The notes under the pieces: model-generated | The model's database searches: none | Seen by the model: the letters and a program-made list of their open reading frames with translations, nothing else | Told to the model about the DNA's origin: nothing | Position numbers and translations under genes: made by a program | Shown: one piece after another, positions 1 through 64,000 of the stretch | How positions within the stretch are numbered: position 1 is the first letter of the stretch | Layout: each line of letters begins with the position of its first letter | Source of the DNA: Botryllus schlosseri | Lineage: Eukaryota | Assembly (NCBI GenBank): GCA_051294905.1 | Contig: CM119374.1 | Coordinates: 21,638,001 to 21,702,000 of the forward strand | Length of the DNA stretch: 64,000 nucleotides | Reading direction: 5' to 3'

Positions 1-2051
1 GTCAATATGTACTTCAGCATTGTGGCATTATGTGGCCCTAGTCATCACTAGGCATCGTGTTCATTAATATAGGATATCACTTCACTGAAATGTAGGGTTT
101 GAATTAGCAATATGACGTCATGTGATGTCATGAGGTTCATGTTCGCGTTCACGCAGAACCTTTCCAAGAGGTTCGCGTTCATACGAACCTGAACCTTTCA
201 GAGGTTCACACCATCCCTAATAGTGTTCGTTGCCTGCAAGTCCTCGTCGTGCATTCCCCTGCAAGTCCTCGTCGAAATTGTTGGCAAAGCGTCGGATGAT
301 ATTGATTTTATAGGATTATGGGACTATTATATCATTTGCATTGTGGTATTGTGGCATTGTGATGCAATCGAATTATGCTGCAATTTCGTACCGTAACTTG
401 GCATGATATTCATCATAAGTTTACAGCGGCTGCATAGCAGTGTAGCTACTATCTACGTGCTTTGCTCAACGTTTGCTACACGTGTGTTGTTTGTATTGAA
501 TTGTTAACTGGATTCTATTGCATCAAAAAGGGTCTGCTTCATCGTTTCCGGGATGGGTAAGATAAACCTTTCTAAAAAAATTTACCGATTGTATTATATG
601 TGTTGAGATGTTTCAATTGAGCATTTACACAACAATGGCATACATCACACTTGCGATTTGCGCTAATTGGCTGTACCAAAGTAACTATACCGTAATCCAC
701 GTAATAGCGAAAGTGTGTGACACAACGAAAGATTTGCATGCCCTATGCGGTATGGCAATCTATTATTAAACTGTCCGAGTTTCAAATCAGCAATCGAACC
801 ATTATTGGGAAGAACTTAATTAATTGAGTCGCCGCGGCTACTCATCATAACCGGGATTACTGATACCAACGGATGTTACCGTGATATCAGTAATCATGGT
901 ACCATGGCGGGGATACGGCGACACGTCAGCTCATTTACGCACGCCTCCGAAACAGTATACTGCCGTTCGAGTGACTTTGTACTTTATGAAACTAACATCA
1001 GCAGTACTAGTAGTAGAATCGTGCTAATGGCGCATATCACGTGAACAGCGTTAATGGGAATGACATTGGAAATGTACTGTCGACAAAGCTATTTTTAAAA
1101 ATAGCAGTTTCATTAATTTTGATTTCGCTCAAGACCATATTCAGTAAATTCTGCGCTCTTAAAGATTACTTATGAAATGGCCAGAAATCCTGCAGTCGAT
1201 TGCGCAAAACAATTCTGATTACAGCCTCAGCGAAGCGGAACGAAGCTGCAAAATCGGTCGTTGCCATTCCATGTTTACATTCTATACTCTATCACTTGGT
1301 CAAGTCTTTCCTTTATTTGGTGTGCCTCTACCTTGATGCTTCATCATGTCAGCTGTTGTTTCCCGATCAAGACCGCGGTGATGAATTAGTTTATGAGGGG
1401 AACTATTTCCACCATAAGTGATGTCAAATATTTCTAGAATATAAAATTCAGGAATAAGGAGGTTTTGAGAAATCAGAAACTGGATGATAGGTTTTAGCAA
1501 GATAAAATACTCAGTTACCTGCGGAGATCAGTGAAACTCTGAGCAACACTTTTGATGAAGTGATTTGACAATGATGCACACGGCTAGACTTCATGTAGAC
1601 GTATAGCTTTGTTTGTACAGGCGCGCATACGAAATCTAAATACGGACGAGCATTCGCATGGATCGCAGAACCCAGCCTTGTGACAAAAGGCCTGGTATCA
1701 TCTCAGAATGTGAAGTGGTTTTTAAGCCCACCAGTTTAAACCCTTCGATTCCAAATGCCACGTGATACTTATGGTCACCACCTGGAACTTGAAAGAGAAA
1801 GTGTTAGCGATTGCGTAGTATAGTGATACCAATTACCTACCGATAAATACATGAGCAATGAGCATATAGCATACCGGTGTGTGTTGTTATATTCCGGATG
1901 TCCCATCAGCATTTCAAGCATGTATCTCAATGCGACACAGTTAATTACTCCGGTATGTGTAGCAGGTAGCTTGCGTCTAATTTACTGCGTCCAAACTAAA
2001 ATTATTTCGTGGATTATCGCAGGGTTATAAGTAATTGTATGGCCTCGTATA

Positions 2052-3310
2052 CAGGGCCGTAACAGTACTTCGTCAGCCCCCCCAGAAAAAACTTTGGTCT
2101 TGGCCTCCCCATAGGGTTATAGATCGAGCCCCCCAGACCCCCCAGACCCCCCAGACCCCCCCAGACCCCCCTCCGGCGATACACTGCTCACCGCTATTCA
2201 CCATTTTCATTGGGAGTTTGTTTAGTGAAATAGCACTTGTAGCCTATGCGCGCGAAGCGCGGAAAATTTCTAGAATTCATGTTTTCATCGGTCAGTATGA
2301 TTGGTAATTGCATATATTGTGATCAATTTTTATCTTTTCTCTGCTCACGTAATCAGATTTGCCGGTAGAGCTGAGTGAGGTGTGTTTGAAAAGGTAGGAC
2401 CACTCAATAATATTTAAATATCTTCGGGCGTATACCCGTTGACAGGAACGAAACAGCACCTTGTCAGGCCCCAAAAACGTGGGTCTTGGGCTCCCATAGG
2501 GTGATAAAACGACCTCCCATCACGTTGTTCGCGTTTGTCACGACATTATCTGTACTGTATTGTTAGCCAGCGTGAAGCGCGAGAATTTTCGATCATTTAT
2601 GATAAAATCGCCCAATCAGATCGGCGATTGCATAAATAGTATGCTTTCAATTTATTGTCCTCTCTACTCACGTAATTAGATTTACCGGTAGAGCTGAGTG
2701 AAGTGAAAACGGGAGGGCCCGTAAATAATGATTAAACATCTTCGGGCGGGCGGATCCGTTGATATGACTTCGTTACATGATGTTATTTCGTGACTTCCAG
2801 TCTGCTATATCAAAAAAAAAATAGAATCGTTCAAATGTAGGCTTACTAAGAGACGTACACGATTTCAAATTGATATTTCTTCACTGGCATAAAATTTTTC
2901 CCAGCGGGATGGTATTTGTCTTGTGAGGTTCGGATTGCAAAGACAGGAACAAGCGGCGCCAGTCATTTAGGCGCCAATGGACAATTAAACCTATATGTAT
3001 TTTGTATAGCCTATATAACAAAGTCTTTGGTCTGCATAAGGGCATAGACCTTTTCGGCCAAGCTTTTCTCGCTGCCGATCGTTCTGGCACACATCTTGGA
3101 GTCGCATGTTATATGGCCTAAAACTTGATTGTATGTCTTGGTGGGTCGTGTCGCGGTAATGGCCCAAAACCCAACAATATAGAGAAATGCATTCGCATAC
3201 ATTTTTTAAAAATACTCTATCATTTATGCTAATTGACGAAATAATTTTGGGCCCCCTTCGAGCTCGGGCCCCCCAATTGGGGGGTTTGGGGTGCGGCCGT
3301 TACGGTGCTG
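2052..3310 (+). mobile_element. Non-autonomous hAT MITE, family 1 (CAGGGCCGTAAC ends)
   Basis: TIR CAGGGCCGTAAC / GTTACGGTGCTG; TSD CTCGTATA/CCCGTATA; empty site in block 2 at ~47680-47695. Confidence 0.9.
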
Positions 3311-5753
3311 CCCGTATAGATGATGCTATCCATTCCATCACGGCGACAAGAAACGGGCCTGTTGTGAAATGAATATTATACAAGTAAATCATTTCAGAGT
3401 GAAAATTCTTGAAACTTTCGTTACGTAAGGACTTTGGAATTCGCTTGTTACGCACGTTACTTCGATAATATGTTATCATTCCCGTGTTATTCACACGGAA
3501 ATCAGTTGGAGCGCGGCTTGAACCTGGCACTCAATTTCGTTGCATAAAACCGGAATCCACATTATATGATAAAAGAAGCTACAGTTAGATGCTAGTCCAA
3601 TGTGGTCAGGATCGGTACATGACAAAAATGTTCAACAGCGCGTTTTTTTTTATACGTGGTTCCTAAACTGTTTCGAACGAGACCCAAGTCCGAGAGTATA
3701 AACGTCTCACGTACAAACGTCAATCCCCGAAAATACATTTTTATGCCATTAAGCATCGTCGTATTTCCAGGTGTGTGTTGAATAGCAAAGTTATACAGTT
3801 GAAAGCAGTTGTAGTAAGCCAAATGATGTTGATGCCACTAACATAACTCCTATTCGCATCAAGTGGCACCGATTTATTGAGCACCTATACCGCCTATATC
3901 CACCTATATATACATATGTGGTAACCATGCTTTGTTTAGTCACATGCTCATTACAAGAAGGTTTCAAGCTAACGGACGACAACCTATGATTTCGCGAGAC
4001 AACGCATTGAACTGCTACACCCGTAGGCCTACCCCTCTAGACCATGCGCATTATTTCCATGGTTCTTCTGCGTGATGTTTGGTGATTTCTTTTATCCTAT
4101 TATGGAGCTTTCTATTATAGACCAAATTCCAGGCAAATCTTATTCTTACATCAAACCTAATTTTCTAATGCAAGGGCCGGCACACGTCTTATACTTTTCA
4201 AATCTCATGGGAAACTAAAAAATGTGTTCACTCGGGCAGTGTCGACAACAACACAGCTGTAAGGATTTGCATAATTATACACTAAAAACCAGTTGATTCT
4301 CATTAAGTCCAATTACAATTAACACAATGTGCGTCATGCAGCAGAGGTTTGTATTTCAAAACAGAACATGATGCGCGCTTTTGTAGGATTCTAGAATGCA
4401 AAGTATTTCCGTCAACTGTATTTGTTTATTTTCATTTACAGAAAAGTCAGCTGTTACGTAGATGGTGTTGGCAATTGGTTAAAGTCTGACAGCATGTTCC
4501 ATGTTCAAACCTCCGTGAAGTTGTAGTCTATTCCGAGACGGGTTTGTGCTAATCTGAGAAACCGTAACTCTAACTTCGGAACGCCTCCAAACTATATTTA
4601 CACGATTACAAGCTAGTTGCATGGCTCCGATTTAATCCGCGGTCAATTATTGTCGAGTGTCGACGCATGGTTGCGTAGTGGTTGCGAGGGTATATGAAGG
4701 TGAAGGGGTATGCAACAGACAGCTGATCCATAACTTGATTGCAATTACTGTTTGCAGTAATTTCGTCCGTGGTTTTGTTGATGAGCATGTCTGACTATTC
4801 GTAAGTGTTGAGCGGTCTCAAATATTGACAAGCTGATTGGAATTATAGTATTGACATATAATTACCAATCTTAACTACTCGATGTATTGGCTATACGCAA
4901 AGTCCAATTCACATCTATTCCGCTGAAGGTATTGTTGATTCAGTTTATACGACATTCATTCTTCAGTTGTGGTTCAATTCCAAAAACTGTTTAGAAAAAG
5001 CTGACTCAATGCCAAAGTACAATATATTTATGTCAGCATCGCTACCACTCAATTTAGCGTAAACATATCGCCCCTTATTTTCAATATGGTACAGTGTATG
5101 TGTATGATCATACGATTATCTTATGTGATCCTGTCTGCGACTTACAGAAATCACTAATATACAAAAAAAATTCCATGCCTACGAATCATCAGCTATTCAC
5201 GTTAGGAGGGTGGGTGCTCGAATATACATTATATGCAACCCAAGCTGCCATGTCCATGTGCAACGCTAGATGTTGCGGGTATGTGACGATGTTGTTTTTG
5301 ATCAATTAAATTTTGCTATGATCGTAAGCAACTTAGTTATTCTCGTTGCATTTTTATTGTTAGCAACTATACAATGTGTTGATCGAAATTAGAAATTAGG
5401 ATTTACCGAAGCTAGTGCTGAGGATAAGATAGTTTCAATCATACATCGTATCCGAGTGACCAGTTGTATAAAATATGTATTATCGATTCAACGTAGATGA
5501 GCTTTAATGCTTCGTTGTTACGTATGGTATTTCTAGAGTACAAAAATACACTTATTATGCAATCTAAGTAATGGTACAACAATACTTCCAATAATATATC
5601 CGTGGAACGTGACTGACCTGGCATATGTACTTGCTGCGTGTAACATTTAATCAAGCTGTTTGCGGATGTCGTCACGTTTCCGCGTTAAATAGTTTTCAAG
5701 TTAGCGCTCGAAATCGATATGTTGCTCGATATGCGTACTCGCTTTTATACCTA

Positions 5754-6045
5754 TAGTTGGGTAAGTATTCGGGCCTACCATACGGCAGTACAATGGTGGC
5801 ATCATGACGTGTGCATTGAGCCGAAACCCAACTCGGACCCTGCCTGAACCCGAAGGTCGACTGCTGCCTCACTTAAGCTCGAATATGTTATATCTTTGAT
5901 TATAAACAACTCGACATAATCGGGTGATCATCCGACCCATTTTAGGCCTTTTTTATTTTTTCCAACCGAAGTCGAGCTCCGGCCGGGACCGGATCATCTG
6001 AAATCCGACCCGAAACTAAAAAGTCCGGTGCGACTACCCGATCTA
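5754..6045. mobile_element. Old MITE with CCGACCCG-type repeats, predates the duplication
   Basis: Ends TAGTTGGGTAAGT / ACTACCCGATCTA; also present at 50780-51065 in block 2. Confidence 0.55.
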
Positions 6046-6680
6046 CGGCCTCCGTGTCTGAGGCCACAATACGTAAGCGACAACAATACAATCTACTACC
6101 GCAAAGTATATACCTTTACAATTCTTTATAGTTTACGGCCTATTAAGGTGTGCGGCAACATCGGACACGCAACAATATAGAGATCGTATGCATATCACAC
6201 TGACCAATAGGTAAAGTATGACAGGATATCAATTCACGATGAATAAGTAATGGACCGTAAGTAGAAGGGCTCTGGTAAACGATAGCGATAAAGAAGATTG
6301 TAAAGCTTTCTTAATCAATATGTGACCACCAAGGTTAGAAGTTAGCACGGCGCCTCTAGTAACACGGTGTCATCACGTAATATGCAGTTTGATTTCGTAA
6401 CATGAAGCAGAAACGTATAAATCTTATGCTACCCAATCACAATCAATCGTGGATTGCAGTGCTTACCCGCTGCAAAGTCGTCGGCACACAGAAAGTATGC
6501 CCTTCGTTTGGCGTCACAATCTTATTTCAAGACACCGCTTTATGAATAGCCCATAACATCGCAGTACAAACAAGGTACACAATAGGTGGGCCTACAAGAA
6601 TGTCCTTCTGTAGTCCCCGTGACGTATTACGTTGTTGTGGTGCCTCTGGTTGCGAGCGAAACTACTCACTAAATCCGCAA

Positions 6681-6761
6681 AACGAGAGTTTCCCGGTAAG
6701 TATCCGACGGAACGAGAGTTTCCGAGTACCGCGCGAGAAAAAGGGCTGGCGAGTATATAAA
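6681..6761 (+). promoter_or_regulatory. Putative core promoter of A1: tandem AACGAGAGTTTCC motifs, CGCGCG, TATA box
   Basis: AACGAGAGTTTCC at 6681 and 6711 (30-bp period); TATATAAA 77 bp before the ATG; conserved at 51696-51775 upstream of A2. Confidence 0.55.
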
Positions 6762-6830
6762 TCAGGCTGAGCGTGGAGCGAGTCAAATACTGGTTCAGCT
6801 ACCACGAGCGTTACTGAAAGAATATAGAAA

Positions 6831-7547
6831 ATGTTTAATAAACTTCACAGATGGAATGCTCCGGCTCCTCAAACCTACTCGGATGTCATCAATTCGCTAG
6901 AAGATGCAACTACGTTTAGCTTCACTGTCCGAAAAGAGCAGCGAGAGCCTTTCAGGCATACTTGCATCGAACTGCAATTCGACAATAAAGCCTGCTACAC
7001 CGTAAACCGACGGATACCCGACAAAACCTCACTGGCAGTGGCCGTGTTTGGAGCCGGTGCCGTTACCTACATCGAAAAAGCGAAGAGTGTTACATATCAA
7101 AACTGTGGGACGATATTCAAAAGTCAAAATAAATGGGAATCGGCAGCGGTCATAAGAAAATTACTGCAAGACGAACAAGAAGTATACAACCTTTGGGATA
7201 AAAATTGCCGAGACCATGTTACCAATATGGTGCTAAAAGCAATGAAAGACAAAACATGGGAATATACGTCGAGGTCTGACTTTTTAAATTTCGTCGAAAA
7301 AGTTCGGGAAGAAGACCGCCAGCGAGTCGCGGCCATTTTCATTTTTTACGCTTTTTCCATTTTACAAGTATCGTCTTCAATTTTTAGATTTAACGCCACT
7401 GTGGCATTAGCTTTATTTATATACGATAAATATTCGAGAAACATGATTACTTTGTTGGTGCTTTCGATAACGCCAGTAAACACGTTTAATACCGGTTTTA
7501 AAATGTGTTTCTTTCGCCAACTGCGAACTGTTGCTTCTATATTTTGA
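6831..7547 (+). CDS. Family copy A1: intronless permuted papain-like (PPPDE/DeSI- or LRAT-like) His-Cys protein with C-terminal membrane anchor, intact
   Basis: 238-aa ATG ORF. Motifs FRHTCIEL (His43) and YNLWDKNCRDH (Cys126); hydrophobic tail from residue ~166; TATATAAA at 6754-6761; AATAAA at 7647-7652; five paralogues in the window. Fold assignment is by motif resemblance only. Confidence 0.85.
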   Translation: MFNKLHRWNAPAPQTYSDVINSLEDATTFSFTVRKEQREPFRHTCIELQFDNKACYTVNRRIPDKTSLAVAVFGAGAVTYIEKAKSVTYQNCGTIFKSQNKWESAAVIRKLLQDEQEVYNLWDKNCRDHVTNMVLKAMKDKTWEYTSRSDFLNFVEKVREEDRQRVAAIFIFYAFSILQVSSSIFRFNATVALALFIYDKYSRNMITLLVLSITPVNTFNTGFKMCFFRQLRTVASIF

Positions 7548-7646
7548 ATGCTTCTGACAGTTAATTATTTCACCGACCAAGTGCGATTTTTACCAATCAA
7601 ATGTCCAGCTACTGTGTTATTCTATCACTGTGGTATTTATTACTCA

Positions 7647-7652
7647 AATAAA
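7647..7652 (+). terminator. Polyadenylation signal of A1 (equivalents at 40900-40905 and 52668-52673)
   Basis: AATAAA about 100-115 bp after the stop codon in all three intact copies. Confidence 0.6.
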
Positions 7653-8442
7653 TAATATTTTACACAAGAGACGCTACGTCTGCTGCAAAGTTTACCTATT
7701 GAAAACTAGATCATTATTCAACAAATGCCAGAATGAAACAGGGTTTCTGTCAATAGCAGTGGGTAGACTGCATGAGGATGAAGGGATATAGCATTGAGCA
7801 AAGCGGTTGCTATTCGCGACTGAAGTGTCTCATACACTTAGCTCTGTGAAACATCACTGGCTCCGAACCTCTGTATAGTGGTGCTCCAGTTTACCGTTTT
7901 GACAATGTTCCGTGGCCCGCCAGCTGACAATATGGGAAGATGTCTGTTTTTGAAAGATAGCCCCGAGTGGATAGGAGTTATAAATGAACCTTATATCACA
8001 TTTTATAAACCAGAACAATGCGCCAGCCTATATTTGGAGCGAATCCCCAAGAAAATCAGTTTAGTTGCTGTCGGATATACCTAATTATTATGTCCAAAGG
8101 GGAAGTCTGACCAAGTTTGTAAATTGATATGCATAGATAGAAGTTGATATCATTCGAGTAATCACACTTTAGGTGTCGGCATCCAGGGAGGCAAAGTTAT
8201 TGTGAAGTTTGAATTTCTTTAGAACGATATCTACCTCCAGACGATTCTACTAGTGATATACCGTCATTATAAGCCATTTGTTACGACAAAGAGTTCACTA
8301 CACTCAATTTCAATAATGCTTGCAATTAGAATGGGTATCATATTTGGCATGAATACACGATTGCCATTCACATATTTATTCAAAGAATCTATCTACATAG
8401 TTTAATTCGCGATTTGGAATCATCAGTCGCAATAATTACGAC

Positions 8443-9010
8443 CAGGGTTGTAATGACTCGAGTCCTACTCGAGTCACGATTTTCTGATGACTCGAATTGA
8501 CTCCAGTCAATTTTTCAAAATAGGGAAATGACTCGACTCGACACGAGTCAATCTGTGTATTGGCTCGACTTGGACTCGAGTCATTGCGTATGAATAGAAC
8601 CAAGTCATTGACTCGAGACTCAGACGGCCAAGAGCGACATTTCATTGTAATTCCGAAGCCAACACACTATTGAGATTGTGTCTGTTGGTACTGGTACTTG
8701 AAAATGCGACCAGAAACTGCTAGGAGTGAAGAAAATTGGTTTATTTTAAATGCGAACCATTCGATATCACCAAACAGAGTTATAAAAAGTGCGTTTACCA
8801 AGACGTTAACTTGAAACTAAGCAGTGAACACAATGACTTGGACTCGGACTCGAGTCATAATTCCATGACTCGGACTCGACCCTCTGCTCGCTGACTTGGA
8901 CTCGGACTTGACTCGGTGGTGAATTGAAATGACTCGACTTGACTCGAGTCCATACTATAAAAGTGAGATTGACTTGTGACTCGCAGCCTTGTAACTTGGT
9001 TACAACCCTG
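8443..9010. mobile_element. MITE with GACTCGAGTC subterminal repeats
   Basis: TIR CAGGGTTGTAA / TTACAACCCTG; many GACTC/GAGTC repeats; absent from block 2 (empty site ~53150). A related fragment lies near 41845-41975. Confidence 0.8.
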
Positions 9011-10938
9011 ATTAATACGACGGAAAAATTTCAGTAAATATGATTTGCTTTGTTTCAATATCAATAAGATTGATTAGTAGATGCGAAACCCCTAGTCTTC
9101 GACTGATCACATACTTGGATGGTTGATTTTGCAAAAAATGTATCTAATAATTCGAGTCCCTGAAAAGAGTAAATCCTCGACTGATAACTCTTTTTGAACC
9201 CACGCCTCCTCCAGGTATTAAGTAAATATAATTAGTACAGAATAACGTGTGAATTCAGCTCGATACAAATCTATAAGCGCAGTGAAATTAGTAAAAAACA
9301 GATGTGGTAAAGATGCCATATATAGTTTTCCACGCTAATATTCTTTCGTGTCTCGCAAAAGATTACGCTAAGTTTACACCAGCCCTCAAATGATGCCGAT
9401 TTAAAACCGCTGCATAACGCGTTGCTTGCGAAATACTAATATTAAATATTAAATACTATTCCTGTTAAAAGAGGATGTATATGGTAATCTTACCCTAATT
9501 ACTTATCGTTATCACCGGCGTCGAGCGTACGGAAGACGAGACTTGTTTCGCGCAATATACAATACTGAAGGACGACCTTACTATAGGAATAAGCAAGCGT
9601 ATGGTAACGTAACGAAAGTATGAAGTGTCTCAGCGTCTGGTATCTGAAGAATGCGCGAGCGTAACGGTGTCACTGCAACGTTAATTGAATTCTCGTAATC
9701 ACCAGCAGGTATACTATAGTGAATTTTGTGGAATGAATAATTGTAACACGTTTCTTTTACCCCGTCAGCGCGCAGAGTGGATGTATCACTGTACAGTACA
9801 CACTGTACACTGTATCATGACACAATTTTAGCGATTTGCCATTACGGAGAGGCACGCTCATAGTATGTCGAAATATCTTTTACAAAACGTCACTGCCATA
9901 TATATCGATGCCCCAATGATAAAAGTTCAAATTTCGGAGTGATTATGCACCTAATACCGTTATATACGATATTTACGTCAGTTGGTGTTATCTAATCTTC
10001 TATACCCGTGGTTCTCAAAGTGGGGGCGCGCACATTGGGTGGCGCGAAAGCATGTAAAGGGGGCGCACAGCCGCAGTCAACTGGAGATTTGATCGCGTTT
10101 TAGGCGATTTATCTCCAGCTCATTGTTATTGCTCTGTGTATAGACCGAATTCCATATTATATTGTTTACGTATGATCGGTATTTACACACTATGCAATGT
10201 GTGCACCACTGGTTCTCAACCCGGGCTCCGCGAAACCTCTTAATTTGTAAAATGGTTGAAAACCTAATTTGTATTTATTTAAATCAGGGAAATCATGAAG
10301 CAGTTTCGCTTCATAACGGCTAAAACGTCAGGACTAACATCAACAGAACTGTGTAAGTTCATTTTAATTGCCAAATTGGCAATAGCCTACTGATACGAAC
10401 ATATAGCTATTTCTAAATGTGTTTTTACAGTTTGTAAAAAATTAAAGAAAAAAGTTGGAGAAGTAAGGTCAATCATGGTGACCGCGAATATCTTTTTTTT
10501 CTCCGGTGATACACACAACGACACAACCTCTATTCCAAAATAACTTCAAGATGAGCTGCTAGAAAGAAATGACTCCAGGCTCAACGTTATATGTTCACTA
10601 AAATATGTTTCTCAATATCGCGCCACATATAGGCCTAGGCTGCGATTATAACCAAAGGTATAGTCGGAAGCGTTATGCGTTATGATTAGTAATGATTATA
10701 GTTTTGGTTTGTTGCATTTGCGTCATGCGGTTGTGGCAATCTAAGCATCCGTGGTAAGCTTGATAATTTTTTGAATGTATTTTTCAACTGCGTAAAAGGT
10801 TGCAAATCATATCAAAATGAATAACAGCATCAAAAGAAATAAAACGTAATTGTGTAATGAGATGCTGGGCAAGACGATATATCACACGTGTTCTACGCAG
10901 ATTTACCAATACGCCACTGTGGTTACGACTCTTTATTG

Positions 10939-11100
10939 TTGAATAGTATATTCACATTGAAATGAGCCCGAATATTTTTGGCTGACACTCGTCAGGGGTA
11001 ATCGTCAGCAACCAGTAGAGAATTAAAAAAAATCGTGTTCATTTCAATATGAATATACTATTCAATTGTATATTAAAGTTCTGTGCATCCTAGAAGTTGG
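10939..11100 (-). mobile_element. Penelope-like LTR fragment with mutated hammerhead
   Basis: ~85 bp near-identical to 31509-31593; absent in block 2; flanked by CTCTTTATTG/CTCTTTTTTG; internal 28-bp inverted repeat (10939-10966 vs 11038-11065); GAAA changed to AAAA. Confidence 0.6.
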
Positions 11101-11534
11101 CTCTTTTTTGATATAACAACTAAACAAGTAGAACATAAACAAAACGCTCTAGCCTGTAATAGTAAACCGTTAGCTGTTTGAGGTATTTAAAACATGAGAC
11201 AAGTTCCGCATATTATACAATGCAAATGACCGATATACATTGATTTATGATGTAGCAAGGGATATCTAGACGGCTACGTCACAGGGATACCTAGTTCTAG
11301 ATATCTCTGTGACGTAACTCAGCCGTCTCCGAATTACATCCTTCTTTCTACGCCGGTACAGTTGTTGGTAGCTAGGGAATGTGCCGAAAATAAGTGCATA
11401 CAAAACCGCGCGACGGTACTCTCTCGAATTGACCGGTATCACACGAATCTGGAGGGTATAAAAGAAGCACAAAATCAACATCTGTCGTCATTGGTTCACA
11501 CACGGTCGCACCGCCAACTGATTACTTCGTCATT

Positions 11535-11905
11535 ATGTTTCGCGAACTTCATCGACGGAGCTCTGACATGCCGCGAAATTGTTTTGATATTATATTCACA
11601 TTAGAGGAGTCTACGACTTTCTCGCTCACAATCCGCAAATAGTATGGCCCACCTATTCGACACACGTCAATAGAACTGCAATTCGACGGCAAAGCAAGCA
11701 ACACGGTAGATCGACGCATTGCAGCTCGCACAGTCACTCACATCGAGAACGCTAACGAAGTGACGTCGGAGAACTGCGGAATTGTGTTCCAGGGCAATGG
11801 CAAATATCATGTAACCCGTCCGGCAGTAACTGCAAAGACCTCGTCGCCACGACAGTGGCAAGAGAGATGGAAGGCAGACCCCAGAAATGGACATCATGGT
11901 ACGCT
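11535..11905 (+). pseudogene. Family copy B1, pseudogene
   Basis: ATG TTT CGC GAA CTT CAT CGA aligns with B2. Premature TAG at 11640-11642 (GAG in B2), an internal deletion near 11800, and a 3' end that is lost. Still reads IRHTSIEL and AAC TGC (NC) at 11828-11833; TATAAAA at 11457. Confidence 0.85.
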
Positions 11906-13672
11906 CGAACTCCTCGTTGGTACATCATTGGTACGAAATGGATGTTCTGATGATGATGACCGCCAACCGTAAAACTCTTGCATATCGATATAGTCCTGGT
12001 CGGGGACATCTTTTGGTCCTTTTAACGCGGGGTAGGAAGCCTTTTTCATTGAGCAGCCAGATTTACCATGTGTTTTCAATCGTCTTTGTCAATACAATGT
12101 GACGTCATAAACATACATTCGTGACGTCATTGCCAAAAATAACCCTGTTTCAAACACGTTTGTTTTAAATTGATTTTCGTTTTAAATGCAACCGTACTTC
12201 AGACCAATTAGTTTTACCAAAGCCTAGGCTTCCTAACTATGCTTTATAGACCCTGATTATTTGGAGGTTCCCGAAATGCAAATGTTTGAAATGATGTTTT
12301 GGCTATAGTTACCATATTTCAAGATCCGAGAAAGAGGTAACCCTCATAAAATTACAATAAGAGGGAAATTTGAGGGAAAATATCATCATAATGCAGATCG
12401 CCAGGTACTTTGACTAAAAGATTTAAAAAACAATACCACTTTCCGAGTCGATACCTCGAATCCGGTTTCCACGGACGGTTTCCGTTTGTTTTGACCTTTT
12501 TATCTTTCGTCAACCTCCGCGCGCCAGTTGACCTTTATATTCGTCTCTGTATGATTGCCTTACTCTTAAAACAAAACGAGAGGCATGATTACGAAAACTG
12601 AAGACATTTGGGCGTCATCGGAGGACATTTTAGTTTATTTGGCGTAATTATTTTAGTGCTGTGGAGAGACGCAGCGAACAATGCGAAATTGACAAATAAT
12701 TGATATCGGAGGGACATATCCATGCTCAATGCCCATGTCTCCGAAAATACCATTCTTGATCACCATCCAAATATTATGGGCGTCTCAACTAGATCCCCAC
12801 CGATGCGTACGCATGAGGAATATCTGTCTCAAGGTAAATATCGGTATCCACCGAGTCCGTATGGTATATATGGACCTGCCCAATGACGTCCTCACGCCTT
12901 CTATCGTGCTTCTTGGTCGTCCTTGCTATAAAACATCGGAAATTGCCAGTGCTAGAAAATGGGGATGACATGCGCCACTAACTACACCAGGACAATACAG
13001 GTGACTTGACGATCACGCTTCCTGAATCGCTATGATTCAACTTGCCGAGAACGAATAAGAAGCGTGCTTGTCTGTATCGCTTATTCGCAGATACTGTCAG
13101 ACCAGTCAGTACACGCCCGGGTAATTATGAAGTCTGATTTGAGGCTACCATCTCCGGGAATCTCTCCCGGTAAGCCAAAACATTGCGAGGTATGTGAGGA
13201 GTGAGGTGTTCCTTTTTTCATTGCCTTCCCGAAGACCGACGGATGAACATCATTGCAGTTTACTTATTGGTTAAAATACGGAAAGCTATTTTCCCTCAAC
13301 TATACGCCGCTTTAAATGCAAACGATAGTTTGTTTTACTCTATTGCAGTCTCATTGATGAATGAAGTTGATATGGGATTATGTAACACTTTGATATCGGC
13401 AGAAAATATCGATTTATTGGCCCAGTCTGGACTAAATTACTACTATCTTCTTAACTAGAGATAATATGTGACAAGTAAGTCGCAAAATAATGTATATAAC
13501 GGTTTTCTAGTCATACTTGCTGCGGTCTTCATATTTAAATGCGTTCGGTAGCTCATCGAAACCACCCAAGAGGCACAGGGAGTCGATGCATGTTAGTTTT
13601 AACGTAAGAGTGGTAAGACAATACTGAGCCTACAGAAGATCAACCACTGAGAGTGGCGGTCGCGGGTCTGGG

Positions 13673-14387
13673 ATGTTGGACAGAATCCACGAAATCGAAA
13701 ACGTACGAGGATATAGTCGAGTGCTTGCACAAATCCCCTGAGTTCAGTTTCACAGTTCGTAAAGAGAATTCAGAGCTTTTCAGGCACACCAATATAGAAT
13801 TACGTTTCGATGGCCAGGCGAGGTTTACTATCAACCGCAGGATACCGGACAAGACAGCGTTCGCTTCAGCCGTGCTAGGGACGCCGGCCGTTACTTACAT
13901 CGAAAAATCGAAGCAGACCGCCTCGGACAATTGTGGTACAATATTTACGAGCCGAGACCAAGATAAGTCGAAAGAGATGATCACAAATTTGCTACTTGAC
14001 CAAGAAATTAAATACAATCTCTGGGACAAAAATGGCAGAGACCACGTGACTAAAACAGTAATCAACGCGATGGCGGATAGCGATTGGAAGTATATTTCCA
14101 AATACGAATTTATAGACTTTGTTGAAAGAATACGGGAGGAGGACAGTAGACGCGTGGCCTTGTTGGCAATGTCGTACGTTGTACTCGTGTGCAGCATACC
14201 TGTCGCAATACTGCTGACCAGTGCTGGCGTACTAATTTTCAATTTCCTATTCGTCAAATACTCGCGAAACATTAAAACGTCTTTGATACGTTCGTTGTCG
14301 TTTTTTATATCGGAGTCCCTTTGTTGGAAAAGTGACATTGTGTCGCAGTGTCGATATATTTTGCTAACTTTTCGTTTAAGATTTTAA
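13673..14387 (+). pseudogene. Family copy C, probable pseudogene (5' frameshift, catalytic Cys to Gly)
   Basis: ATG at 13673 reads MLDRIH (cf. MFDKLH) but is out of frame with the long ORF through an apparent 14-nt deletion. There is no in-frame ATG upstream (TAA at 13614). NC is replaced by NG (GGC at 14034-14036). AACAAA (14452) lies where paralogues have AATAAA. Confidence 0.7.
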
Positions 14388-16784
14388 CATCTGTATGCGA
14401 TTGTTCTATTGTACTATGTCTTTTATCGTAAATCACTGTGAATATTCATTTAACAAAAAAATTACACCTTTAACAGCAACATTGCGGTAGCTTATTCGGG
14501 TTGAATTGCAAACAGTTGCAGGTGGCTGTTTCAGAAATAACTCCCGGAGTATATATAAAGTATAGTGGTACACTGTCAGCGAAAGAGGTGTGTATTCATA
14601 TCGTAAAGTCGGTACACGTGAAGAGCAAATGATACCTGAGAATTATATGGAGGTATAAATCGAACACATTTTTATCCAAATGATGCTTAAAAACTAGAAT
14701 AAGCACGAATGGAGTAAGAAAGTACGCACGCATGCACGTAGGATTTATAACATTGCTTCAACGTATAAACCACGAATCAATCACAACCGTCTTTTCTGTG
14801 AAGTAACCAAGGGAACTAAACTAGCGATTGAATATACATACAGAGAAAAAAATCGCCGGTCGATAATGATGATTGGCTAGAGTTATCTCTAAATTGAAAC
14901 ACACGGTCAAGAAAATGATCTTGGGCCGCTTACAAGTACCGTGAAATTTGTAATCGACACCCCGAGATCGGGGTTCCTGAATTCTGAAATAGGTTCCTCT
15001 TTCGTGCAGGACCTTTAGGGTATGAATACATAACTTTTATCTTAGTATGTAGTGTGGTTGCAACATCGAATAATTGCCAGGTCGCTTCTGACCGAGGTCG
15101 ACTGAGACATCCACACCCAGGCTGATTATCTAGGGTCCTCTCCTCTATTCGATCCACCGATCATAGTGAATACTGAAACAATAACATCTCTAGTAATGTA
15201 TTGATAATTATGATTTATTCATTGCTTGCGCAATTGGCGAGCCCACTTCACGATTACTCATGCGCCGCCTTAGCCTCAGGCGATTAGAGCTGCGTCTTTC
15301 CCTCAACCACATCAGCTGTGGAATTAAGTTTTGCAGCGTTGTTTGGCATTTGAGGTTTTCGAGTCAACGTTGTTTCGATGTGGCCCGGTCTGAGTGGATT
15401 TCGAGCGTGTTCTTTTCAAAATAAAACCAAGAAAATTGTCAATTAAAGCAAAAAGGTTGATCTGGTATTAGTGTGACTAGAATCGAGATTTGTAATTTTC
15501 TAACAATTTCTTAATAGCCGTGAAATCTCGTTCTCAAGTTTATAGCACGGTTTCGTGGAATTGCTTCGCCTAATTGCCTACATCTGTTGTAGAAGATAAG
15601 GGCCCGTTGGCCCGTCAATTTTTTAAATTCATTTCTGAGAGAAAATCCATCTCCGCATGTACTCTTCTCCGACTGGAAATTACCGCAGCTGCCAGTGTGG
15701 GAAGGCACGGAAATAACAAGTAAACCGTTCGTCATTTTCGTAGCACTCACACGTCGTAATTGCTGAATGACGACAATGTATGCGATTTCATGCGGCCATT
15801 TTCTGCAAGCGTGCAATGTGCACTTCGAAATAAGATGGTATAAACAGCATCAATGAATTATCACAGAATATAATATACATAGTTATTCTGTCAACATTTT
15901 ACAACAGTTCTTTGAGAATGATATTGAGTCGCTACTTCGATGTAAACTAGTATTCCACAGATGCAAATTGTTATATGGATATACTGCCTTATTATAAGCA
16001 GATAAAAACACTCAATCGAAGCACTTATTCGCTATACAATAAGCTTGTATCTCCTTGTATATTCCAATTCCTTAGATAAACAATTTCCACCAATATAAAT
16101 TCCACGGTGACAGCACTATTGCATTAAATCGGAATGCTAACTCTATACCTGTGTTATGGGTAAAATATTTACTTACACTGCATATGTAAGTTGCATATGC
16201 AGGATTTAAAATTCTAACAAAGATGTTGATACGCTTTATAAGATCCTTCCGTCACAAGATCCATAAAACATGACTGTGCCTATATGCTATACACAGATAC
16301 GCAATTTCGTTTATCCGTCGATATGGTAAGCCTTTGAAAAGACTGCTATTCATAAATAGGTTTTTACGTTTTTGGTGGAAGGCTTACGGAAATCGCTCTC
16401 ATGCACCGGGATTACAATCTTAGCAAATGCTTTATAATTGCCTACAGCGCCAGAACAGTGACTTATCACTGAAACGTGTAGTCCGTATAAAAGTGATAAC
16501 TCTACAATATGCTACAGATGAATCACGCTTTCCGCCAACATCCGACTCTCCAGGCACATTCAATAAATATGTCACCCTTTTGTGTTTTACATCATGGATC
16601 ATGATCACTTGATATCGAAACACTGGCGTGAAATTTCGCCAAGTGCCATTACATAAAATGATAACGGAGTTGTTAACATCGTGACGTTAAATAAAATGTT
16701 TACGTCAAATGTATTGAGTGCGCCATTATACTTTTCAAACCGTTAAATGCTCTTTTTGCAACGGTTCTGGGTACAGGACAACTA

Positions 16785-17044
16785 AGGGCTGCATTCAAAA
16801 CAAGCGGTAGTATATCGATATGGAATGGTTGGAACCCTCCAAATAGTCGGTGCAACAGCAATAGTACATATATTTATTCAGAGGAGTTATATACTTATCC
16901 TATATTTTCCATTGTCAATGTCAATCCACTATGACGTCACAACTGAATATTAATGACATCGTGGCTTAAAAAAAGCATGTTTTAACAAGGGTTTTGTTTT
17001 AAACATGCTTGTTTTTAACTGATTTTTGTTTTAAATGCAACCCT
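16785..17044. repeat. Dispersed repeat/MITE (AGGGCTGCATT...AATGCAACCCT), 3 copies
   Basis: Similar to ~42700-42962 and, more weakly, ~11980-12196; short inverted ends. Confidence 0.7.
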
Positions 17045-17859
17045 GAGTACAACCATGGTTGTTGAACCAGCATATAGTATTACGGAGGTCGCCGACTAGG
17101 CGCGTAGCTTTACCTCGTGTGTGACAAAGAAGTCGGTTGTATCGAGTATATCTCAAACATATTATGTTATAGACTAATCCTTTTTTGCGACTCATCGTAT
17201 CTCTCATAATTTCAAATAATATTTCCATTATGAGATTAAACTAGTTTTTCAATTGTTTGATTTTCAACAGTGGTAGCCAAAGTAGTCAGCGTTGCTACTC
17301 AAGTAAAAGTAAGCGTAACGACTTAGGTTTCGACTTTATTGGAAGTACCAATAGCGATAGTCCAAGTAGGCTAAACTAACTTGAATACCCTGAAAAATGG
17401 AAGCGCTTCGTTAATGACCATGACCCTCTTTGATTTTAAATGCATCAATGCACAATATATACTTCATAGTCAGTACTACATTATTTATGCTGTTCAAGGG
17501 CTGCCAAATTGACATTGTCAATATAGTGGCTAGCATTACTCAATCAGCAGTAAAACTCCTGCTCCGAAATAGAAGAACAAAATGACAATTGGGTAGAAGA
17601 TTAGTTTTGTGAGCACGTTAAATCCAATAAATGTCTGACAGCATGACACCTTCAATTTAGATTTTGTGGAATGTGTGTCCCTTAAACACAGGACGATCAC
17701 CACACTAGGTATAGTGTAAATTTTACAATCGCTTTCCGTTTTGCTCTAGATACAGTTGCTTAATGTACGCATTAAATCAACAGAGATTGAACTATATCTT
17801 CATTAGAGATTGAACTATTCCTAAAGGTTAGATGGAACATAAAAACTATTAGTGCGTGT

Positions 17860-18450
17860 GATTCGTTGAACTCTTTACACATTTGCACCGACAATTCATG
17901 GCAAGTTCGAGTCACATCGAGATCAACTCCAGAATCCTATTCCTTTTGAAAAAGCGGTTCTCAGACTTTTTTAGACACGCCCCCCTATATAATATTGAAA
18001 GGTTTCGCCCCCCCCCCCCCCATATCGTCATATCACAAAATGCAACCAGAATGCTAGCAATCCTAACGGATAGTTTGACAGCATGGACGGTTATGACTGT
18101 TGATGAGAGAATTCTGAAATTTGAAATTCGGACTATACACTGAGCGATACATATGAAATGGAGGTAATTCCCGCCCAGTGCGGAAAAAAATTCAGTTGAC
18201 TGCAGCTTCGCGTCCTCTTCGGGTGCTTTCTCGTTCCCCAAGGGGGATAGGGGCGCCTCCAAGTTTGAGAACCACTGTGTTGGAGGTTTAGCGAATCTTT
18301 TCGTCGCTGTCCATTCTCCTTAAGCCTACGATCGAAAGTGCGCCGTGCTATATGTCGGCAGCTCAGGAGACGAAAATGAAAATATTCGCGTGGTGTCAAA
18401 TGACCGAGATGTCAAAACACCATGAAATTTCAACGCGAACAACAACAAAT
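17860..18450 (+). mobile_element. tRNA-derived SINE, degenerate, split by a hAT MITE
   Basis: gttcgagtc...actccagaatcc on the left; gccgtgct...ggtgtcaaatgacc...aaaacaccatgaa...caacaacaa on the right. Confidence 0.6.
17952..18277. mobile_element. hAT MITE interrupting a SINE
   Basis: Ends AAGCGGTTCTCAGAC / GTTTGAGAACCACTG; TSD degraded; SINE halves on both sides. Confidence 0.7.
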
Positions 18451-18689
18451 GTATATTAGTCTCTATTTCCTTATTATTCTATGCAGTCTGATATGTGCAC
18501 GACTGCTGCACGCACAACCGCGATATCAGTGATGTAGCTGGTTCAAAGGTCTGTCATTCCTGAAATCACTATGATTCTATGATTTTATGATGATTATCAG
18601 ATCCATATATGCAGAATGGGTCAATTGGATGCACGGAACTTTAAAACAATTGTGCATGTGCAATGCTCATGTCGCCTGCACGCCTCACG

Positions 18690-19576
18690 TAGGGGAGATG
18701 TGGTACCGATGGATCAAAAATTGGAAAATGATAGCTGGCCCTGAAATGTTCAGCCGAAAACGGCAGATCTTTTGCTGGCTCAGCACTTTGATACAAGCTC
18801 TACCTATCGCGCACATATACATGAATATCCGTCTTTTCAAAAAATATTTATGAACGTTCAAAATTTGTTGCTCGAACGCGTCATCGGTCCCCACCCGGTG
18901 GGTCCAATGGCACACGACCCGGGGACCTATGACACATATACCCTAAAAATTCAGATGTGACTACTTTTCTTGCTCAGATGTTGTCATAAAATCACGTTTC
19001 GATTTAGGCTCGGACTTATAAATTTGAGGGTACATACATATTGCCCGAAAATCGTCAGTGTGACTTCCGAATACCTCGTTATAGCGATAAAACATCATAT
19101 GCAATTATTACATGAAGATTTTCTGTACGTAGGCATGTTTCATTTGTTTCATGATTAGTATGCTTGATTATTTTGCTTGATTTGGGTATTGTATCCTCGG
19201 TCCCCACCCTACGAATTTTATACATGAATCGAAAAAAAGTCCACTGAAGGAAAGTACTGAAAAAAATAACAGGCGCTATTATATAGCCTGATACAAGCCC
19301 TGCACTTCACAATAAAAATGATTGCTGGTTTGTTCGTGTTGAAGGTTACAAAGAAAAACGTATATGTCGATCTAAATTTAGTTTACACCCCATAAAACAA
19401 AAATCATCTGTGAGAGACCCCATAGCACGCGCACGTCGAATTTTTTAGTATGTGAGAAAAGATTTTGCCAGCATGCAATTGTAGACAAGTTCACGGAGTT
19501 GCAATCATGGAATTATCATAGAGAATTTTCAAAGTATTTTCGGTCCCAGTGATCCATCGGTACCACATCTCCCCTA
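18690..19576. mobile_element. Non-autonomous DNA element with 27-bp perfect terminal inverted repeats
   Basis: TAGGGGAGATGTGGTACCGATGGATCA at 18690-18716 and its exact reverse complement at 19550-19576; the outer TA may be a TSD. Confidence 0.8.
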
Positions 19577-21945
19577 ATCTCCGATCAAACATGACACGCA
19601 GCCTTGAAGACAGATGTGCACGTGCAGGGATACTTGATCAAGTCAAGACTTTCTTGGTATACGACAATCTCTATACTGCAGCACTCTACGTCACCCGGAA
19701 CTCGGACAATAAAATGTTTGGTTACGGTTCCAATAATTTACTTCCAATCACGTTATCCTTTTAACCTCATTTCGCAGTATCGCGATTAAGTTGCGAATGG
19801 TATGCGGAACGGTTTCATTTTCAAGTTTCGCAGTAAAATTCCCCCGTATCGACCATCTATCCGTGAAGGATTATTGCTGGCATGTACTTTAAAATCAAAC
19901 GACGCATGGTAAAGATATTACAAAAACGAACGCATCGGGTGACATCGTGTAGCAACCAGTTGCTTTAGTTCTCAAGACAAATTTATTGTCCTTGAAAGTG
20001 GAATAAACTAAGAGAAAGGCACTCGGCGTATGCAAGTGAGCAGTGCACTCTCGGTATACAGGCCTACATTGTTGGTGCGTTGACGAATAACTCGAATTCT
20101 ACCATACCTTAAATTAAATGAACCCTTTCCCGTGACCTTGATTATTAAAAAGCGATATCGTTATGTATTGACGGGGGATAGGCCTATTCCGCTAAACGAA
20201 ACTAAATAGTAGGTGTCTCGGATTCTTGTCATTCCAAGACACCTAAACCGCGTTAATTGTGATGACGATCATAGAATTCATGTTTTGCAGACGATTCGCG
20301 GTAATTTCGTCAAAGAAAACTTCGCACCAACAGTGTCGGGGAAATATAGCGGATAAACATGCCCGGTCCTATTGATCTGCCACTCGCCTGCTATTAGGAC
20401 CGTGCGACAGCTAGATATTACCGAGTTTGATCGGTTTCGCGCTGTCGCGTCCGTTACGTGCGAACAATTACCTATATTCCATTTCATAGAAATACTCTCT
20501 GGGTATATTAGCTTCGCACTTGACAATGCGCGCCCGACGTAAATTATATGTAAATTGAAGGAATTAACTTCAATACGGGGTTTCCAGTAGGGAGAAGTAT
20601 ACAACGCTCCGTTGTAAATTTAGTATTTTTTCTCGTGTAAAGTCGTGTGAATTGGTTCGCTGTACAGTGCACGTGTGTAAAGCTATCGCTTTGAGTGATG
20701 CGCGGTACATGCGAATAATGAGTCACGTATTGTCTTTAAATCCGTAGTAAAATCGCTACCAGTCCGCTATTTTAAGATAACATGTACATAGAAGTAGGAT
20801 AGAAGTTCATTGGAAACACATTACTTAAAATTAACTGCACTGGGCGGTACTGTTTTGTATATAGTGGTAATGATTTCCGGTGTGCTGGATAATCAAACAG
20901 CCTTTCCATATACACTATTACAATCTTAATAAAAGCTACAATATAAAATCTTAATGTCACTGCATCAAGTAATTTCTTCATGATTGTGGTCACATGCAAA
21001 GTTCTGCCAGAGCCAACTCGCATGAGATATCACTCAAGGCGACAAATCTTTCTTGTCGTACGACCTGCCAAGTGGACTTGGATTAGGATAAGAGCACGCG
21101 GTAATTGTCATTACTCATTCGTTGTTGATTTCATGTAATACTTCTAGAACTATCTAATGAGGACATCACTTTAATCGGTTTGTAAGTTTTAGCATGACCA
21201 AGCGTCCTAGTGGTATTCATAGAGATCGCATGTCCGATAATGGGCAAGTTTATGTTGCACTAAAGGCGTGAGAAAGTTGCACCTAATTTTAGCAAAAATT
21301 GCAGTAAAAAGTTGCATTTATGTATATATGTTTTCAATTATTACAGTATGAGATACTCGAAAGGTTCCGTTGAATAATGCAACAGTTTAAGATTTGCAGG
21401 GTGTCTGTTTCTTCCGTTTCCATCTTCGCTATTTAATCGATCATGCATACACTTAAGTTTGAAGCCTATATGACAGCATTGTGCCGTCAGTTCCTGCACA
21501 GCTGTCAACTTTGGTACTTTCCCATTTCAGTGTCGATTTTGCGAGATCCCGAAAATTACATTTTCCCGGTATGCAGCAAGAAAATAACGCATTGTAGAAA
21601 TAGTTTTCCACAAAAAAGAACAAACAAAAAAACAGCAAAAGAGATAACCCACCCCTCCACCCCAAAATATGTCAAATGCCACTCGCATACCCCCGAGGTC
21701 TACAAACCTTACCCAGGGCATTGCAGTAAAATTCTGTTTAACTCAATAGCCCGAAAAAAGTGACCCAGTGACAATGTAATTTTCGGCGGTCTTGCGATGG
21801 TGTCCAGGAAACGGCAGACGGCAGAAAATGAATCAACCGATCAATTTACATGATACAGTTCGGGTACTGCCGTCCTTGACTGGGGTTGTTAAACTTCTAG
21901 CTTGCAAGCCATTGCGTCATAGATGACATTGATATGCAGCTAAAC

Positions 21946-22746
21946 CAGAGGTCTCAAACTCAAATGTGCTCGCGGGCCAATTTCCTAATTTTTGACGTCA
22001 CCGCGGGCAGCGCCAATAATATGGCAATTCAATGTATTTCCGAGTAGACCTTTTTTGACGGAACCTTGCAGACTGACATTCCACACGCATCTTGAAAATG
22101 TGATTGACTACTTTGAATTTACGCCTGGCACGAAAAAAATCACATTTAAAAATATTTGAATAAAATTGTTGCTATACTGGGCATAGTTGCTGTATATTTA
22201 GTTGTAGACACCATGCGATAGTATAAATGCATCAGGACACCGTAAAAGCTGTCGCGTTATAATTTTGCAGCCAGCAGACATTTGACGTGTCAGAATTATA
22301 GGTAGAATATTTTAGAATTTTACAAAGATTGATCTGATATCAGAGTATTGGAGCAGTACAACAACCTATAGTCCAGGTATCGTGCATACTCCTGATAAGA
22401 AGGCTATATATTGAACATGCCATTACCTAAGTAAAACTAATTCAGCGTTACAGTTAGCCTACCTTCGAATATTGGAACAGATCTACAACAACTTGAATAT
22501 AATGATTACTGTGCCATAGCAATAGAAATTTCCAATCGCCGAAGTATTCATTGATCTTCCATTGCGTGGTAACTTTTGAAAGTGATGTAACAGTGAAGTT
22601 TGATGGGTAGTTTCAGGCTTCCAGAGTAGTTTTGGGCAAATTTCAGGTTTTCAAATTAAAAAACAAACAAGGTATTTCTCAGTTACATATTGTCGAATAC
22701 TTCGAAATCCAAAATACCGCCGCGGGCCGCGTGTTTGCGACCTCCG
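21946..22746. mobile_element. hAT MITE (CAGAGGTCTCAAAC family)
   Basis: Ends CAGAGGTCTCAAAC / GTTTGCGACCTCCG; perfect TSD AGCTAAAC. Confidence 0.9.
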
Positions 22747-24922
22747 AGCTAAACTATCACATGGTTCTTTGTAATGCTAAGAGCATAGAAAAATACTGAA
22801 AATGGTTTTATAGCATTTTTATGAAATTACTCCTTTACCTTTTGCGCAATACTTGATAGAAGTTGTAGTAAAACGTTGCAGAAAACTACGGAAAACATTG
22901 TTGCACTAAGGACGTCCTAGAAACAGCTTAAAACATCATACTACATACATTATGGATATGTTTGAAGCGGCACGAAGCTGTAAAGAAGTTGCAAAACTTG
23001 CCCAACTGTTAATCTATATCCGGATGGTTAAAGCCCTGGCATGTGGGCCCATGAGTAGGTTTCCAGCAGGCTGCGGGGACTGTACCCTCAGCTGTCATGT
23101 GACTGGTTGCGATTCACGACAAAGTCGGAAATTGACAGGTCCTCGTGAATTTTAAGGTTTGTGATACCTTTTTCAACCGATTATAACAAGAACAGACCCA
23201 TTTGTCCCCGTAATCGGGTCGCATCTGTAAAGCAGAGGCGTTCATGACCTTGTGGGGACTTAACCGACGGGTAGACGTATAGTTTAATGCTTCAAAACGC
23301 CGTATACTAAGGCATTTCTTAGATTCCAGTGACGCCTTAATAAATGGAAGAACTGATGGAGTCGTCCCTGTGTCCGTGAATGCTCGCAGGATCGGGAAGT
23401 AAAGTCGAAAAAGCACCGAACCCCTGTTATTAAAGTCGTGGTGGTGTGAACGAATCCACCGCATAGAGGGGTCGTATAGACGGCACTAAAGGCATGTCCG
23501 CTCATCCTGATACGTTATGATTACCCTCGCCTCAAAGATTTATGCCAGGTGTAAGTATCGCTATGTGTTTGACATGGGATTTTGGATGCTAGTCAGCTAC
23601 GAGCTCTTTCCCCGCGTGGTAAAGTTTGCGTTGGAAATATGCTCAATGTTTAACTCCTGGAACAGAATATTCAAAAAAGAAAGAGGGGATCGTCTTTACG
23701 CCAGTCAAAGAAAACCAAATTAAATATGAGATTGGCCCGATAACGGACATAAAACCAATATTTCTTGTACTGCGATTTTCCATACATGCATATATCATTG
23801 GTTCTTAATATTTACATACCTACCCGTCAAACCGTTACGCTAATCTGTAAGCCTTCGCCGAACCCCGGATTTTCGTCGAGTCGCAAACACTAAAATGTAC
23901 CACATTACACATTGAGTACATTGCTACAGAATATTGATGCACAATATGAACTGTGCATCTACAACAGTGCTAGAAGAAGAAAGCCATTAAAACATGATTT
24001 ACTCGCAAAGCAAGAAGATTATCTGCAAATTTTTAATCAGTGTATGTTCAACTGAATGAGTAGAGTGTGTACGTCTTGACCTCCACCGCAACCCGAAATT
24101 GACTCAGCTAAACCAGGAGGTTTTGTTGAACCCCGGTTAAAAAACCCTGACCTATATGCTTCTATATCCTATAAATGTATAGCGTAAATCGTTGTGTAAA
24201 ACTATAGAGTTTATCCATTTGCTTGCCCATATATATCCTTATACATCAATGAGGACCGCGATGTTCACAGTCTTGGACATCCTGCTCTATATTCATCACT
24301 GTTGTTATGACTTCATTGGGTATGTACGCCTAGCCCCTGGATATGACACCCATATAAATATAGGCCCTCCAGTAAAACAATTTTATGAATTCACAAGACG
24401 TCAAGGTTCGAATTTTCCCGTTAAAAATCAAAACTGAATATAGTCTACTTCGGTCACGGATATTGCGGTTTCGACTGTTCCAGTTGTTTTATCGTATCCA
24501 ATGCCATTTTTCTATGTGTGTTCTCACGCAACACTGTTACAATACATATACTTGAAAAGTAAAACAACCTGGCGATCGATCGTGGGACATGAGATGATAG
24601 TTTGAACAGATTTATGAAACCAAGAGTAATATAAATAACCCTGGTTTACCATAACGACACAAATTGGAGTGGCAATAAACCAATATCCACTGGAGCGACG
24701 ACGGTTTCAGTTTCAAATTTCCATCATACCAGCCACTGGCTCGTAAAACCAAACCTGAATGGGGTTACACTCATGGCGGCTTTCGGATCTAAGTTCGTAT
24801 CAGCAGGTGTGGAGAACTGAAATCGGAAACTCGGTAAATTTAGGTTCTGAAGTAACGTTGTAATCTTGATGATGGCCAATCACCAATCGTAATGAAAAAA
24901 ATGTAGCTCTAATGAGAGATGA

Positions 24923-24925
<3 letters not shown>

Positions 24926-24956
<31 letters not shown>
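24926..24956. repeat. (TG)n microsatellite
   Basis: About 15 perfect TG units. Confidence 0.95.
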
Positions 24957-24957
<1 letters not shown>

Positions 24958-25074
24958 GTAGGTACATGCGTCTTGATTTCCACGCTTGACCGCTGTCAGC
25001 AGTTGAGAGTTTAGGGTTACGTTAAGTGTTTGATGTTTTCAATGCTATGAACGTACAAGTATACGTATAGTAAC

Positions 25075-25854
25075 CAGGACCTTAACTGCCGTACCCCACA
25101 CCATCCAATGGAGGGGGGGGGGGCGAGCTCGATGAGGCCAAAATTACTTCGTGAATGAACATAAATTATAGAGTATTTTTCAAAAAATTTCTGCAACTTC
25201 ATTCAAATATCTTCATTATTGGGTACCCTTCCCCCAACGATTTATAGAAATGGACATTTCGGCGTTAGTCATTACCGCGACACGACACTCCAAGACAAAG
25301 TGTCAGGCATTATAACATGCGACTCCGTGTGCCAGTGTGTGTGCAGGAGCTAGTGGCAACGAGAAAACCTTAGCCGAAAAGGACTGCCGTTATGCTGACC
25401 GAAAACCTCGATGGCGACAATCTGAACCCTATAAGACAAATGCCATCGCGCCGAGAAAATTATTTCGGCGTTGAAGAAATACCCAATTTGAAATAGTCTC
25501 GTCTTTTAGTTTAGTGCGTTTCGGCGATTTCTATATCTTTTGACATAGCGGACAGGAAGTCACGAAATAACATCATGTAGCGAAGTCATTATACCAACGA
25601 GCCCTGCATTTTCCGAGACAGCATCTCACTCAGCTCTGCCGGTAAATCGGATAGCGTTGATAGAGAGGACAAAAAAATTTGAATTACAGAAAATTTTCGC
25701 GCTTCGCGCGATTAGGTGTCTTTAACTCACTCACTAATGAGTATAACAAATCCTGCTGACAAATTAGCGGTGAAAAGTATATCGTGCGGGATTGTCTGGT
25801 TGGCCCAAGACCAACGTTTTGAGGTAGGGCTGATGCAGTGCTGTTTCGGCTTCG
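25075..25854 (-). mobile_element. hAT MITE family 1, short diverged copy
   Basis: Degenerate ends CAGGACCTTAAC and GTTTCGGCTTCG; TSD ATAGTAAC/ATAGTAGC; internal similarity to the other copies. Confidence 0.75.
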
Positions 25855-28659
25855 ATAGTAGCCTAACTTAAATATATTGTGGAGATTGATATTCCTGTAC
25901 CCAATGCTTGAAAATTGTGATGAACACTATTGGTATCAATAACTCACTTTATTACTATGCAGGAGACTACATGTCTACACCAGAATTGATTGTACAAATT
26001 CTAATGGGTAACCTGAACCTCTCCGGCAAGAATTCGACTCCAACCGGAGTTCATAGATTGCATCAGTTGCGTCTTGCGTCATAACGTTAAACAGCTGCGA
26101 TACTTCAAAATAAGTCGGCCTACTCCGCGATTTCAATGTGAAACTGCACTCCATCTTCCTATTTTCGCGAGACTTACGCTGCTATATGCAGCAACGAGGG
26201 CATTTAGAATGGAATGTACTATTAGAATTCCATCTCACGTGATTCGTTACATAATTGAGTGCATGCTTTGGTACGTTAGCAAACAGATATGGTACAACGT
26301 GACGTGACTGCGCCGATATAGGTATGTCCTAAAGATCAATCGATTTCACATAAAAATTGGAAATCTTCCGGTTTCGAAGTGTGAGTTCATTGTTCCGTGA
26401 TGCAACGCACTGTCCCGGCATAGTTGAAGTGACTACCGGAAATGTCATATTGCTTTAATTTAATAAGAGTATAACTTTGATTCCGGCGTGTTTCTGCAAT
26501 GCCAACCAGCACCTGTACTGCGTCTAAGCGTATCGTCAAACAAAATATTATGGTTTACATTACAACGCCATACAGTTAAAAGTAAATCGTACGTTAACCT
26601 GATCAAAATTTCGAATTTAGCGTTGGAAACAGCGTAAGCGAATTTTAGATTCATTTATATCGCTGGTCGGTGGTGTGTTTACTCACTGATACATAGTTGA
26701 AATACAATGTTAAAACGTGAAATGTGAAGAAGAAATTTTATTGTTTGTTGTGTATGGTATTCATGGTGTTCGTTTGCTACAATGATCATTTGCACCAGGC
26801 TGATATTCGTTTATTTTTGATTCCGTAACTGCCGATTTAATAGTTTGAATTCCAAGCATCAAGACGAAAATTAGGTTCAGCTGTTGAAATGCTTATACGA
26901 TTTTCCTGTGTCAACCGTCTGTGGGATACAATGTTCATGTGGTCACGTACTACGTCAAATGAGACTGCGCTACTCGAATTGATGCTGTAAAGTTCCCTAA
27001 CAGACAACTGATTTTTACAAAGTTTTCCGTAAAAATCAGGTTTTGCGTCAGAAAATTATAATTACACTGCGCATAGAGTGTTGACGCTGATAATTCGAAG
27101 ATAATAAGCATACCAATGACCGAGTGCATAGATATCGATTTAAAGTAGTTGAATAAGGAGCTCAGCGCTTTGAGTCAGGAGGCTTGTATATGGCATGCAA
27201 GTGCAACTACAAAATCAATTCAAACTGAACTTTGCGTCAAAACAGACCAGGCTAATATTGCCAGATATGCCGGAACACGTTAGGCAAACACTTACAAAAC
27301 ATATGTCGATGTAAAGATCGATCCAAGTTCCGACGGCAACCTAACTGCTAAATCAATGCGACAATTCGCGATAAATTTAACGTGTTACATTTCAATGCAC
27401 CTTGAAAGCTCTAGGAATTAGAAACGCGGTTGAAATATATTGTTGCGTGGATGTATACAGGACGCACCGTACTTTATGCGTGAGTGGTATATATCTGTTC
27501 ACGTGAGAACTATCGGTGCTAAATATAGGTAAAGCATCACTAACTATTTTGGGGCATCGATGCACCACTTACAGACACGCATTTTGTTTTATTTGGATGT
27601 TGTCACGTATATACTTTTGACCATCTCGATCAAGTTACAAGATGTGTCGCGAATGTTTTCAAAGTTGAATGAAAGCTATCTTAATACTCTCTCATGATCA
27701 TTTTAAAGGCACTTCCCATCCTCTTACATCACAAACATGGCTTATGCAATATACAGCGTGTCCGCATGTATTTTGAACGATTCGGAAGTCCAAATCCGAT
27801 TTATGACGATCCGGCTTGTTTGCCGTGAAGCAACACGTTTCACTAACCGAAGAATGCTAGCTTTGCTGTAACGACACGTAATAATCCATCGTGTGTGATG
27901 TAACACGCGGTACTTTGTTTCCAACTGCATTCCCTGCACTTGCACAGAACCACAATTCCAATAACAATCTACGAGCGTTTAATCTTGTTTTAGGCATTCC
28001 GTATAGTCGATTTCGGCGGTGCAAAAACAACAAGTCTGCACGTGGCATGCGGAGACCGTCTGCAAAACGTAACGCGCGATGTATGACGGATTACTGATCA
28101 CGTCAACGTGAAAAAATGCATTTTTCATTTATGATGAGTATGCACCTGGTCCACATTGCATAGATCGGCAATTGAGCACGAATTTGGACTTGGATTTCAA
28201 AAAACACTGATTCGGAAATCTTTCTCAGAGTTGTATCATTGTATGCGGACTTGGATGCGGCATTTTCAATTTTGAAGTGTCACTTGAATATATGCCAGTG
28301 ACACGCATATTTGGACCAGAAGTGAGACATGAATTAATATAAATTTTTGTTAACAACGTTAACTTCGCTCATTCGTGTTATCATGTCATATCATGTCCAA
28401 ATGCAGGTTCAAATCTGTGATATTTTCGATATTTCCTAGTCCAAACTCGAATCTAGCCTCAAAACATCCTCAATCCGAACCCGATCCAAAACCAACCCAA
28501 TTCTTCAAATCCGTTTTTCGAAAATTCGAATCCAGACCGCCCTCATCTCTGATTAAAATTTGAAAGAAAACTCAGTAAAGGTATGTGGTTGTGCTTTCTA
28601 TGACTTACTGGCATCTCGCAGAAATCGTAAGTGCGTAATTAATGGTTGTCCGTGTAAAT

Positions 28660-30498
28660 CAGTGGTTCCCAACCGCGGCCCTGAGGGCCGCATGCGGCCC
28701 CCAGCTAGCCTTTCTGCGGCCCCCACAAAATATTGAGAACTAGATCTATGAAAAAATATATATATTTATAAAATACTCCTGTTTGGCTTGGAGTCTGGAG
28801 TTTTCAAATAGGATTGCAGGAAAGTTGTGAGCAGACTGATAGGATTACGTCACTGCTGTTTCAATGCAATGTGCCCTAACTTTCCAGTTGAACGAGCAGT
28901 ACCTATAGATATAGGTATAGATATAGGTAATATAGGTATAGATATAGGTATTGACAGGACCGTAGCTGCCGCACCCCAAGTCCCCAATTGGGTGGAACGA
29001 GCTCGAAGGGGGTCCAGAATTATTTAATGAATTAGCATGAATTATGAAGTATTTTATAAAATTTTATGCAACTTTTTCAAAATATTTTCGCGCTGCGCGC
29101 GATTTCAAGTGTCCAAGTGCCTTCATTATTGGATACTCTTCCACCAAGATAGAATACGCAAAATTTATAGAAGTGGGCATATCGGCGTGTACATGTAGGG
29201 ATAATTGACCATAGGCGCCTAAATGACCGGCGCGGAATATTCCTGTCTTGGCAATCTGAACCTCACGAGACAAACAGGCGCATGGAAGAATTATTTGCCA
29301 GTGAAGAAATCGTGTGCATCTTTTAGTTTAGTACGTTTGGGCGATTCTATATTTTTTGACGTAGCAGACTGGAGGTCACGAAATAACATCATATAACGAA
29401 GTCATACCAGCGGGTCCGCCCGTCCGAATATGTTTAATTATTATTTAGGGGCCCTACATTTTCCAAGACACCACACTCAGCTCTACCGGTAAATCTAATT
29501 ACGTGAGCAGAGCGGACAAGTAATTGATAGCAATATATATGCAATTCCCAATCTTATTGACGTATTTTATTTTGAATTATCGAAAATTTTCGCGCTCAAC
29601 GCTGGCTCAATAAACGGTGATCGTGATTTCGTGGCAGAAGCGAACAACGGGACGGGTGGGTCGGTTTATCACCCTATGGGAGCTCAAGACCTAAGTATTT
29701 TGAGGGACATGACAAAGTGCTGTTTCGTTCCTGCCAACTGGTATAAGCCCGAATAGGTATAATTATCATTGAGTGGTCCTACCTTTTCAAACACAACTCA
29801 CGCGGCTCAACCGGTCAATCTGATTACGTGATGAGAGAGGATAAAAATTGATACCAATATATTTTCAATTCCCGATTATATTCATATGACCGATTCAATC
29901 ATGAATTATAGAAATTCTTCGCGCTGCACGCAATTAGTCGAGAGAAGCCGCCTAAAACGGACACCCGATTTATATGATAAATAGCGGTAAACAGCCATCT
30001 AGCCTGAGGGGCCAAGAGCAACGTTTAGGGTGGGGGGGGGGCTGACGAAGTGCTGTTACGGCCCTGGGTATTGATAACTTATTAACGAATAGATGTGCAA
30101 CAAGTGACTCACGATGAAATACTCCGAGATGCGTACTGCTTAGCCGGCAAAAACAGCATAATTGTTAGTCCTATAGCTCGCGACCCAAGCGTCCGAATAA
30201 TTTGTTATGACGGTGTTTATCGAAAGGAGGTGTCGGACTGATTCCTAAAATACGAATTGAAATCTCGCCAGGGCAATAAAACTACTCCGAAATAGCCAGC
30301 AAAGGTTGATTGTTCTGAACAACGGGAGCGCGGCAACACAATGGCCAATAGCGTCAAGCGAATGATTGCAACAATGCGAATTTTCATATTTTGGCGACTA
30401 TTTAGGGTTCTTTTCATTGACCTGGTATTCGTGCGGCCCCCACCGTACCATGAAATTCTAAATTTAGCCCTGCCACCGAAAAAGGTTGGGAACCACTG
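28660..30498. mobile_element. Non-autonomous Buster-type hAT MITE with TIRs matching the autonomous element
   Basis: TIR CAGTGGTTCCCAACC / GGTTGGGAACCACTG; perfect TSD GTGTAAAT; contains the nested family-1 copy. Confidence 0.92.
28955..30066 (-). mobile_element. hAT MITE family 1, nested in the 28660-30498 MITE
   Basis: Perfect TSD GGTATTGA; ends CAGGACCGTAGC and GTTACGGCCCTG. Confidence 0.92.
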
Positions 30499-31535
30499 GT
30501 GTAAATGAACTGCGCTGTCTAGCTACTTAAACAGTGTTAACCACAACACACCACCATATTACGAATCTACAACTATGTGGAGGGTTTATTTGGTCATTCA
30601 ATGTCATGCCACATCAGTACAGGGCTATTTACGATCTTTCTAGTCCTACGGCTGAGGAGCTTAAACAATATTTGTTGCACTAAAGTAAAGAATTAGTGCC
30701 TTTCCAGTTCTATATCCTTGGACGATTCTTGGAAATGCGACATGGCACAGACTTCTAAATAGACCTAAGCATCGCACCGATTGGCATTTCGTACGCAGAG
30801 CCTTTCAATGACGCGACACACCAATTCATTCATAGAATTGCCGCCACACATAGTGCGCGATCGGTAATTAAGATATCCCAATCATCAGAAATCATTTACT
30901 AAGGAGTGTGGCGTCATACTATCTAAAATAGATAAGTTGAGGATTGGAAAGATGGCGTTATCCATGGAATGGGACTGGGTCGTATTGATCGTTTTAGTTT
31001 AACTTAGAGGTAGCGGAATCCAGTATTATTTGTCTTTATACGTAACTATCTTAAAAGTATGTTATTAGGGTCAAAGAAAACATATATATCACGTATACTG
31101 CTAGAGTTGGTCGAAGTAATCATCGTTGCCACTGCAGTAGAAGTAGGAGCAACGGCGTAAATTTATACTGCAGTACAAGTAGAAGTAGCGATTTCTAAGT
31201 AAGTAGAAGTAGAAGTAGTATAAAATCACAACCTCTTGAGGGAGTAGCGCAAGTGGGAAAACATAATTGGGTAATTTGAAAAAGCAGAAGTATTTATTTA
31301 CAGACCATCTCTGCTCACCGCAGATGAGGGAGATTTATAGAGAGTAATTCAACATACAATTGAACAATATATTTTATTTTGAGAGGAATCCGAGCATTTA
31401 CGATATGCAGTCATCCGGGGAAATCGTCTGCAACCGGCGTATACAAAAACATCTTTGATGGGATTCAGCCGAAAATATTCGGCGTCATTGCATCTATCTA
31501 TCTATATGTTGAATAGTATATTCATATTGAAATGA

Positions 31536-31579
31536 ACCCGAATATTTTCGGCTGACACTCGTCAGGGGTAATCGTCAGC
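31536..31579 (-). ncRNA. Minimal type I hammerhead ribozyme motif (Penelope-like element type)
   Basis: Minus strand: GCTGAC gatt ACCC CTGACGA G TGTCAGC C GAA AATATT C GGGT. Core intact; stem I ACCC/GGGT; palindromic stem III AATATT; UUC cleavage triplet; loop II GTCAGC complementary to the upstream GCTGAC. Confidence 0.7.
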
Positions 31580-32301
31580 AACTAGTAGAGAATAAGAAAG
31601 AACATTTGTATATCAACAATCCTATCACAAAATATGACGTCACCAGCATGAAACTTCGAATGAAAGAGCGTTCAGTGCACTATTCCCAGGTGCCGATTTT
31701 CAGACTTTGAAGGCTATTTCGAAGGGGTTCCATTGTCTCGATGAAATTTTATTGTATATTTTCAGAATCAGCGCGGCAGTAGCTTTCAAATAAGATCAAC
31801 CTTACTTAATTTGAGCGCCCAGGTCGTCAGCTATGGGATTAGCAATTATGTTGCGTTCAAATTGCTGAGCAGTCATCGCATCCGGGCAAGCAAGCGTGAC
31901 GACCGGTGTTGCGTATCTATCCGTAGGTTCATCATCTATAATGGCACACGAGCTCCTTTCGTAGACAAAGCTTGGGCTGATGTATTTTGGTAAAGGCCGA
32001 CTCCAAGGAACACATATGAAAGTGTGAGCGGCCCCTCCCGAGGACGCGAAATCTGTCTCTGCTGTGAGTTTCAATGAAACCGGAGTAATGTTGTTTCCAG
32101 GTACTACCCTACTAATTACCCAACACACTGACAGGATCCCACCTAATATAATTCATTGAATTTACTATATTGATATGGCGACCGACATGCTATTTGCAGC
32201 CTCCGAGCGTATTCTCGCCTGTTGCCTATTTGGGAATTTCGGGATACTCGTGTTGGGGTATATAGCATGACGCCAAACCAATCATAACCCATGCCGTACA
32301 G

Positions 32302-34037
32302 CAGGGGTCGGCAACCTTTTGCTAGTCACGGGCCAGACATCGATTGTACAACTCTTTGGCGGGCCGGAAATTTCATTTTTACTATAATTCACACTCACTT
32401 TAGTGGGATCGCCAACTTAAAATAGTCTAGGGTCACTTTCCCAACTTGATAGACGCCGCGGGCCGCACGATTTTAATGTCAACACCTAATATTTGGCATC
32501 TGATGAGCTGTTAGCCAAGGTGAAAAGGCATCATACCAATGTAACGCGTTGCTGTCTACACGTGTTGTAAAATTATTGGTAAAAAGAATTGCTGCGTTAC
32601 CTTAATACGACAGTATGGATTATACGTATTGAAAGGAAAGGACGTAGTCGGACGTAGTAGGACGTAATCCATTTTTTTCGTTGATTTTTTGCGGCATATA
32701 CGTCATCTCATGATATAGGCCTACATACACGCGATCTGCATGTGCAATGTGCATATACTGCATACGCATACCATCAGTGCGTGGATGTGCATATGCCGCT
32801 CGACAAGGAAGGTGGATTTCCAAGTCTTGCATCACCTCTCTATGCTATCCCAGTAATGCATGAGCGACAAGCGGGGAATACATGGATACCAGCGTTACTA
32901 ATCAGGTCTTTGATCTGACCCGGCCAGTAATCGAATCCACGACCTACCGATCAAGAAGCCGGACGCTTCACTTTTACGCTATCTTGACGGTATTTAACAT
33001 AGCATGATGTATATTATGTGGAAGTTAATATTTGCATAAGACGGTTGCACGACAATTGAGCTAAATTTGAACTTGATCTGGAGGGTCCGCGGGGGTGCGT
33101 GATGGTTTAAAAGGGTTCTGTGAAGACAAAAAGGTTGGGAATCACCAACATAAAGGATCTACCTTACACTCGCGACTGCCAGAGCATCTCCAAGTGGTCT
33201 TGACACCAGCAAATCAACGACCTATCAGCATCCAGTCGCAGAAAAAGCGCGACCAGCTATCGAGTGCGGGGTATACTACAGAATATACATCATGCTATTT
33301 AGAGGTTTAGAGGTTTTTCGGGCCCCCTGAAAGTGCTTCGCGGACCCCCGGTTGATAACCACTGCATTGTGTTGACCATGGCTATCTAATTGCTAGTAAG
33401 GGCATGGTGGGCGCGAGGTGGATTCAGTTTCATTGGCCTGTCGTATTTTGCAAGCACGCTATATGTATAGTCAAAGTCATTTTTAGTGAAAAATGGTGAT
33501 ATTGAAAACGACGGAATAAATCTTTGCGGAAACGATCAAGAATTTTAAAATGTAGTATTTCAAGCATTTAAAAATACAATATTGATATATATGTTCCGAA
33601 ATCTGAAACCAGGTCGCGTGCCGCAAAACACACCTGGCGGCGTGTTGGTGACCCCTGGTCTAATGTAATGCGGTGCATCGTATATAGTGGTACGCCCTAT
33701 AAAAATTAAGTCACAATTTCGGGTGTACGATACATCCGGATGAGGAGAACTTTTCTAGTCTACGAGTTTACTCTGCAGACAATCTCGTAATTACTTGGTT
33801 CGAGATACTATAATCTACCGCCTTCGAGACAGTTTTGTGGCGTAACAATGGACTATTATGGTGTTTTGATATAGTAGAAATACCACACTATTTCCAAACA
33901 GTGCCAACACTGCAGTTTGGAACTCGACAGGAAACAGCGGGCCGCCTTCTCTTGATAACTAATTATCATGTCGCTGGCCGGACGATTTCGCTTGACGGGC
34001 CGGATCCGGCCGGCTGGCCGTTGGTTGCCGACCCTTG
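32302..34037. mobile_element. Composite hAT MITE (CAGGGGTCGGCAACC ends) containing further MITE ends
   Basis: TIR CAGGGGTCGGCAACC / GGTTGCCGACCCTTG; TSD CCGTACAG/CCCTACAG; orphan right ends near 33140, 33365 and 33655. Confidence 0.7.
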
Positions 34038-34284
34038 CCCTACAGTAAACGATCGCAGTAATATCGATCCTGTGTTGGCGTATATCCACTCTTAATTTTA
34101 TCATTGTTACTGGCTACAGAGGATGGACCCAATGCTCAATATTAATGTATTTCCCTATTCCTGATGAATTGTCCCATTTTTGTATCGCGCGTTTTGGTTG
34201 TGACCATTGCTCTGCTGGGTAGTAACCTACCTTTATATAGTCATGGGTCGATTGGTCATGGACGCAGCAACCATTCACATCCAT

Positions 34285-35850
34285 GAGGTTGCGGCGAGAT
34301 AGCGCAGTGGTATAATCCGCGGCTGCAACGCCTATGGGTTACGGGTTCGAGTCCGACCAAGGTCGACTTCAGAATGCCCATACCTAAGTGTTCGAGGTTT
34401 ATCTAGGCTCCGCCTCGCAACCTAGAAGTTGGCTGTGCTGTGCTGTAAGCAGGGCCGTAACAGCACTTCGTCAGGCCCCCCAAAAAACGTTGGTCTTGGG
34501 CCCCCCATAGGGTGATAAACCTAACTTCTGGGGGGCTGCGCCCCCCAGACCCCCAGGCTTTACCCTGTTTATGGCTACTTATCATCTACATTGGGGGGTG
34601 TTGGGTGAGTCATCTTTTCTCACCTAAGCGCGCGAAGCGCGAAAAATTTCTAGAATTCTTGATTGAATCGGCCAGTATGATCGGGAATTGCATATATATT
34701 GTTCTCAATTTTTATCTTATCTCCGATCACGTAATCAGATTTGCTGGTAGAGCTGAGTGACGTGTGTTCGAAAAGGTAGGACCACTCAATAATAAGTAGC
34801 CTAAACATCTTCGGGCGTATACCCGTTGGCAGGAACGAAACAGCACCTCGTCAGGGAACCCAAAAACTTGGGTCTTGGGCTCCCATAGGATGATAGAACG
34901 ACCCCCCCCCCCAGTCACGTTGTTCGCGTTTGTCACGCAATGAGCTGTACTGTATAGCGAGCCAGCGCGAAGCGCGAAAATGTTCGGTTATTTATGATAA
35001 AATCGGTCAATCAGATCGGCAATTGCATATATATTGCTATCACTTTGGCCTCTCTACTCACGTAATTAAATTTACCGGTAGAGCTGAGTGAAGTGTCTTG
35101 AAGACGGGAGGGCCCGTAAATAATAATTAAACATCTTCGGGCGGGCGGACCCGTTGATATGACTTCGTTACATGATGTTATTTCGTGACTTCCAGTCTGC
35201 TAGATCAAAAAATATAGAATCACATGAACGTACTAAACTGAAAGACGCACACGATTTCAAATTGGTATTTCTTCACTGGCGTAAAATTTTTCTCAGCGGG
35301 ATGGTATTTGTCTGGTGAGGTTCAGATTGCGAAGACGGGAACATTCGGCACCAGTCATTTAGGCGCCTATGGACAATTAAATCTATATGTATTTGTATAT
35401 ATAACGAAGTCTTCGGTCAGCATAACGGCACAGTCCTTTTCGGCAAAGGTTTTCTCGCTGCCGATCGTTTTGGCACATTTCTTGGAGTCTCATGTTATAT
35501 GGCTTGAAACTTGATTGTATGTCTTGGTGGGTCGTGGCGCGGTAATGGCCCAATACCCAATAATAAAGAGAAATGGCTTCTTGAATTCGCGCGCAGCGCG
35601 AAAAATGTTTTGAAAAAATTGCATTAATTTAAAAAAAAAACTCTATGATTTATGCTAATTCACGAAATAATTTTGGGCCCCCTTCGAGCTCGCCCCCCCC
35701 CCCCCAATTGGGGGGTTTGGGGTGCGGCAGTTACGGTGCTGGCTGTAAGTCCGGCAGTTACGGAATAAAAATGTCGAATATCGACCTGGTGTAAATGACC
35801 ATAGCATAGTCGTCAAAACACTATGAATACCTCCAGACCAACCAACCAAC
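34285..35850 (+). mobile_element. tRNA-derived SINE, split by the family-1 MITE
   Basis: A box TAGCGCAGTGG at 34300-34310; B box GGTTCGAGTCC at 34344-34354; the body resumes at 35750 and ends in a (CAAC)n tail. Confidence 0.8.
34450..35741 (+). mobile_element. hAT MITE family 1, inserted in a SINE
   Basis: Perfect TSD GCTGTAAG; same termini and body as 2052-3310. Confidence 0.92.
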
Positions 35851-36404
35851 CATGCATGAGGTTCAGTTCAAATGTCAAATCGAACAATTCGACGATATTC
35901 CGTGGTGTTTGAACAAGATAGTATTCGATATGTAATGAAAGTGTCACATGACAGCTATTTCCGATATGTCTGATGAAAAATTGAATGCCCATTATGACGC
36001 GTAAGCCTATCGCAGCTCTATTGCTATACGATCACAAGGCTGGCGTATACGAGGAAAATTACAACTATTGTGAAAATGAGATTAATATTTCACATTAGGC
36101 TACATTTGAATCCGGATATATCGCGTATTGATCGCGGTATCATAAATATATACGTACATTTATTTTACATTAGATATTTCGGTGTGGATTTAGCTATGTC
36201 TTTGGTAGTTCGGGATATAGTAATAACTCGATATCACTCTCTCGTTAGTTCTTCCTGCAACAGAGCAACTTTGGCTGGAGAGATATCACATGAGTAATTT
36301 TCCAGTGTCACGCCGAAGGTTATTTTTGCAACGTACCGACTCCCATGCATTAACGCATGACTAATGCGTATCATAAATACGTAGCTTTGTGGATTTCTGC
36401 TAAG

Positions 36405-36440
36405 AAAAAGGTTTCAGGAAGTACACGCGCATATATATCG
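36405..36440 (+). promoter_or_regulatory. Putative displaced core promoter of copy D
   Basis: agaaaaagg...gtacacgcgc-ATATATAT resembles A1 gtaccgcgcgagaaaaagg...TATATAAA. It would lie ~100 bp from D's ATG if the transposon were removed. Confidence 0.4.
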
Positions 36441-36448
36441 GTCTAGAC

Positions 36449-39400
36449 CAGTGGTTCCCAACCTGGGGGTAAATTACCCCCCGGGGGTAATTTGGCATTT
36501 TTGGGGGGGTAAAAAGGGGTCGGATTTTAAGTAAAAAAATAATTGTTGTATTCATTGTTTTCTTCGTACTTTTGTGAAAAAAAATATAAAAATTCAAAGG
36601 TGACTTTCGTCAGTGGGTGTGCACAGCTTTTCCAAACTTCATAATGGCGCCGTCCTATCATAGCAATTTACAGCGTAGCTGGCATGGAGAGTTCCATCTG
36701 AATACGATCGATGTTGTGGTTTACAGCGACACCTATCGCTAGCGTAATACTTTTTAGCCGTCATTCAGATTTCAGAACAGAGATGTAAACATTAGCCGTA
36801 CTAACGCTGTCTTCCGATACTTGTGGAGATCATTTCAATAGTTGCTAAATTAGGATATATAAAAGCAATGTTTTCTTCTGTGTGATGACTGCATCTATTC
36901 TGCTGAAGCAGATTCCGAGTGTACATTATTCCAACGAGTGGAACCTGCCTGATTTTTTACATTCTGTATATTTATATCCAGTTATTGCAAATACTCCAGA
37001 AAGAACATATTTACAGTGGCCATAATGTGACAACTTGATTGAACAGTGAGCAGTCCGAGCACTTATGTATGAACTACAGACTGACAATATGTGAACCAAG
37101 AATGAGTGCAAATTTTGCTGACCTAACTATAAAAGTTGAAATTCCAACTGCAACTCCATACGCTGACAGATCAGTGACATCATTTTTCCAAAAATAGTCA
37201 AGTAACTTCTTCTACGATGATATGCGGAGGCTTCTGTGTTATACCGTGTATTTATCGACGGTTGTGTAAATGCGCATTGCGCAACGACGTGAACTACCGT
37301 ACTGGTATTGGGATACGCGTTACAGCACGGCTCATCTCCGCTCAGTGGCGTCACAATCATACGAAAAGTTAATCGGCGATTGTCGGCCGGCGACCCCATT
37401 GTGTGAAACAATGACGATTTAAGACTTTGAAGTCAAATTTCAGAGGGTTTCAGTTCCCGGGCCGGATTTCCACTTATGTTTTTGGAATCAGTGCGAAATT
37501 TGCTTTCGATTGATACCAGTTTCATTTACTTTTGTGCTCTGGTCCCAGCTGGAAGATTACCCAGAAACACACTAAAGCAGGTTGAAGCAGCAGCATCTGT
37601 ACGCCACCACTGGAGGCAGTGCAAAACGCAACATTGCTTACGGAGTTTCCATGCCAGCTACGCTGTAAATTGCTATGGTCCTATACTTCTTGAAGTTGTT
37701 TTTTTTCCTCCGTGACTGCTCTCATAGCTCATAGGTCAGTTTATAATTGAGTTTGTTAGAGATTTTATTCTTTGTGTGATAAAAGTTCCTTATTACCACA
37801 TTACTTCACCTTAGCATTTGATGCACTCTAATCATCCGCTTTTTACGCTCCTCAGAAGAACTGTCATTATGCCGGGCAAGAAGCGACATTATGCAGAGGC
37901 GTTTTTGAATCACGGCTTTGTAAACACACCACAACTGAATGGTGACGATCGACCACAGTGTGTCATTTGTCTCAAAGTTTTGACCAACGAAAGCCTAAAG
38001 CCGTCAAAACTGAACGAGCACCTCATGAAGCGTCATCCGCTACTGGCCGGAAAGAGTCGAGGATACTTTGAGGGCAAATCGAAGCAACTTCGAGGCATTC
38101 AATTTGGATCAGGTGGCATGGCTTCGGAGAAGCTAACGGCCGCTGTTGAAGTTTCGTACGAGGTGGCATACCGAATTGCAAAAAGTTCCAAGAACCACAC
38201 AATCGCAGAAGACCTTATTATGCCTTGTACCAAGTTGATCGTTTCCAAAATGTGTGGGGAAGATCAGGCCAAGAAGCTGGAAGGAGTATCAGTCTCGAAC
38301 ACCACAATTCGAAGAAGGGTTGATGATCTTGCAGCTGACATCCTTGCCCAAGTCGTTGCCGAAGTGAAGGCAAGTCCTCACAAAATGTTTTCTCTCCAGT
38401 TCGATGAATCCACGGATGTAAGCAGCTGCGCAGTTTTACTCGGATACGTTCGATACATTCACGAGTACTCTGTCAAGGAGGAATTTTTGCTTGCCAAGAA
38501 CTTGAAGACAACAACGAAAGGAGAAGATATCTTCAACCTTGTGAACGATTTCTTGGGCATGCACGGTTTGGAGTGGAACAATGTGCAGCAAATCTCTGTT
38601 GACGGCTGTCCCGCTATGATGGGTGGAAACCGCGGTTTCAGGGGCTTTGTGCAGCGGGAAAACTCGGACATTCATGTGGATCATTGCGCACTGCACCGCT
38701 ACTCGCTTGCGTCCAAATCTCTGCCGGAGAGCTTGAAAATAGTGTTCGACCAAGCAGTGAAGGTTGTAAACTTCATAAAAGCGAAGGAGTTGAACAGTCG
38801 TCTTTTCAAGGAACTGTGCAAGGAGATGGGGCAAAAATATGAGGCATTACTGTACCACACAGAGGTGCGATGGCTATCTCGTGGCAAAGTGATCACCCGT
38901 TTGTTTGAACTTCGTGAGGCTGTTGAGATTTTCTTGATAGAAAAGAAGTCGGGCTTGGCCGAATACTTTTCAGACCCCCATTGGATTGCCCAGCTTGGCT
39001 ACCTGGCCGATATTTTTGTTGAGTTGAACAAAGGGAATCTGTCAATTCAAGGCAAGTGTGTGACTGTGATCCACTCGAAAGAAGCTGTAGCAGCATTTAT
39101 CGCGAAGATGAAGTTGTGGATTAAGCGGGTCAACAGAGGTGTACTGGCACAGTTTCCAACGCTCGACATGTATCTCGAAGGCCTGGAGACAGAGAATGAA
39201 CCCGACTTCACAGAGGCGTTGAAAGGGAACATAGCTGACCACTTGGGACAGCTAGTCGAGAAAATGGAAGAATATTTTCCGGATTTGGACACCACTAACA
39301 TGGGATGGCTAACTGAACCGTTCAGGTGTCTTGACAGCCAAGTGGACGACGATGACTTTCCCGCCAAGGAGGAATTCATCGCCCTCAGAATGAGTGAGGC

Positions 39401-39975
39401 CTTGAAAATTGATTTCAAAGAAAAGAATTTGGATGCATTCTGGATAGAAAGACTTCAGGATGCACCAACATTGGCCACACGGGCATTGAATGTTCTCATC
39501 TCCTTTTCGACATCATATCGTTGCGAACAAGGATTTTCGACCATTGTAGGGTTGAAAACCAAAAAGCGGAATCGCCTGGATGTCGAAAACGACGCAAGAA
39601 TTGCCCTCAGTACAACCAAACCCAGAATTGCAAAGCTAGTGGTAGATATGCAAGCTCAACCTTCGCACTGATTGAATATTATCTTTGTCATTCCACGACA
39701 GTTGTCTTGGTGTTTGCTATCCCTTGCTTGCATTTGTTCCTTGGCAACGAACGTCTGCAGCCTTTTTCCACTGATAAACCAATTTATTTCTCTTTCAAAC
39801 TTGATGTCGCTTTTTCTCAGGTCGGTCTCTCCCTCAGGTAAAACTCCCATCCTGGACTGGACGATCGTTTTTGAGTGTTTAGTGATGAAACGTGGTTTTG
39901 ATGGAAGAGGGGGGTAAAAACCTGTCTGGAAAGTCTGGTTTTGGGTAACGGGGAGAAAAAGGTTGGGAACCACTG
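36449..39975 (+). mobile_element. Autonomous hAT DNA transposon, Buster subfamily
   Basis: 16-bp perfect TIRs CAGTGGTTCCCAACCT / AGGTTGGGAACCACTG; perfect 8-bp TSD GTCTAGAC (36441-36448 and 39976-39983, nnnTAnnn); full transposase ORF inside. Confidence 0.97.
37869..39671 (+). CDS. hAT (Buster/ZBED5-like) transposase, intact
   Basis: BED finger CVIC...HLMKRH; FSLQFDESTD (D); ISVDG (D); HCALH; RWLSRG; RCEQGFS (E); no stops. 600 aa from MPGKKRHY; an in-frame ATG also exists at 37821. Confidence 0.95.
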   Translation: MPGKKRHYAEAFLNHGFVNTPQLNGDDRPQCVICLKVLTNESLKPSKLNEHLMKRHPLLAGKSRGYFEGKSKQLRGIQFGSGGMASEKLTAAVEVSYEVAYRIAKSSKNHTIAEDLIMPCTKLIVSKMCGEDQAKKLEGVSVSNTTIRRRVDDLAADILAQVVAEVKASPHKMFSLQFDESTDVSSCAVLLGYVRYIHEYSVKEEFLLAKNLKTTTKGEDIFNLVNDFLGMHGLEWNNVQQISVDGCPAMMGGNRGFRGFVQRENSDIHVDHCALHRYSLASKSLPESLKIVFDQAVKVVNFIKAKELNSRLFKELCKEMGQKYEALLYHTEVRWLSRGKVITRLFELREAVEIFLIEKKSGLAEYFSDPHWIAQLGYLADIFVELNKGNLSIQGKCVTVIHSKEAVAAFIAKMKLWIKRVNRGVLAQFPTLDMYLEGLETENEPDFTEALKGNIADHLGQLVEKMEEYFPDLDTTNMGWLTEPFRCLDSQVDDDDFPAKEEFIALRMSEALKIDFKEKNLDAFWIERLQDAPTLATRALNVLISFSTSYRCEQGFSTIVGLKTKKRNRLDVENDARIALSTTKPRIAKLVVDMQAQPSH

Positions 39976-40067
39976 GTCTAGACACTAGGGATATCAGTTC
40001 ACTGAATAATAAAGAAACAACAGAATATAGTAAATAGAAAGCATCTCTCATACTACACATATTGGTA

Positions 40068-40784
40068 ATGGTTAATAGCCTGCTTTTATGGTCAGCTCCA
40101 CAATCTCATACCTACGACGATATCGTGGAACACTTGATGAAATCGACCACGTTCAGTTTCACAGTGCGCAAAGAAGCACGCGAGCCTTTTAGACACACCA
40201 GCGTCGAGCTACTGTTCGACGGAAAGCCACGCTTCACGGTGAACCGGCGAATTCCAGACAAAACACATATTATTTTCGCAGCGTTCGGAGCACCCGCGAT
40301 TACGTACGTCGAAAAAATCAAAGCAACTCCAACTTTTAATTGCGGAGAAATATTCCGAAGTACAAACAAAGACGAAGCGAAGATGGTGATTAAGAACTTG
40401 CTCGATGACCCAGAAGTAGAATATAAGTTGTGGGAAACGAATTGCCGCGACCACGTCACAAAGGCTGTTCTGAAAGCCATGCAAGGCAAGAAATGGAAAT
40501 ATACCTCAAAACAAGAATGTCTGGACTTCATCTTGCGGGCACGCATGGAGGACAGCAGAATCGTGTCTGCCATGACCATAATTTATGCACTAATTCTTTT
40601 TAATTTATCGGCAAGCCTCATTTTTCTCAATATTGGCGCATTGGCATTTAGTCTAATATTGAGCCACACCTGCCGCACCATGGCCGCCAAATTGGTGGAC
40701 GTTGTTGCAGTCACCTTGTCGATGGACAGCGAGAAGTTATATCAAGGTTCTTTTGCGATAGGGAATAAGTCTTATTTGGATTAA
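40068..40784 (+). CDS. Family copy D, intact ORF (238 aa from ATG 40068)
   Basis: FRHTSVEL and YKLWETNCRDH motifs intact; hydrophobic tail; AATAAA at 40900-40905; a hAT element ends 92 bp upstream of the ATG. Confidence 0.85.
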   Translation: MVNSLLLWSAPQSHTYDDIVEHLMKSTTFSFTVRKEAREPFRHTSVELLFDGKPRFTVNRRIPDKTHIIFAAFGAPAITYVEKIKATPTFNCGEIFRSTNKDEAKMVIKNLLDDPEVEYKLWETNCRDHVTKAVLKAMQGKKWKYTSKQECLDFILRARMEDSRIVSAMTIIYALILFNLSASLIFLNIGALAFSLILSHTCRTMAAKLVDVVAVTLSMDSEKLYQGSFAIGNKSYLD

Positions 40785-41022
40785 TTGTTTTCCACTGTGG
40801 CTTTTTACTTTTACAATATCCTTTTGAATGCAATTTCCGCTTTGTTTTATTTATTTATTCATATGGTCTGATATTTATTACTGTTGTGATACATTTTGTA
40901 ATAAAGCACTGTTTTGAGAATCAAGTATTTGTAATGAGTTTTCGACTAGCGCGTTTGTAACTGAAGTCCAGCCATTTACGAAATATTAGCGTCTAATGGG
41001 AACCCAAGAGTTCTTACTAAAC

Positions 41023-41640
41023 CAGAGGTCTCAAACTCAAATGTGCTCGCGGGCCGGTTTTCCCGTTTTGACGACGCCACGGGCCACAGCACTTATCTTT
41101 ATATCTTTCCAAGTTGGCCTTATTTGGCGGGAATGAATTGTCCTATTGAAAGTGAGCCGATCCAGCAGACTGACAGTAAACACACATCGTCAAAATGTGA
41201 TCTACTCTTGTATCAATGTAGGCCTGGCACGAAAATAATCATCACATATAGAACTATTTGAATAGAATTGTTGTTGTGCTTGATATATAATAATTATAAG
41301 ATATATACACCATATGGGCGGACATATGTATGATGCCATCATAAAAGCTATCGGGTTATAATTTTGCAGCTACTATGAATACTTTGAATTTAGCAGATTG
41401 ATAGGCTAATAGAGACACATCTGATATCAAAACATTTTTGGGTTGAGCATTGTAATTCAAATCCAGGATTCGGGTGTACTTCTGATATGTAGGCTATTAT
41501 TCTCATGGCCTGGCCAAATATCTTCAAATACAGGAGCAGAAAAAAATATAAATATAATATAAATACATTATTGAATGTGTCTTAGTGATTGAAATGTCGG
41601 AACGCCGAACGACCCATTGTTGTTACATCATTGGAGCGTA
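41023..41640. mobile_element. hAT MITE (CAGAGGTCTCAAAC family), truncated copy
   Basis: Left end identical to 21946 for ~30 bp and body similar; right TIR not found. Confidence 0.75.
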
Positions 41641-42699
41641 CCACTACGGTACTCGGTGCCTTGAAGTGGCCTTAATAACATGGTTTAGCAACCAAAGATG
41701 TAACTAACAGATTGCCTATGGTTGCCATAACTACTTGTACTTGCTTAGTTAGCGAAATACCAAGCTGCGACCTTTCGATCTATTACTATTTCCCTGATAC
41801 GCGATTAGTTTGTTGCGCCCATGGTTCTAACAAATTCACGGCATTCCGAGTCAATCCGAGTCCACTCGAGTCATTTTCATTTTGCCATCGAGTTAGTCCG
41901 AGTCTGAGTAATTCTAAGAAAGGTCGCGTCCAAGTCCAACTCACACATTTCAGTCACGAATCGTCTAAGGGTCAGGTTTGGTCATCGTGAATTGTAAATG
42001 TGGCGAAACAGTGAATCTTCCCCTGCATGGTAGCGTTTGCAATAGATGAGATAGTGAAGTTTGCACAAACGCACAAACGCACAGTGCACACCTACATTGG
42101 TCATGATGCCAAGACCTTATACTTCATTATAAATAAGTATGCAATTGAGACAGATTCCTACTCCATATGGTCAATTTTGAAACCTGCCTTCATCTATCTA
42201 TTGATGAAGGTGGCTGTCTTCAGTGTCTAGCTATGCATACAGCAACTGATAGTATTACATAAAGTTATAAGAACCGGCTGACCATAGATAGAGTCTCGCA
42301 TACGTCATAGGAGAGCCGTCAAGTTCATTTAAATCTTCAATGTAACCGCGAAAGTGCTAAGTCTTGTTGTTTACATTGCGCGGAAGACGATTGTGATGAT
42401 ATAGCTCGAACATGGTTTACACAGTCTGATAAACAACCAAAACACTAACATTCTCTTTTTTCGCTATCCTCACGATGTACGATTCCAGACACTTGCGCGT
42501 TTATGAGACATCGATGTAAACTACTCATTATTTAAACCACATGATCACGACTTTGAATAAAACATGTGTTAAACAGTGTTTGAAACAAAAGACTTCACAA
42601 AAATTGTGTTTTTTCAAGTTGTAAAATTATGCCATAATTGTGTAAATCCTTTCCAAAAACATGTCGTATGAGCATACGGACAATTACCAACCGTTATAG

Positions 42700-42962
42700 C
42701 CGACGTATATCGATATGGGATGGTTGGAACCCTCAAAATAGTCGGTTCAACAACAATAGTACATATATCTCGTCAAATGAGCTGTATTTACCCTATATTT
42801 TCAATTGTCAATGTCAATCCGCAACGATGGCACAATTGAATATTCGTGACGTCATGGCTTAAAAACAACAACAAAAATAAAACAATGAAAAACATGTTTT
42901 AAACAAGGGTCTTGTTTAAACATGTTGTTTTTTTATTCAATTTTTGTTTTAAATGCAACCCT
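42700..42962. repeat. Second copy of the 16785-17044 repeat
   Basis: Shares tatatcgatatgg..tggttggaaccct and the tttttgttttaaatgcaaccct end. Confidence 0.7.
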
Positions 42963-45900
42963 AGCTGGGCACAATGATTCGAGTACTCGAATCTGAATCG
43001 AGTATTAATTTTAATGATTCAAGTCGAGTAGTAAAAGACGATTTTTTCGAGTACTGAAATTATACTCTCCTCGCAACCGAAAGTTAATATACTAACGAGA
43101 ATTATAGTTTTTATATTAATTTCCACTGAGGAAGCTTTGAAACCTTGATTGGCCCTGTCACAGCATACGACACATAATACAAAGCTACGAAAGTTAATGG
43201 AAATAACACATTTCCGAAGTCATGATAATGCGTCAACATTGTCAAGAAGTACAATGAAATCGGTATGGTTGAAAAATACCAAAGTATCTTTAACGTGCAT
43301 TATGTTATGCGTGTTGGCATAAAAGGTACATATTTGCATTTTGAGGTAGTTCATTATGTCGTGATGCCATAATGAGAGATACTCGAATACTCGACTCGAA
43401 GCGAAATACTTGATTCAGAATCGAATCCTAGTCACGACAATTCCGCTGCCGCACACCGAGTGGGATGCTTCGCATTTTTCCGCCTCCCAATATTGCGGAC
43501 TCACGCAAATCCGATTTCACAAACGTAAATGGCGGTGTATGTAATTATTGTAATTATAGTCACAATCATTTACCATTAATGTGTGAATTCCGTCTTTCTT
43601 TAGACATGCATGATATTATTATCACGGGTAAAAGTGGTAATTTGCTGCGATGGATTGCGGGTCTGGATTTAATCCCGATTGCTACACAAAATGATCCGCG
43701 CACGACTTCACACTCGGTAATCAAACTCAAAACCAGCGTTAGTCGTTTCGGAACATTTATAAAGTAGTAGTTATCGATGGGTCAGGATGACGAATATTGA
43801 AAATTAATAATTGTGATTCCTACCAAAGCGGTTGGTCATATAGTCCTTTTTTCTGACGTGGATAAAATCTTATCATATGAGAGGTGGCCAGCGAATTACC
43901 ACCATAAAGATACGCAAATTTCCAAACTACCGCGACTAAAGCTTACCCTGTTGTTTATACGGCGTGGTCAAACAGTAACAATGTCGCATCTTAAGGTAAA
44001 GAAAAATGTCGTCAATGTCAAGTGTTGTTATCATTCTGATGCACACCACAATGCTACAGTTTTACGACGCAAAGTCGCTCGAATCTTGGTTTGCTGCTTC
44101 GTTGTTGATGGTTGCGAAATTGGACTTGAAATATGTCTTCGTCTGTCGTCTATAAATGTATCATTACAAGCCGACGGCAGTATATGAAAACGAAATTATT
44201 TATTACAGCAGTTAGGAACTGACGGTGCCTTGACGACACCGCAAACTGTGACAGCTACGTTTCGGTTATAATAACGTTCGGGATGGAATTTCAACTATAT
44301 ATTCTGTCAAATGCCATTAACGTATAGTTCTTCCACGCTACACGTGCAGAGTCGTGCATTCATGCATCCACTGTAATCAGCCGTGTATACTTAGGAGAAA
44401 CGGTACCATTACAAAGCTGCATGCGAGCGATGTCTCGATTCCGTTATTCGGTATACACACTGTTTAGAGAAATCTTTGTAAATTTACCCGAGTTATAGCG
44501 GTAAAGTTGTCCCCTCTGTTATGTTCACGGTAAGCGCCTATTAATAGGAATAAGGGCAGGTCCGAACGAATTTTACTTGGTGTATTGTTGGTACGTTAAT
44601 TCCATATAAAACACGTGCAAACAAGTTACTGGGTTATCTGTATTTACGCCATTGCATCTTAACGTTCGATAATTTTACACGTCTACGGTTTTATTGCATA
44701 TGTGATTTTTCGCTGCTTTAAAAATTGAACAACCTAGGACATCGATGGCCGAGCTGATATCTGAACACAGTGAACGGTGAACACTGATGTGAGCATTAAG
44801 CAATTCAGAATTAAGCGTTGAGCAATATGCATACGGGATTGTGTTTGTTTATAGAGAACAACTCTTGGAAATCCTTTTCTTCCTTCGTTCTGCGACATAT
44901 GTCCATCGTCGATCACTTCCGATTTGAGACAATGCTATCTTATCAACGGAAAATTTTCATTACGAGAAGTACACGGGTTATGAATTCTCAAAGTATAATA
45001 GCCAAATTTATACCCGACCATAAAAAGGCACTATACACCTGAGAAGGATTTACGTCTATATACTTCGCAAATGATCTTGCTCATCAATTTGCATACCAGA
45101 TCAACCCTGTGCAAGGGCGAATCCGAATTGCACCTCAGTATTTCATCACGCGATACCGCAGATCGCAATAGAATCCATCGTGACGTCAAGTCGCTGTGAC
45201 GTATATTGACACCTCGTATAGTAGCTACCACTGACTGAATACATTAGTGACTGATTAAACGCCACTGTAATGGTGTAATCGAATTATGCTGCAATGTCGT
45301 ACCGTAGCTTGGCAGTATATTCATCACAAGTTTCCAGCGGTAGTATAGCAGTGTAGCTACGTGCTTTGTACAACGTTTACTACATGTGTGTTGTTTGTAT
45401 TGATTTGATAACGAGTAGGACTCTATCGCATCGAATAGGGCCGGCTTGCTTATTTCCAGGGTGGGGAAGATAGACCTTTCTAGAACAGTTTTACATGTTG
45501 TACATGTTGTATATTCATTATTTGTATAACCAAATGTCGTGTTTGTATATTGTCGGCTAGCTCCTTATATTGAATGATCATGTTGGTATACCCATAGAAC
45601 TGAACGATGTTGTATATATTTGAATAATGCAAATTCATTGTAAAATAAGTATAGAAGTGGCGCACAAAACCTGTGCCGTGATAAGCGCCACTATCACGAT
45701 TTTTACTTATAATAATAATAATAATAACAGTTTTACCGATTGTATTATGTGTGGTGAGATGTTTCAATTAAGCATATGCGCAATGTGGCATGCATCACAT
45801 AGTTGCGATTTGCGCTAATTGACTGTGCCTTAGTAACTATACCGTAATCCACGTAATAGCGGAAGTTTGTGACACAATGAGAAATTTGCATGCCTTATGC

Positions 45901-46135
45901 GGTATGAAAATTTATGATTAAACTCTATCTGAGTTTCAAATCAGCAATCGAACCATTGTTGGGAAGAACTTAATTAATTGAGTCTGCGCGGCCACTCATC
46001 ATAACCGAGATTACTAATGCCGACGGATGTCACCGTGATGCATGGCGGGGATACGGCGACACGTCAGCTGATTTAAGTACGCCTCCGAAACAGTATACAA
46101 CCGTTCGAGTGACTACGTACTTTATGAAACCAACA

Positions 46136-46195
46136 TCAGCAGCAGTAGTGTTAGCAGTAGTAGTAGTAGTAGCAGGATGAGGAGGAGGAGGAGTT
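46136..46195. repeat. Compound trinucleotide repeat (AGC/AGT/GGA)
   Basis: Expanded relative to the short cagcagtactagtagtag at ~1000-1017 in block 1. Confidence 0.8.
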
Positions 46196-46659
46196 GTAGA
46201 ATCGTGCTAATGGCGGATATCACGTGAACAGTGTTAGTGGGAATGACATTGGAAATGTACTGTCGACAAAATTATTTTTATAAATAGCAGTTTCATTAAT
46301 TTTGATGAAAATAGAATAATAGATAATCGATTTTCGTGAAATATCTATTGATGATCGATTTGAATCACGAATTATTGTCTTTCGCGTCTTTAATTACGAA
46401 TGTCATAACTCGAGAGGCTACCTTTGTTGTTCATGGTACATGTAATTTTGAGACCACTCCATCGCCACGTATGTATAGCTTAAATTGATAGCAGTCATGA
46501 AATGGGATGAGTGTATATAGTCAATATTTTGTAATCATGACTCTTACACTACTATGCCTACATGCCCGTGGAACATTTGACGTACTATATTTGAGCATCT
46601 TATGCTACGTAAAGGGCACTTAGGAATTCTTAGTCGTGAGTATCGTCCGTAGTAGCGGC

Positions 46660-46790
46660 GTCTTATAAAAACCTAGAATTGGGCCGTGCTACAGGTCGAC
46701 AGATACGGAATAAAAAGGAATAAAATTGGCCTGATGTAAATGACCATAGTAGTCGACAAACACCATGAATACCACAGCAACAACAACAAC
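46660..46790 (+). mobile_element. SINE 3' part
   Basis: aacctagaattgggccgtgct...tgtaaatgaccatag...aaacaccatgaatacc(caa)n matches the 35750-35850 tail. Other fragments lie at ~26735-26840 (-) and ~15030-15150 (+). Confidence 0.65.
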
Positions 46791-49700
46791 GTGGGTATAC
46801 AAGCATCCACGACTGTTCAGTGTTCAAGCACTGACGCAGTTGAGATAAGCGATGGGAGGATCTTTCCTCTCACACTTGGTCAAATGGGTGCGTCTTTCCT
46901 TTATTTGGTGTGCCTCTTCTTTGAGGTTTCCTCATATCAGCAGATGTTTCCCGATCAAGACCGTCGTGATGAATGAGTTTGCAAGGTGACCTATTTCCAT
47001 CATAAGTGATGCCATGCATTCCTAGGATTTTATATTTACGAATAAGGAGGTTTTGAGATATCAGAAACTGGATAATAGGTTTTAGCAAGACAAAATACTC
47101 AGTTACTTGTGGCGATCAGAGAAACTCTGAGTAATACTTTTGATGAAGTGATTTGACCAGGACGCACCCGGCTAGACTACATGTAGATATATAGCTTTGT
47201 TTGTAGTCGAGAATAGGTTCAGCGTTGCGACTGGAGAGCACATAAGATACGTGACTTTACAGTAGTCCCGCATACGAAATTTAATTACGCATGGGCATTA
47301 GCATGGATCGCTGAACCCAGCCTAGTGACAGAAGGCCTGATATCATCTCAGGATGTGAAATGTTCTTTTAAGCACATCAGTTTAAACCCTTCGATTTCAA
47401 ATACCACTTGATACTTATATATGTTATATACTTGTTAACCACCTGGAACTTGAAACAGAAAGTGTCAGCGATTACGTAGTATTGATACCTATTACCCGCC
47501 GCTAAATGCGTGAGAGTACAGCATACCGGCGTCTGTTGTCATATTCCGGATATACCGTCAGTATATAAAGCATGTATCCCAATGCGACACAGTAAATTAC
47601 CCCGGTATGTGTAGCAATGTAGCACGTGTAAAATATACTACGTACCCACTAGATTATCGTAAGGTTATATAAGTTATTTTAGGGCCCTGTATAGATGATG
47701 TTATACATTCCGTCAAGACGATAAGACACTTACCTAGCTGTTGTGAAATGAATATTTTACAGTGAAATCATTCCAGAGTGAAAATACTTGAAACTTTTGT
47801 TAAGTAAGGACTTTGGAATTCGCCTGTTACGCGCGTTACTTCGATACTTTGTTATCATTCCCGTGTTATTTACACGGAAATCAGTTATAGCGCGGCTTGA
47901 ACCTGGCACTCAATTTCGTTATATAAAACCGGAATCCACATTATATGATAAAAGTAACTATAGTTTAGTGCTAGTACTATGAGACCAGGATATGAACCTG
48001 GCATAAATGTACAATGAAAGGACTCAACAGCACGTTTTATACACGTGGTTCCCAAACTGATTCGAACGCAACCCAAGTCCAAGCGTATAATCTCCGAAAA
48101 ATACATTTTCATGTTATCAAACATAGTTTTTTCAGGCGAGTGTTGAATAGTAAATGTACAGTTGAACGCAGCTGTAGTAAGCCAAATGATGGTGATGCCA
48201 CTAACATATACTTCCTATTTGCAACAAGTGGCAACGTTTTATTGAGTACGATGCTCACCTATATGTACATAAGTTGTAAGCCCGCTTGGTCTAGTCACAT
48301 ACTCCTTACAAGAAGGTTTCAAGCTGATGGACCCCAAAATAGTTAAAATTGACGACAACCAATGATTTTGCGAGACGAAGCATTGAACAGCTATACCCGC
48401 ATGCCTACCCCTCTAGACCTTGCGCAATATTAGCATATTATGGCTCTTCTTCGTGATGTTTGGTGATATCTTCGACCTCATGATGTAGATTTCTATTATA
48501 GACCAAATGCCAGGCAAATCTTACTGATACATCAAACGTAATATTGTAATGCAAGGGTGAGCACGCACCTTTAATCGGTCTGTATTGTCTTATCTACTTG
48601 TCTACGCGACACAATTATTGGTTAGGACCCGACTCAGTGTACCTGAAAGCGTACACATTAGCTGTAGCAGAGACCAAGCCAAGAACATTTTAAGTATGGC
48701 TTAAACTGAAAAAAACTCGGTACAATTTACGTAACTTTTACGACTACTCTGTTGCGGATTCTAAGATACTTCGAATTAGCGGTGCCGCGACCGAAATTTA
48801 TATTTTTTGGGACCCGTGTTTGGATCGCAAGCCATACGTCGTGGAATGATGTTGCAAATCGAAGAATATAGCTCAGGTGTGACTGCGTTTTAATTGAAAT
48901 CGTTCGTTCCAAACGGTGGACCAATAATAACTTCGTTACTCGAATACGAATGGCGAATTGGTAATTGTTACGTAGGCGTCTTTTCTACTCTCGCGGAAAA
49001 CTAAATTATGCGTTCACCCGACAGTGTTTACAACAACAAATCTGTAAGGATTTACATAATTAAACATTACAAACCAGTTGATTCTTGTTAAATTCAATCA
49101 CAATTTCCACAATGTGCGTCATGCACCAGACGTTTGTATTTCAAAACAGAACATGATGCGTGTCTTTGTGGGAATCCTAGAATGCAAAATTTTTCCGTCA
49201 ACTATATTTGTTTATTTTCATTTGCAGAAAAGTCAGCTGTTACGTAGATGGTGTTGGCAATTGGGTAAATTATGAGAATCATGTTCCGTATTCAAACCTC
49301 CGTAAATTTGTAGTCTAATCTGAAACACCGTGACTCTAACTTCGGAACGCCCCCAGTACTATATTTACACGATAGTAAACTAGTTACATTGCTTCGTTTT
49401 AATCCCCGGTCAGTTATTGCCGACGCGTGGTTGCGTAGTGGCTGCGAGGGTATACGACGGGTTATGCAACAGAGAGCTGGTTGTAAATGTGACGATTCTC
49501 CAAATCGATTGCACTACATTATTGTTTGCAGTAATCTCGTCTGTGGTTTTGTAGGTGAGCATGTCTAACTGCGCGTAAGTGTTGAGAGGTTACAAATTCT
49601 GACTAGCTGATTGGATTGATAGTATTACCATATAATTACCACTAGATGTATTAGGTACGCAAAGTCCAATTAACATCTATTCTTTCTTCTGTTGCGGTTC

Positions 49701-50175
49701 AATTTTTAAAACTGTTCAGAAAAAGGTAACTCAGTGCCAGCATACAATATATTTACGTCTTCATCGCTACCACTCAGTTCAGCGTAAACATGTCTCCCCT
49801 ATTTTCAATATGGAATAGTGTATGAAAATGATCATACGATATTTTATGTGATCCTGTCTGCGACTTTCAAATATCACCAATATACAGAAAACTTAATTCC
49901 ATTTATACGCATCATCAACTCTTTCATGTTATGAGCGTGGGTTCTCGAATATACATTATATGCTACCCAGGAAGCCATGTCCATGTGCAACGCTAGATGT
50001 TGCAGGTATATGACGATGTTGTTTTGGTAAATTTTATTTTACTATGATCGCAAGCAACTTCGTTTTTCTCGTTGTATTTTTATTATTAGCAATTATACAA
50101 TGTGTTGATCGAAATTAGAAATTTGGATTCACCAAAGCTGGTGCTGAGGATAAGGTAGTTTGAATCATACGTAAT

Positions 50176-50521
50176 ATCCGAGTGACCAATCGTATAAAAT
50201 ATGTTTTATCGACTCAACGTGAGTGAGTGTTATTGCTTCATTGTTACGTATGATATTTCTAGAGTACAAAAATACACTTATTATGCAATGTAAGTAATGA
50301 TACAACAATACTTCCAATAATATATCAGTGCAACGTGACTGACCTGACATCCGAGTGACCAATCGTATAAAATATGTTTTATCGACTCAACGTAAGTGAG
50401 TGTTATTGCTTCATTGTTACGTATGATATTTCTAGAGTACAAAAATACACTTATTATACAATGTAAGTAATGGTACAACAATACTTCCAATAATAAATCC
50501 GTGCAACGTGACTAACTTGAC
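50176..50521 (+). repeat. 173-bp tandem duplication
   Basis: atccgagtgaccaatcgtataaaa... starts at 50176 and 50349; single copy in block 1 (~5449-5625). Confidence 0.9.
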
Positions 50522-51695
50522 ATACGTACTTGCTGCGAGAAATGTTTAATCAAGCTGTTTGCGGATGCGAGACATCAGAAATCACGACGCAAACTGATAT
50601 TTTGTCACGTAGCACAACAGCATCACCGGAATATATACAAAAAAGTTCCAACTATTGTGAGCTTATTTTTCTCCATTTCATTCAGCGCTGTCATAACGTT
50701 ACCGCGTTAAATAGTTTACAAGTTGGTGCTCGAAATCGATGTGGCGTTCGATATGCGTATACTGTTTTTTTATTACCTATAGTTGGGTAAGTATCCGGGC
50801 CTACCATACGGCAGTACAGTGGTCGGATCATGGCGTGTGTATTGGGCCGAAACCCGACCCGGACCCAGCTTGAACCCGAAGGTCGTCTCAACACATGAGC
50901 TCTGAAATGTTATATCATCGATTATAATCAACTCGACATACTCGAGTGATCATCCGACCCGGTTTAGGCCCTTTTTATTCGCCAACCGGAGTCGAGCTCC
51001 GGCCGGGACCGGCCCAACTGAAATCCGACCAGAAACTGAAAAATCTGGTGCGACTACCCAATCAAAGGCCCCCGTCTCTGAGGCCACAATAAGCTAGCCA
51101 TCGTAGTACAGTCCACTACTGCAATGTATACCTTTATAATTCTTTATAGTGTACGCCCTATCAATGTGTGCGGCGGCATCGGACACGCAACAATATAGAG
51201 ATCGTATGCATATCACACTGACCAGCAATACCGAAATTATGGCAGGATAATAATTCACGATGAATGAGTAATGGACGATAGGTTGAAGGGATCTCGTAAA
51301 CGACAACGATTAAGAAAATTGTAAAGCATTCCAAACCACTATGTGACTACCAAAGTTACAACTTAGCCCGGCGCCTCTAGTGACACGTGTTCATCAAGTA
51401 ATATGTAGTTTGAGTTCGTTACACGAACTAGAAACGTATAAATCGTATGTCACGCAATCACAATCGTGGATTGCAGTGCTTTCCCGCTGCAAAGTCGTCG
51501 GCACACAGAAACTATGCCCTTCGTTTGGCGTCAAAATTCTATTTCAAGACACCGCTCTATGAATAGCCCACAACATTGCACTACAAACAAGGTACACAAT
51601 AGGTGGGCATACAAGAACATCATTCTGTAGTCGCCGTGACGTATTACGTTGTTGTGCCTCTGGTTGCGAGCGAAACTACTTGCTATATCCGACAA

Positions 51696-51775
51696 AACGA
51701 GACTTTCCCGGTATGTATCCGACGGAACGAGAGTTTCCGAGTACCACGCGAGAAAAAGGGGCGCAAGTATATAAA
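51696..51775 (+). promoter_or_regulatory. Putative core promoter of A2
   Basis: AACGAGACTTTCC (51696), AACGAGAGTTTCC (51726) and TATATAAA (51768). Confidence 0.55.
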
Positions 51776-51850
51776 TCAGGCTGAGTTTGGTGCGAGCGAG
51801 TCTAATATACGGAATCAGCTACAATCGGCGCTACTAAAAGAGTATAGAAA

Positions 51851-52567
51851 ATGTTTGATAAACTTCACAGGTGGAATGCTCCGGCTTCTCAAACCTACAC
51901 TGATGTCATTAATTCGTTAGAAGATGCAACTACGTTTAGCTTCACTGTCCGTAAAGAGCAGCGAGAGCCTTTCAGGCATACTTGCATCGAACTGCAATTC
52001 GACAATAACGCCTGCTACACCGTAAATCGACGGATACCTGACAAAACCTCATTGGCAGTAGCGGTGCTCGGAGCCCGTGCCGTCACCTACATCGAAAAAG
52101 CGAAGAGTGTGACGTCTCAAAACTGCGGGACGATATACAAAAGTCAAAATAAATTGGAGTCGGAAGCGGTCATAAAAGTATTACTGCAAGACGCGGAAGA
52201 AGTCTACAACCTGTGGGATAAAAATTGTCGAGATCACGTCACAACCATGGTGCTTAAAGCAATGAAAGACAGAACATGGGAATATACGTCGAAATCTGAC
52301 TTTTTGAATTTCGTCGAAAAGGTCCGAGAAGAAGACCGCCAGCGAGTCGCGGCCATTTTTATTTTCTACGCTTTTTCTATTTTACAAATATCTTCAGCAA
52401 TTTTTATTTTCAACGCCGCTACGGCCCTAATATTATTTCAATACGATAAATATTCAAGAGACATAATCACTTTATTGGTGCTCTCCATAACGCCTTCAAA
52501 CACGCTTAATATCGGTGCTAAAATGGGTTTATTCCACAAACTGCGAGCTGTTACTTCTATATTTTGA
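51851..52567 (+). CDS. Family copy A2, intact
   Basis: 238 aa, about 85% identical to A1 (36 differences by my count). His and NC motifs intact; TATATAAA at 51768-51775; AATAAA at 52668-52673. Confidence 0.85.
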   Translation: MFDKLHRWNAPASQTYTDVINSLEDATTFSFTVRKEQREPFRHTCIELQFDNNACYTVNRRIPDKTSLAVAVLGARAVTYIEKAKSVTSQNCGTIYKSQNKLESEAVIKVLLQDAEEVYNLWDKNCRDHVTTMVLKAMKDRTWEYTSKSDFLNFVEKVREEDRQRVAAIFIFYAFSILQISSAIFIFNAATALILFQYDKYSRDIITLLVLSITPSNTLNIGAKMGLFHKLRAVTSIF

Positions 52568-55500
52568 ATGTTTCTGACTGTTATTTATTTCACCGACGAA
52601 GTGCAATTTTTTACTTATCAATTGTCCAGCTACTGTGTTATTCTATCACTGTGATATTTATTACTCTAATAAATATTATTTTATACAAGCGACGCTGACT
52701 TCTACTGCAAAGTTTACTTATCGGAAACTTGAGCATTATTCAGCAAATGCCAGGATAAAACGTGCTGTCTTTGCGTAGCAGTGTGAAGATTGCATGAAGG
52801 GGAAGTGTGACCAAATTTGTGAAATTATATGCATAGATAGAAATTATTATCATTCTAGTAATCAAACTAGCATACATGTCAGCTTTCAAGAAGACGAATT
52901 TACTGTAAAGCTTGAATTTCTGTAAATGGATCTCCACTTCCAGAGATTTCAGACGATTCTACTGGTGATAGACCGGCATTGCTAAGCCATTTGTTATGAC
53001 AAAGACTTCACCAGACCGGATTTCATTAATGATTGCAATTTGAATGGTTATCAATTTCGGCATAAATACACAATTGTCATGCAGATATTTATTTAAAGGA
53101 TCCATCAGTATAGTTTAATTACCGATTTGGAATCATCAGTCGCAATAATTACGACGGCGGGATAAATTTTAGCGAATATGATTTGTTTTGTTTGAATTTG
53201 AATAAGATTGATTAGTAGATGCGAAGCCACTGGTTTTCGACTGATCACATATTTTAAGGGGTAGTTATGCAAAAATGGTATTTATTAATTCGATCCCCCC
53301 AAAAGACTAAATCCTCGACTAATAACTCTTATTGGACCCACGTATTCTCCAGGCAATAAGTAAATAAAATGAGTACAGAAGGACGAGTGTATTCCGCTCA
53401 TGCCAAATCCAAGCGCAGTGAAATCAATATAAAACAGATGTGTTAAACATGACATATATTTTTTTCACAGACGCTAATATTCGTTCGTGTCCCGCAAGGG
53501 AATAAGCTATACTTACACTAGTCCTCAAAATGATGCCGATGTCTAACCGATGCATAACGCGTTGCCTGCGAAATACTAAGCTAAATATTGTTTAGTTAGG
53601 CATATAATGTAAACCGTCTCTATGGGACATGCTCTGACTCTCTTACTTGAAAATGATGTCGGCGAATTTATTCTATAGTTTCATGCGAGTGCCATGGCCA
53701 AATGCGATCTTGCACGTACCTGGTGTACATGCCGCTTATGTGTAGTACGGGATATTGCCTGTTATTGTGGGCATGTATCTCCCAGATGCCGAATTTTACA
53801 CTAGCTTATTAGTTGGTATGCATAACGTATCTAGGCTGAGACGATGCTTTATGCCGGAAGGCCGGAAAAGGACGACTTATTCGTGGTATTGCTGCAAAGA
53901 CACTATTTGTGCGCTAAGAATGTCCCTTATGTGGAAAGGAGTTATGCCTGCTTCAAAAGGTTATAATAAATCTGTCACGTTAGAGGCGGGGCTTCAGCAA
54001 TACTACTACAGCAACTGAACTAGCTTATGATCTAGCAACTAACACAGATAGAATATAAACAAAAGCGCTAATTACTTATCGTTATCACCGGCGTCGAGCG
54101 TACGAAATACGAGACCTGTTTCGCGCGAAATACGATACTGAAGGACGACCTATCTATAGGAATAAGAAAACGTAGGGTAAGGTAACGAAAGTATGACGTG
54201 TCTCGGCTACATTTATTACTCTAGCGCCTGGTATCTGTGGAATGCACGGGGGTCAACCGCGTAATCGCGACGATAGATGAAGTATCATAATCTCCGGCTA
54301 TACTAGTGAAATTTGTGTATAGCATAATAGCAACATGTTACCCCTAATTCGTAGAATCCCCTAAATGCTAATTTTGTCGTACATATATCGTGGTTATATT
54401 TTATAAACTCCACCTGCATAACGAGGTACTTTTTGCGACATCCTGTTATTCCTGGAAACTAAACGACGTTCTTTTACACCATCTGTGCGCATATAGTATA
54501 TGGGCGCTCCATTATGACATAATTCCATCGATTTGCAGTTACGGAAAGGCACTATCATAGTAAATCGAGACATCATGTACAAAACGCCATTGCCATATGT
54601 CTCATTTCTTCGTGATATCGACTCATATTGTTGTTATTGTTTATCGAAAGAAAATCTTGGCGCTTGATCACCAGTTGGATCGACTCATTGAAGCGGATCT
54701 AATGGTTTGCGTCGATATGTGTTGCATCGAAAATAAACAGCACTGGAAGTACACAAAATCAGCATTACATATGTGAGAAAGTGCAGGATATAAAAGGACG
54801 AGATTAATTCCATCATATATTGTAATTGGTAATTGAAACTTGACATCACTACTGTAATGTATTTCCGATGAACAGTTCTGCACGGAGACGAAGACGATTT
54901 AGGTCACCAAAGCAATTGGTGTCATTGTAGGCGACAGTGGGACATTCGAAGGTGTGTTTTTGTCATGTGAATCGAGGGGTGTTGACGTGCGATCGGTATC
55001 TATACACTATGTATCGTGTACACGATGTAATAGGTTACGCTTGTACCATAGCGCAGTGGACAAAATACAGTCACTTGTTTCTCATGGGTAATTAATTGAG
55101 ATATACAATGTAGTTTTACATACAAGCCATATCGGAAGCAGGAATGTTAATATGCGCGATAGCTTTGTAGACTAAGCAATATATCTTTACGTGCGTCTGC
55201 CATAGCCACAACCAAGATATTCATATCTCGCAGCCCATTCTGATAATATGACGGGATACCAGTCGGATACGTCAGCGCTTTAACTTAACAACAACAAAGG
55301 TATGTGTGACGGACTAAATCTTTCATTAACAAATTATAACCTTTTAGTTACCCGCATCTGGCCGTCACGAAATTCAGGGATTCGTGTCACATGTTGCTCT
55401 GAATAATTTACCCTTTTAGCGTGTTATTCTGCTGATCGGACCCTTGTTCGCGACAAACCTGGCACGAGGCGCACCAGACCGTTCGCGGTGATAAGCGCCA

Positions 55501-55838
55501 CCTCATTTTGTAGTATCTATAATAATCTTACAATCATTAATTGGTGTTTAGATTTGTGGTTATCGCATTCGGCTGTCTGATTGCATTCGCTATTAAACTA
55601 TCCCGACCATGTAGCTTTATCATAAATTAAGTCTCCGCTAAATCATTTGTAGTACTATTATGTAACAGGTAGTAATTGCATACCAAGATGTATCAATCCT
55701 TGTTAGGCGGTAAGCGCCAATATCGACTTTTAGAATAGAATTTTAGAATACTACCAATACTGTCCAGTACCGTGATTTGGTATAAAAAAAAGTGACAGAA
55801 ACGGGTTTCTGTTGGGTTTAGGTCTTCTTTGTTACTTC

Positions 55839-57070
55839 TAGAGGTGGTCAAAGTAGTCAAGAAAGCTACTCAAGTAGAAGTAGAAGTAGTCATGAAAAAA
55901 TCTACTAAAGTACGAGTAGAAGTACTTGTTCAATTAGCCACCTAAATTTACTTGAAGTAGAAGTAGATTTGAGTGACTTTAAATCTACTCAAGTAAGTAA
56001 GTAGTTTTGAAAACGGTCCTAATTCGTTCACATGGATTGTCAACAGCTGCGAATTGAGCTGTGCGGAAGGTGCAGAGAGCTTGATTCGTATTGATGAATC
56101 CCAGGAGAAGGTATCAATTTTCGACGGATGAGCATTTTTTTCGCATCACAGGATGCAAATTATAGTATTGATATGAAAATGCGATACTAACCCTTTGTTT
56201 ACTGGAAGAATATCATGGCATGGTGCCCTACCCCATATTATAAGGCCCCAAGTTTAGGCGCAGAGCAATACGTAGAAGTTTTATCGAATACTCTTTCATC
56301 ACTTTGTGTGATTAGTATACGTTAATAACAAATATTGTGGACCGTAAAAAAGTTATATTTATTTTAGCTTTATTTTCGGAAAATAGAGGCAATACAAGAC
56401 TTGCTTTAATGCTTCAACATGTATGTTCTGCAGACAAAAGAAATGCAAGTTATTAGAACTCAAAGTATGATACTCGCAATTGAAAGTGAAATACAAATAA
56501 CACTTCTAAAAAGCGGAAACTAAATTTCATGTTTTTCGTCCATGAAGCTTCAAAGGTGATCTGCTAAAACAGGTGTAACATGTAATGGGCTGCTAGATTA
56601 CGATATGATTTGTAATTGCTAGATTGCGAAATGGTAGTTTCAAACGTTACGGTGGGCCATGTCTACTGTGATGAAATATTTGATATGGGCAACAATGCGG
56701 TGTGAGCGGAACCAAGCAATCCCGTACCTTAATTATATTCACTGATACTTCCCTGAAAACATATTTGTCCATCATAACTACTGTGCGCGAAGGGCAACAA
56801 AATTCCTAGGCTTTACTTGACTTTTTTGAATATTAAATCTTGTTAATCCGTGAAAACAGCTCCGTAAGTCCTAAGGCTATCTTTCGTATTGGGGGATTAA
56901 ACTACTTCTACTTGACAAACTGAAAATAGCGAAAAGTAAGTAAGTAGATCACAAAATATTACGAAGTAGAAGTAAAGAAAATCTGATCTACTGGAGTAAG
57001 TACCAGAAGTAGATGAAAACTACTTGAGTACTTCCAAAAAGTAGAAGTACTTCGTTACTGATCACATCTG
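55839..57070. mobile_element. MITE with AAGTAG subterminal repeats
   Basis: Ends TAGAGGTGGTCAAAGTA / TTACTGATCACATCTG; TSD-like GTTACTTC/CTTACTGC; related fragments at ~17265-17380, 31102-31313 and ~60450-60505. Confidence 0.7.
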
Positions 57071-57767
57071 CTTACTGCATAATATGTACCTGTCTTCGGT
57101 TTACCTATTTCGGTTGGATCTTGAATGCAACGTTGTACAACGTAGAATCCGTGCAGCATAAATATAATAGAATATGACAGACAATTGAAGTTTGCTAATA
57201 TTTATCTACACATGCCTGATTTTTTTAATGTGCTGTTGGAATATGCAAAAGGTTGCGAAGCATATCAAAATAAATAACAGCATCATAATAAATAAGACAT
57301 AATTGCTCTCCGGAACGTTATGAGATGCTGAGCAAAACTTAACACCACACGCGTGTTCGACGCAGAGTTACCTATATACTACTACAGTTACGACCCTTTA
57401 TTGACGAAACAATTAAACAAATAGAATATAAACAAAATGCTTGATGCGATAGTAGTAAACCGTTACCTGTTTGAAGTATGAAACATGAGACAATAGGTCT
57501 CTAGAACTAGAACTAGATAGGTCTCTAGAACTAGATATCCCGATGACGTATACCGCAACCGCCTCCGATTACTTTTTCTTTCTACGCCGTTGTGGTTGTG
57601 GTATCTCTGGAATGTGCCGGAAATAAGTGCATACAAAACCGCGCGACGGTACTCTATCGGATTGACCGGTATCACCTGAATTCGGAGGGTATAAAAAGAG
57701 TACGGAATTGAAATCTGTCGTCATTGGTTCACACACGGTCGTACCGCCGCCTGATAACTTCGTCAGT

Positions 57768-58268
57768 ATGTTTCGCGACCTTCATCGACGGAACTCTGCC
57801 AAGTCGCGAAGTTATGTCGATATTATATCAACGTTAGAGGAGTCGATGAGTTTTGCGTTCACAATCCGCAAAGAGAATGGCGAACCAATTCGACACACGT
57901 CAATAGAACTGCAATTCGACGGTAACGCACGATACACGGTAGATCTGCGCATCGCAGCCCGCACTGTTACTTACATCGAAAACGATAGCGAAGTGAGGTC
58001 GGAGAACTGCGGAATTGTGTTCCAGAGCAATAACAAAGTCGAATCGAAAGCAGTAATTGACAAACTGCTTTGGGGAGACGGAAAAATGTTGTTATACAAT
58101 CCGTCGGAAAATATCGGCAAAGACCGCGTCGCTACGACTGTAGCAAGAGCGATGGAAGGCAGACCCTGGAAATGGACTTCTAAGCAAAAGGTTTTTGAAT
58201 TTATTGAGAGCGCCCGCACGGAAAATAGTAGAAGAGCGGGACTGGTTGTAATAGCTTGCATTGCATAA
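57768..58268 (+). CDS. Family copy B2: open 166-aa ORF, catalytic NC changed to IG, C-terminal tail truncated (pseudoenzyme or decaying gene)
   Basis: The ATG at 57768 (MFRDLHRR) is the homologous start. IRHTSIEL retained; YNPSENIGKD aligns to YNLWDKNCRD; stop falls after only ~8 hydrophobic residues; TATAAAAA at 57690. Confidence 0.6.
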   Translation: MFRDLHRRNSAKSRSYVDIISTLEESMSFAFTIRKENGEPIRHTSIELQFDGNARYTVDLRIAARTVTYIENDSEVRSENCGIVFQSNNKVESKAVIDKLLWGDGKMLLYNPSENIGKDRVATTVARAMEGRPWKWTSKQKVFEFIESARTENSRRAGLVVIACIA

Positions 58269-59269
58269 CGCGCAATTCGTAATTTTTTTCATCGATATTG
58301 CATTTGTTTTGGGTGCTTTCTCAGATATACTAATGACGGATTGCGTATAATTGCGAGTTGTATACTGAGAACGGATATCATGTATTTTGTCAATTTCCAA
58401 CATGTAGGGTGGAAAACCGCTCAACGACGCTTTTTATTTCCATAACAAATGATGTATTTGACATGTTTTCACCCATCGGAATCTGGGAAGCGAGTGACGC
58501 AGAGTATACTAAGCGACACTGTCATGACCGTCTCGGCGAATTATGATGAATGGATTCATAACTGGAAATCGTCCGTGAATAGTACAAAAGGCATGCAAAT
58601 TATGAACATTACAAGATTCATAACCGTGGTGCAAATGACCTGAATAGGCGATAATTGTTCCATAAACAATAACAACAACCCTTCGGAATGGAAGGATGGG
58701 TGTTAAGGCAAAATTTGGTACTAGAAATTGCCGATCTCTTGCTTTGCGCTCTATACGCTGCGTTGAAAAGCAATGGTAGATACTCCTACTTTTCAACGAT
58801 GTAGCTTGGTATGTATTTTGATATAATGAAATTGTGATATCGTTTTTCATGCTTGAGTTATATTCAGAGTTAATAGTAGTTAATGATAGGAGACCGCTGT
58901 TGAATACGATGTGAAGCACCATAAACCATATGTGTTGTATGCGATAATGTTATTTATTACTTTTCCTTTACTTCCTTTTGTACTACACCGTGAATGACGG
59001 GCGTCAAGCCTTGATAACCTAAATTTTGAATTTGCTGATGACCTGGATTCAGTGAAGTGGCCGAACGGGATGCACATTCGAAAACTCCGATGCTGCGATA
59101 TTTCTGGCATGAATGATGACGGATATTGTTTTTCGTATGAAACGCTTTTGTTTCTCCGAATTTTCCAATGTATGTTAAAATTTCTCAAACACGATGGACA
59201 CTGTACAACTATATTATACGCCGAATGAATACTTTGGTAAAAAGCAGGAGAATTCTCCGATTTTATATG

Positions 59270-59545
59270 TCAACTAATTGTTTGCTTGATATTCATTGTG
59301 TTTCGACTATGTTGGTCATTGTACACCAGGCCGATATTCTATATTTTGATCCCATATTTACCGACATCAAGCACGGCCCACTTTTAGGCTTTTATAAGAC
59401 ACCGCTTACGCGGATCACGTAGCGAGGGGAAGCCTAGATACACCGCCAACAATTGGATAGGAATTTTGGAGTCTACCTCGGTCGGACTCGAATCCACAGC
59501 ACATTGGTGTTGTAGCTCTGGATTATACCACTACACTATCTTGGA
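59270..59545 (-). mobile_element. tRNA-derived SINE, same family
   Basis: Minus strand reads gatagtgtagtggtataatcc...ggattcgagtccgaccgaggtagact...tatctaggct, followed by the shared 3' body. Confidence 0.75.
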
Positions 59546-62139
59546 AGAGTAATAAAGGATTTGCGAAATGTCGTCGTCCAGAGGCTGTAAATACGGATTG
59601 AAGATGATCCGCCTCCTACCGATTCTGAAACCGATTATGATACAAAGAGCTAATCATATCGTACATATCCAGTGATATATAACTGCTAGATGCTTTGTAT
59701 CTAAAACAAATGATTTTATCCGAGGAATAAGAAATTAATAAAACTTTCATTTTCATACAATTTTCGAGTATGTCATGGACATGTGGTTTTCATAAGACGG
59801 GGGATTTCGCAGCTGCAGACTATTTTGGGAACGTAATTGGGGCGGAGAGTATTGTTAGCGGCTGTGACCAGCTTTTCAGGTTTGAAGCCAGGGCTCGGCG
59901 TGATCAGTTCCGGGACAGTTGGTCCCTCATAAGCTGTCATACGAAATGTATGTGGAAAGGTGTGAATGGGGAGAGGGTGTCTAGGTTGCGACCACGCTCT
60001 GTAGCTCCATAGAGTGTGGAGCGGAGTCGAAACTTGAAGATTAATATTATTATTATTGATGAGTTTTAGGTGGCGCGTGGCGCCGTTTACGGCCTTGTGC
60101 ACCACGGGCAAAATATGTTATCAAGGATCGAATTTTCGTGCTCTGGGACATCTTAACTTGAAGATGGGATCCTACAATTGATCACGATTCCGTTCTATAA
60201 AATACCGAAAAATGATCCGTAACCAAACAACTATATAAAGAAACATCGTAACAGCAAACAAGGACCGTGATTAAAAACGTGAATGCGTATACTTGACTGT
60301 TGACAGGTACTTTGTGTGTTTGTGACCAGACAAACCTCACGACGCAATGATTTCGTACTACCGCAATGCGGTGTTTCTGATATCTACCGGTTTGCCACGA
60401 AGTTAAGATTTGAGGCATTTAGATCTCCACCTCAAAGACATGTCAAAGCTACTTCAAGTAGAAGTAGATTACTAGGATATGACAAGCTCTCAAGTAAGTA
60501 GTTAGTGAATATATTTGCATGATGTACAGTTTTATTTTAAACTGTAAATGATATTATGCCATTAAGGTCTTCGCTTTGAAAAATAAAACAATTATCTACA
60601 AATAATTATTGTTATTTAGTAAGAAACCTCATTGTTTCATTATACTATGTACTACGCAGCTACCAGAAATAAATAAAAGGGTTTCGAATTAATATAGCAT
60701 CAATTTATTAGAGTTCTGCGCATGCGTAAATGCCGCTTATATATGGATCATACAAGTTTCTACGTGTTGGCGAAATAACGCGTTCACTATATAAATAAGC
60801 TCCATTGCTGCACACCATGACAAGAATACACCGAGCGCGACCATGCGAGCCACTGGAATAAATAAGTCACTGAGAAAGGACAAACAGAATACCTGACATT
60901 TAATTTTTTTTTATTCCTAGATTTTTGTCTTGAATATCGGCTTATCGTTTATTGCAGCTGTAAAAGCATTTTAATTAGGCAACATATATCCAAAAATTCA
61001 ATCAGGATTTTTTTTTTGGGTACCAAGAATGCTCTGACCTGACAAAAGGGTTCGAGCAGCAAAAAAAGGTCGGGAAACCTTGCTTTAGTCTGAGAATTGA
61101 GCACAGAACCCATGGGGATTGAGAAGTTGGATGATATGCGATTGTGCAATATCGACGTTATCTCACAATTACAGCGTAAAGAAAATAGCGACAAACGAGC
61201 ATATTATTAGGCAATACATTTCCTTAACTCTGGCAATTTTTTCATACCGTCCCATGAATTCGGATCGACACAATACATTTCCAAGTCTGTCTGGGACTTT
61301 GCTGCGACTCTCTCGCGTATCACATTTGCGTAATTTTCTCTTATACCCCGCCGGTTGTTTTGGGTATGGAGTGCAATTCAAAGACACGCTCGCTGGCGAT
61401 TTATGATTCTCTCGTTTCTGATAGGAATACGTACCGGAGCGTTTTAGCATTTGCGTCTGAATGCTATTGCACAGAATACTATGATCGGCAGACCGTAGGG
61501 CAACACTTAATATTTACATTTCCGTTACGCAACGTTTTTTTAGTCCGGTATTCAGGCAACCACCCTCTAAGTCGATACGACTCAAGTTTCAAATCTCCGT
61601 TTCCGCCCAATTTCCCACGTGAGAAGATACTTCATTTACGCACGATATTGCTCTGTTTGCTTTCAAGGACACGCAGGGACGTATTGCAATTGTGGGGGCG
61701 AGACATCACGTGCACAGGTTTGCGAAAATCACCCGTGATTTCCAATAGCATTAAAAACATGTGCACAATAACGAGTAGGTAATTTATCGGAGGATAAAAT
61801 TAACACTATTTCTGTGCATTTATCCTAACAGTTCTTGGAGAACATATAGAAACATGTTATTATTACAATATTATTTATTCACAGTAAAACTGGTAAATAC
61901 ACATATAATGCGGGGAGCAACCTGCCCGCAAAGGAAAATGACGAGATTGAAGTAATTTTTTGAAATATCAGTAACGTAGTCAAATTGGTATTCTTATGCA
62001 ATACATGAAGAGGTCAGATTACAGAATTGCAGTAGATGAATAATTGGCAAGGTTGCCGCGGTAAAGATGATTGAAAATTAAGAATCGAAATTGCAGAAAT
62101 TATGCTGTGAGTTTCGAGTACAAATGCAATTTAGTCCAG

Positions 62140-63620
62140 TGGTGTATTCTAGGTGTTCCAAAGAATATGCACAGTGCCCAACAAAGTAAATCTTCTTGAT
62201 CATGTCGAATCAAACGTTTCCCGGATATTTTCGGATATGTCCCATGAGGTTTTTTCTTACAACCGCTGCCAATGACGATCGGTACAATGTTTTTTTTGCA
62301 TCGCCACATTTTCTCACATTCCATTTTGAAATCTGCGTATTTTGATTGCTTTTCGGATTCCGTTTGTAGTACGTTGTGATCAGCAGGGACTGCCAGTTCA
62401 ATGAATAAGCATTCTCCTTTCTTTTTTTAGATTTATTATCATATCCGAGCGGTTGCTCCTGATTTCGCGGTCAGTTATAACTGGTACATCCCACAGAATT
62501 TTTACTTGGTCGTTTTCTGTCACTGGTGCTGGACTGCAATCATACCATTTTTGTCGAAGTGATGGTGTTAAAGTGGTTGCATAATTCAAGATGAATGTAG
62601 TGACCGTTCCTGTTGTGTCTCCACAATGCCGTTTACTGCGTAGGCCGACTACCGGAAGTTAAAACGTCTCAGGTTTGTTGTAAATGGGGTTCTGATATTA
62701 AACGATATATGATCGCATTCTTCATATCTTCTTGTCATCTACGTTATCATTTGTATAGTATCTATCATCAGGTAACTTTAAACTGTGAACATAACCTATG
62801 TTCCACGCGCTATAGGAACTTGATCTTAGCGGAAGTCAATATACTACTTATGAATACGCAATGACGTGAGGTAAAACGATTGTGTTTCCCAATTAAATTT
62901 TACCACTCCGTTTCTATTGCGTAGGTATGATGAAGACGGATTGCTCGAATATTAAACGATAAAACCGGTGCTGTTGTCGTAAAATATTTGTTGTTTAAGC
63001 CGAGTTGCAACTGCTGCATTGTCCATCTCCGCACGCGCCACTGATCGGTCGTCAAACCTGTGATTTGTCGGAAGGCAACCGGCATAATAAATACAATTGT
63101 ATGGTATATTCTAACATCACGATGTAGAACACACAAATAGTTACATGACTGTTCAGGTTGTCTGCGCATACTGCGAGTCGTTTCCAATACGGATGGATAG
63201 CAATCATAAAAGTCGCTAGCTCGTTTTGGCTGAGCTGTAACATCAATGAAAGAAAGTTCTCTGCAAATAGCTCTAACTGGTAGCAATAACCGTTAATTCG
63301 ATATCAGTCATAGAAACCCATTTTGAGATCCGCATTCTACATTAATCATGATCATAATCAGCGGTTCTCTCATTATTTCATATATTAAAAGATGCACAAT
63401 GTACAATACGATATAATGAACCGATAGGAGAATGTCGAAACGACCAAAGACGGTAGGCTATATCAATTTACCATACAACTCCGCCTGCTGTTGTTACTAG
63501 TAGGTTTCGCTATGAATGCCCGATGTAACAGTGTTCTATTTGTTGATCTTTTGGCTGTCTTTCTTTTGGCCCATCCTTAGCTCTTTCTATTCTCTTCCTT
63601 GTATTCGCAATTCGCATTTC
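62140..63620 (-). mobile_element. Decayed non-LTR retrotransposon with restriction-like endonuclease (R4/NeSL-like), 3' half
   Basis: Frameshifted motifs in the expected order: DIERLLLP, DQV, DDK..RM, RHN..HYIHLELC, KWY...P..VTEN...KILWD..ITD....NRSD, KMW...IVPIVIG, LLGTVHIL. Confidence 0.8.
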
Positions 63621-63639
63621 ATCAGGTCGCACAGTACGT

Positions 63640-63990
63640 TAAATTTTTGTTGAAATCACACCTTCTCTAGCAGATTTCTCGGGTTTAGCTATATTCCACG
63701 CAATTTTGAACGATGCGCCTCTAACGGCGTCGGCAATTTTAAAAAGGCCTCGAAATATAGATTGCCGGGCTTGGCATCTAGCTATAGTAACGTTTTCTGA
63801 GATCAGGCGATATGTATGACCCCAGAAGAAACTGTTGTGGTATCATTTTAATCTTCTACGCTTTGTTACAACTGTTCTTCGATAAATATGACACATCGGA
63901 TATCCATTTAGATCGGAGAAAGCAAATTATTGTTCCATGCAGAATTACAAACCCAGTTTTCGCTGTTTAATTTCCCGTTTCTTGTTCTTC
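63640..63990 (-). pseudogene. Fossil hAT (SPIN/GTF2IRD2-like) transposase N-terminus
   Basis: FAFSDLNGYPMC...ASFKIAWNIAK.EK..REG resembles the BED and following region of hAT transposases; contains stops and frameshifts. Confidence 0.55.
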
Positions 63991-64000
63991 TTTCTGTTCA

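What the first reader, a model, noticed from the sequence alone, without database searches (positions are those of the whole stretch)
6831..58268. Birth-and-death array of six intronless, membrane-tailed PPPDE/LRAT-like His-Cys proteins
Seen: six co-oriented single-exon paralogues (6831, 11535, 13673, 40068, 51851, 57768) sharing F-T-[VI]-R-K-E..RHT.[IV]EL.FD, NCG.[IV]F, Y.LW..NCRDH and, in the full-length copies, a hydrophobic C-terminus with no signal peptide. Established: His-first/Cys-last order with HT[SG][IV] and Y-x-L-x-x-x-N-C marks permuted NlpC/P60 papain-like enzymes. These include PPPDE/DeSI deubiquitinases and deSUMOylases, and LRAT/PLAAT acyltransferases and phospholipases, which are C-terminally anchored. 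Inference: this is a lineage-specific, rapidly turning-over family of cytosol-facing, tail-anchored proteases or lipid acyl-hydrolases. Intronless tandem expansion with mixed intact, dead and truncated copies is typical of innate-immune or defence effector loci. I do not recognise it as a named family, and it is the best candidate for an undescribed system here.
Basis: partly seen in the sequence, partly recalled or inferred. Interest (0 to 1): 0.85.

Follow-up and report, generated by a model that had tools for sequence, protein, structure and literature searches.

The report
New membrane-anchored papain-like enzyme gene cluster
A sea-squirt-type genome carries a cluster of six copies (three intact, three damaged or altered) of an unnamed gene family. 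Its proteins fold like the known "permuted papain-like" His/Cys enzymes that cut or move fatty-acyl groups at membranes, so this is a new family of a known kind, not a new kind of system.

Summary
tblastn finds exactly six family loci in the window, all on the + strand.

- **Intact copies:** A (6831), D (40068) and B (51851), each 238 aa.
- **C (13673):** dead. A 14-nt deletion puts the conserved ATG out of frame, and the Cys is now Gly.
- **psi (11535):** dead, with a stop codon, deletions and a frameshift.
- **F (57768):** lacks both the Cys and the membrane anchor, but its ORF is open. A 70%-identical counterpart in another sample has the same ends.
- **Origin of two pairs:** A+psi and B+F arose by one ~12-kb segmental duplication.
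- **Evidence for real genes:** A versus B gives dN/dS 0.21, and copy A is transcribed at a low level without internal splicing.

No Pfam model reaches its cut-off. A high-confidence core model (pLDDT 91.7) nevertheless matches only permuted NlpC/P60 enzymes at the top of the structure searches: CLN5 (Z 8.9), Aichivirus 2A, DeSI, TseH, PLAAT2-4 and YiiX.

Across 46 relatives the motifs R-H, F-D, Y-x-L-x-x-x-N-C-R and E-D are nearly invariant, and a single hydrophobic segment follows. The Cys sits at a helix N-terminus.

The immune-effector idea was not tested, and "lineage-specific" is only partly right. I did not find this family noted elsewhere in the scan.

The parts
6831..7547 (+). Copy A: intact 238-aa gene with His43, Tyr119, Cys126 and one hydrophobic segment at 166-184
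   Evidence: ORF and translation. dN/dS against copy B is 0.21, and 0.13 in the core. RNA-seq reads and RNA contigs cover 6267-7700, the unique flanks are silent, and there are no internal joints.
11535..11896 (+). psi: pseudogene of the F type, with a stop at codon 36, about 52 nt deleted and a frameshift. It shares F's 11-aa deletion.
   Evidence: It is 84% nt identical to F. RNA depth is essentially zero.
13673..14387 (+). Copy C: the conserved ATG (13673) is thrown out of frame by a 14-nt deletion. The remaining ORF (13653-14387) is open, but Cys126 is Gly (N-G-R-D-H). Probably a recent pseudogene.
36441..39983 (.). Context, not part of the family: a hAT transposon with perfect 24-nt terminal inverted repeats and an intact 617-aa transposase ORF (37818-39671). 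It ends 84 nt upstream of copy D's ATG.
   Evidence: (Dimer_Tnp_hAT)
40068..40784 (+). Copy D: intact 238-aa gene, 44-45% identical to A, B and C. This is the protein that was modelled.
   Evidence: RNA-type runs hold a small share of its words.
51851..52567 (+). Copy B: intact 238-aa gene, 85% aa and 87% nt identical to A
57768..58268 (+). Copy F: open 166-codon ORF (the frame is open from 57708). It has no catalytic Cys, an 11-aa deletion, and stops before the membrane segment. A 70%-identical counterpart (P0008) in another sample has the same ends.
360..11804 (+). Segmental-duplication block 1, carrying A and psi
   Evidence: Self-blastn: colinear with 45271-58037 at 77-89% identity
45271..58037 (+). 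Segmental-duplication block 2, carrying B and F

Best explanation
The window holds a tandem array of six single-exon paralogues of an unannotated animal protein family. [quoted passage not shown]

Each intact protein (A, B, D) has about 165 N-terminal residues forming the catalytic domain. His43 sits at the start of a beta-strand. Tyr119 lies seven residues before Cys126, and Cys126 sits at the N-terminus of a helix. A juxtamembrane E-D motif and one hydrophobic membrane segment follow. There is no signal peptide, so the catalytic domain should face the cytosol.

By analogy with every characterised relative, Cys126, activated by His43, would attack an acyl carbonyl and form a thioester intermediate. 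That intermediate is then resolved by water or by an acceptor. Given the PLAAT-like 'domain plus C-terminal anchor' layout, the likeliest substrates are membrane phospholipids or lipid-modified proteins. That would mean phospholipase A or acyltransferase activity, or thioesterase activity.

Shown here: the six copies, their state, the duplication history, purifying selection on A and B, low-level transcription of A, the fold class and the conserved residues. Inferred: the chemistry, the substrate and the topology.

Copy F, which lacks both the Cys and the anchor, may be a retained soluble pseudoenzyme.
For: - **Six loci:**
- **Duplication:**
- **Selection:** dN/dS A vs B is 0.21 (core 0.13) at dS 0.39.
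- **Transcription of A:** raw RNA-seq X20 gives depth 1-4 per mate orientation over 6700-7700, zero in unique flanks and about zero on psi. RNA contigs of X1 and X2 are colinear over 6267-7141 at 97-100% identity, with no joints.
- **Fold:** the core model has pLDDT 91.7 and pTM 0.87, with Cys at the first residue of helix 119-130 (core numbering) and His just before strand 37-43.
- **PDB matches:** VIA-align over 48,161 PDB representatives ranks CLN5 at Z 8.9 (144 of 159 residues), Aichivirus 2A 7.3, DeSI 7.0, TseH 6.3, PLAAT4 6.1, YiiX 4.9 and BcPPNE 4.3. The 16 best re-aligned Foldseek candidates are all of this fold. PLAAT3 aligns model 22-133 to chain 9-125 at 19-20% identity, which puts the His near PLAAT3 residue 23 and the Cys near residue 113.
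- **Other libraries:** AFDB clusters named LRAT, PPPDE or C92 match at E 1e-4 to 5e-3. The ESM Atlas and BFVD give the same fold class.
- **Sub-threshold Pfam hits:** these recur on one superfamily. Peptidase_C97 appears in 5 of 25 members and in 7 of 10 further members. LRAT, TseH and RTE1 (the TMEM222 family) also appear. The hits cover the Y-x-L-x-x-x-N-C segment.
- **PDB sequence search:** the only hit is a PPPDE protein at that same motif.
- **Conservation in 46 relatives:** His43 46/46, Arg42 43, Asp51 42 (+4 Asn), Tyr119 40 (+6 Phe), Asn125, Cys126 and Arg127 45 each, Asp162 45.
- **Anchor:** one hydrophobic segment follows the Cys in nearly all members, and none lies at the N-terminus.
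- **Literature:** permuted members act on lipid or lipidated substrates and are often membrane-targeted (PMC3142127). CLN5 and the PPPDEs are Cys/His thioesterases (PMC9012467). Cluster II of papain-like enzymes groups C97, C92, LRAT and TMEM222 (PMC10318531).
Against: - No sequence model of a known family reaches its curated cut-off. The best scores are Peptidase_C97 at 21.8 bits against 29.2 and LRAT at 19.8 against 24.3.
- Foldseek against the PDB gives only E about 0.3.
- VIA Z values of 7-9 are, by the tool's own note, within the range that unrelated models can reach. The argument therefore rests on the exclusive enrichment of one fold class, not on a single score.
- The His-Cys distance in the model could not be read.
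- The third catalytic residue is unresolved (Asp51 or Asp64).
- No enzymatic, localisation or topology data exist.
- Window copies have a 40-50-residue tail after the hydrophobic segment, so the topology could be more complex.
- Expression of A is low, and it was absent from a second run (X22).
Confidence: 0.65

Rival explanations
1. Same fold, different job. The proteins are membrane-tethered isopeptidases (deubiquitinase or deSUMOylase, as first proposed for PPPDE/DeSI) that remove ubiquitin-like modifiers from membrane proteins. They would not be lipid acyl enzymes.
For: The most frequent sub-threshold Pfam hit is Peptidase_C97/PPPDE. DeSI (2wp7) matches at Z 7.0. The only PDB sequence hit is a PPPDE-domain protein.
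Against: PPPDE1 and PPPDE2 show only weak DUB/deSUMOylase activity but high S-depalmitoylase activity (PMC9012467). Permuted members generally have hydrophobic S1 pockets for lipid (PMC3142127). The C-terminal anchor mirrors PLAAT/LRAT rather than DeSI. PLAAT3 gives the highest structural-alignment identity, at 19-20%.
Confidence: 0.15
2. The array is evolutionary debris or a non-enzymatic family. The ORFs would be relics of a retrocopied, transposon-borne or viral gene with no present catalytic function, and the conserved His and Cys would serve structure or metal binding.
For: Three of the six copies are damaged or lack the Cys. A hAT transposon lies 84 nt upstream of D. Expression of A is low. 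The genes are single-exon.
Against: dN/dS is 0.21, and 0.13 in the core, between A and B at dS 0.39. The motifs are near-invariant across 46 relatives. The hAT inverted repeats exclude D. No transposon Pfam domain was found in any copy or in the neighbours on related contigs. No relative was found in IMG/VR or in bacterial and archaeal genomes. The duplication is a 12-kb two-gene segment, not a mobile unit.
Confidence: 0.08
3. The fold assignment is a model artefact. The family would have a different alpha+beta fold that merely resembles permuted papain-like domains.
For: Foldseek PDB E-values are about 0.3. The aligner's own note says best Z values of 7-8 occur for models without true relatives. 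The alignment behind the model has only 24 sequences.
Against: Independent lines agree. Sequence-only sub-threshold hits fall on the same superfamily and the same motif. Language-model features point to PPPDE, LRAT, CLN5 and RTE1. Four structure libraries give the same class. The invariant residues fall exactly where that fold has its catalytic His, Tyr and Cys.
Confidence: 0.07

Closest known systems
PLAAT/HRASLS 1-5 and LRAT (Pfam LRAT, PF04970): phospholipase A / acyltransferases
   Same: - Permuted His-then-Cys order.
- The Y-x-L-x-x-x-N-C motif, with Cys at a helix N-terminus.
- A small N-terminal catalytic domain followed by a C-terminal hydrophobic membrane anchor, with no signal peptide.
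- Structural matches at Z 5.1-6.1 with up to 20% identity.
   Different: - It does not reach the Pfam LRAT cut-off: best 19.8 bits against 24.3.
- The motif is N-C-R-[DH]-[HNY], not N-C-E-H-F.
- The invariant Arg42 before the His, the F-D motif at +8 and the juxtamembrane E-D are family-specific.
- PLAAT's second His (+12) is not evident.
- Window copies have a 40-50-residue tail after the membrane segment.
CLN5 (PF15014; PDB 6r99): lysosomal Cys/His thioesterase, annotated as a bis(monoacylglycero)phosphate synthase
   Same: It is the best structural match, at Z 8.9 with 144 of 159 core residues aligned. Its His/Tyr/Cys active-site pattern, with an acidic residue orienting the His (PMC9012467), has plausible counterparts here: His43, Tyr119, Cys126 and Asp51 or Asp64.
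   Different: CLN5 is a glycosylated protein described as lysosomal in PMC9012467, and it has extra N- and C-terminal domains. This family has no N-terminal hydrophobic segment and a C-terminal anchor, so it should face the cytosol. Identity is 10%, and no sequence-level hit was found.
PPPDE/DeSI (Peptidase_C97, PF05903)
   Same: It is the most frequent sub-threshold sequence hit, always on the Y-x-L-x-x-x-N-C-x-x helix. DeSI matches at Z 7.0. It shares the His-Tyr-Cys arrangement.
   Different: The hits stay below the gathering score: best 21.8 bits against 29.2. The Pfam hits cover only the Cys segment of the PPPDE profile. DeSI (2wp7) was solved as a 158-residue chain with no membrane segment, whereas this family has a C-terminal hydrophobic anchor.
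Picornavirus 2A H-box/NC proteins (Aichivirus, parechovirus)
   Same: Same permuted fold, at Z 7.3-7.4. These are viral copies of the PLAAT-like domain.
   Different: They are parts of viral polyproteins. No close viral relative of this family was found.

Membership tests
Permuted papain-like NlpC/P60 superfamily (PPNE) | The catalytic His lies N-terminal to the catalytic Cys in the sequence, and both are conserved | tested here: met
   His43 is present in 46/46 and Cys126 in 45/46 relatives. This is also seen.
Permuted papain-like NlpC/P60 superfamily (PPNE) | Cys at the N-terminus of an alpha-helix packed on an antiparallel beta-sheet, with His on a beta-strand | tested here: met
   In the core model (pLDDT 91.7), Cys119 (core numbering) is the first residue of helix 119-130 and His36 immediately precedes strand 37-43.
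Permuted papain-like NlpC/P60 superfamily (PPNE) | Fold similarity to solved members | tested here: met
   Seven of the 8 best of 48,161 PDB representatives are members, at Z 8.9-4.3. The 16 best re-aligned Foldseek candidates are all members. AFDB LRAT, PPPDE and C92 clusters match at E 1e-4 to 5e-3.
Permuted papain-like NlpC/P60 superfamily (PPNE) | A conserved Tyr ahead of the Cys (oxyanion or P1 contact) | tested here: met
   Tyr119 is present in 40/46 and replaced by Phe in 6/46, within Y-x-L-x-x-x-N-C.
Permuted papain-like NlpC/P60 superfamily (PPNE) | A polar third residue that orients the His | tested here: inconclusive
   The candidates are Asp51 (42 Asp, 4 Asn) and Asp64 (20 Asp, 13 Asn, 3 Glu). 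Which one contacts the His cannot be read without coordinates.
Permuted papain-like NlpC/P60 superfamily (PPNE) | His and Cys side chains adjacent in three dimensions | not testable with these tools
   Model coordinates are not exposed. There is only indirect support from the PLAAT3 alignment ranges.
Pfam Peptidase_C97 (PPPDE) | Score at or above the gathering cut-off (29.2 bits) | tested here: not met
   The best score among 45 scanned members is 21.8 bits. The window copies give no hit at E <= 1.
Pfam LRAT / PLAAT | Score at or above the gathering cut-off (24.3 bits) | tested here: not met
   The best is 19.8 bits (P0015). The window copies give no hit.
Pfam LRAT / PLAAT | Catalytic domain followed by a C-terminal hydrophobic membrane anchor | tested here: met
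   There is one hydrophobic segment (Kyte-Doolittle 19-residue window mean >= 1.6) about 35-45 residues after the Cys in nearly all members.
CLN5 | Signal peptide or signal anchor, with a luminal glycoprotein topology | tested here: not met
   No N-terminal hydrophobic segment: the maximum hydropathy over roughly the first 40 residues is 0.1-0.2 in A, B and D.
Tail-anchored proteins | A single membrane segment close to the C-terminus (within about 30 residues, from general knowledge) and no signal peptide | tested here: inconclusive
   Distant relatives end 2-20 residues after the segment. The window copies A, B and D have 40-50 further residues, with a second weakly hydrophobic stretch.

The most novel reading that the evidence does not exclude
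The family is an undescribed class of cytosol-facing, membrane-anchored acyl-hydrolases or transferases that has expanded in tunicates. The active paralogues would attack or remodel organelle or pathogen-associated membranes, as PLAATs do. The conserved soluble copy F, which lacks the Cys, would act as a pseudoenzyme regulator or decoy. Together they would form a fast-evolving effector/regulator locus in invertebrate-chordate defence or self/non-self biology.
Probability: 0.12. Interest if true: 0.65.

Novelty: new member of a known kind. Interest (0 to 1): 0.42.

Why it matters
It adds an unannotated animal family to the permuted NlpC/P60 enzymes. That group includes PLAAT phospholipases, LRAT and the Batten-disease protein CLN5, and the substrates of many members are still debated.

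The family has a clear, testable active site (R-H, Y-x-L-x-x-x-N-C-R) and a PLAAT-like anchor. The cluster shows active copies, fresh pseudogenes and a possibly retained Cys-less soluble paralogue side by side. That makes it a compact case for studying how such enzymes diversify.

It does not reveal a new mechanism or system. For genome annotation, it gives a functional class to proteins that are currently 'uncharacterized', for example barnacle LOC122370725.

Tried and rejected
- **Pfam on the window copies:** no relevant hit even at E <= 1.
- **PDB sequence searches:** phmmer found nothing. The profile searches gave one irrelevant hit and one weak PPPDE hit.
- **First full-length model:** pLDDT 76, built from 9 sequences. 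It gave only noise plus weak PLAAT1 and Cln5-like hits, because the long C-terminal helices dominated. I replaced it with a core-only model built on 24 sequences.
- **Foldseek against the PDB with the good model:** still E about 0.3. The fold call rests on VIA-align, AFDB and the Atlas.
- **Viral origin:** the IMG/VR scan found no relative, and BFVD gave only weak matches of the same fold. Rejected.
- **Recent bacterial transfer:** the GTDB genome scan found nothing. This scan finds close relatives only.
- **Transposon cargo:** rejected, because the hAT repeats end 84 nt before copy D and the other copies have no transposase neighbour.
- **Naming the organisms of relatives:** cluster look-ups gave only one name, a barnacle. 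Contig look-ups for P0035 and P0039 found nothing. DNA for P0005 and P0008 was unavailable, so dN/dS of F against its counterpart could not be computed.
- **Rfam and tRNA scans of the window:** nothing found.
- **Literature search for a prior description in tunicates:** nothing relevant.
- **Alignment A4:** too diverse for the locus scan.

Full report
**1. What is in the sequence**

The six-frame ORF list shows five long + strand ORFs with clearly related translations: 6831-7547, 13653-14387, 40062-40784, 51851-52567 and 57708-58268. A broken sixth copy lies near 11535. tblastn with 31 family proteins finds exactly these six loci and no others, all on the + strand.

A (6831) and B (51851) are 85% identical in protein. 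The others are 44-45% identical to A.

Self-comparison shows that 360-11804 is colinear with 45271-58037 at 77-89% nucleotide identity. A+psi and B+F are therefore the products of one ~12-kb two-gene segmental duplication. The array reads [A, psi] - C - about 25 kb of repeats and a hAT element - D - [B, F].

**2. State of each copy**

- **A, B and D** are intact 238-codon genes.
- **C** keeps the ATG that aligns with every other copy's start (13673). A 14-nt deletion immediately after it shifts the frame, so the long ORF (13653-14387) has no ATG. Its Cys126 is Gly.
- **psi (11535)** has a stop at codon 36, about 52 nt deleted and a frameshift. It shares F's 11-residue deletion, so that deletion predates the segmental duplication.
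- **F (57768)** has lost the Cys (N-I-G-K-D-R) and ends nine residues into the hydrophobic segment, yet its 166 codons are open.

P0008, a protein from another sample, is 70% identical to F over the whole ORF. It has the same ends, three in-frame indels and also no Cys. The two form a 100/100-supported clade, with the shortest between-sample distance in the tree.

A substitution-only simulation gives F a 3-11% chance of staying open by luck at the divergence estimated for this duplication. F may therefore be a retained soluble pseudoenzyme. This is not settled, because the DNA of P0008's contig was not available.

**3. Real genes?**

A versus B gives dS 0.39 and dN 0.08, so dN/dS is 0.21. It is 0.13 in the catalytic core and 0.39 in the tail. 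Both copies have been under purifying selection since the duplication.

In raw RNA-seq run X20, of which about 6% was read, reads cover 6700-7700 at depth 1-4 per mate orientation. The unique flanks (6100-6699, 7700-8299, 9100-10099) read zero, and psi reads essentially zero. No joints fall inside the gene.

Contigs from RNA-type runs X1 and X2 lie colinear on 6267-7141 at 97-100% identity. These three runs come from different studies. Run X22 shows nothing on A. Copy A is thus transcribed at a low level, apparently unspliced, and not in every sample.

A distant relative (P0020) occurs as near-identical ~1-kb contigs in ten runs, which look like transcripts.

**4. What the protein is**

No Pfam model matches the window copies, even at E <= 1. 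A profile search of 1.84 billion representative proteins finds only 21 clusters. A second search finds 21 proteins, none with a functional name. The only named member is 'uncharacterized protein LOC122370725' of the barnacle Amphibalanus amphitrite.

Across 46 Cys-bearing relatives, conservation is as follows:

| Residue | Count |
|---|---|
| His43 | 46/46 |
| Arg42 | 43/46 |
| Asp51 | 42 Asp + 4 Asn |
| Tyr119 | 40 Tyr + 6 Phe |
| Asn125, Cys126, Arg127 | 45/46 each |
| Asp162 | 45/46 |

Sub-threshold Pfam hits recur on one superfamily. Peptidase_C97/PPPDE appears in 5 of 25 members and in 7 of 10 further members, with a best score of 21.8 bits against a cut-off of 29.2. LRAT reaches 19.8 bits against 24.3. 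TseH and RTE1 also appear. The hits cover the Y-x-L-x-x-x-N-C helix.

RTE1 is the TMEM222 family, which PMC10318531 places in the same papain-like cluster II as C97, C92 and LRAT. The only PDB chain found by the family profile is a PPPDE-domain protein, at that same motif (E 0.45). Language-model features point the same way, to PPPDE, LRAT, CLN5 and RTE1.

**5. Structure**

The full-length model built on nine sequences was mediocre (pLDDT 76) and gave noise. A core-only model (residues 8-166 of D) built on 24 diverse relatives is confident, with pLDDT 91.7 and pTM 0.87. In it the conserved Cys is the first residue of a helix, and the conserved His immediately precedes a beta-strand. That is the papain-like arrangement in permuted order.

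VIA-align against 48,161 PDB representatives ranks the following:

| Match | Z |
|---|---|
| CLN5 (144 of 159 residues aligned) | 8.9 |
| Aichivirus 2A | 7.3 |
| DeSI | 7.0 |
| TseH | 6.3 |
| PLAAT4 | 6.1 |
| YiiX | 4.9 |
| BcPPNE | 4.3 |

These are seven of the top eight matches. The 16 best re-aligned Foldseek candidates are all permuted NlpC/P60 proteins. PLAAT3 aligns model 22-133 to chain 9-125 at 19-20% identity. By simple offset, this puts the family's His at about PLAAT3 residue 23 and its Cys at about residue 113. From general knowledge, His23 and Cys113 are PLAAT3's catalytic residues.

AFDB clusters give LRAT, PPPDE, C92 and DUF4105 proteins at E 1e-4 to 5e-3. The ESM Atlas and BFVD give the same fold class and no close relative.

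Each single score is modest. Foldseek against the PDB gives E about 0.3, and the aligner's own note warns that Z 7-8 can occur by chance. The conclusion rests on the exclusive enrichment of one fold class, on the agreement of independent sequence and structure lines, and on the invariant residues sitting at that fold's catalytic positions. I could not read the His-Cys distance directly, because coordinates are not exposed.

**6. Membrane anchor**

Nearly every member has one hydrophobic segment 35-45 residues after the Cys and none at the N-terminus. Distant members end 2-20 residues after it, which is classical tail-anchoring. A, B and D carry 40-50 further residues. This domain-plus-C-terminal-anchor layout is that of PLAAT and LRAT.

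**7. How it most likely works**

By analogy with characterised members (PMC3142127, PMC9012467), Cys126 is activated by His43, with Tyr119 at the oxyanion or P1 position. It would form an acyl-thioester intermediate on a lipid or lipidated substrate at the cytosolic face of a membrane. The chemistry, the substrate and the topology are all inferred.

A membrane-tethered ubiquitin or SUMO isopeptidase is the main rival. Debris or transposon cargo, and a wrong fold, are less likely.

**8. Origin**

The hAT element (24-nt perfect inverted repeats at 36441-36464 and 39960-39983, with an intact 617-aa transposase) ends 84 nt upstream of D's ATG and does not contain it. No relative was found in IMG/VR or in bacterial and archaeal species genomes.

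In a related sample, two members of different subfamilies lie 7 kb apart on one strand. Clustering is therefore not unique to this genome. Earlier notes of this scan describe the genome as a sea-squirt type, which I did not verify.

**9. Verdict**

The fold inference is supported. The family is unannotated but belongs to a known kind of enzyme with a known architecture. The immune-effector reading was not tested. Interest is moderate.

Noticed in passing
window 36441-39983: An apparently intact hAT transposon: perfect 24-nt terminal inverted repeats and an open 617-aa transposase ORF (37818-39671) with a hAT dimerisation domain. It is inserted 84 nt upstream of copy D's start codon and may affect D's promoter.
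   Followed up: partly
window 8300-9100 and 10900-11100: Short stretches with very high summed depth in RNA-run contigs (thousands) and many partial or joined reads. These are probably dispersed short repeats (MITE- or SINE-like) present in many transcripts. They lie inside the duplicated block between copy A and psi.
   Followed up: no
window 2052-3316, 34450-35747, 29190-29994 (-), 25074-25589 (-): A repeat of about 1.3 kb is present in at least four places at 66-83% identity. The copy at 2052-3316 interrupts duplication block 1 relative to block 2.
   Followed up: no
L002 4561-5457 and 12425-13348: On a 14-kb contig from another sample, a close family member (P0006) lies 7 kb from a member of the divergent 'N-C-R-H-H, Phe for Tyr119' subfamily (307 aa, 31% identical to D), on the same strand. 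The two subfamilies are therefore also clustered elsewhere.
   Followed up: partly
window 31536-31579: Another first-stage note proposes a minimal hammerhead ribozyme here. The Rfam gathering-threshold scan of the whole window returned no family at all.
   Followed up: partly
window 57708-57767: The reading frame of copy F is open for 20 codons upstream of its ATG, and P0008 from another sample has a similar upstream extension (M-K-S-[VL]-V-I-G-S...). This may be conserved 5' sequence or a gene-caller artefact from a non-ATG start.
   Followed up: no

What the first reader, a model, noticed from the sequence alone, without database searches (positions are those of the whole stretch)
36405..40784. 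Intact hAT transposon wedged between the TATA-like box and start codon of copy D
Seen: the TSD GTCTAGAC lies 2 bp after ATATATAT (36431-36438) and 84 bp before D's ATG. Removing the element restores a TATA-to-ATG spacing of ~100 bp, close to the 77-83 bp of the four paralogues with clear TATA boxes. Inference: a recent insertion has separated an intact gene from its core promoter. It may silence D, drive it by read-through from the co-oriented transposase, or act as an excisable on/off switch. An AATAAA at 40008-40013 could terminate transposase transcripts just before D.
Basis: partly seen in the sequence, partly recalled or inferred. Interest (0 to 1): 0.72.

Follow-up and report, generated by a model that had tools for sequence, protein, structure and literature searches.

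The report
Young hAT transposon splitting a gene's promoter
A recently mobile cut-and-paste (Buster/SPIN-like hAT) transposon sits between the TATA box and the predicted transcription start of one gene in a tandem family, and another sampled individual lacks it; this is a textbook promoter insertion whose effect on the gene is untested.

Summary
A 3,527-bp hAT element (36449-39975) has perfect 16-bp inverted ends, a perfect 8-bp target duplication GTCTAGAC and an open 600-aa transposase gene. It lies 2 bp after ATATATAT and 84 bp before the ATG of gene D.

New evidence:
- The assembly holds 16 copies. The 13 compared end to end are identical except for one base and two indels, and all have nnnTAnnn target duplications, so the family moved very recently.
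- The insertion is polymorphic. Contigs from a second sample (X5) join the two flanks without the element. The junction matches uninterrupted D-type paralogues, so it is an ancestral empty site, not an excision scar.
- Without the element, a TATA box lies 29-30 bp upstream of an initiator, TCAGTT. Both are conserved in three close paralogues just outside the window. The element sits at about -20 to -13.

Most likely the insertion allele has lost normal TATA-driven transcription of D, buffered by two intact close paralogues. No RNA reads covered D, so silencing, read-through and switching are all untested. Read-through is unlikely to yield D protein.

This is a new member of a known kind, of moderate-to-low interest. 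Another note of this scan (s1-244052) may describe another copy of this family; I did not check it.

The parts
36431..36438 (+). TATA-like box of gene D (ATATATAT; TATATAT from 36432)
   Evidence: Read directly. It aligns with TATATATA of three uninterrupted D-type paralogues and with TATATAAA of paralogues A and E. It lies 29-30 nt upstream of the initiator once the element is removed.
36441..36448 (.). Left copy of the 8-bp target-site duplication GTCTAGAC
   Evidence: It fits the nnnTAnnn pattern.
36449..39975 (+). Autonomous Buster/SPIN-like hAT transposon, 3,527 bp
   Evidence: It has perfect 16-bp inverted ends. The assembly holds 16 copies. The 13 compared end to end are identical apart from position 37437 and two indels. 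Subterminal GGGGGTAA repeats are present.
36659..37677 (.). Nested ~1-kb non-autonomous element inside the hAT 5' region, with 30-bp perfect inverted ends and a 7-bp duplication GTCCTAT
   Evidence: repeat I1. Free-standing copies at 78-91% identity occur elsewhere in the genome, and all full-length hAT copies carry it.
37869..39671 (+). Transposase gene, 600 aa, no intron
   Evidence: ORF. Pfam hAT dimerisation domain at threshold. There are 528 homologues; the named ones among the 120 listed are ZBED5-, FAM200-, SCAND3-, 'Zinc finger BED-type' and 'Ribonuclease H-like domain' proteins, the best non-self match is 65% and the best named match is 57% in a crustacean. A CxxC...HxxxxH zinc-finger motif is visible near the N-terminus.
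39976..39983 (.). Right copy of the target-site duplication GTCTAGAC
   Evidence: A junction contig covering 39951-40178 is present in the reads of sample X1 at single-copy depth.
39994..39999 (+). Predicted initiator TCAGTT of gene D (A+1 at 39996; predicted 5' UTR 72 nt)
   Evidence: It is conserved as GTCAGTT in two of three D-type paralogues. This is a prediction; there is no RNA evidence.
40008..40013 (+). AATAAA hexamer in D's 5' UTR, the first canonical poly(A) hexamer on the + strand after the start of the hAT
   Evidence: It is polymorphic: A40008G in sample X5.
40068..40784 (+). Gene D, intronless 238-aa ORF; PPPDE/LRAT-like thiol-enzyme fold with C-terminal membrane helices
   Evidence: all invariant residues kept, including His43 and Cys126. 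Its own AATAAA is at 40900.

Best explanation
Shown: a very young, still polymorphic insertion of an autonomous Buster/SPIN-like hAT transposon lies in the core promoter of gene D. D is an intact, intronless, TATA-driven member of a large tandem family of membrane-anchored PPPDE/LRAT-like proteins.

Inferred from sequence: the element landed at about -20 to -13, between the TATA box (-30) and the initiator (+1).

Inferred mechanism:
- In the insertion allele the TATA box and all upstream regulatory DNA are moved 3.5 kb away and now point into the transposon's 5' end.
- D's initiator keeps only 13 bp of native upstream sequence, followed by the TATA-less transposon 3' end.
- Normal regulated transcription of D is therefore lost or strongly reduced, giving a hypomorphic or null allele.
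- The allele is probably tolerated because two intact D-type paralogues (80-84% amino-acid identity) lie 48 and 90 kb away.

Landing near a transcription start is the known habit of Buster elements, so no special targeting needs to be invoked.
For: - Anatomy of the element: inverted ends, target duplication and ORF.
- Family assignment: the named relatives are Buster-derived genes; target duplications are nnnTAnnn in 13 of 13 copies, the TcBuster consensus (PMC3499496); size, 16-bp ends and a single roughly 600-aa ORF match active Buster elements (PMC12637253); the inverted end is identical to hAT-N3_AC and one base from SPIN (PMC3014272).
- Youth: 16 copies, of which the 13 compared end to end differ from each other by nothing but two indels; the D-locus copy has one private base.
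- Polymorphism: the X5 contig joins 36438 to 39978 with ATAGGC in between, at depth 59.7, and is the only X5 contig over position 40008. X1 has the filled junction at depth 41, against 43.5 in the flank.
- The X5 contig is allelic: it is 98.6% identical to D, whereas the closest paralogues in the assembly are about 88%.
- The X5 allele is ancestral: its AGGC matches the uninterrupted paralogues, and it carries a different SNP 25 bp from the site.
- Core promoter: TATATAT lies 29 nt before TCAGTT. Such pairs occur about 3 times per 2 x 60 kb by chance, so about 0.003 are expected within 110 bp upstream of an ATG. Both motifs are conserved in the D-type paralogues.
- TcBuster prefers transcription start sites (PMC3499496).
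Against: - There is no expression evidence of any kind for D, and the start site is predicted, not mapped.
- The paralogues are young (82-89% nucleotide identity), so conservation of the TATA box and initiator may reflect lack of time rather than constraint.
- TATA-less initiation from the retained initiator, or a promoter in the transposon's 3' end, could keep D expressed.
- Contigs show presence, not absence, so the zygosity of X1 and X5 is uncertain.
- An X5-specific extra paralogue, rather than an allele, cannot be formally excluded.
Confidence: 0.6

Rival explanations
1. The insertion is real but has little effect. D is still transcribed at near-normal levels from its retained initiator, from a cryptic promoter in the transposon's 3' end, or from enhancers acting across 3.5 kb.
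For: - The initiator and the whole 5' UTR are untouched.
- Many animal promoters work without a TATA box (general knowledge).
- The insertion allele appears at full single-copy depth in X1 with no second haplotype visible, so it is at least tolerated.
Against: - Every family member inspected has a TATA box at the canonical distance, which suggests TATA-dependent, probably inducible genes.
- At -30 from the initiator the filled allele has GGAACCACTG, nothing TATA-like.
Confidence: 0.25
2. D is expressed through the transposon. Transcripts starting at the displaced TATA box or at the transposase promoter read through the element and produce hAT-D chimeric mRNAs that supply D protein.
For: - The element and D have the same orientation.
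- The element has no AATAAA or ATTAAA on its sense strand, so its transcripts probably run into the flank.
Against: - A transcript started at the displaced TATA box would carry 19 upstream ATGs and the 600-codon transposase ORF before D's ATG, and any read-through transcript carries at least that ORF, so D would hardly be translated.
- The first AATAAA (40008) precedes D's ATG.
- No RNA read of X23 crossed this copy's junctions. The junction-crossing reads belong to another hAT copy (L010) and to a related MITE locus (L031).
Confidence: 0.07
3. The site works as an excisable on/off switch that has already operated, and the X5 allele is an excision scar.
For: - The family is evidently active.
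- hAT/Buster excision leaves small insertions and deletions (PMC3499496).
- The X5 junction differs from the predicted clean empty site at three positions within 6 bp.
Against: - The X5 junction has only one copy of the duplicated 8-mer.
- Its deviating bases (AGGC) are exactly those of the uninterrupted paralogues.
- It sits on a different haplotype, with a SNP at 40008 and about 2.4% differences in the flanks. The insertion is far too young for that divergence to have arisen after an excision.
Confidence: 0.05
4. The insertion is an assembly artefact: a multi-copy repeat wrongly placed.
For: The element has 16 identical copies, which can confuse assemblers.
Against: - The 8-bp duplication flanking the element is perfect.
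- A read-derived contig from X1 spans the right junction into unique D sequence at single-copy depth, and X1 shows no empty-site joint.
Confidence: 0.01

Closest known systems
TcBuster / AnBuster and other active Buster-family hAT transposons (PMC3499496, PMC12637253)
   Same: - 8-bp target duplication with nnnTAnnn.
- 16-bp inverted ends.
- One intronless ORF of about 600 aa with a BED-type finger and the hAT dimerisation domain.
- Insertion close to a transcription start.
- Signs of very recent activity.
   Different: - At most 65% protein identity to anything in the searched database.
- It is 3.5 kb rather than 2.5-3.0 kb because a foreign 1-kb element is nested in its 5' region.
- Transposition has not been assayed.
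- No tree was built to place it inside the Buster clade.
SPIN ('Space Invaders') and hAT-N3_AC elements (PMC3014272)
   Same: - The inverted end CAGTGGTTCCCAACCT is identical to hAT-N3_AC and one base from SPIN (CAGYGGTTCTCAACCT).
- The D-locus duplication GTCTAGAC fits their NYYTARRN pattern.
- It has a large associated MITE population (about 770 terminal matches).
   Different: - Only the ends were compared.
- The best listed vertebrate proteins are about 40-44% identical, so this is not SPIN itself.
- Several of its target duplications do not fit NYYTARRN.
Classical unstable promoter alleles caused by hAT elements, such as Tam3 at nivea/pallida in Antirrhinum, Ac/Ds alleles in maize and Tol2 in the medaka tyrosinase gene (recalled from memory, not checked here)
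   Same: An autonomous hAT element inserted in or next to the core promoter of an otherwise intact gene, segregating against an empty allele, with potential for excision.
   Different: No phenotype, no expression change and no excision event has been observed here. The gene also has close intact paralogues.

Membership tests
hAT superfamily | 8-bp target-site duplication | tested here: met
   A perfect 8-bp duplication flanks 12 of the 13 copies that have both ends, including this one. The thirteenth (L010) is offset by one base.
hAT superfamily | Short terminal inverted repeats beginning CAG | tested here: met
   16-bp perfect CAGTGGTTCCCAACCT.
hAT superfamily | Transposase with the C-terminal hAT dimerisation domain | tested here: met
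   Pfam PF05699 scores 21.8 bits against a cut-off of 21.4, so it only just passes. Homologues carry PF14291, PF27073, PF27046 and PF05699.
hAT superfamily | Catalytic DDE triad intact | not tested
   No reference structure matched by sequence. Activity is inferred only from identical dispersed copies and the polymorphic insertion.
Buster family of hAT | Target consensus nnnTAnnn | tested here: met
   T at position 4 and A at position 5 in 13 of 13 left-flank 8-mers. The consensus is as stated in PMC3499496.
Buster family of hAT | Transposase groups with Buster-derived proteins (ZBED5, ZBED8, SCAND3, FAM200) rather than with the Ac or Tip groups | tested here: inconclusive
   The named hits bear those names or the generic 'Zinc finger BED-type' / 'Ribonuclease H-like domain' labels. 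No phylogeny with Ac and Tip references was built.
Active (currently mobile) transposon | Near-identical dispersed copies and insertion polymorphism | tested here: met
   16 copies, of which the 13 aligned end to end show at most one substitution. There is an empty-site allele in X5 and a filled one in X1. The ratio of hAT depth to flank depth differs between samples, roughly 28, 7 and 11 (a rough measure).
Active (currently mobile) transposon | Observed excision or new insertion | not testable with these tools
   This needs pedigree or somatic/germline sequencing, or a transposition assay.
TATA + initiator core promoter of gene D | TATA box about 30 nt upstream of an initiator, in the reconstructed empty site | tested here: met
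   TATATAT at 36432 and TCAGTT with A+1 at 39996 give 29 nt after removing the element and one duplication copy.
TATA + initiator core promoter of gene D | Conservation in paralogues | tested here: met
   Uninterrupted D-type paralogues read TTATATATAGGCA(T/C)AGACAGTAGGGATGTCAGTTCA. Paralogues A, C, E and F have TATA boxes at -77 to -83.
TATA + initiator core promoter of gene D | Mapped transcription start | not testable with these tools
PPPDE / LRAT / NlpC-P60-like papain fold (gene D family) | Fold similarity and a conserved His/Cys pair | tested here: inconclusive
   - AF2 model, pLDDT 77.6.
- Best non-helical matches are CLN5 (Z 7.4), Aichivirus 2A (5.5), TseH (5.1), the DUF862 deSUMOylase (5.0) and PLAAT4 (4.5).
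- LRAT and DUF4105 clusters match at E of 1e-3 to 4e-2.
- His43 is invariant and Cys126 is present in 8 of 10 sequences.
- The scores are middling and there is no Pfam hit.

The most novel reading that the evidence does not exclude
The transposon has captured the inducible TATA promoter of a stress- or immune-type gene. At this locus, sense transcription of the element would then be switched on by whatever induces the D family, and perhaps bursts of transposition would follow. Separately, this family would be a naturally active Buster-type element in a marine animal, with a large MITE following and a hitch-hiking foreign element, and could serve as a native transgenesis or insertional-tagging tool.
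Probability: 0.1. Interest if true: 0.6.

Novelty: new member of a known kind. Interest (0 to 1): 0.38.

Why it matters
It documents a hAT/Buster family that is active, or was until extremely recently, in this marine animal. It also gives a concrete segregating insertion allele that cleanly separates a TATA box from its initiator. That is a natural experiment on core-promoter architecture and on how tandem gene families buffer transposon hits, and a ready marker for population work.

It does not reveal a new mechanism. Promoter-proximal insertion, polymorphism and possible excision are standard hAT behaviour.

Tried and rejected
- RNA evidence. This says nothing either way about D expression. 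The X23 reads crossing the hAT ends were traced to another copy (L010) and to a related MITE at C5:4388807, not to this locus.\n- Exact look-ups of D, A, E, F and the transposase in the protein collection found nothing.\n- Contigs encoding the distant homologues P0004 and P0005 gave no usable information on 5' ends. One starts with adapter sequence and the other had no DNA.\n- The weak profile match of the D family to the HSP90 N-domain (E about 0.01) was rejected as spurious in view of the fold results.\n- GerD hits in Pfam and NCBIfam were far below threshold.\n- The bacterial-type promoter and terminator scan is irrelevant for a eukaryote and was at chance level.\n- I considered that the X5 empty-site contig might come from a paralogue. 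This was rejected because the closest paralogues in the assembly differ from it at many positions.\n- I considered an excision scar and rejected it as the main reading (see rivals).\n- I did not try to identify the species.
Full report
**1. What is there**

- ATATATAT is at 36431-36438, followed by CG.
- GTCTAGAC is at 36441-36448.
- A 3,527-bp element runs from 36449 to 39975, bounded by perfect 16-bp inverted ends (CAGTGGTTCCCAACCT).
- A second GTCTAGAC is at 39976-39983.
- After 84 more bases comes the ATG (40068) of a 238-codon ORF, gene D (40068-40784).

The element carries one long ORF on the same strand as D (ATG 37869, stop 39671, 600 aa).

**2. What the element is**

- The protein just passes Pfam's hAT dimerisation domain (PF05699, 21.8 bits against a cut-off of 21.4).
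- It has 528 homologues. The named ones among the 120 listed are ZBED5-, FAM200-, SCAND3- or ZBED8-like proteins, or carry the generic labels 'Zinc finger BED-type' and 'Ribonuclease H-like domain'. Those names belong to Buster-derived genes.
- The best non-self match is 65% identical. The best named matches are 57-60% identical and come from crustaceans.
- An N-terminal CxxC...HxxxxH motif is visible in the translation.
- The ends carry subterminal GGGGGTAA repeats: three direct and one inverted at the 5' end, and one at the 3' end.
- Across 13 copies with both ends, the flanking 8-mers all read nnnTAnnn, and 12 are perfect duplications. That is the consensus reported for TcBuster (PMC3499496).
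- Size, 16-bp ends and a single roughly 600-aa ORF match Buster elements shown to be active in cell assays (PMC12637253).
- The 16-bp end is identical to that of hAT-N3_AC and one base from SPIN (PMC3014272).

I therefore file it as a Buster/SPIN-like hAT. I built no tree, so clade membership rests on hit names and the target consensus.

**3. How young it is**

- A 32-mer from the ORF occurs 16 times in the 495-Mb assembly, always exactly, on ten different contigs.
- Thirteen copies were aligned end to end. Among themselves they have no substitution at all.
- The D-locus copy has a single private base (A at 37437, T elsewhere). The read-derived contigs of X1 show only T there, so even this may be an assembly error or a rare variant dropped from the contigs.
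- There are two length forms, 3,527 and 3,576 bp. They differ by a 49-bp partial duplication at 36676.
- One derivative has a 699-bp deletion inside the ORF and still has a perfect duplication.
- With at most one change in roughly 46 kb of aligned copies, the family amplified extremely recently.
- The last 23 nt of the element match about 770 places in the genome with at most one mismatch. Read depth over the 3' terminus is more than ten times that of the element body. A large MITE population therefore shares its ends.

**4. The insertion is polymorphic**

Contigs of four public runs were laid on 35900-41100.
- X1, probably the source sample, has a contig spanning 39951-40178. This is the right junction running into unique D sequence. 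Its depth is 41 against 43.5 for the flank, and X1 shows no empty-site joint.
- X5, from another sample and study, has a 173-nt contig at depth 59.7. It matches 36410-36438 exactly, then has ATAGGC, then matches 39978-40115 with two differences. It is the only X5 contig over position 40008.

Is the X5 contig an allele, or does it come from a paralogue?
- The assembly holds three closer D-type paralogues just outside the window: C4:21629937 (89%), C4:21587328 (88%) and C4:21716903 (84%), each with its left flank directly adjoining.
- In this stretch they differ from D, and from the X5 contig, at many positions.
- The X5 contig is 98.6% identical to D, so it is best read as an allele of D.

Is it an excision scar? 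I think not, for three reasons.
- It has a single copy of the 8-mer.
- Its deviating bases (TATATATATAGGCCTAGAC against the reference-derived TATATATCGGTCTAGAC) are exactly those of the uninterrupted paralogues (TTATATATAGGCATAGAC and TTATATATAGGCACAGAC).
- It sits on a different haplotype, with a SNP at 40008 and about 2.4% differences over the left flank. An excision from so young an insertion could not have acquired that divergence.

The X5 allele is therefore an ancestral empty site.

The ratio of hAT depth to flank depth is about 28 in X1, 7 in X5 and 11 in X6. This hints at copy-number differences between individuals, but word depth is a rough measure.

**5. Where in the gene it landed**

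Removing the element and one 8-mer gives CATATATATCGGTCTAGACACTAGGGATATCAGTTCAC.
- TATATAT then lies 29 nt before the A of TCAGTT, a canonical TATA-to-initiator arrangement.
- A loose TATA...initiator pattern occurs about three times per window on both strands by chance. About 0.003 would be expected within 110 bp upstream of a given ATG.
- The three uninterrupted D-type paralogues keep the TATA box, and two of them (L034, L035) also keep the initiator as GTCAGTT at the same spacing; in L033 it reads GCAGGT.
- The more distant paralogues A, C, E and F have TATA boxes 77-83 nt before their ATGs, with TCA-type initiators about 31-33 nt downstream in A, C and F.
- The predicted start site of D is thus about 39996, giving a 72-nt 5' UTR. 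The duplicated 8-mer occupies about -20 to -13.

All of this is inference from sequence. No start site has been mapped.

**6. The gene that was hit**

- D belongs to a lineage-restricted family. Only five database homologues were found, at 43-47% identity to D and with no Pfam domain.
- The family forms a tandem array. Six members or fragments lie in the window, and the DNA search with D found seven more matches outside it, reaching C4:21.83 Mb.
- D keeps all 33 invariant residues, including His43, and Cys126 of the NCRDHV motif.
- Several neighbours are decayed:
  - B has no ATG and has lost the Cys.
  - C has a stop codon.
  - F is truncated.
  - The paralogue at C4:21716903 has stops and ACG in place of ATG.
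- Two D-type paralogues are intact, at 84% and 80% amino-acid identity.
- An AlphaFold model (pLDDT 77.6) gives an N-terminal alpha/beta domain and long C-terminal hydrophobic helices.
- Its best non-helical structural matches all belong to one superfamily:
  - CLN5 (Z 7.4 over 145 residues)
  - Aichivirus 2A (Z 5.5)
  - the NlpC/P60 effector TseH (Z 5.1)
  - a DUF862/PPPDE deSUMOylase (Z 5.0)
  - PLAAT4 (Z 4.5)
- LRAT and DUF4105 clusters appear in the AlphaFold DB search.
- These scores are middling. The reading of a membrane-anchored PPPDE/LRAT-like thiol enzyme is likely but not proven.

**7. How it most likely works**

- Shown: an active-looking transposon is present in some chromosomes and absent from others, at a defined point upstream of an intact gene.
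- Inferred: that point lies inside the core promoter.

Consequences I consider most likely (about 0.5-0.6):
- In the filled allele the TATA box and all upstream control DNA are 3.5 kb from D's initiator.
- The sequence at -30 is then GGAACCACTG.
- Regulated transcription of D therefore fails or drops.

The displaced TATA box now sits 10 bp from the transposon's 5' end and would direct initiation near 36461, in the sense orientation of the element.
- Such a transcript has 19 upstream ATGs before the transposase ATG, because the foreign 1-kb element lies in between. It is therefore a poor transposase mRNA.
- It is a worse D mRNA.

The element has no AATAAA or ATTAAA on its sense strand.
- Its transcripts probably end in the flank.
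- That hexamer lies in D's native 5' UTR and reads GATAAA in the empty allele. I see it as incidental, not as an evolved terminator.

Buster elements favour transcription start sites (PMC3499496), so the location needs no further explanation. Two intact close paralogues make a null allele easy to tolerate.

**8. What could not be settled**

- Expression: no read of the single-cell RNA run X23 (about 3% sampled), and no contig of X6, lay on D.
- The reads that cross hAT ends come from another hAT copy and from a related MITE locus.
- Silencing, residual expression, chimeric transcripts and excision-based switching therefore remain hypotheses, ranked under the rivals.

**9. Verdict**

This is a new, evidently live member of a known transposon family doing what such elements are known to do. 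It is useful as a marker, as a possible tool and as a natural promoter-splitting allele, but it is not a new kind of system.

Noticed in passing
window 36659-37677 (inside the hAT): A roughly 1-kb non-autonomous element with 30-bp perfect inverted ends and a 7-bp duplication (GTCCTAT) is nested in the hAT 5' region. Every full-length hAT copy compared carries it. Free-standing copies elsewhere are only 78-91% identical, so an older element is hitch-hiking on the young hAT.
   Followed up: partly
L008-L013 (3,576-bp form); L016 = G000:C3:33974616-33977443: The hAT has two length forms that differ by a 49-bp partial duplication of the nested element's terminus (at window 36676). There is also an internally deleted copy (699 bp missing from the ORF) that still has a perfect 8-bp duplication.
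   Followed up: partly
window 39915-39975; genome-wide: The 3' terminal 23 nt of the hAT match about 770 genomic sites with at most one mismatch. Read depth over the terminus is more than ten times that of the element body. A large MITE family shares its ends, for example at L031 = G000:C5:4388600-4388806.
   Followed up: partly
window 41017-41060: An extremely abundant short repeat (word depth above 150,000 in X1 and X5, against about 45-60 for single-copy DNA) lies just downstream of gene D. It begins CAGAGGTCTCAAACTC, which looks like another hAT-type MITE end.
   Followed up: no
window 6831-7547, 11535-11890, 13653-14387, 40068-40784, 51851-52567, 57768-58268; G000:C4:21.587-21.83 Mb: A tandem array of intronless, TATA-driven genes (six members or fragments in the window, seven further DNA matches outside it). 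They encode roughly 238-aa proteins with no Pfam domain, a predicted PPPDE/CLN5/LRAT-like fold, conserved His and NC(R/E)DH motifs, and C-terminal membrane helices. Several members are decaying: one has lost its ATG, others have stops or are truncated.
   Followed up: partly
window 40782: In sample X5 the stop codon of D reads CAA instead of TAA, which would lengthen the poorly conserved C-terminal tail. Most other X5 differences in the last 60 codons are also non-synonymous.
   Followed up: no
L010 = G000:C9:22212908-22216483: Twenty-five single-cell RNA reads (X23) run from this copy's flank into the hAT 5' end, so this copy lies inside a transcribed region. Its flanking 8-mers are offset by one base (GCTCTAGT and CTCTAGAT).
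   Followed up: no
window 36449-39975: The ratio of hAT depth to single-copy flank depth differs between samples: about 28 in X1, 7 in X5 and 11 in X6. This suggests copy-number differences between individuals, although word depth is a rough measure.
   Followed up: no
window 6640-6750 and 51650-51750: The promoters of paralogues A and E share a twice-repeated motif, AACGAGAGTTTCC(C/G), and a TGACGTATTACGT element upstream of the TATA box. These look like binding sites for inducible transcription factors.
   Followed up: no
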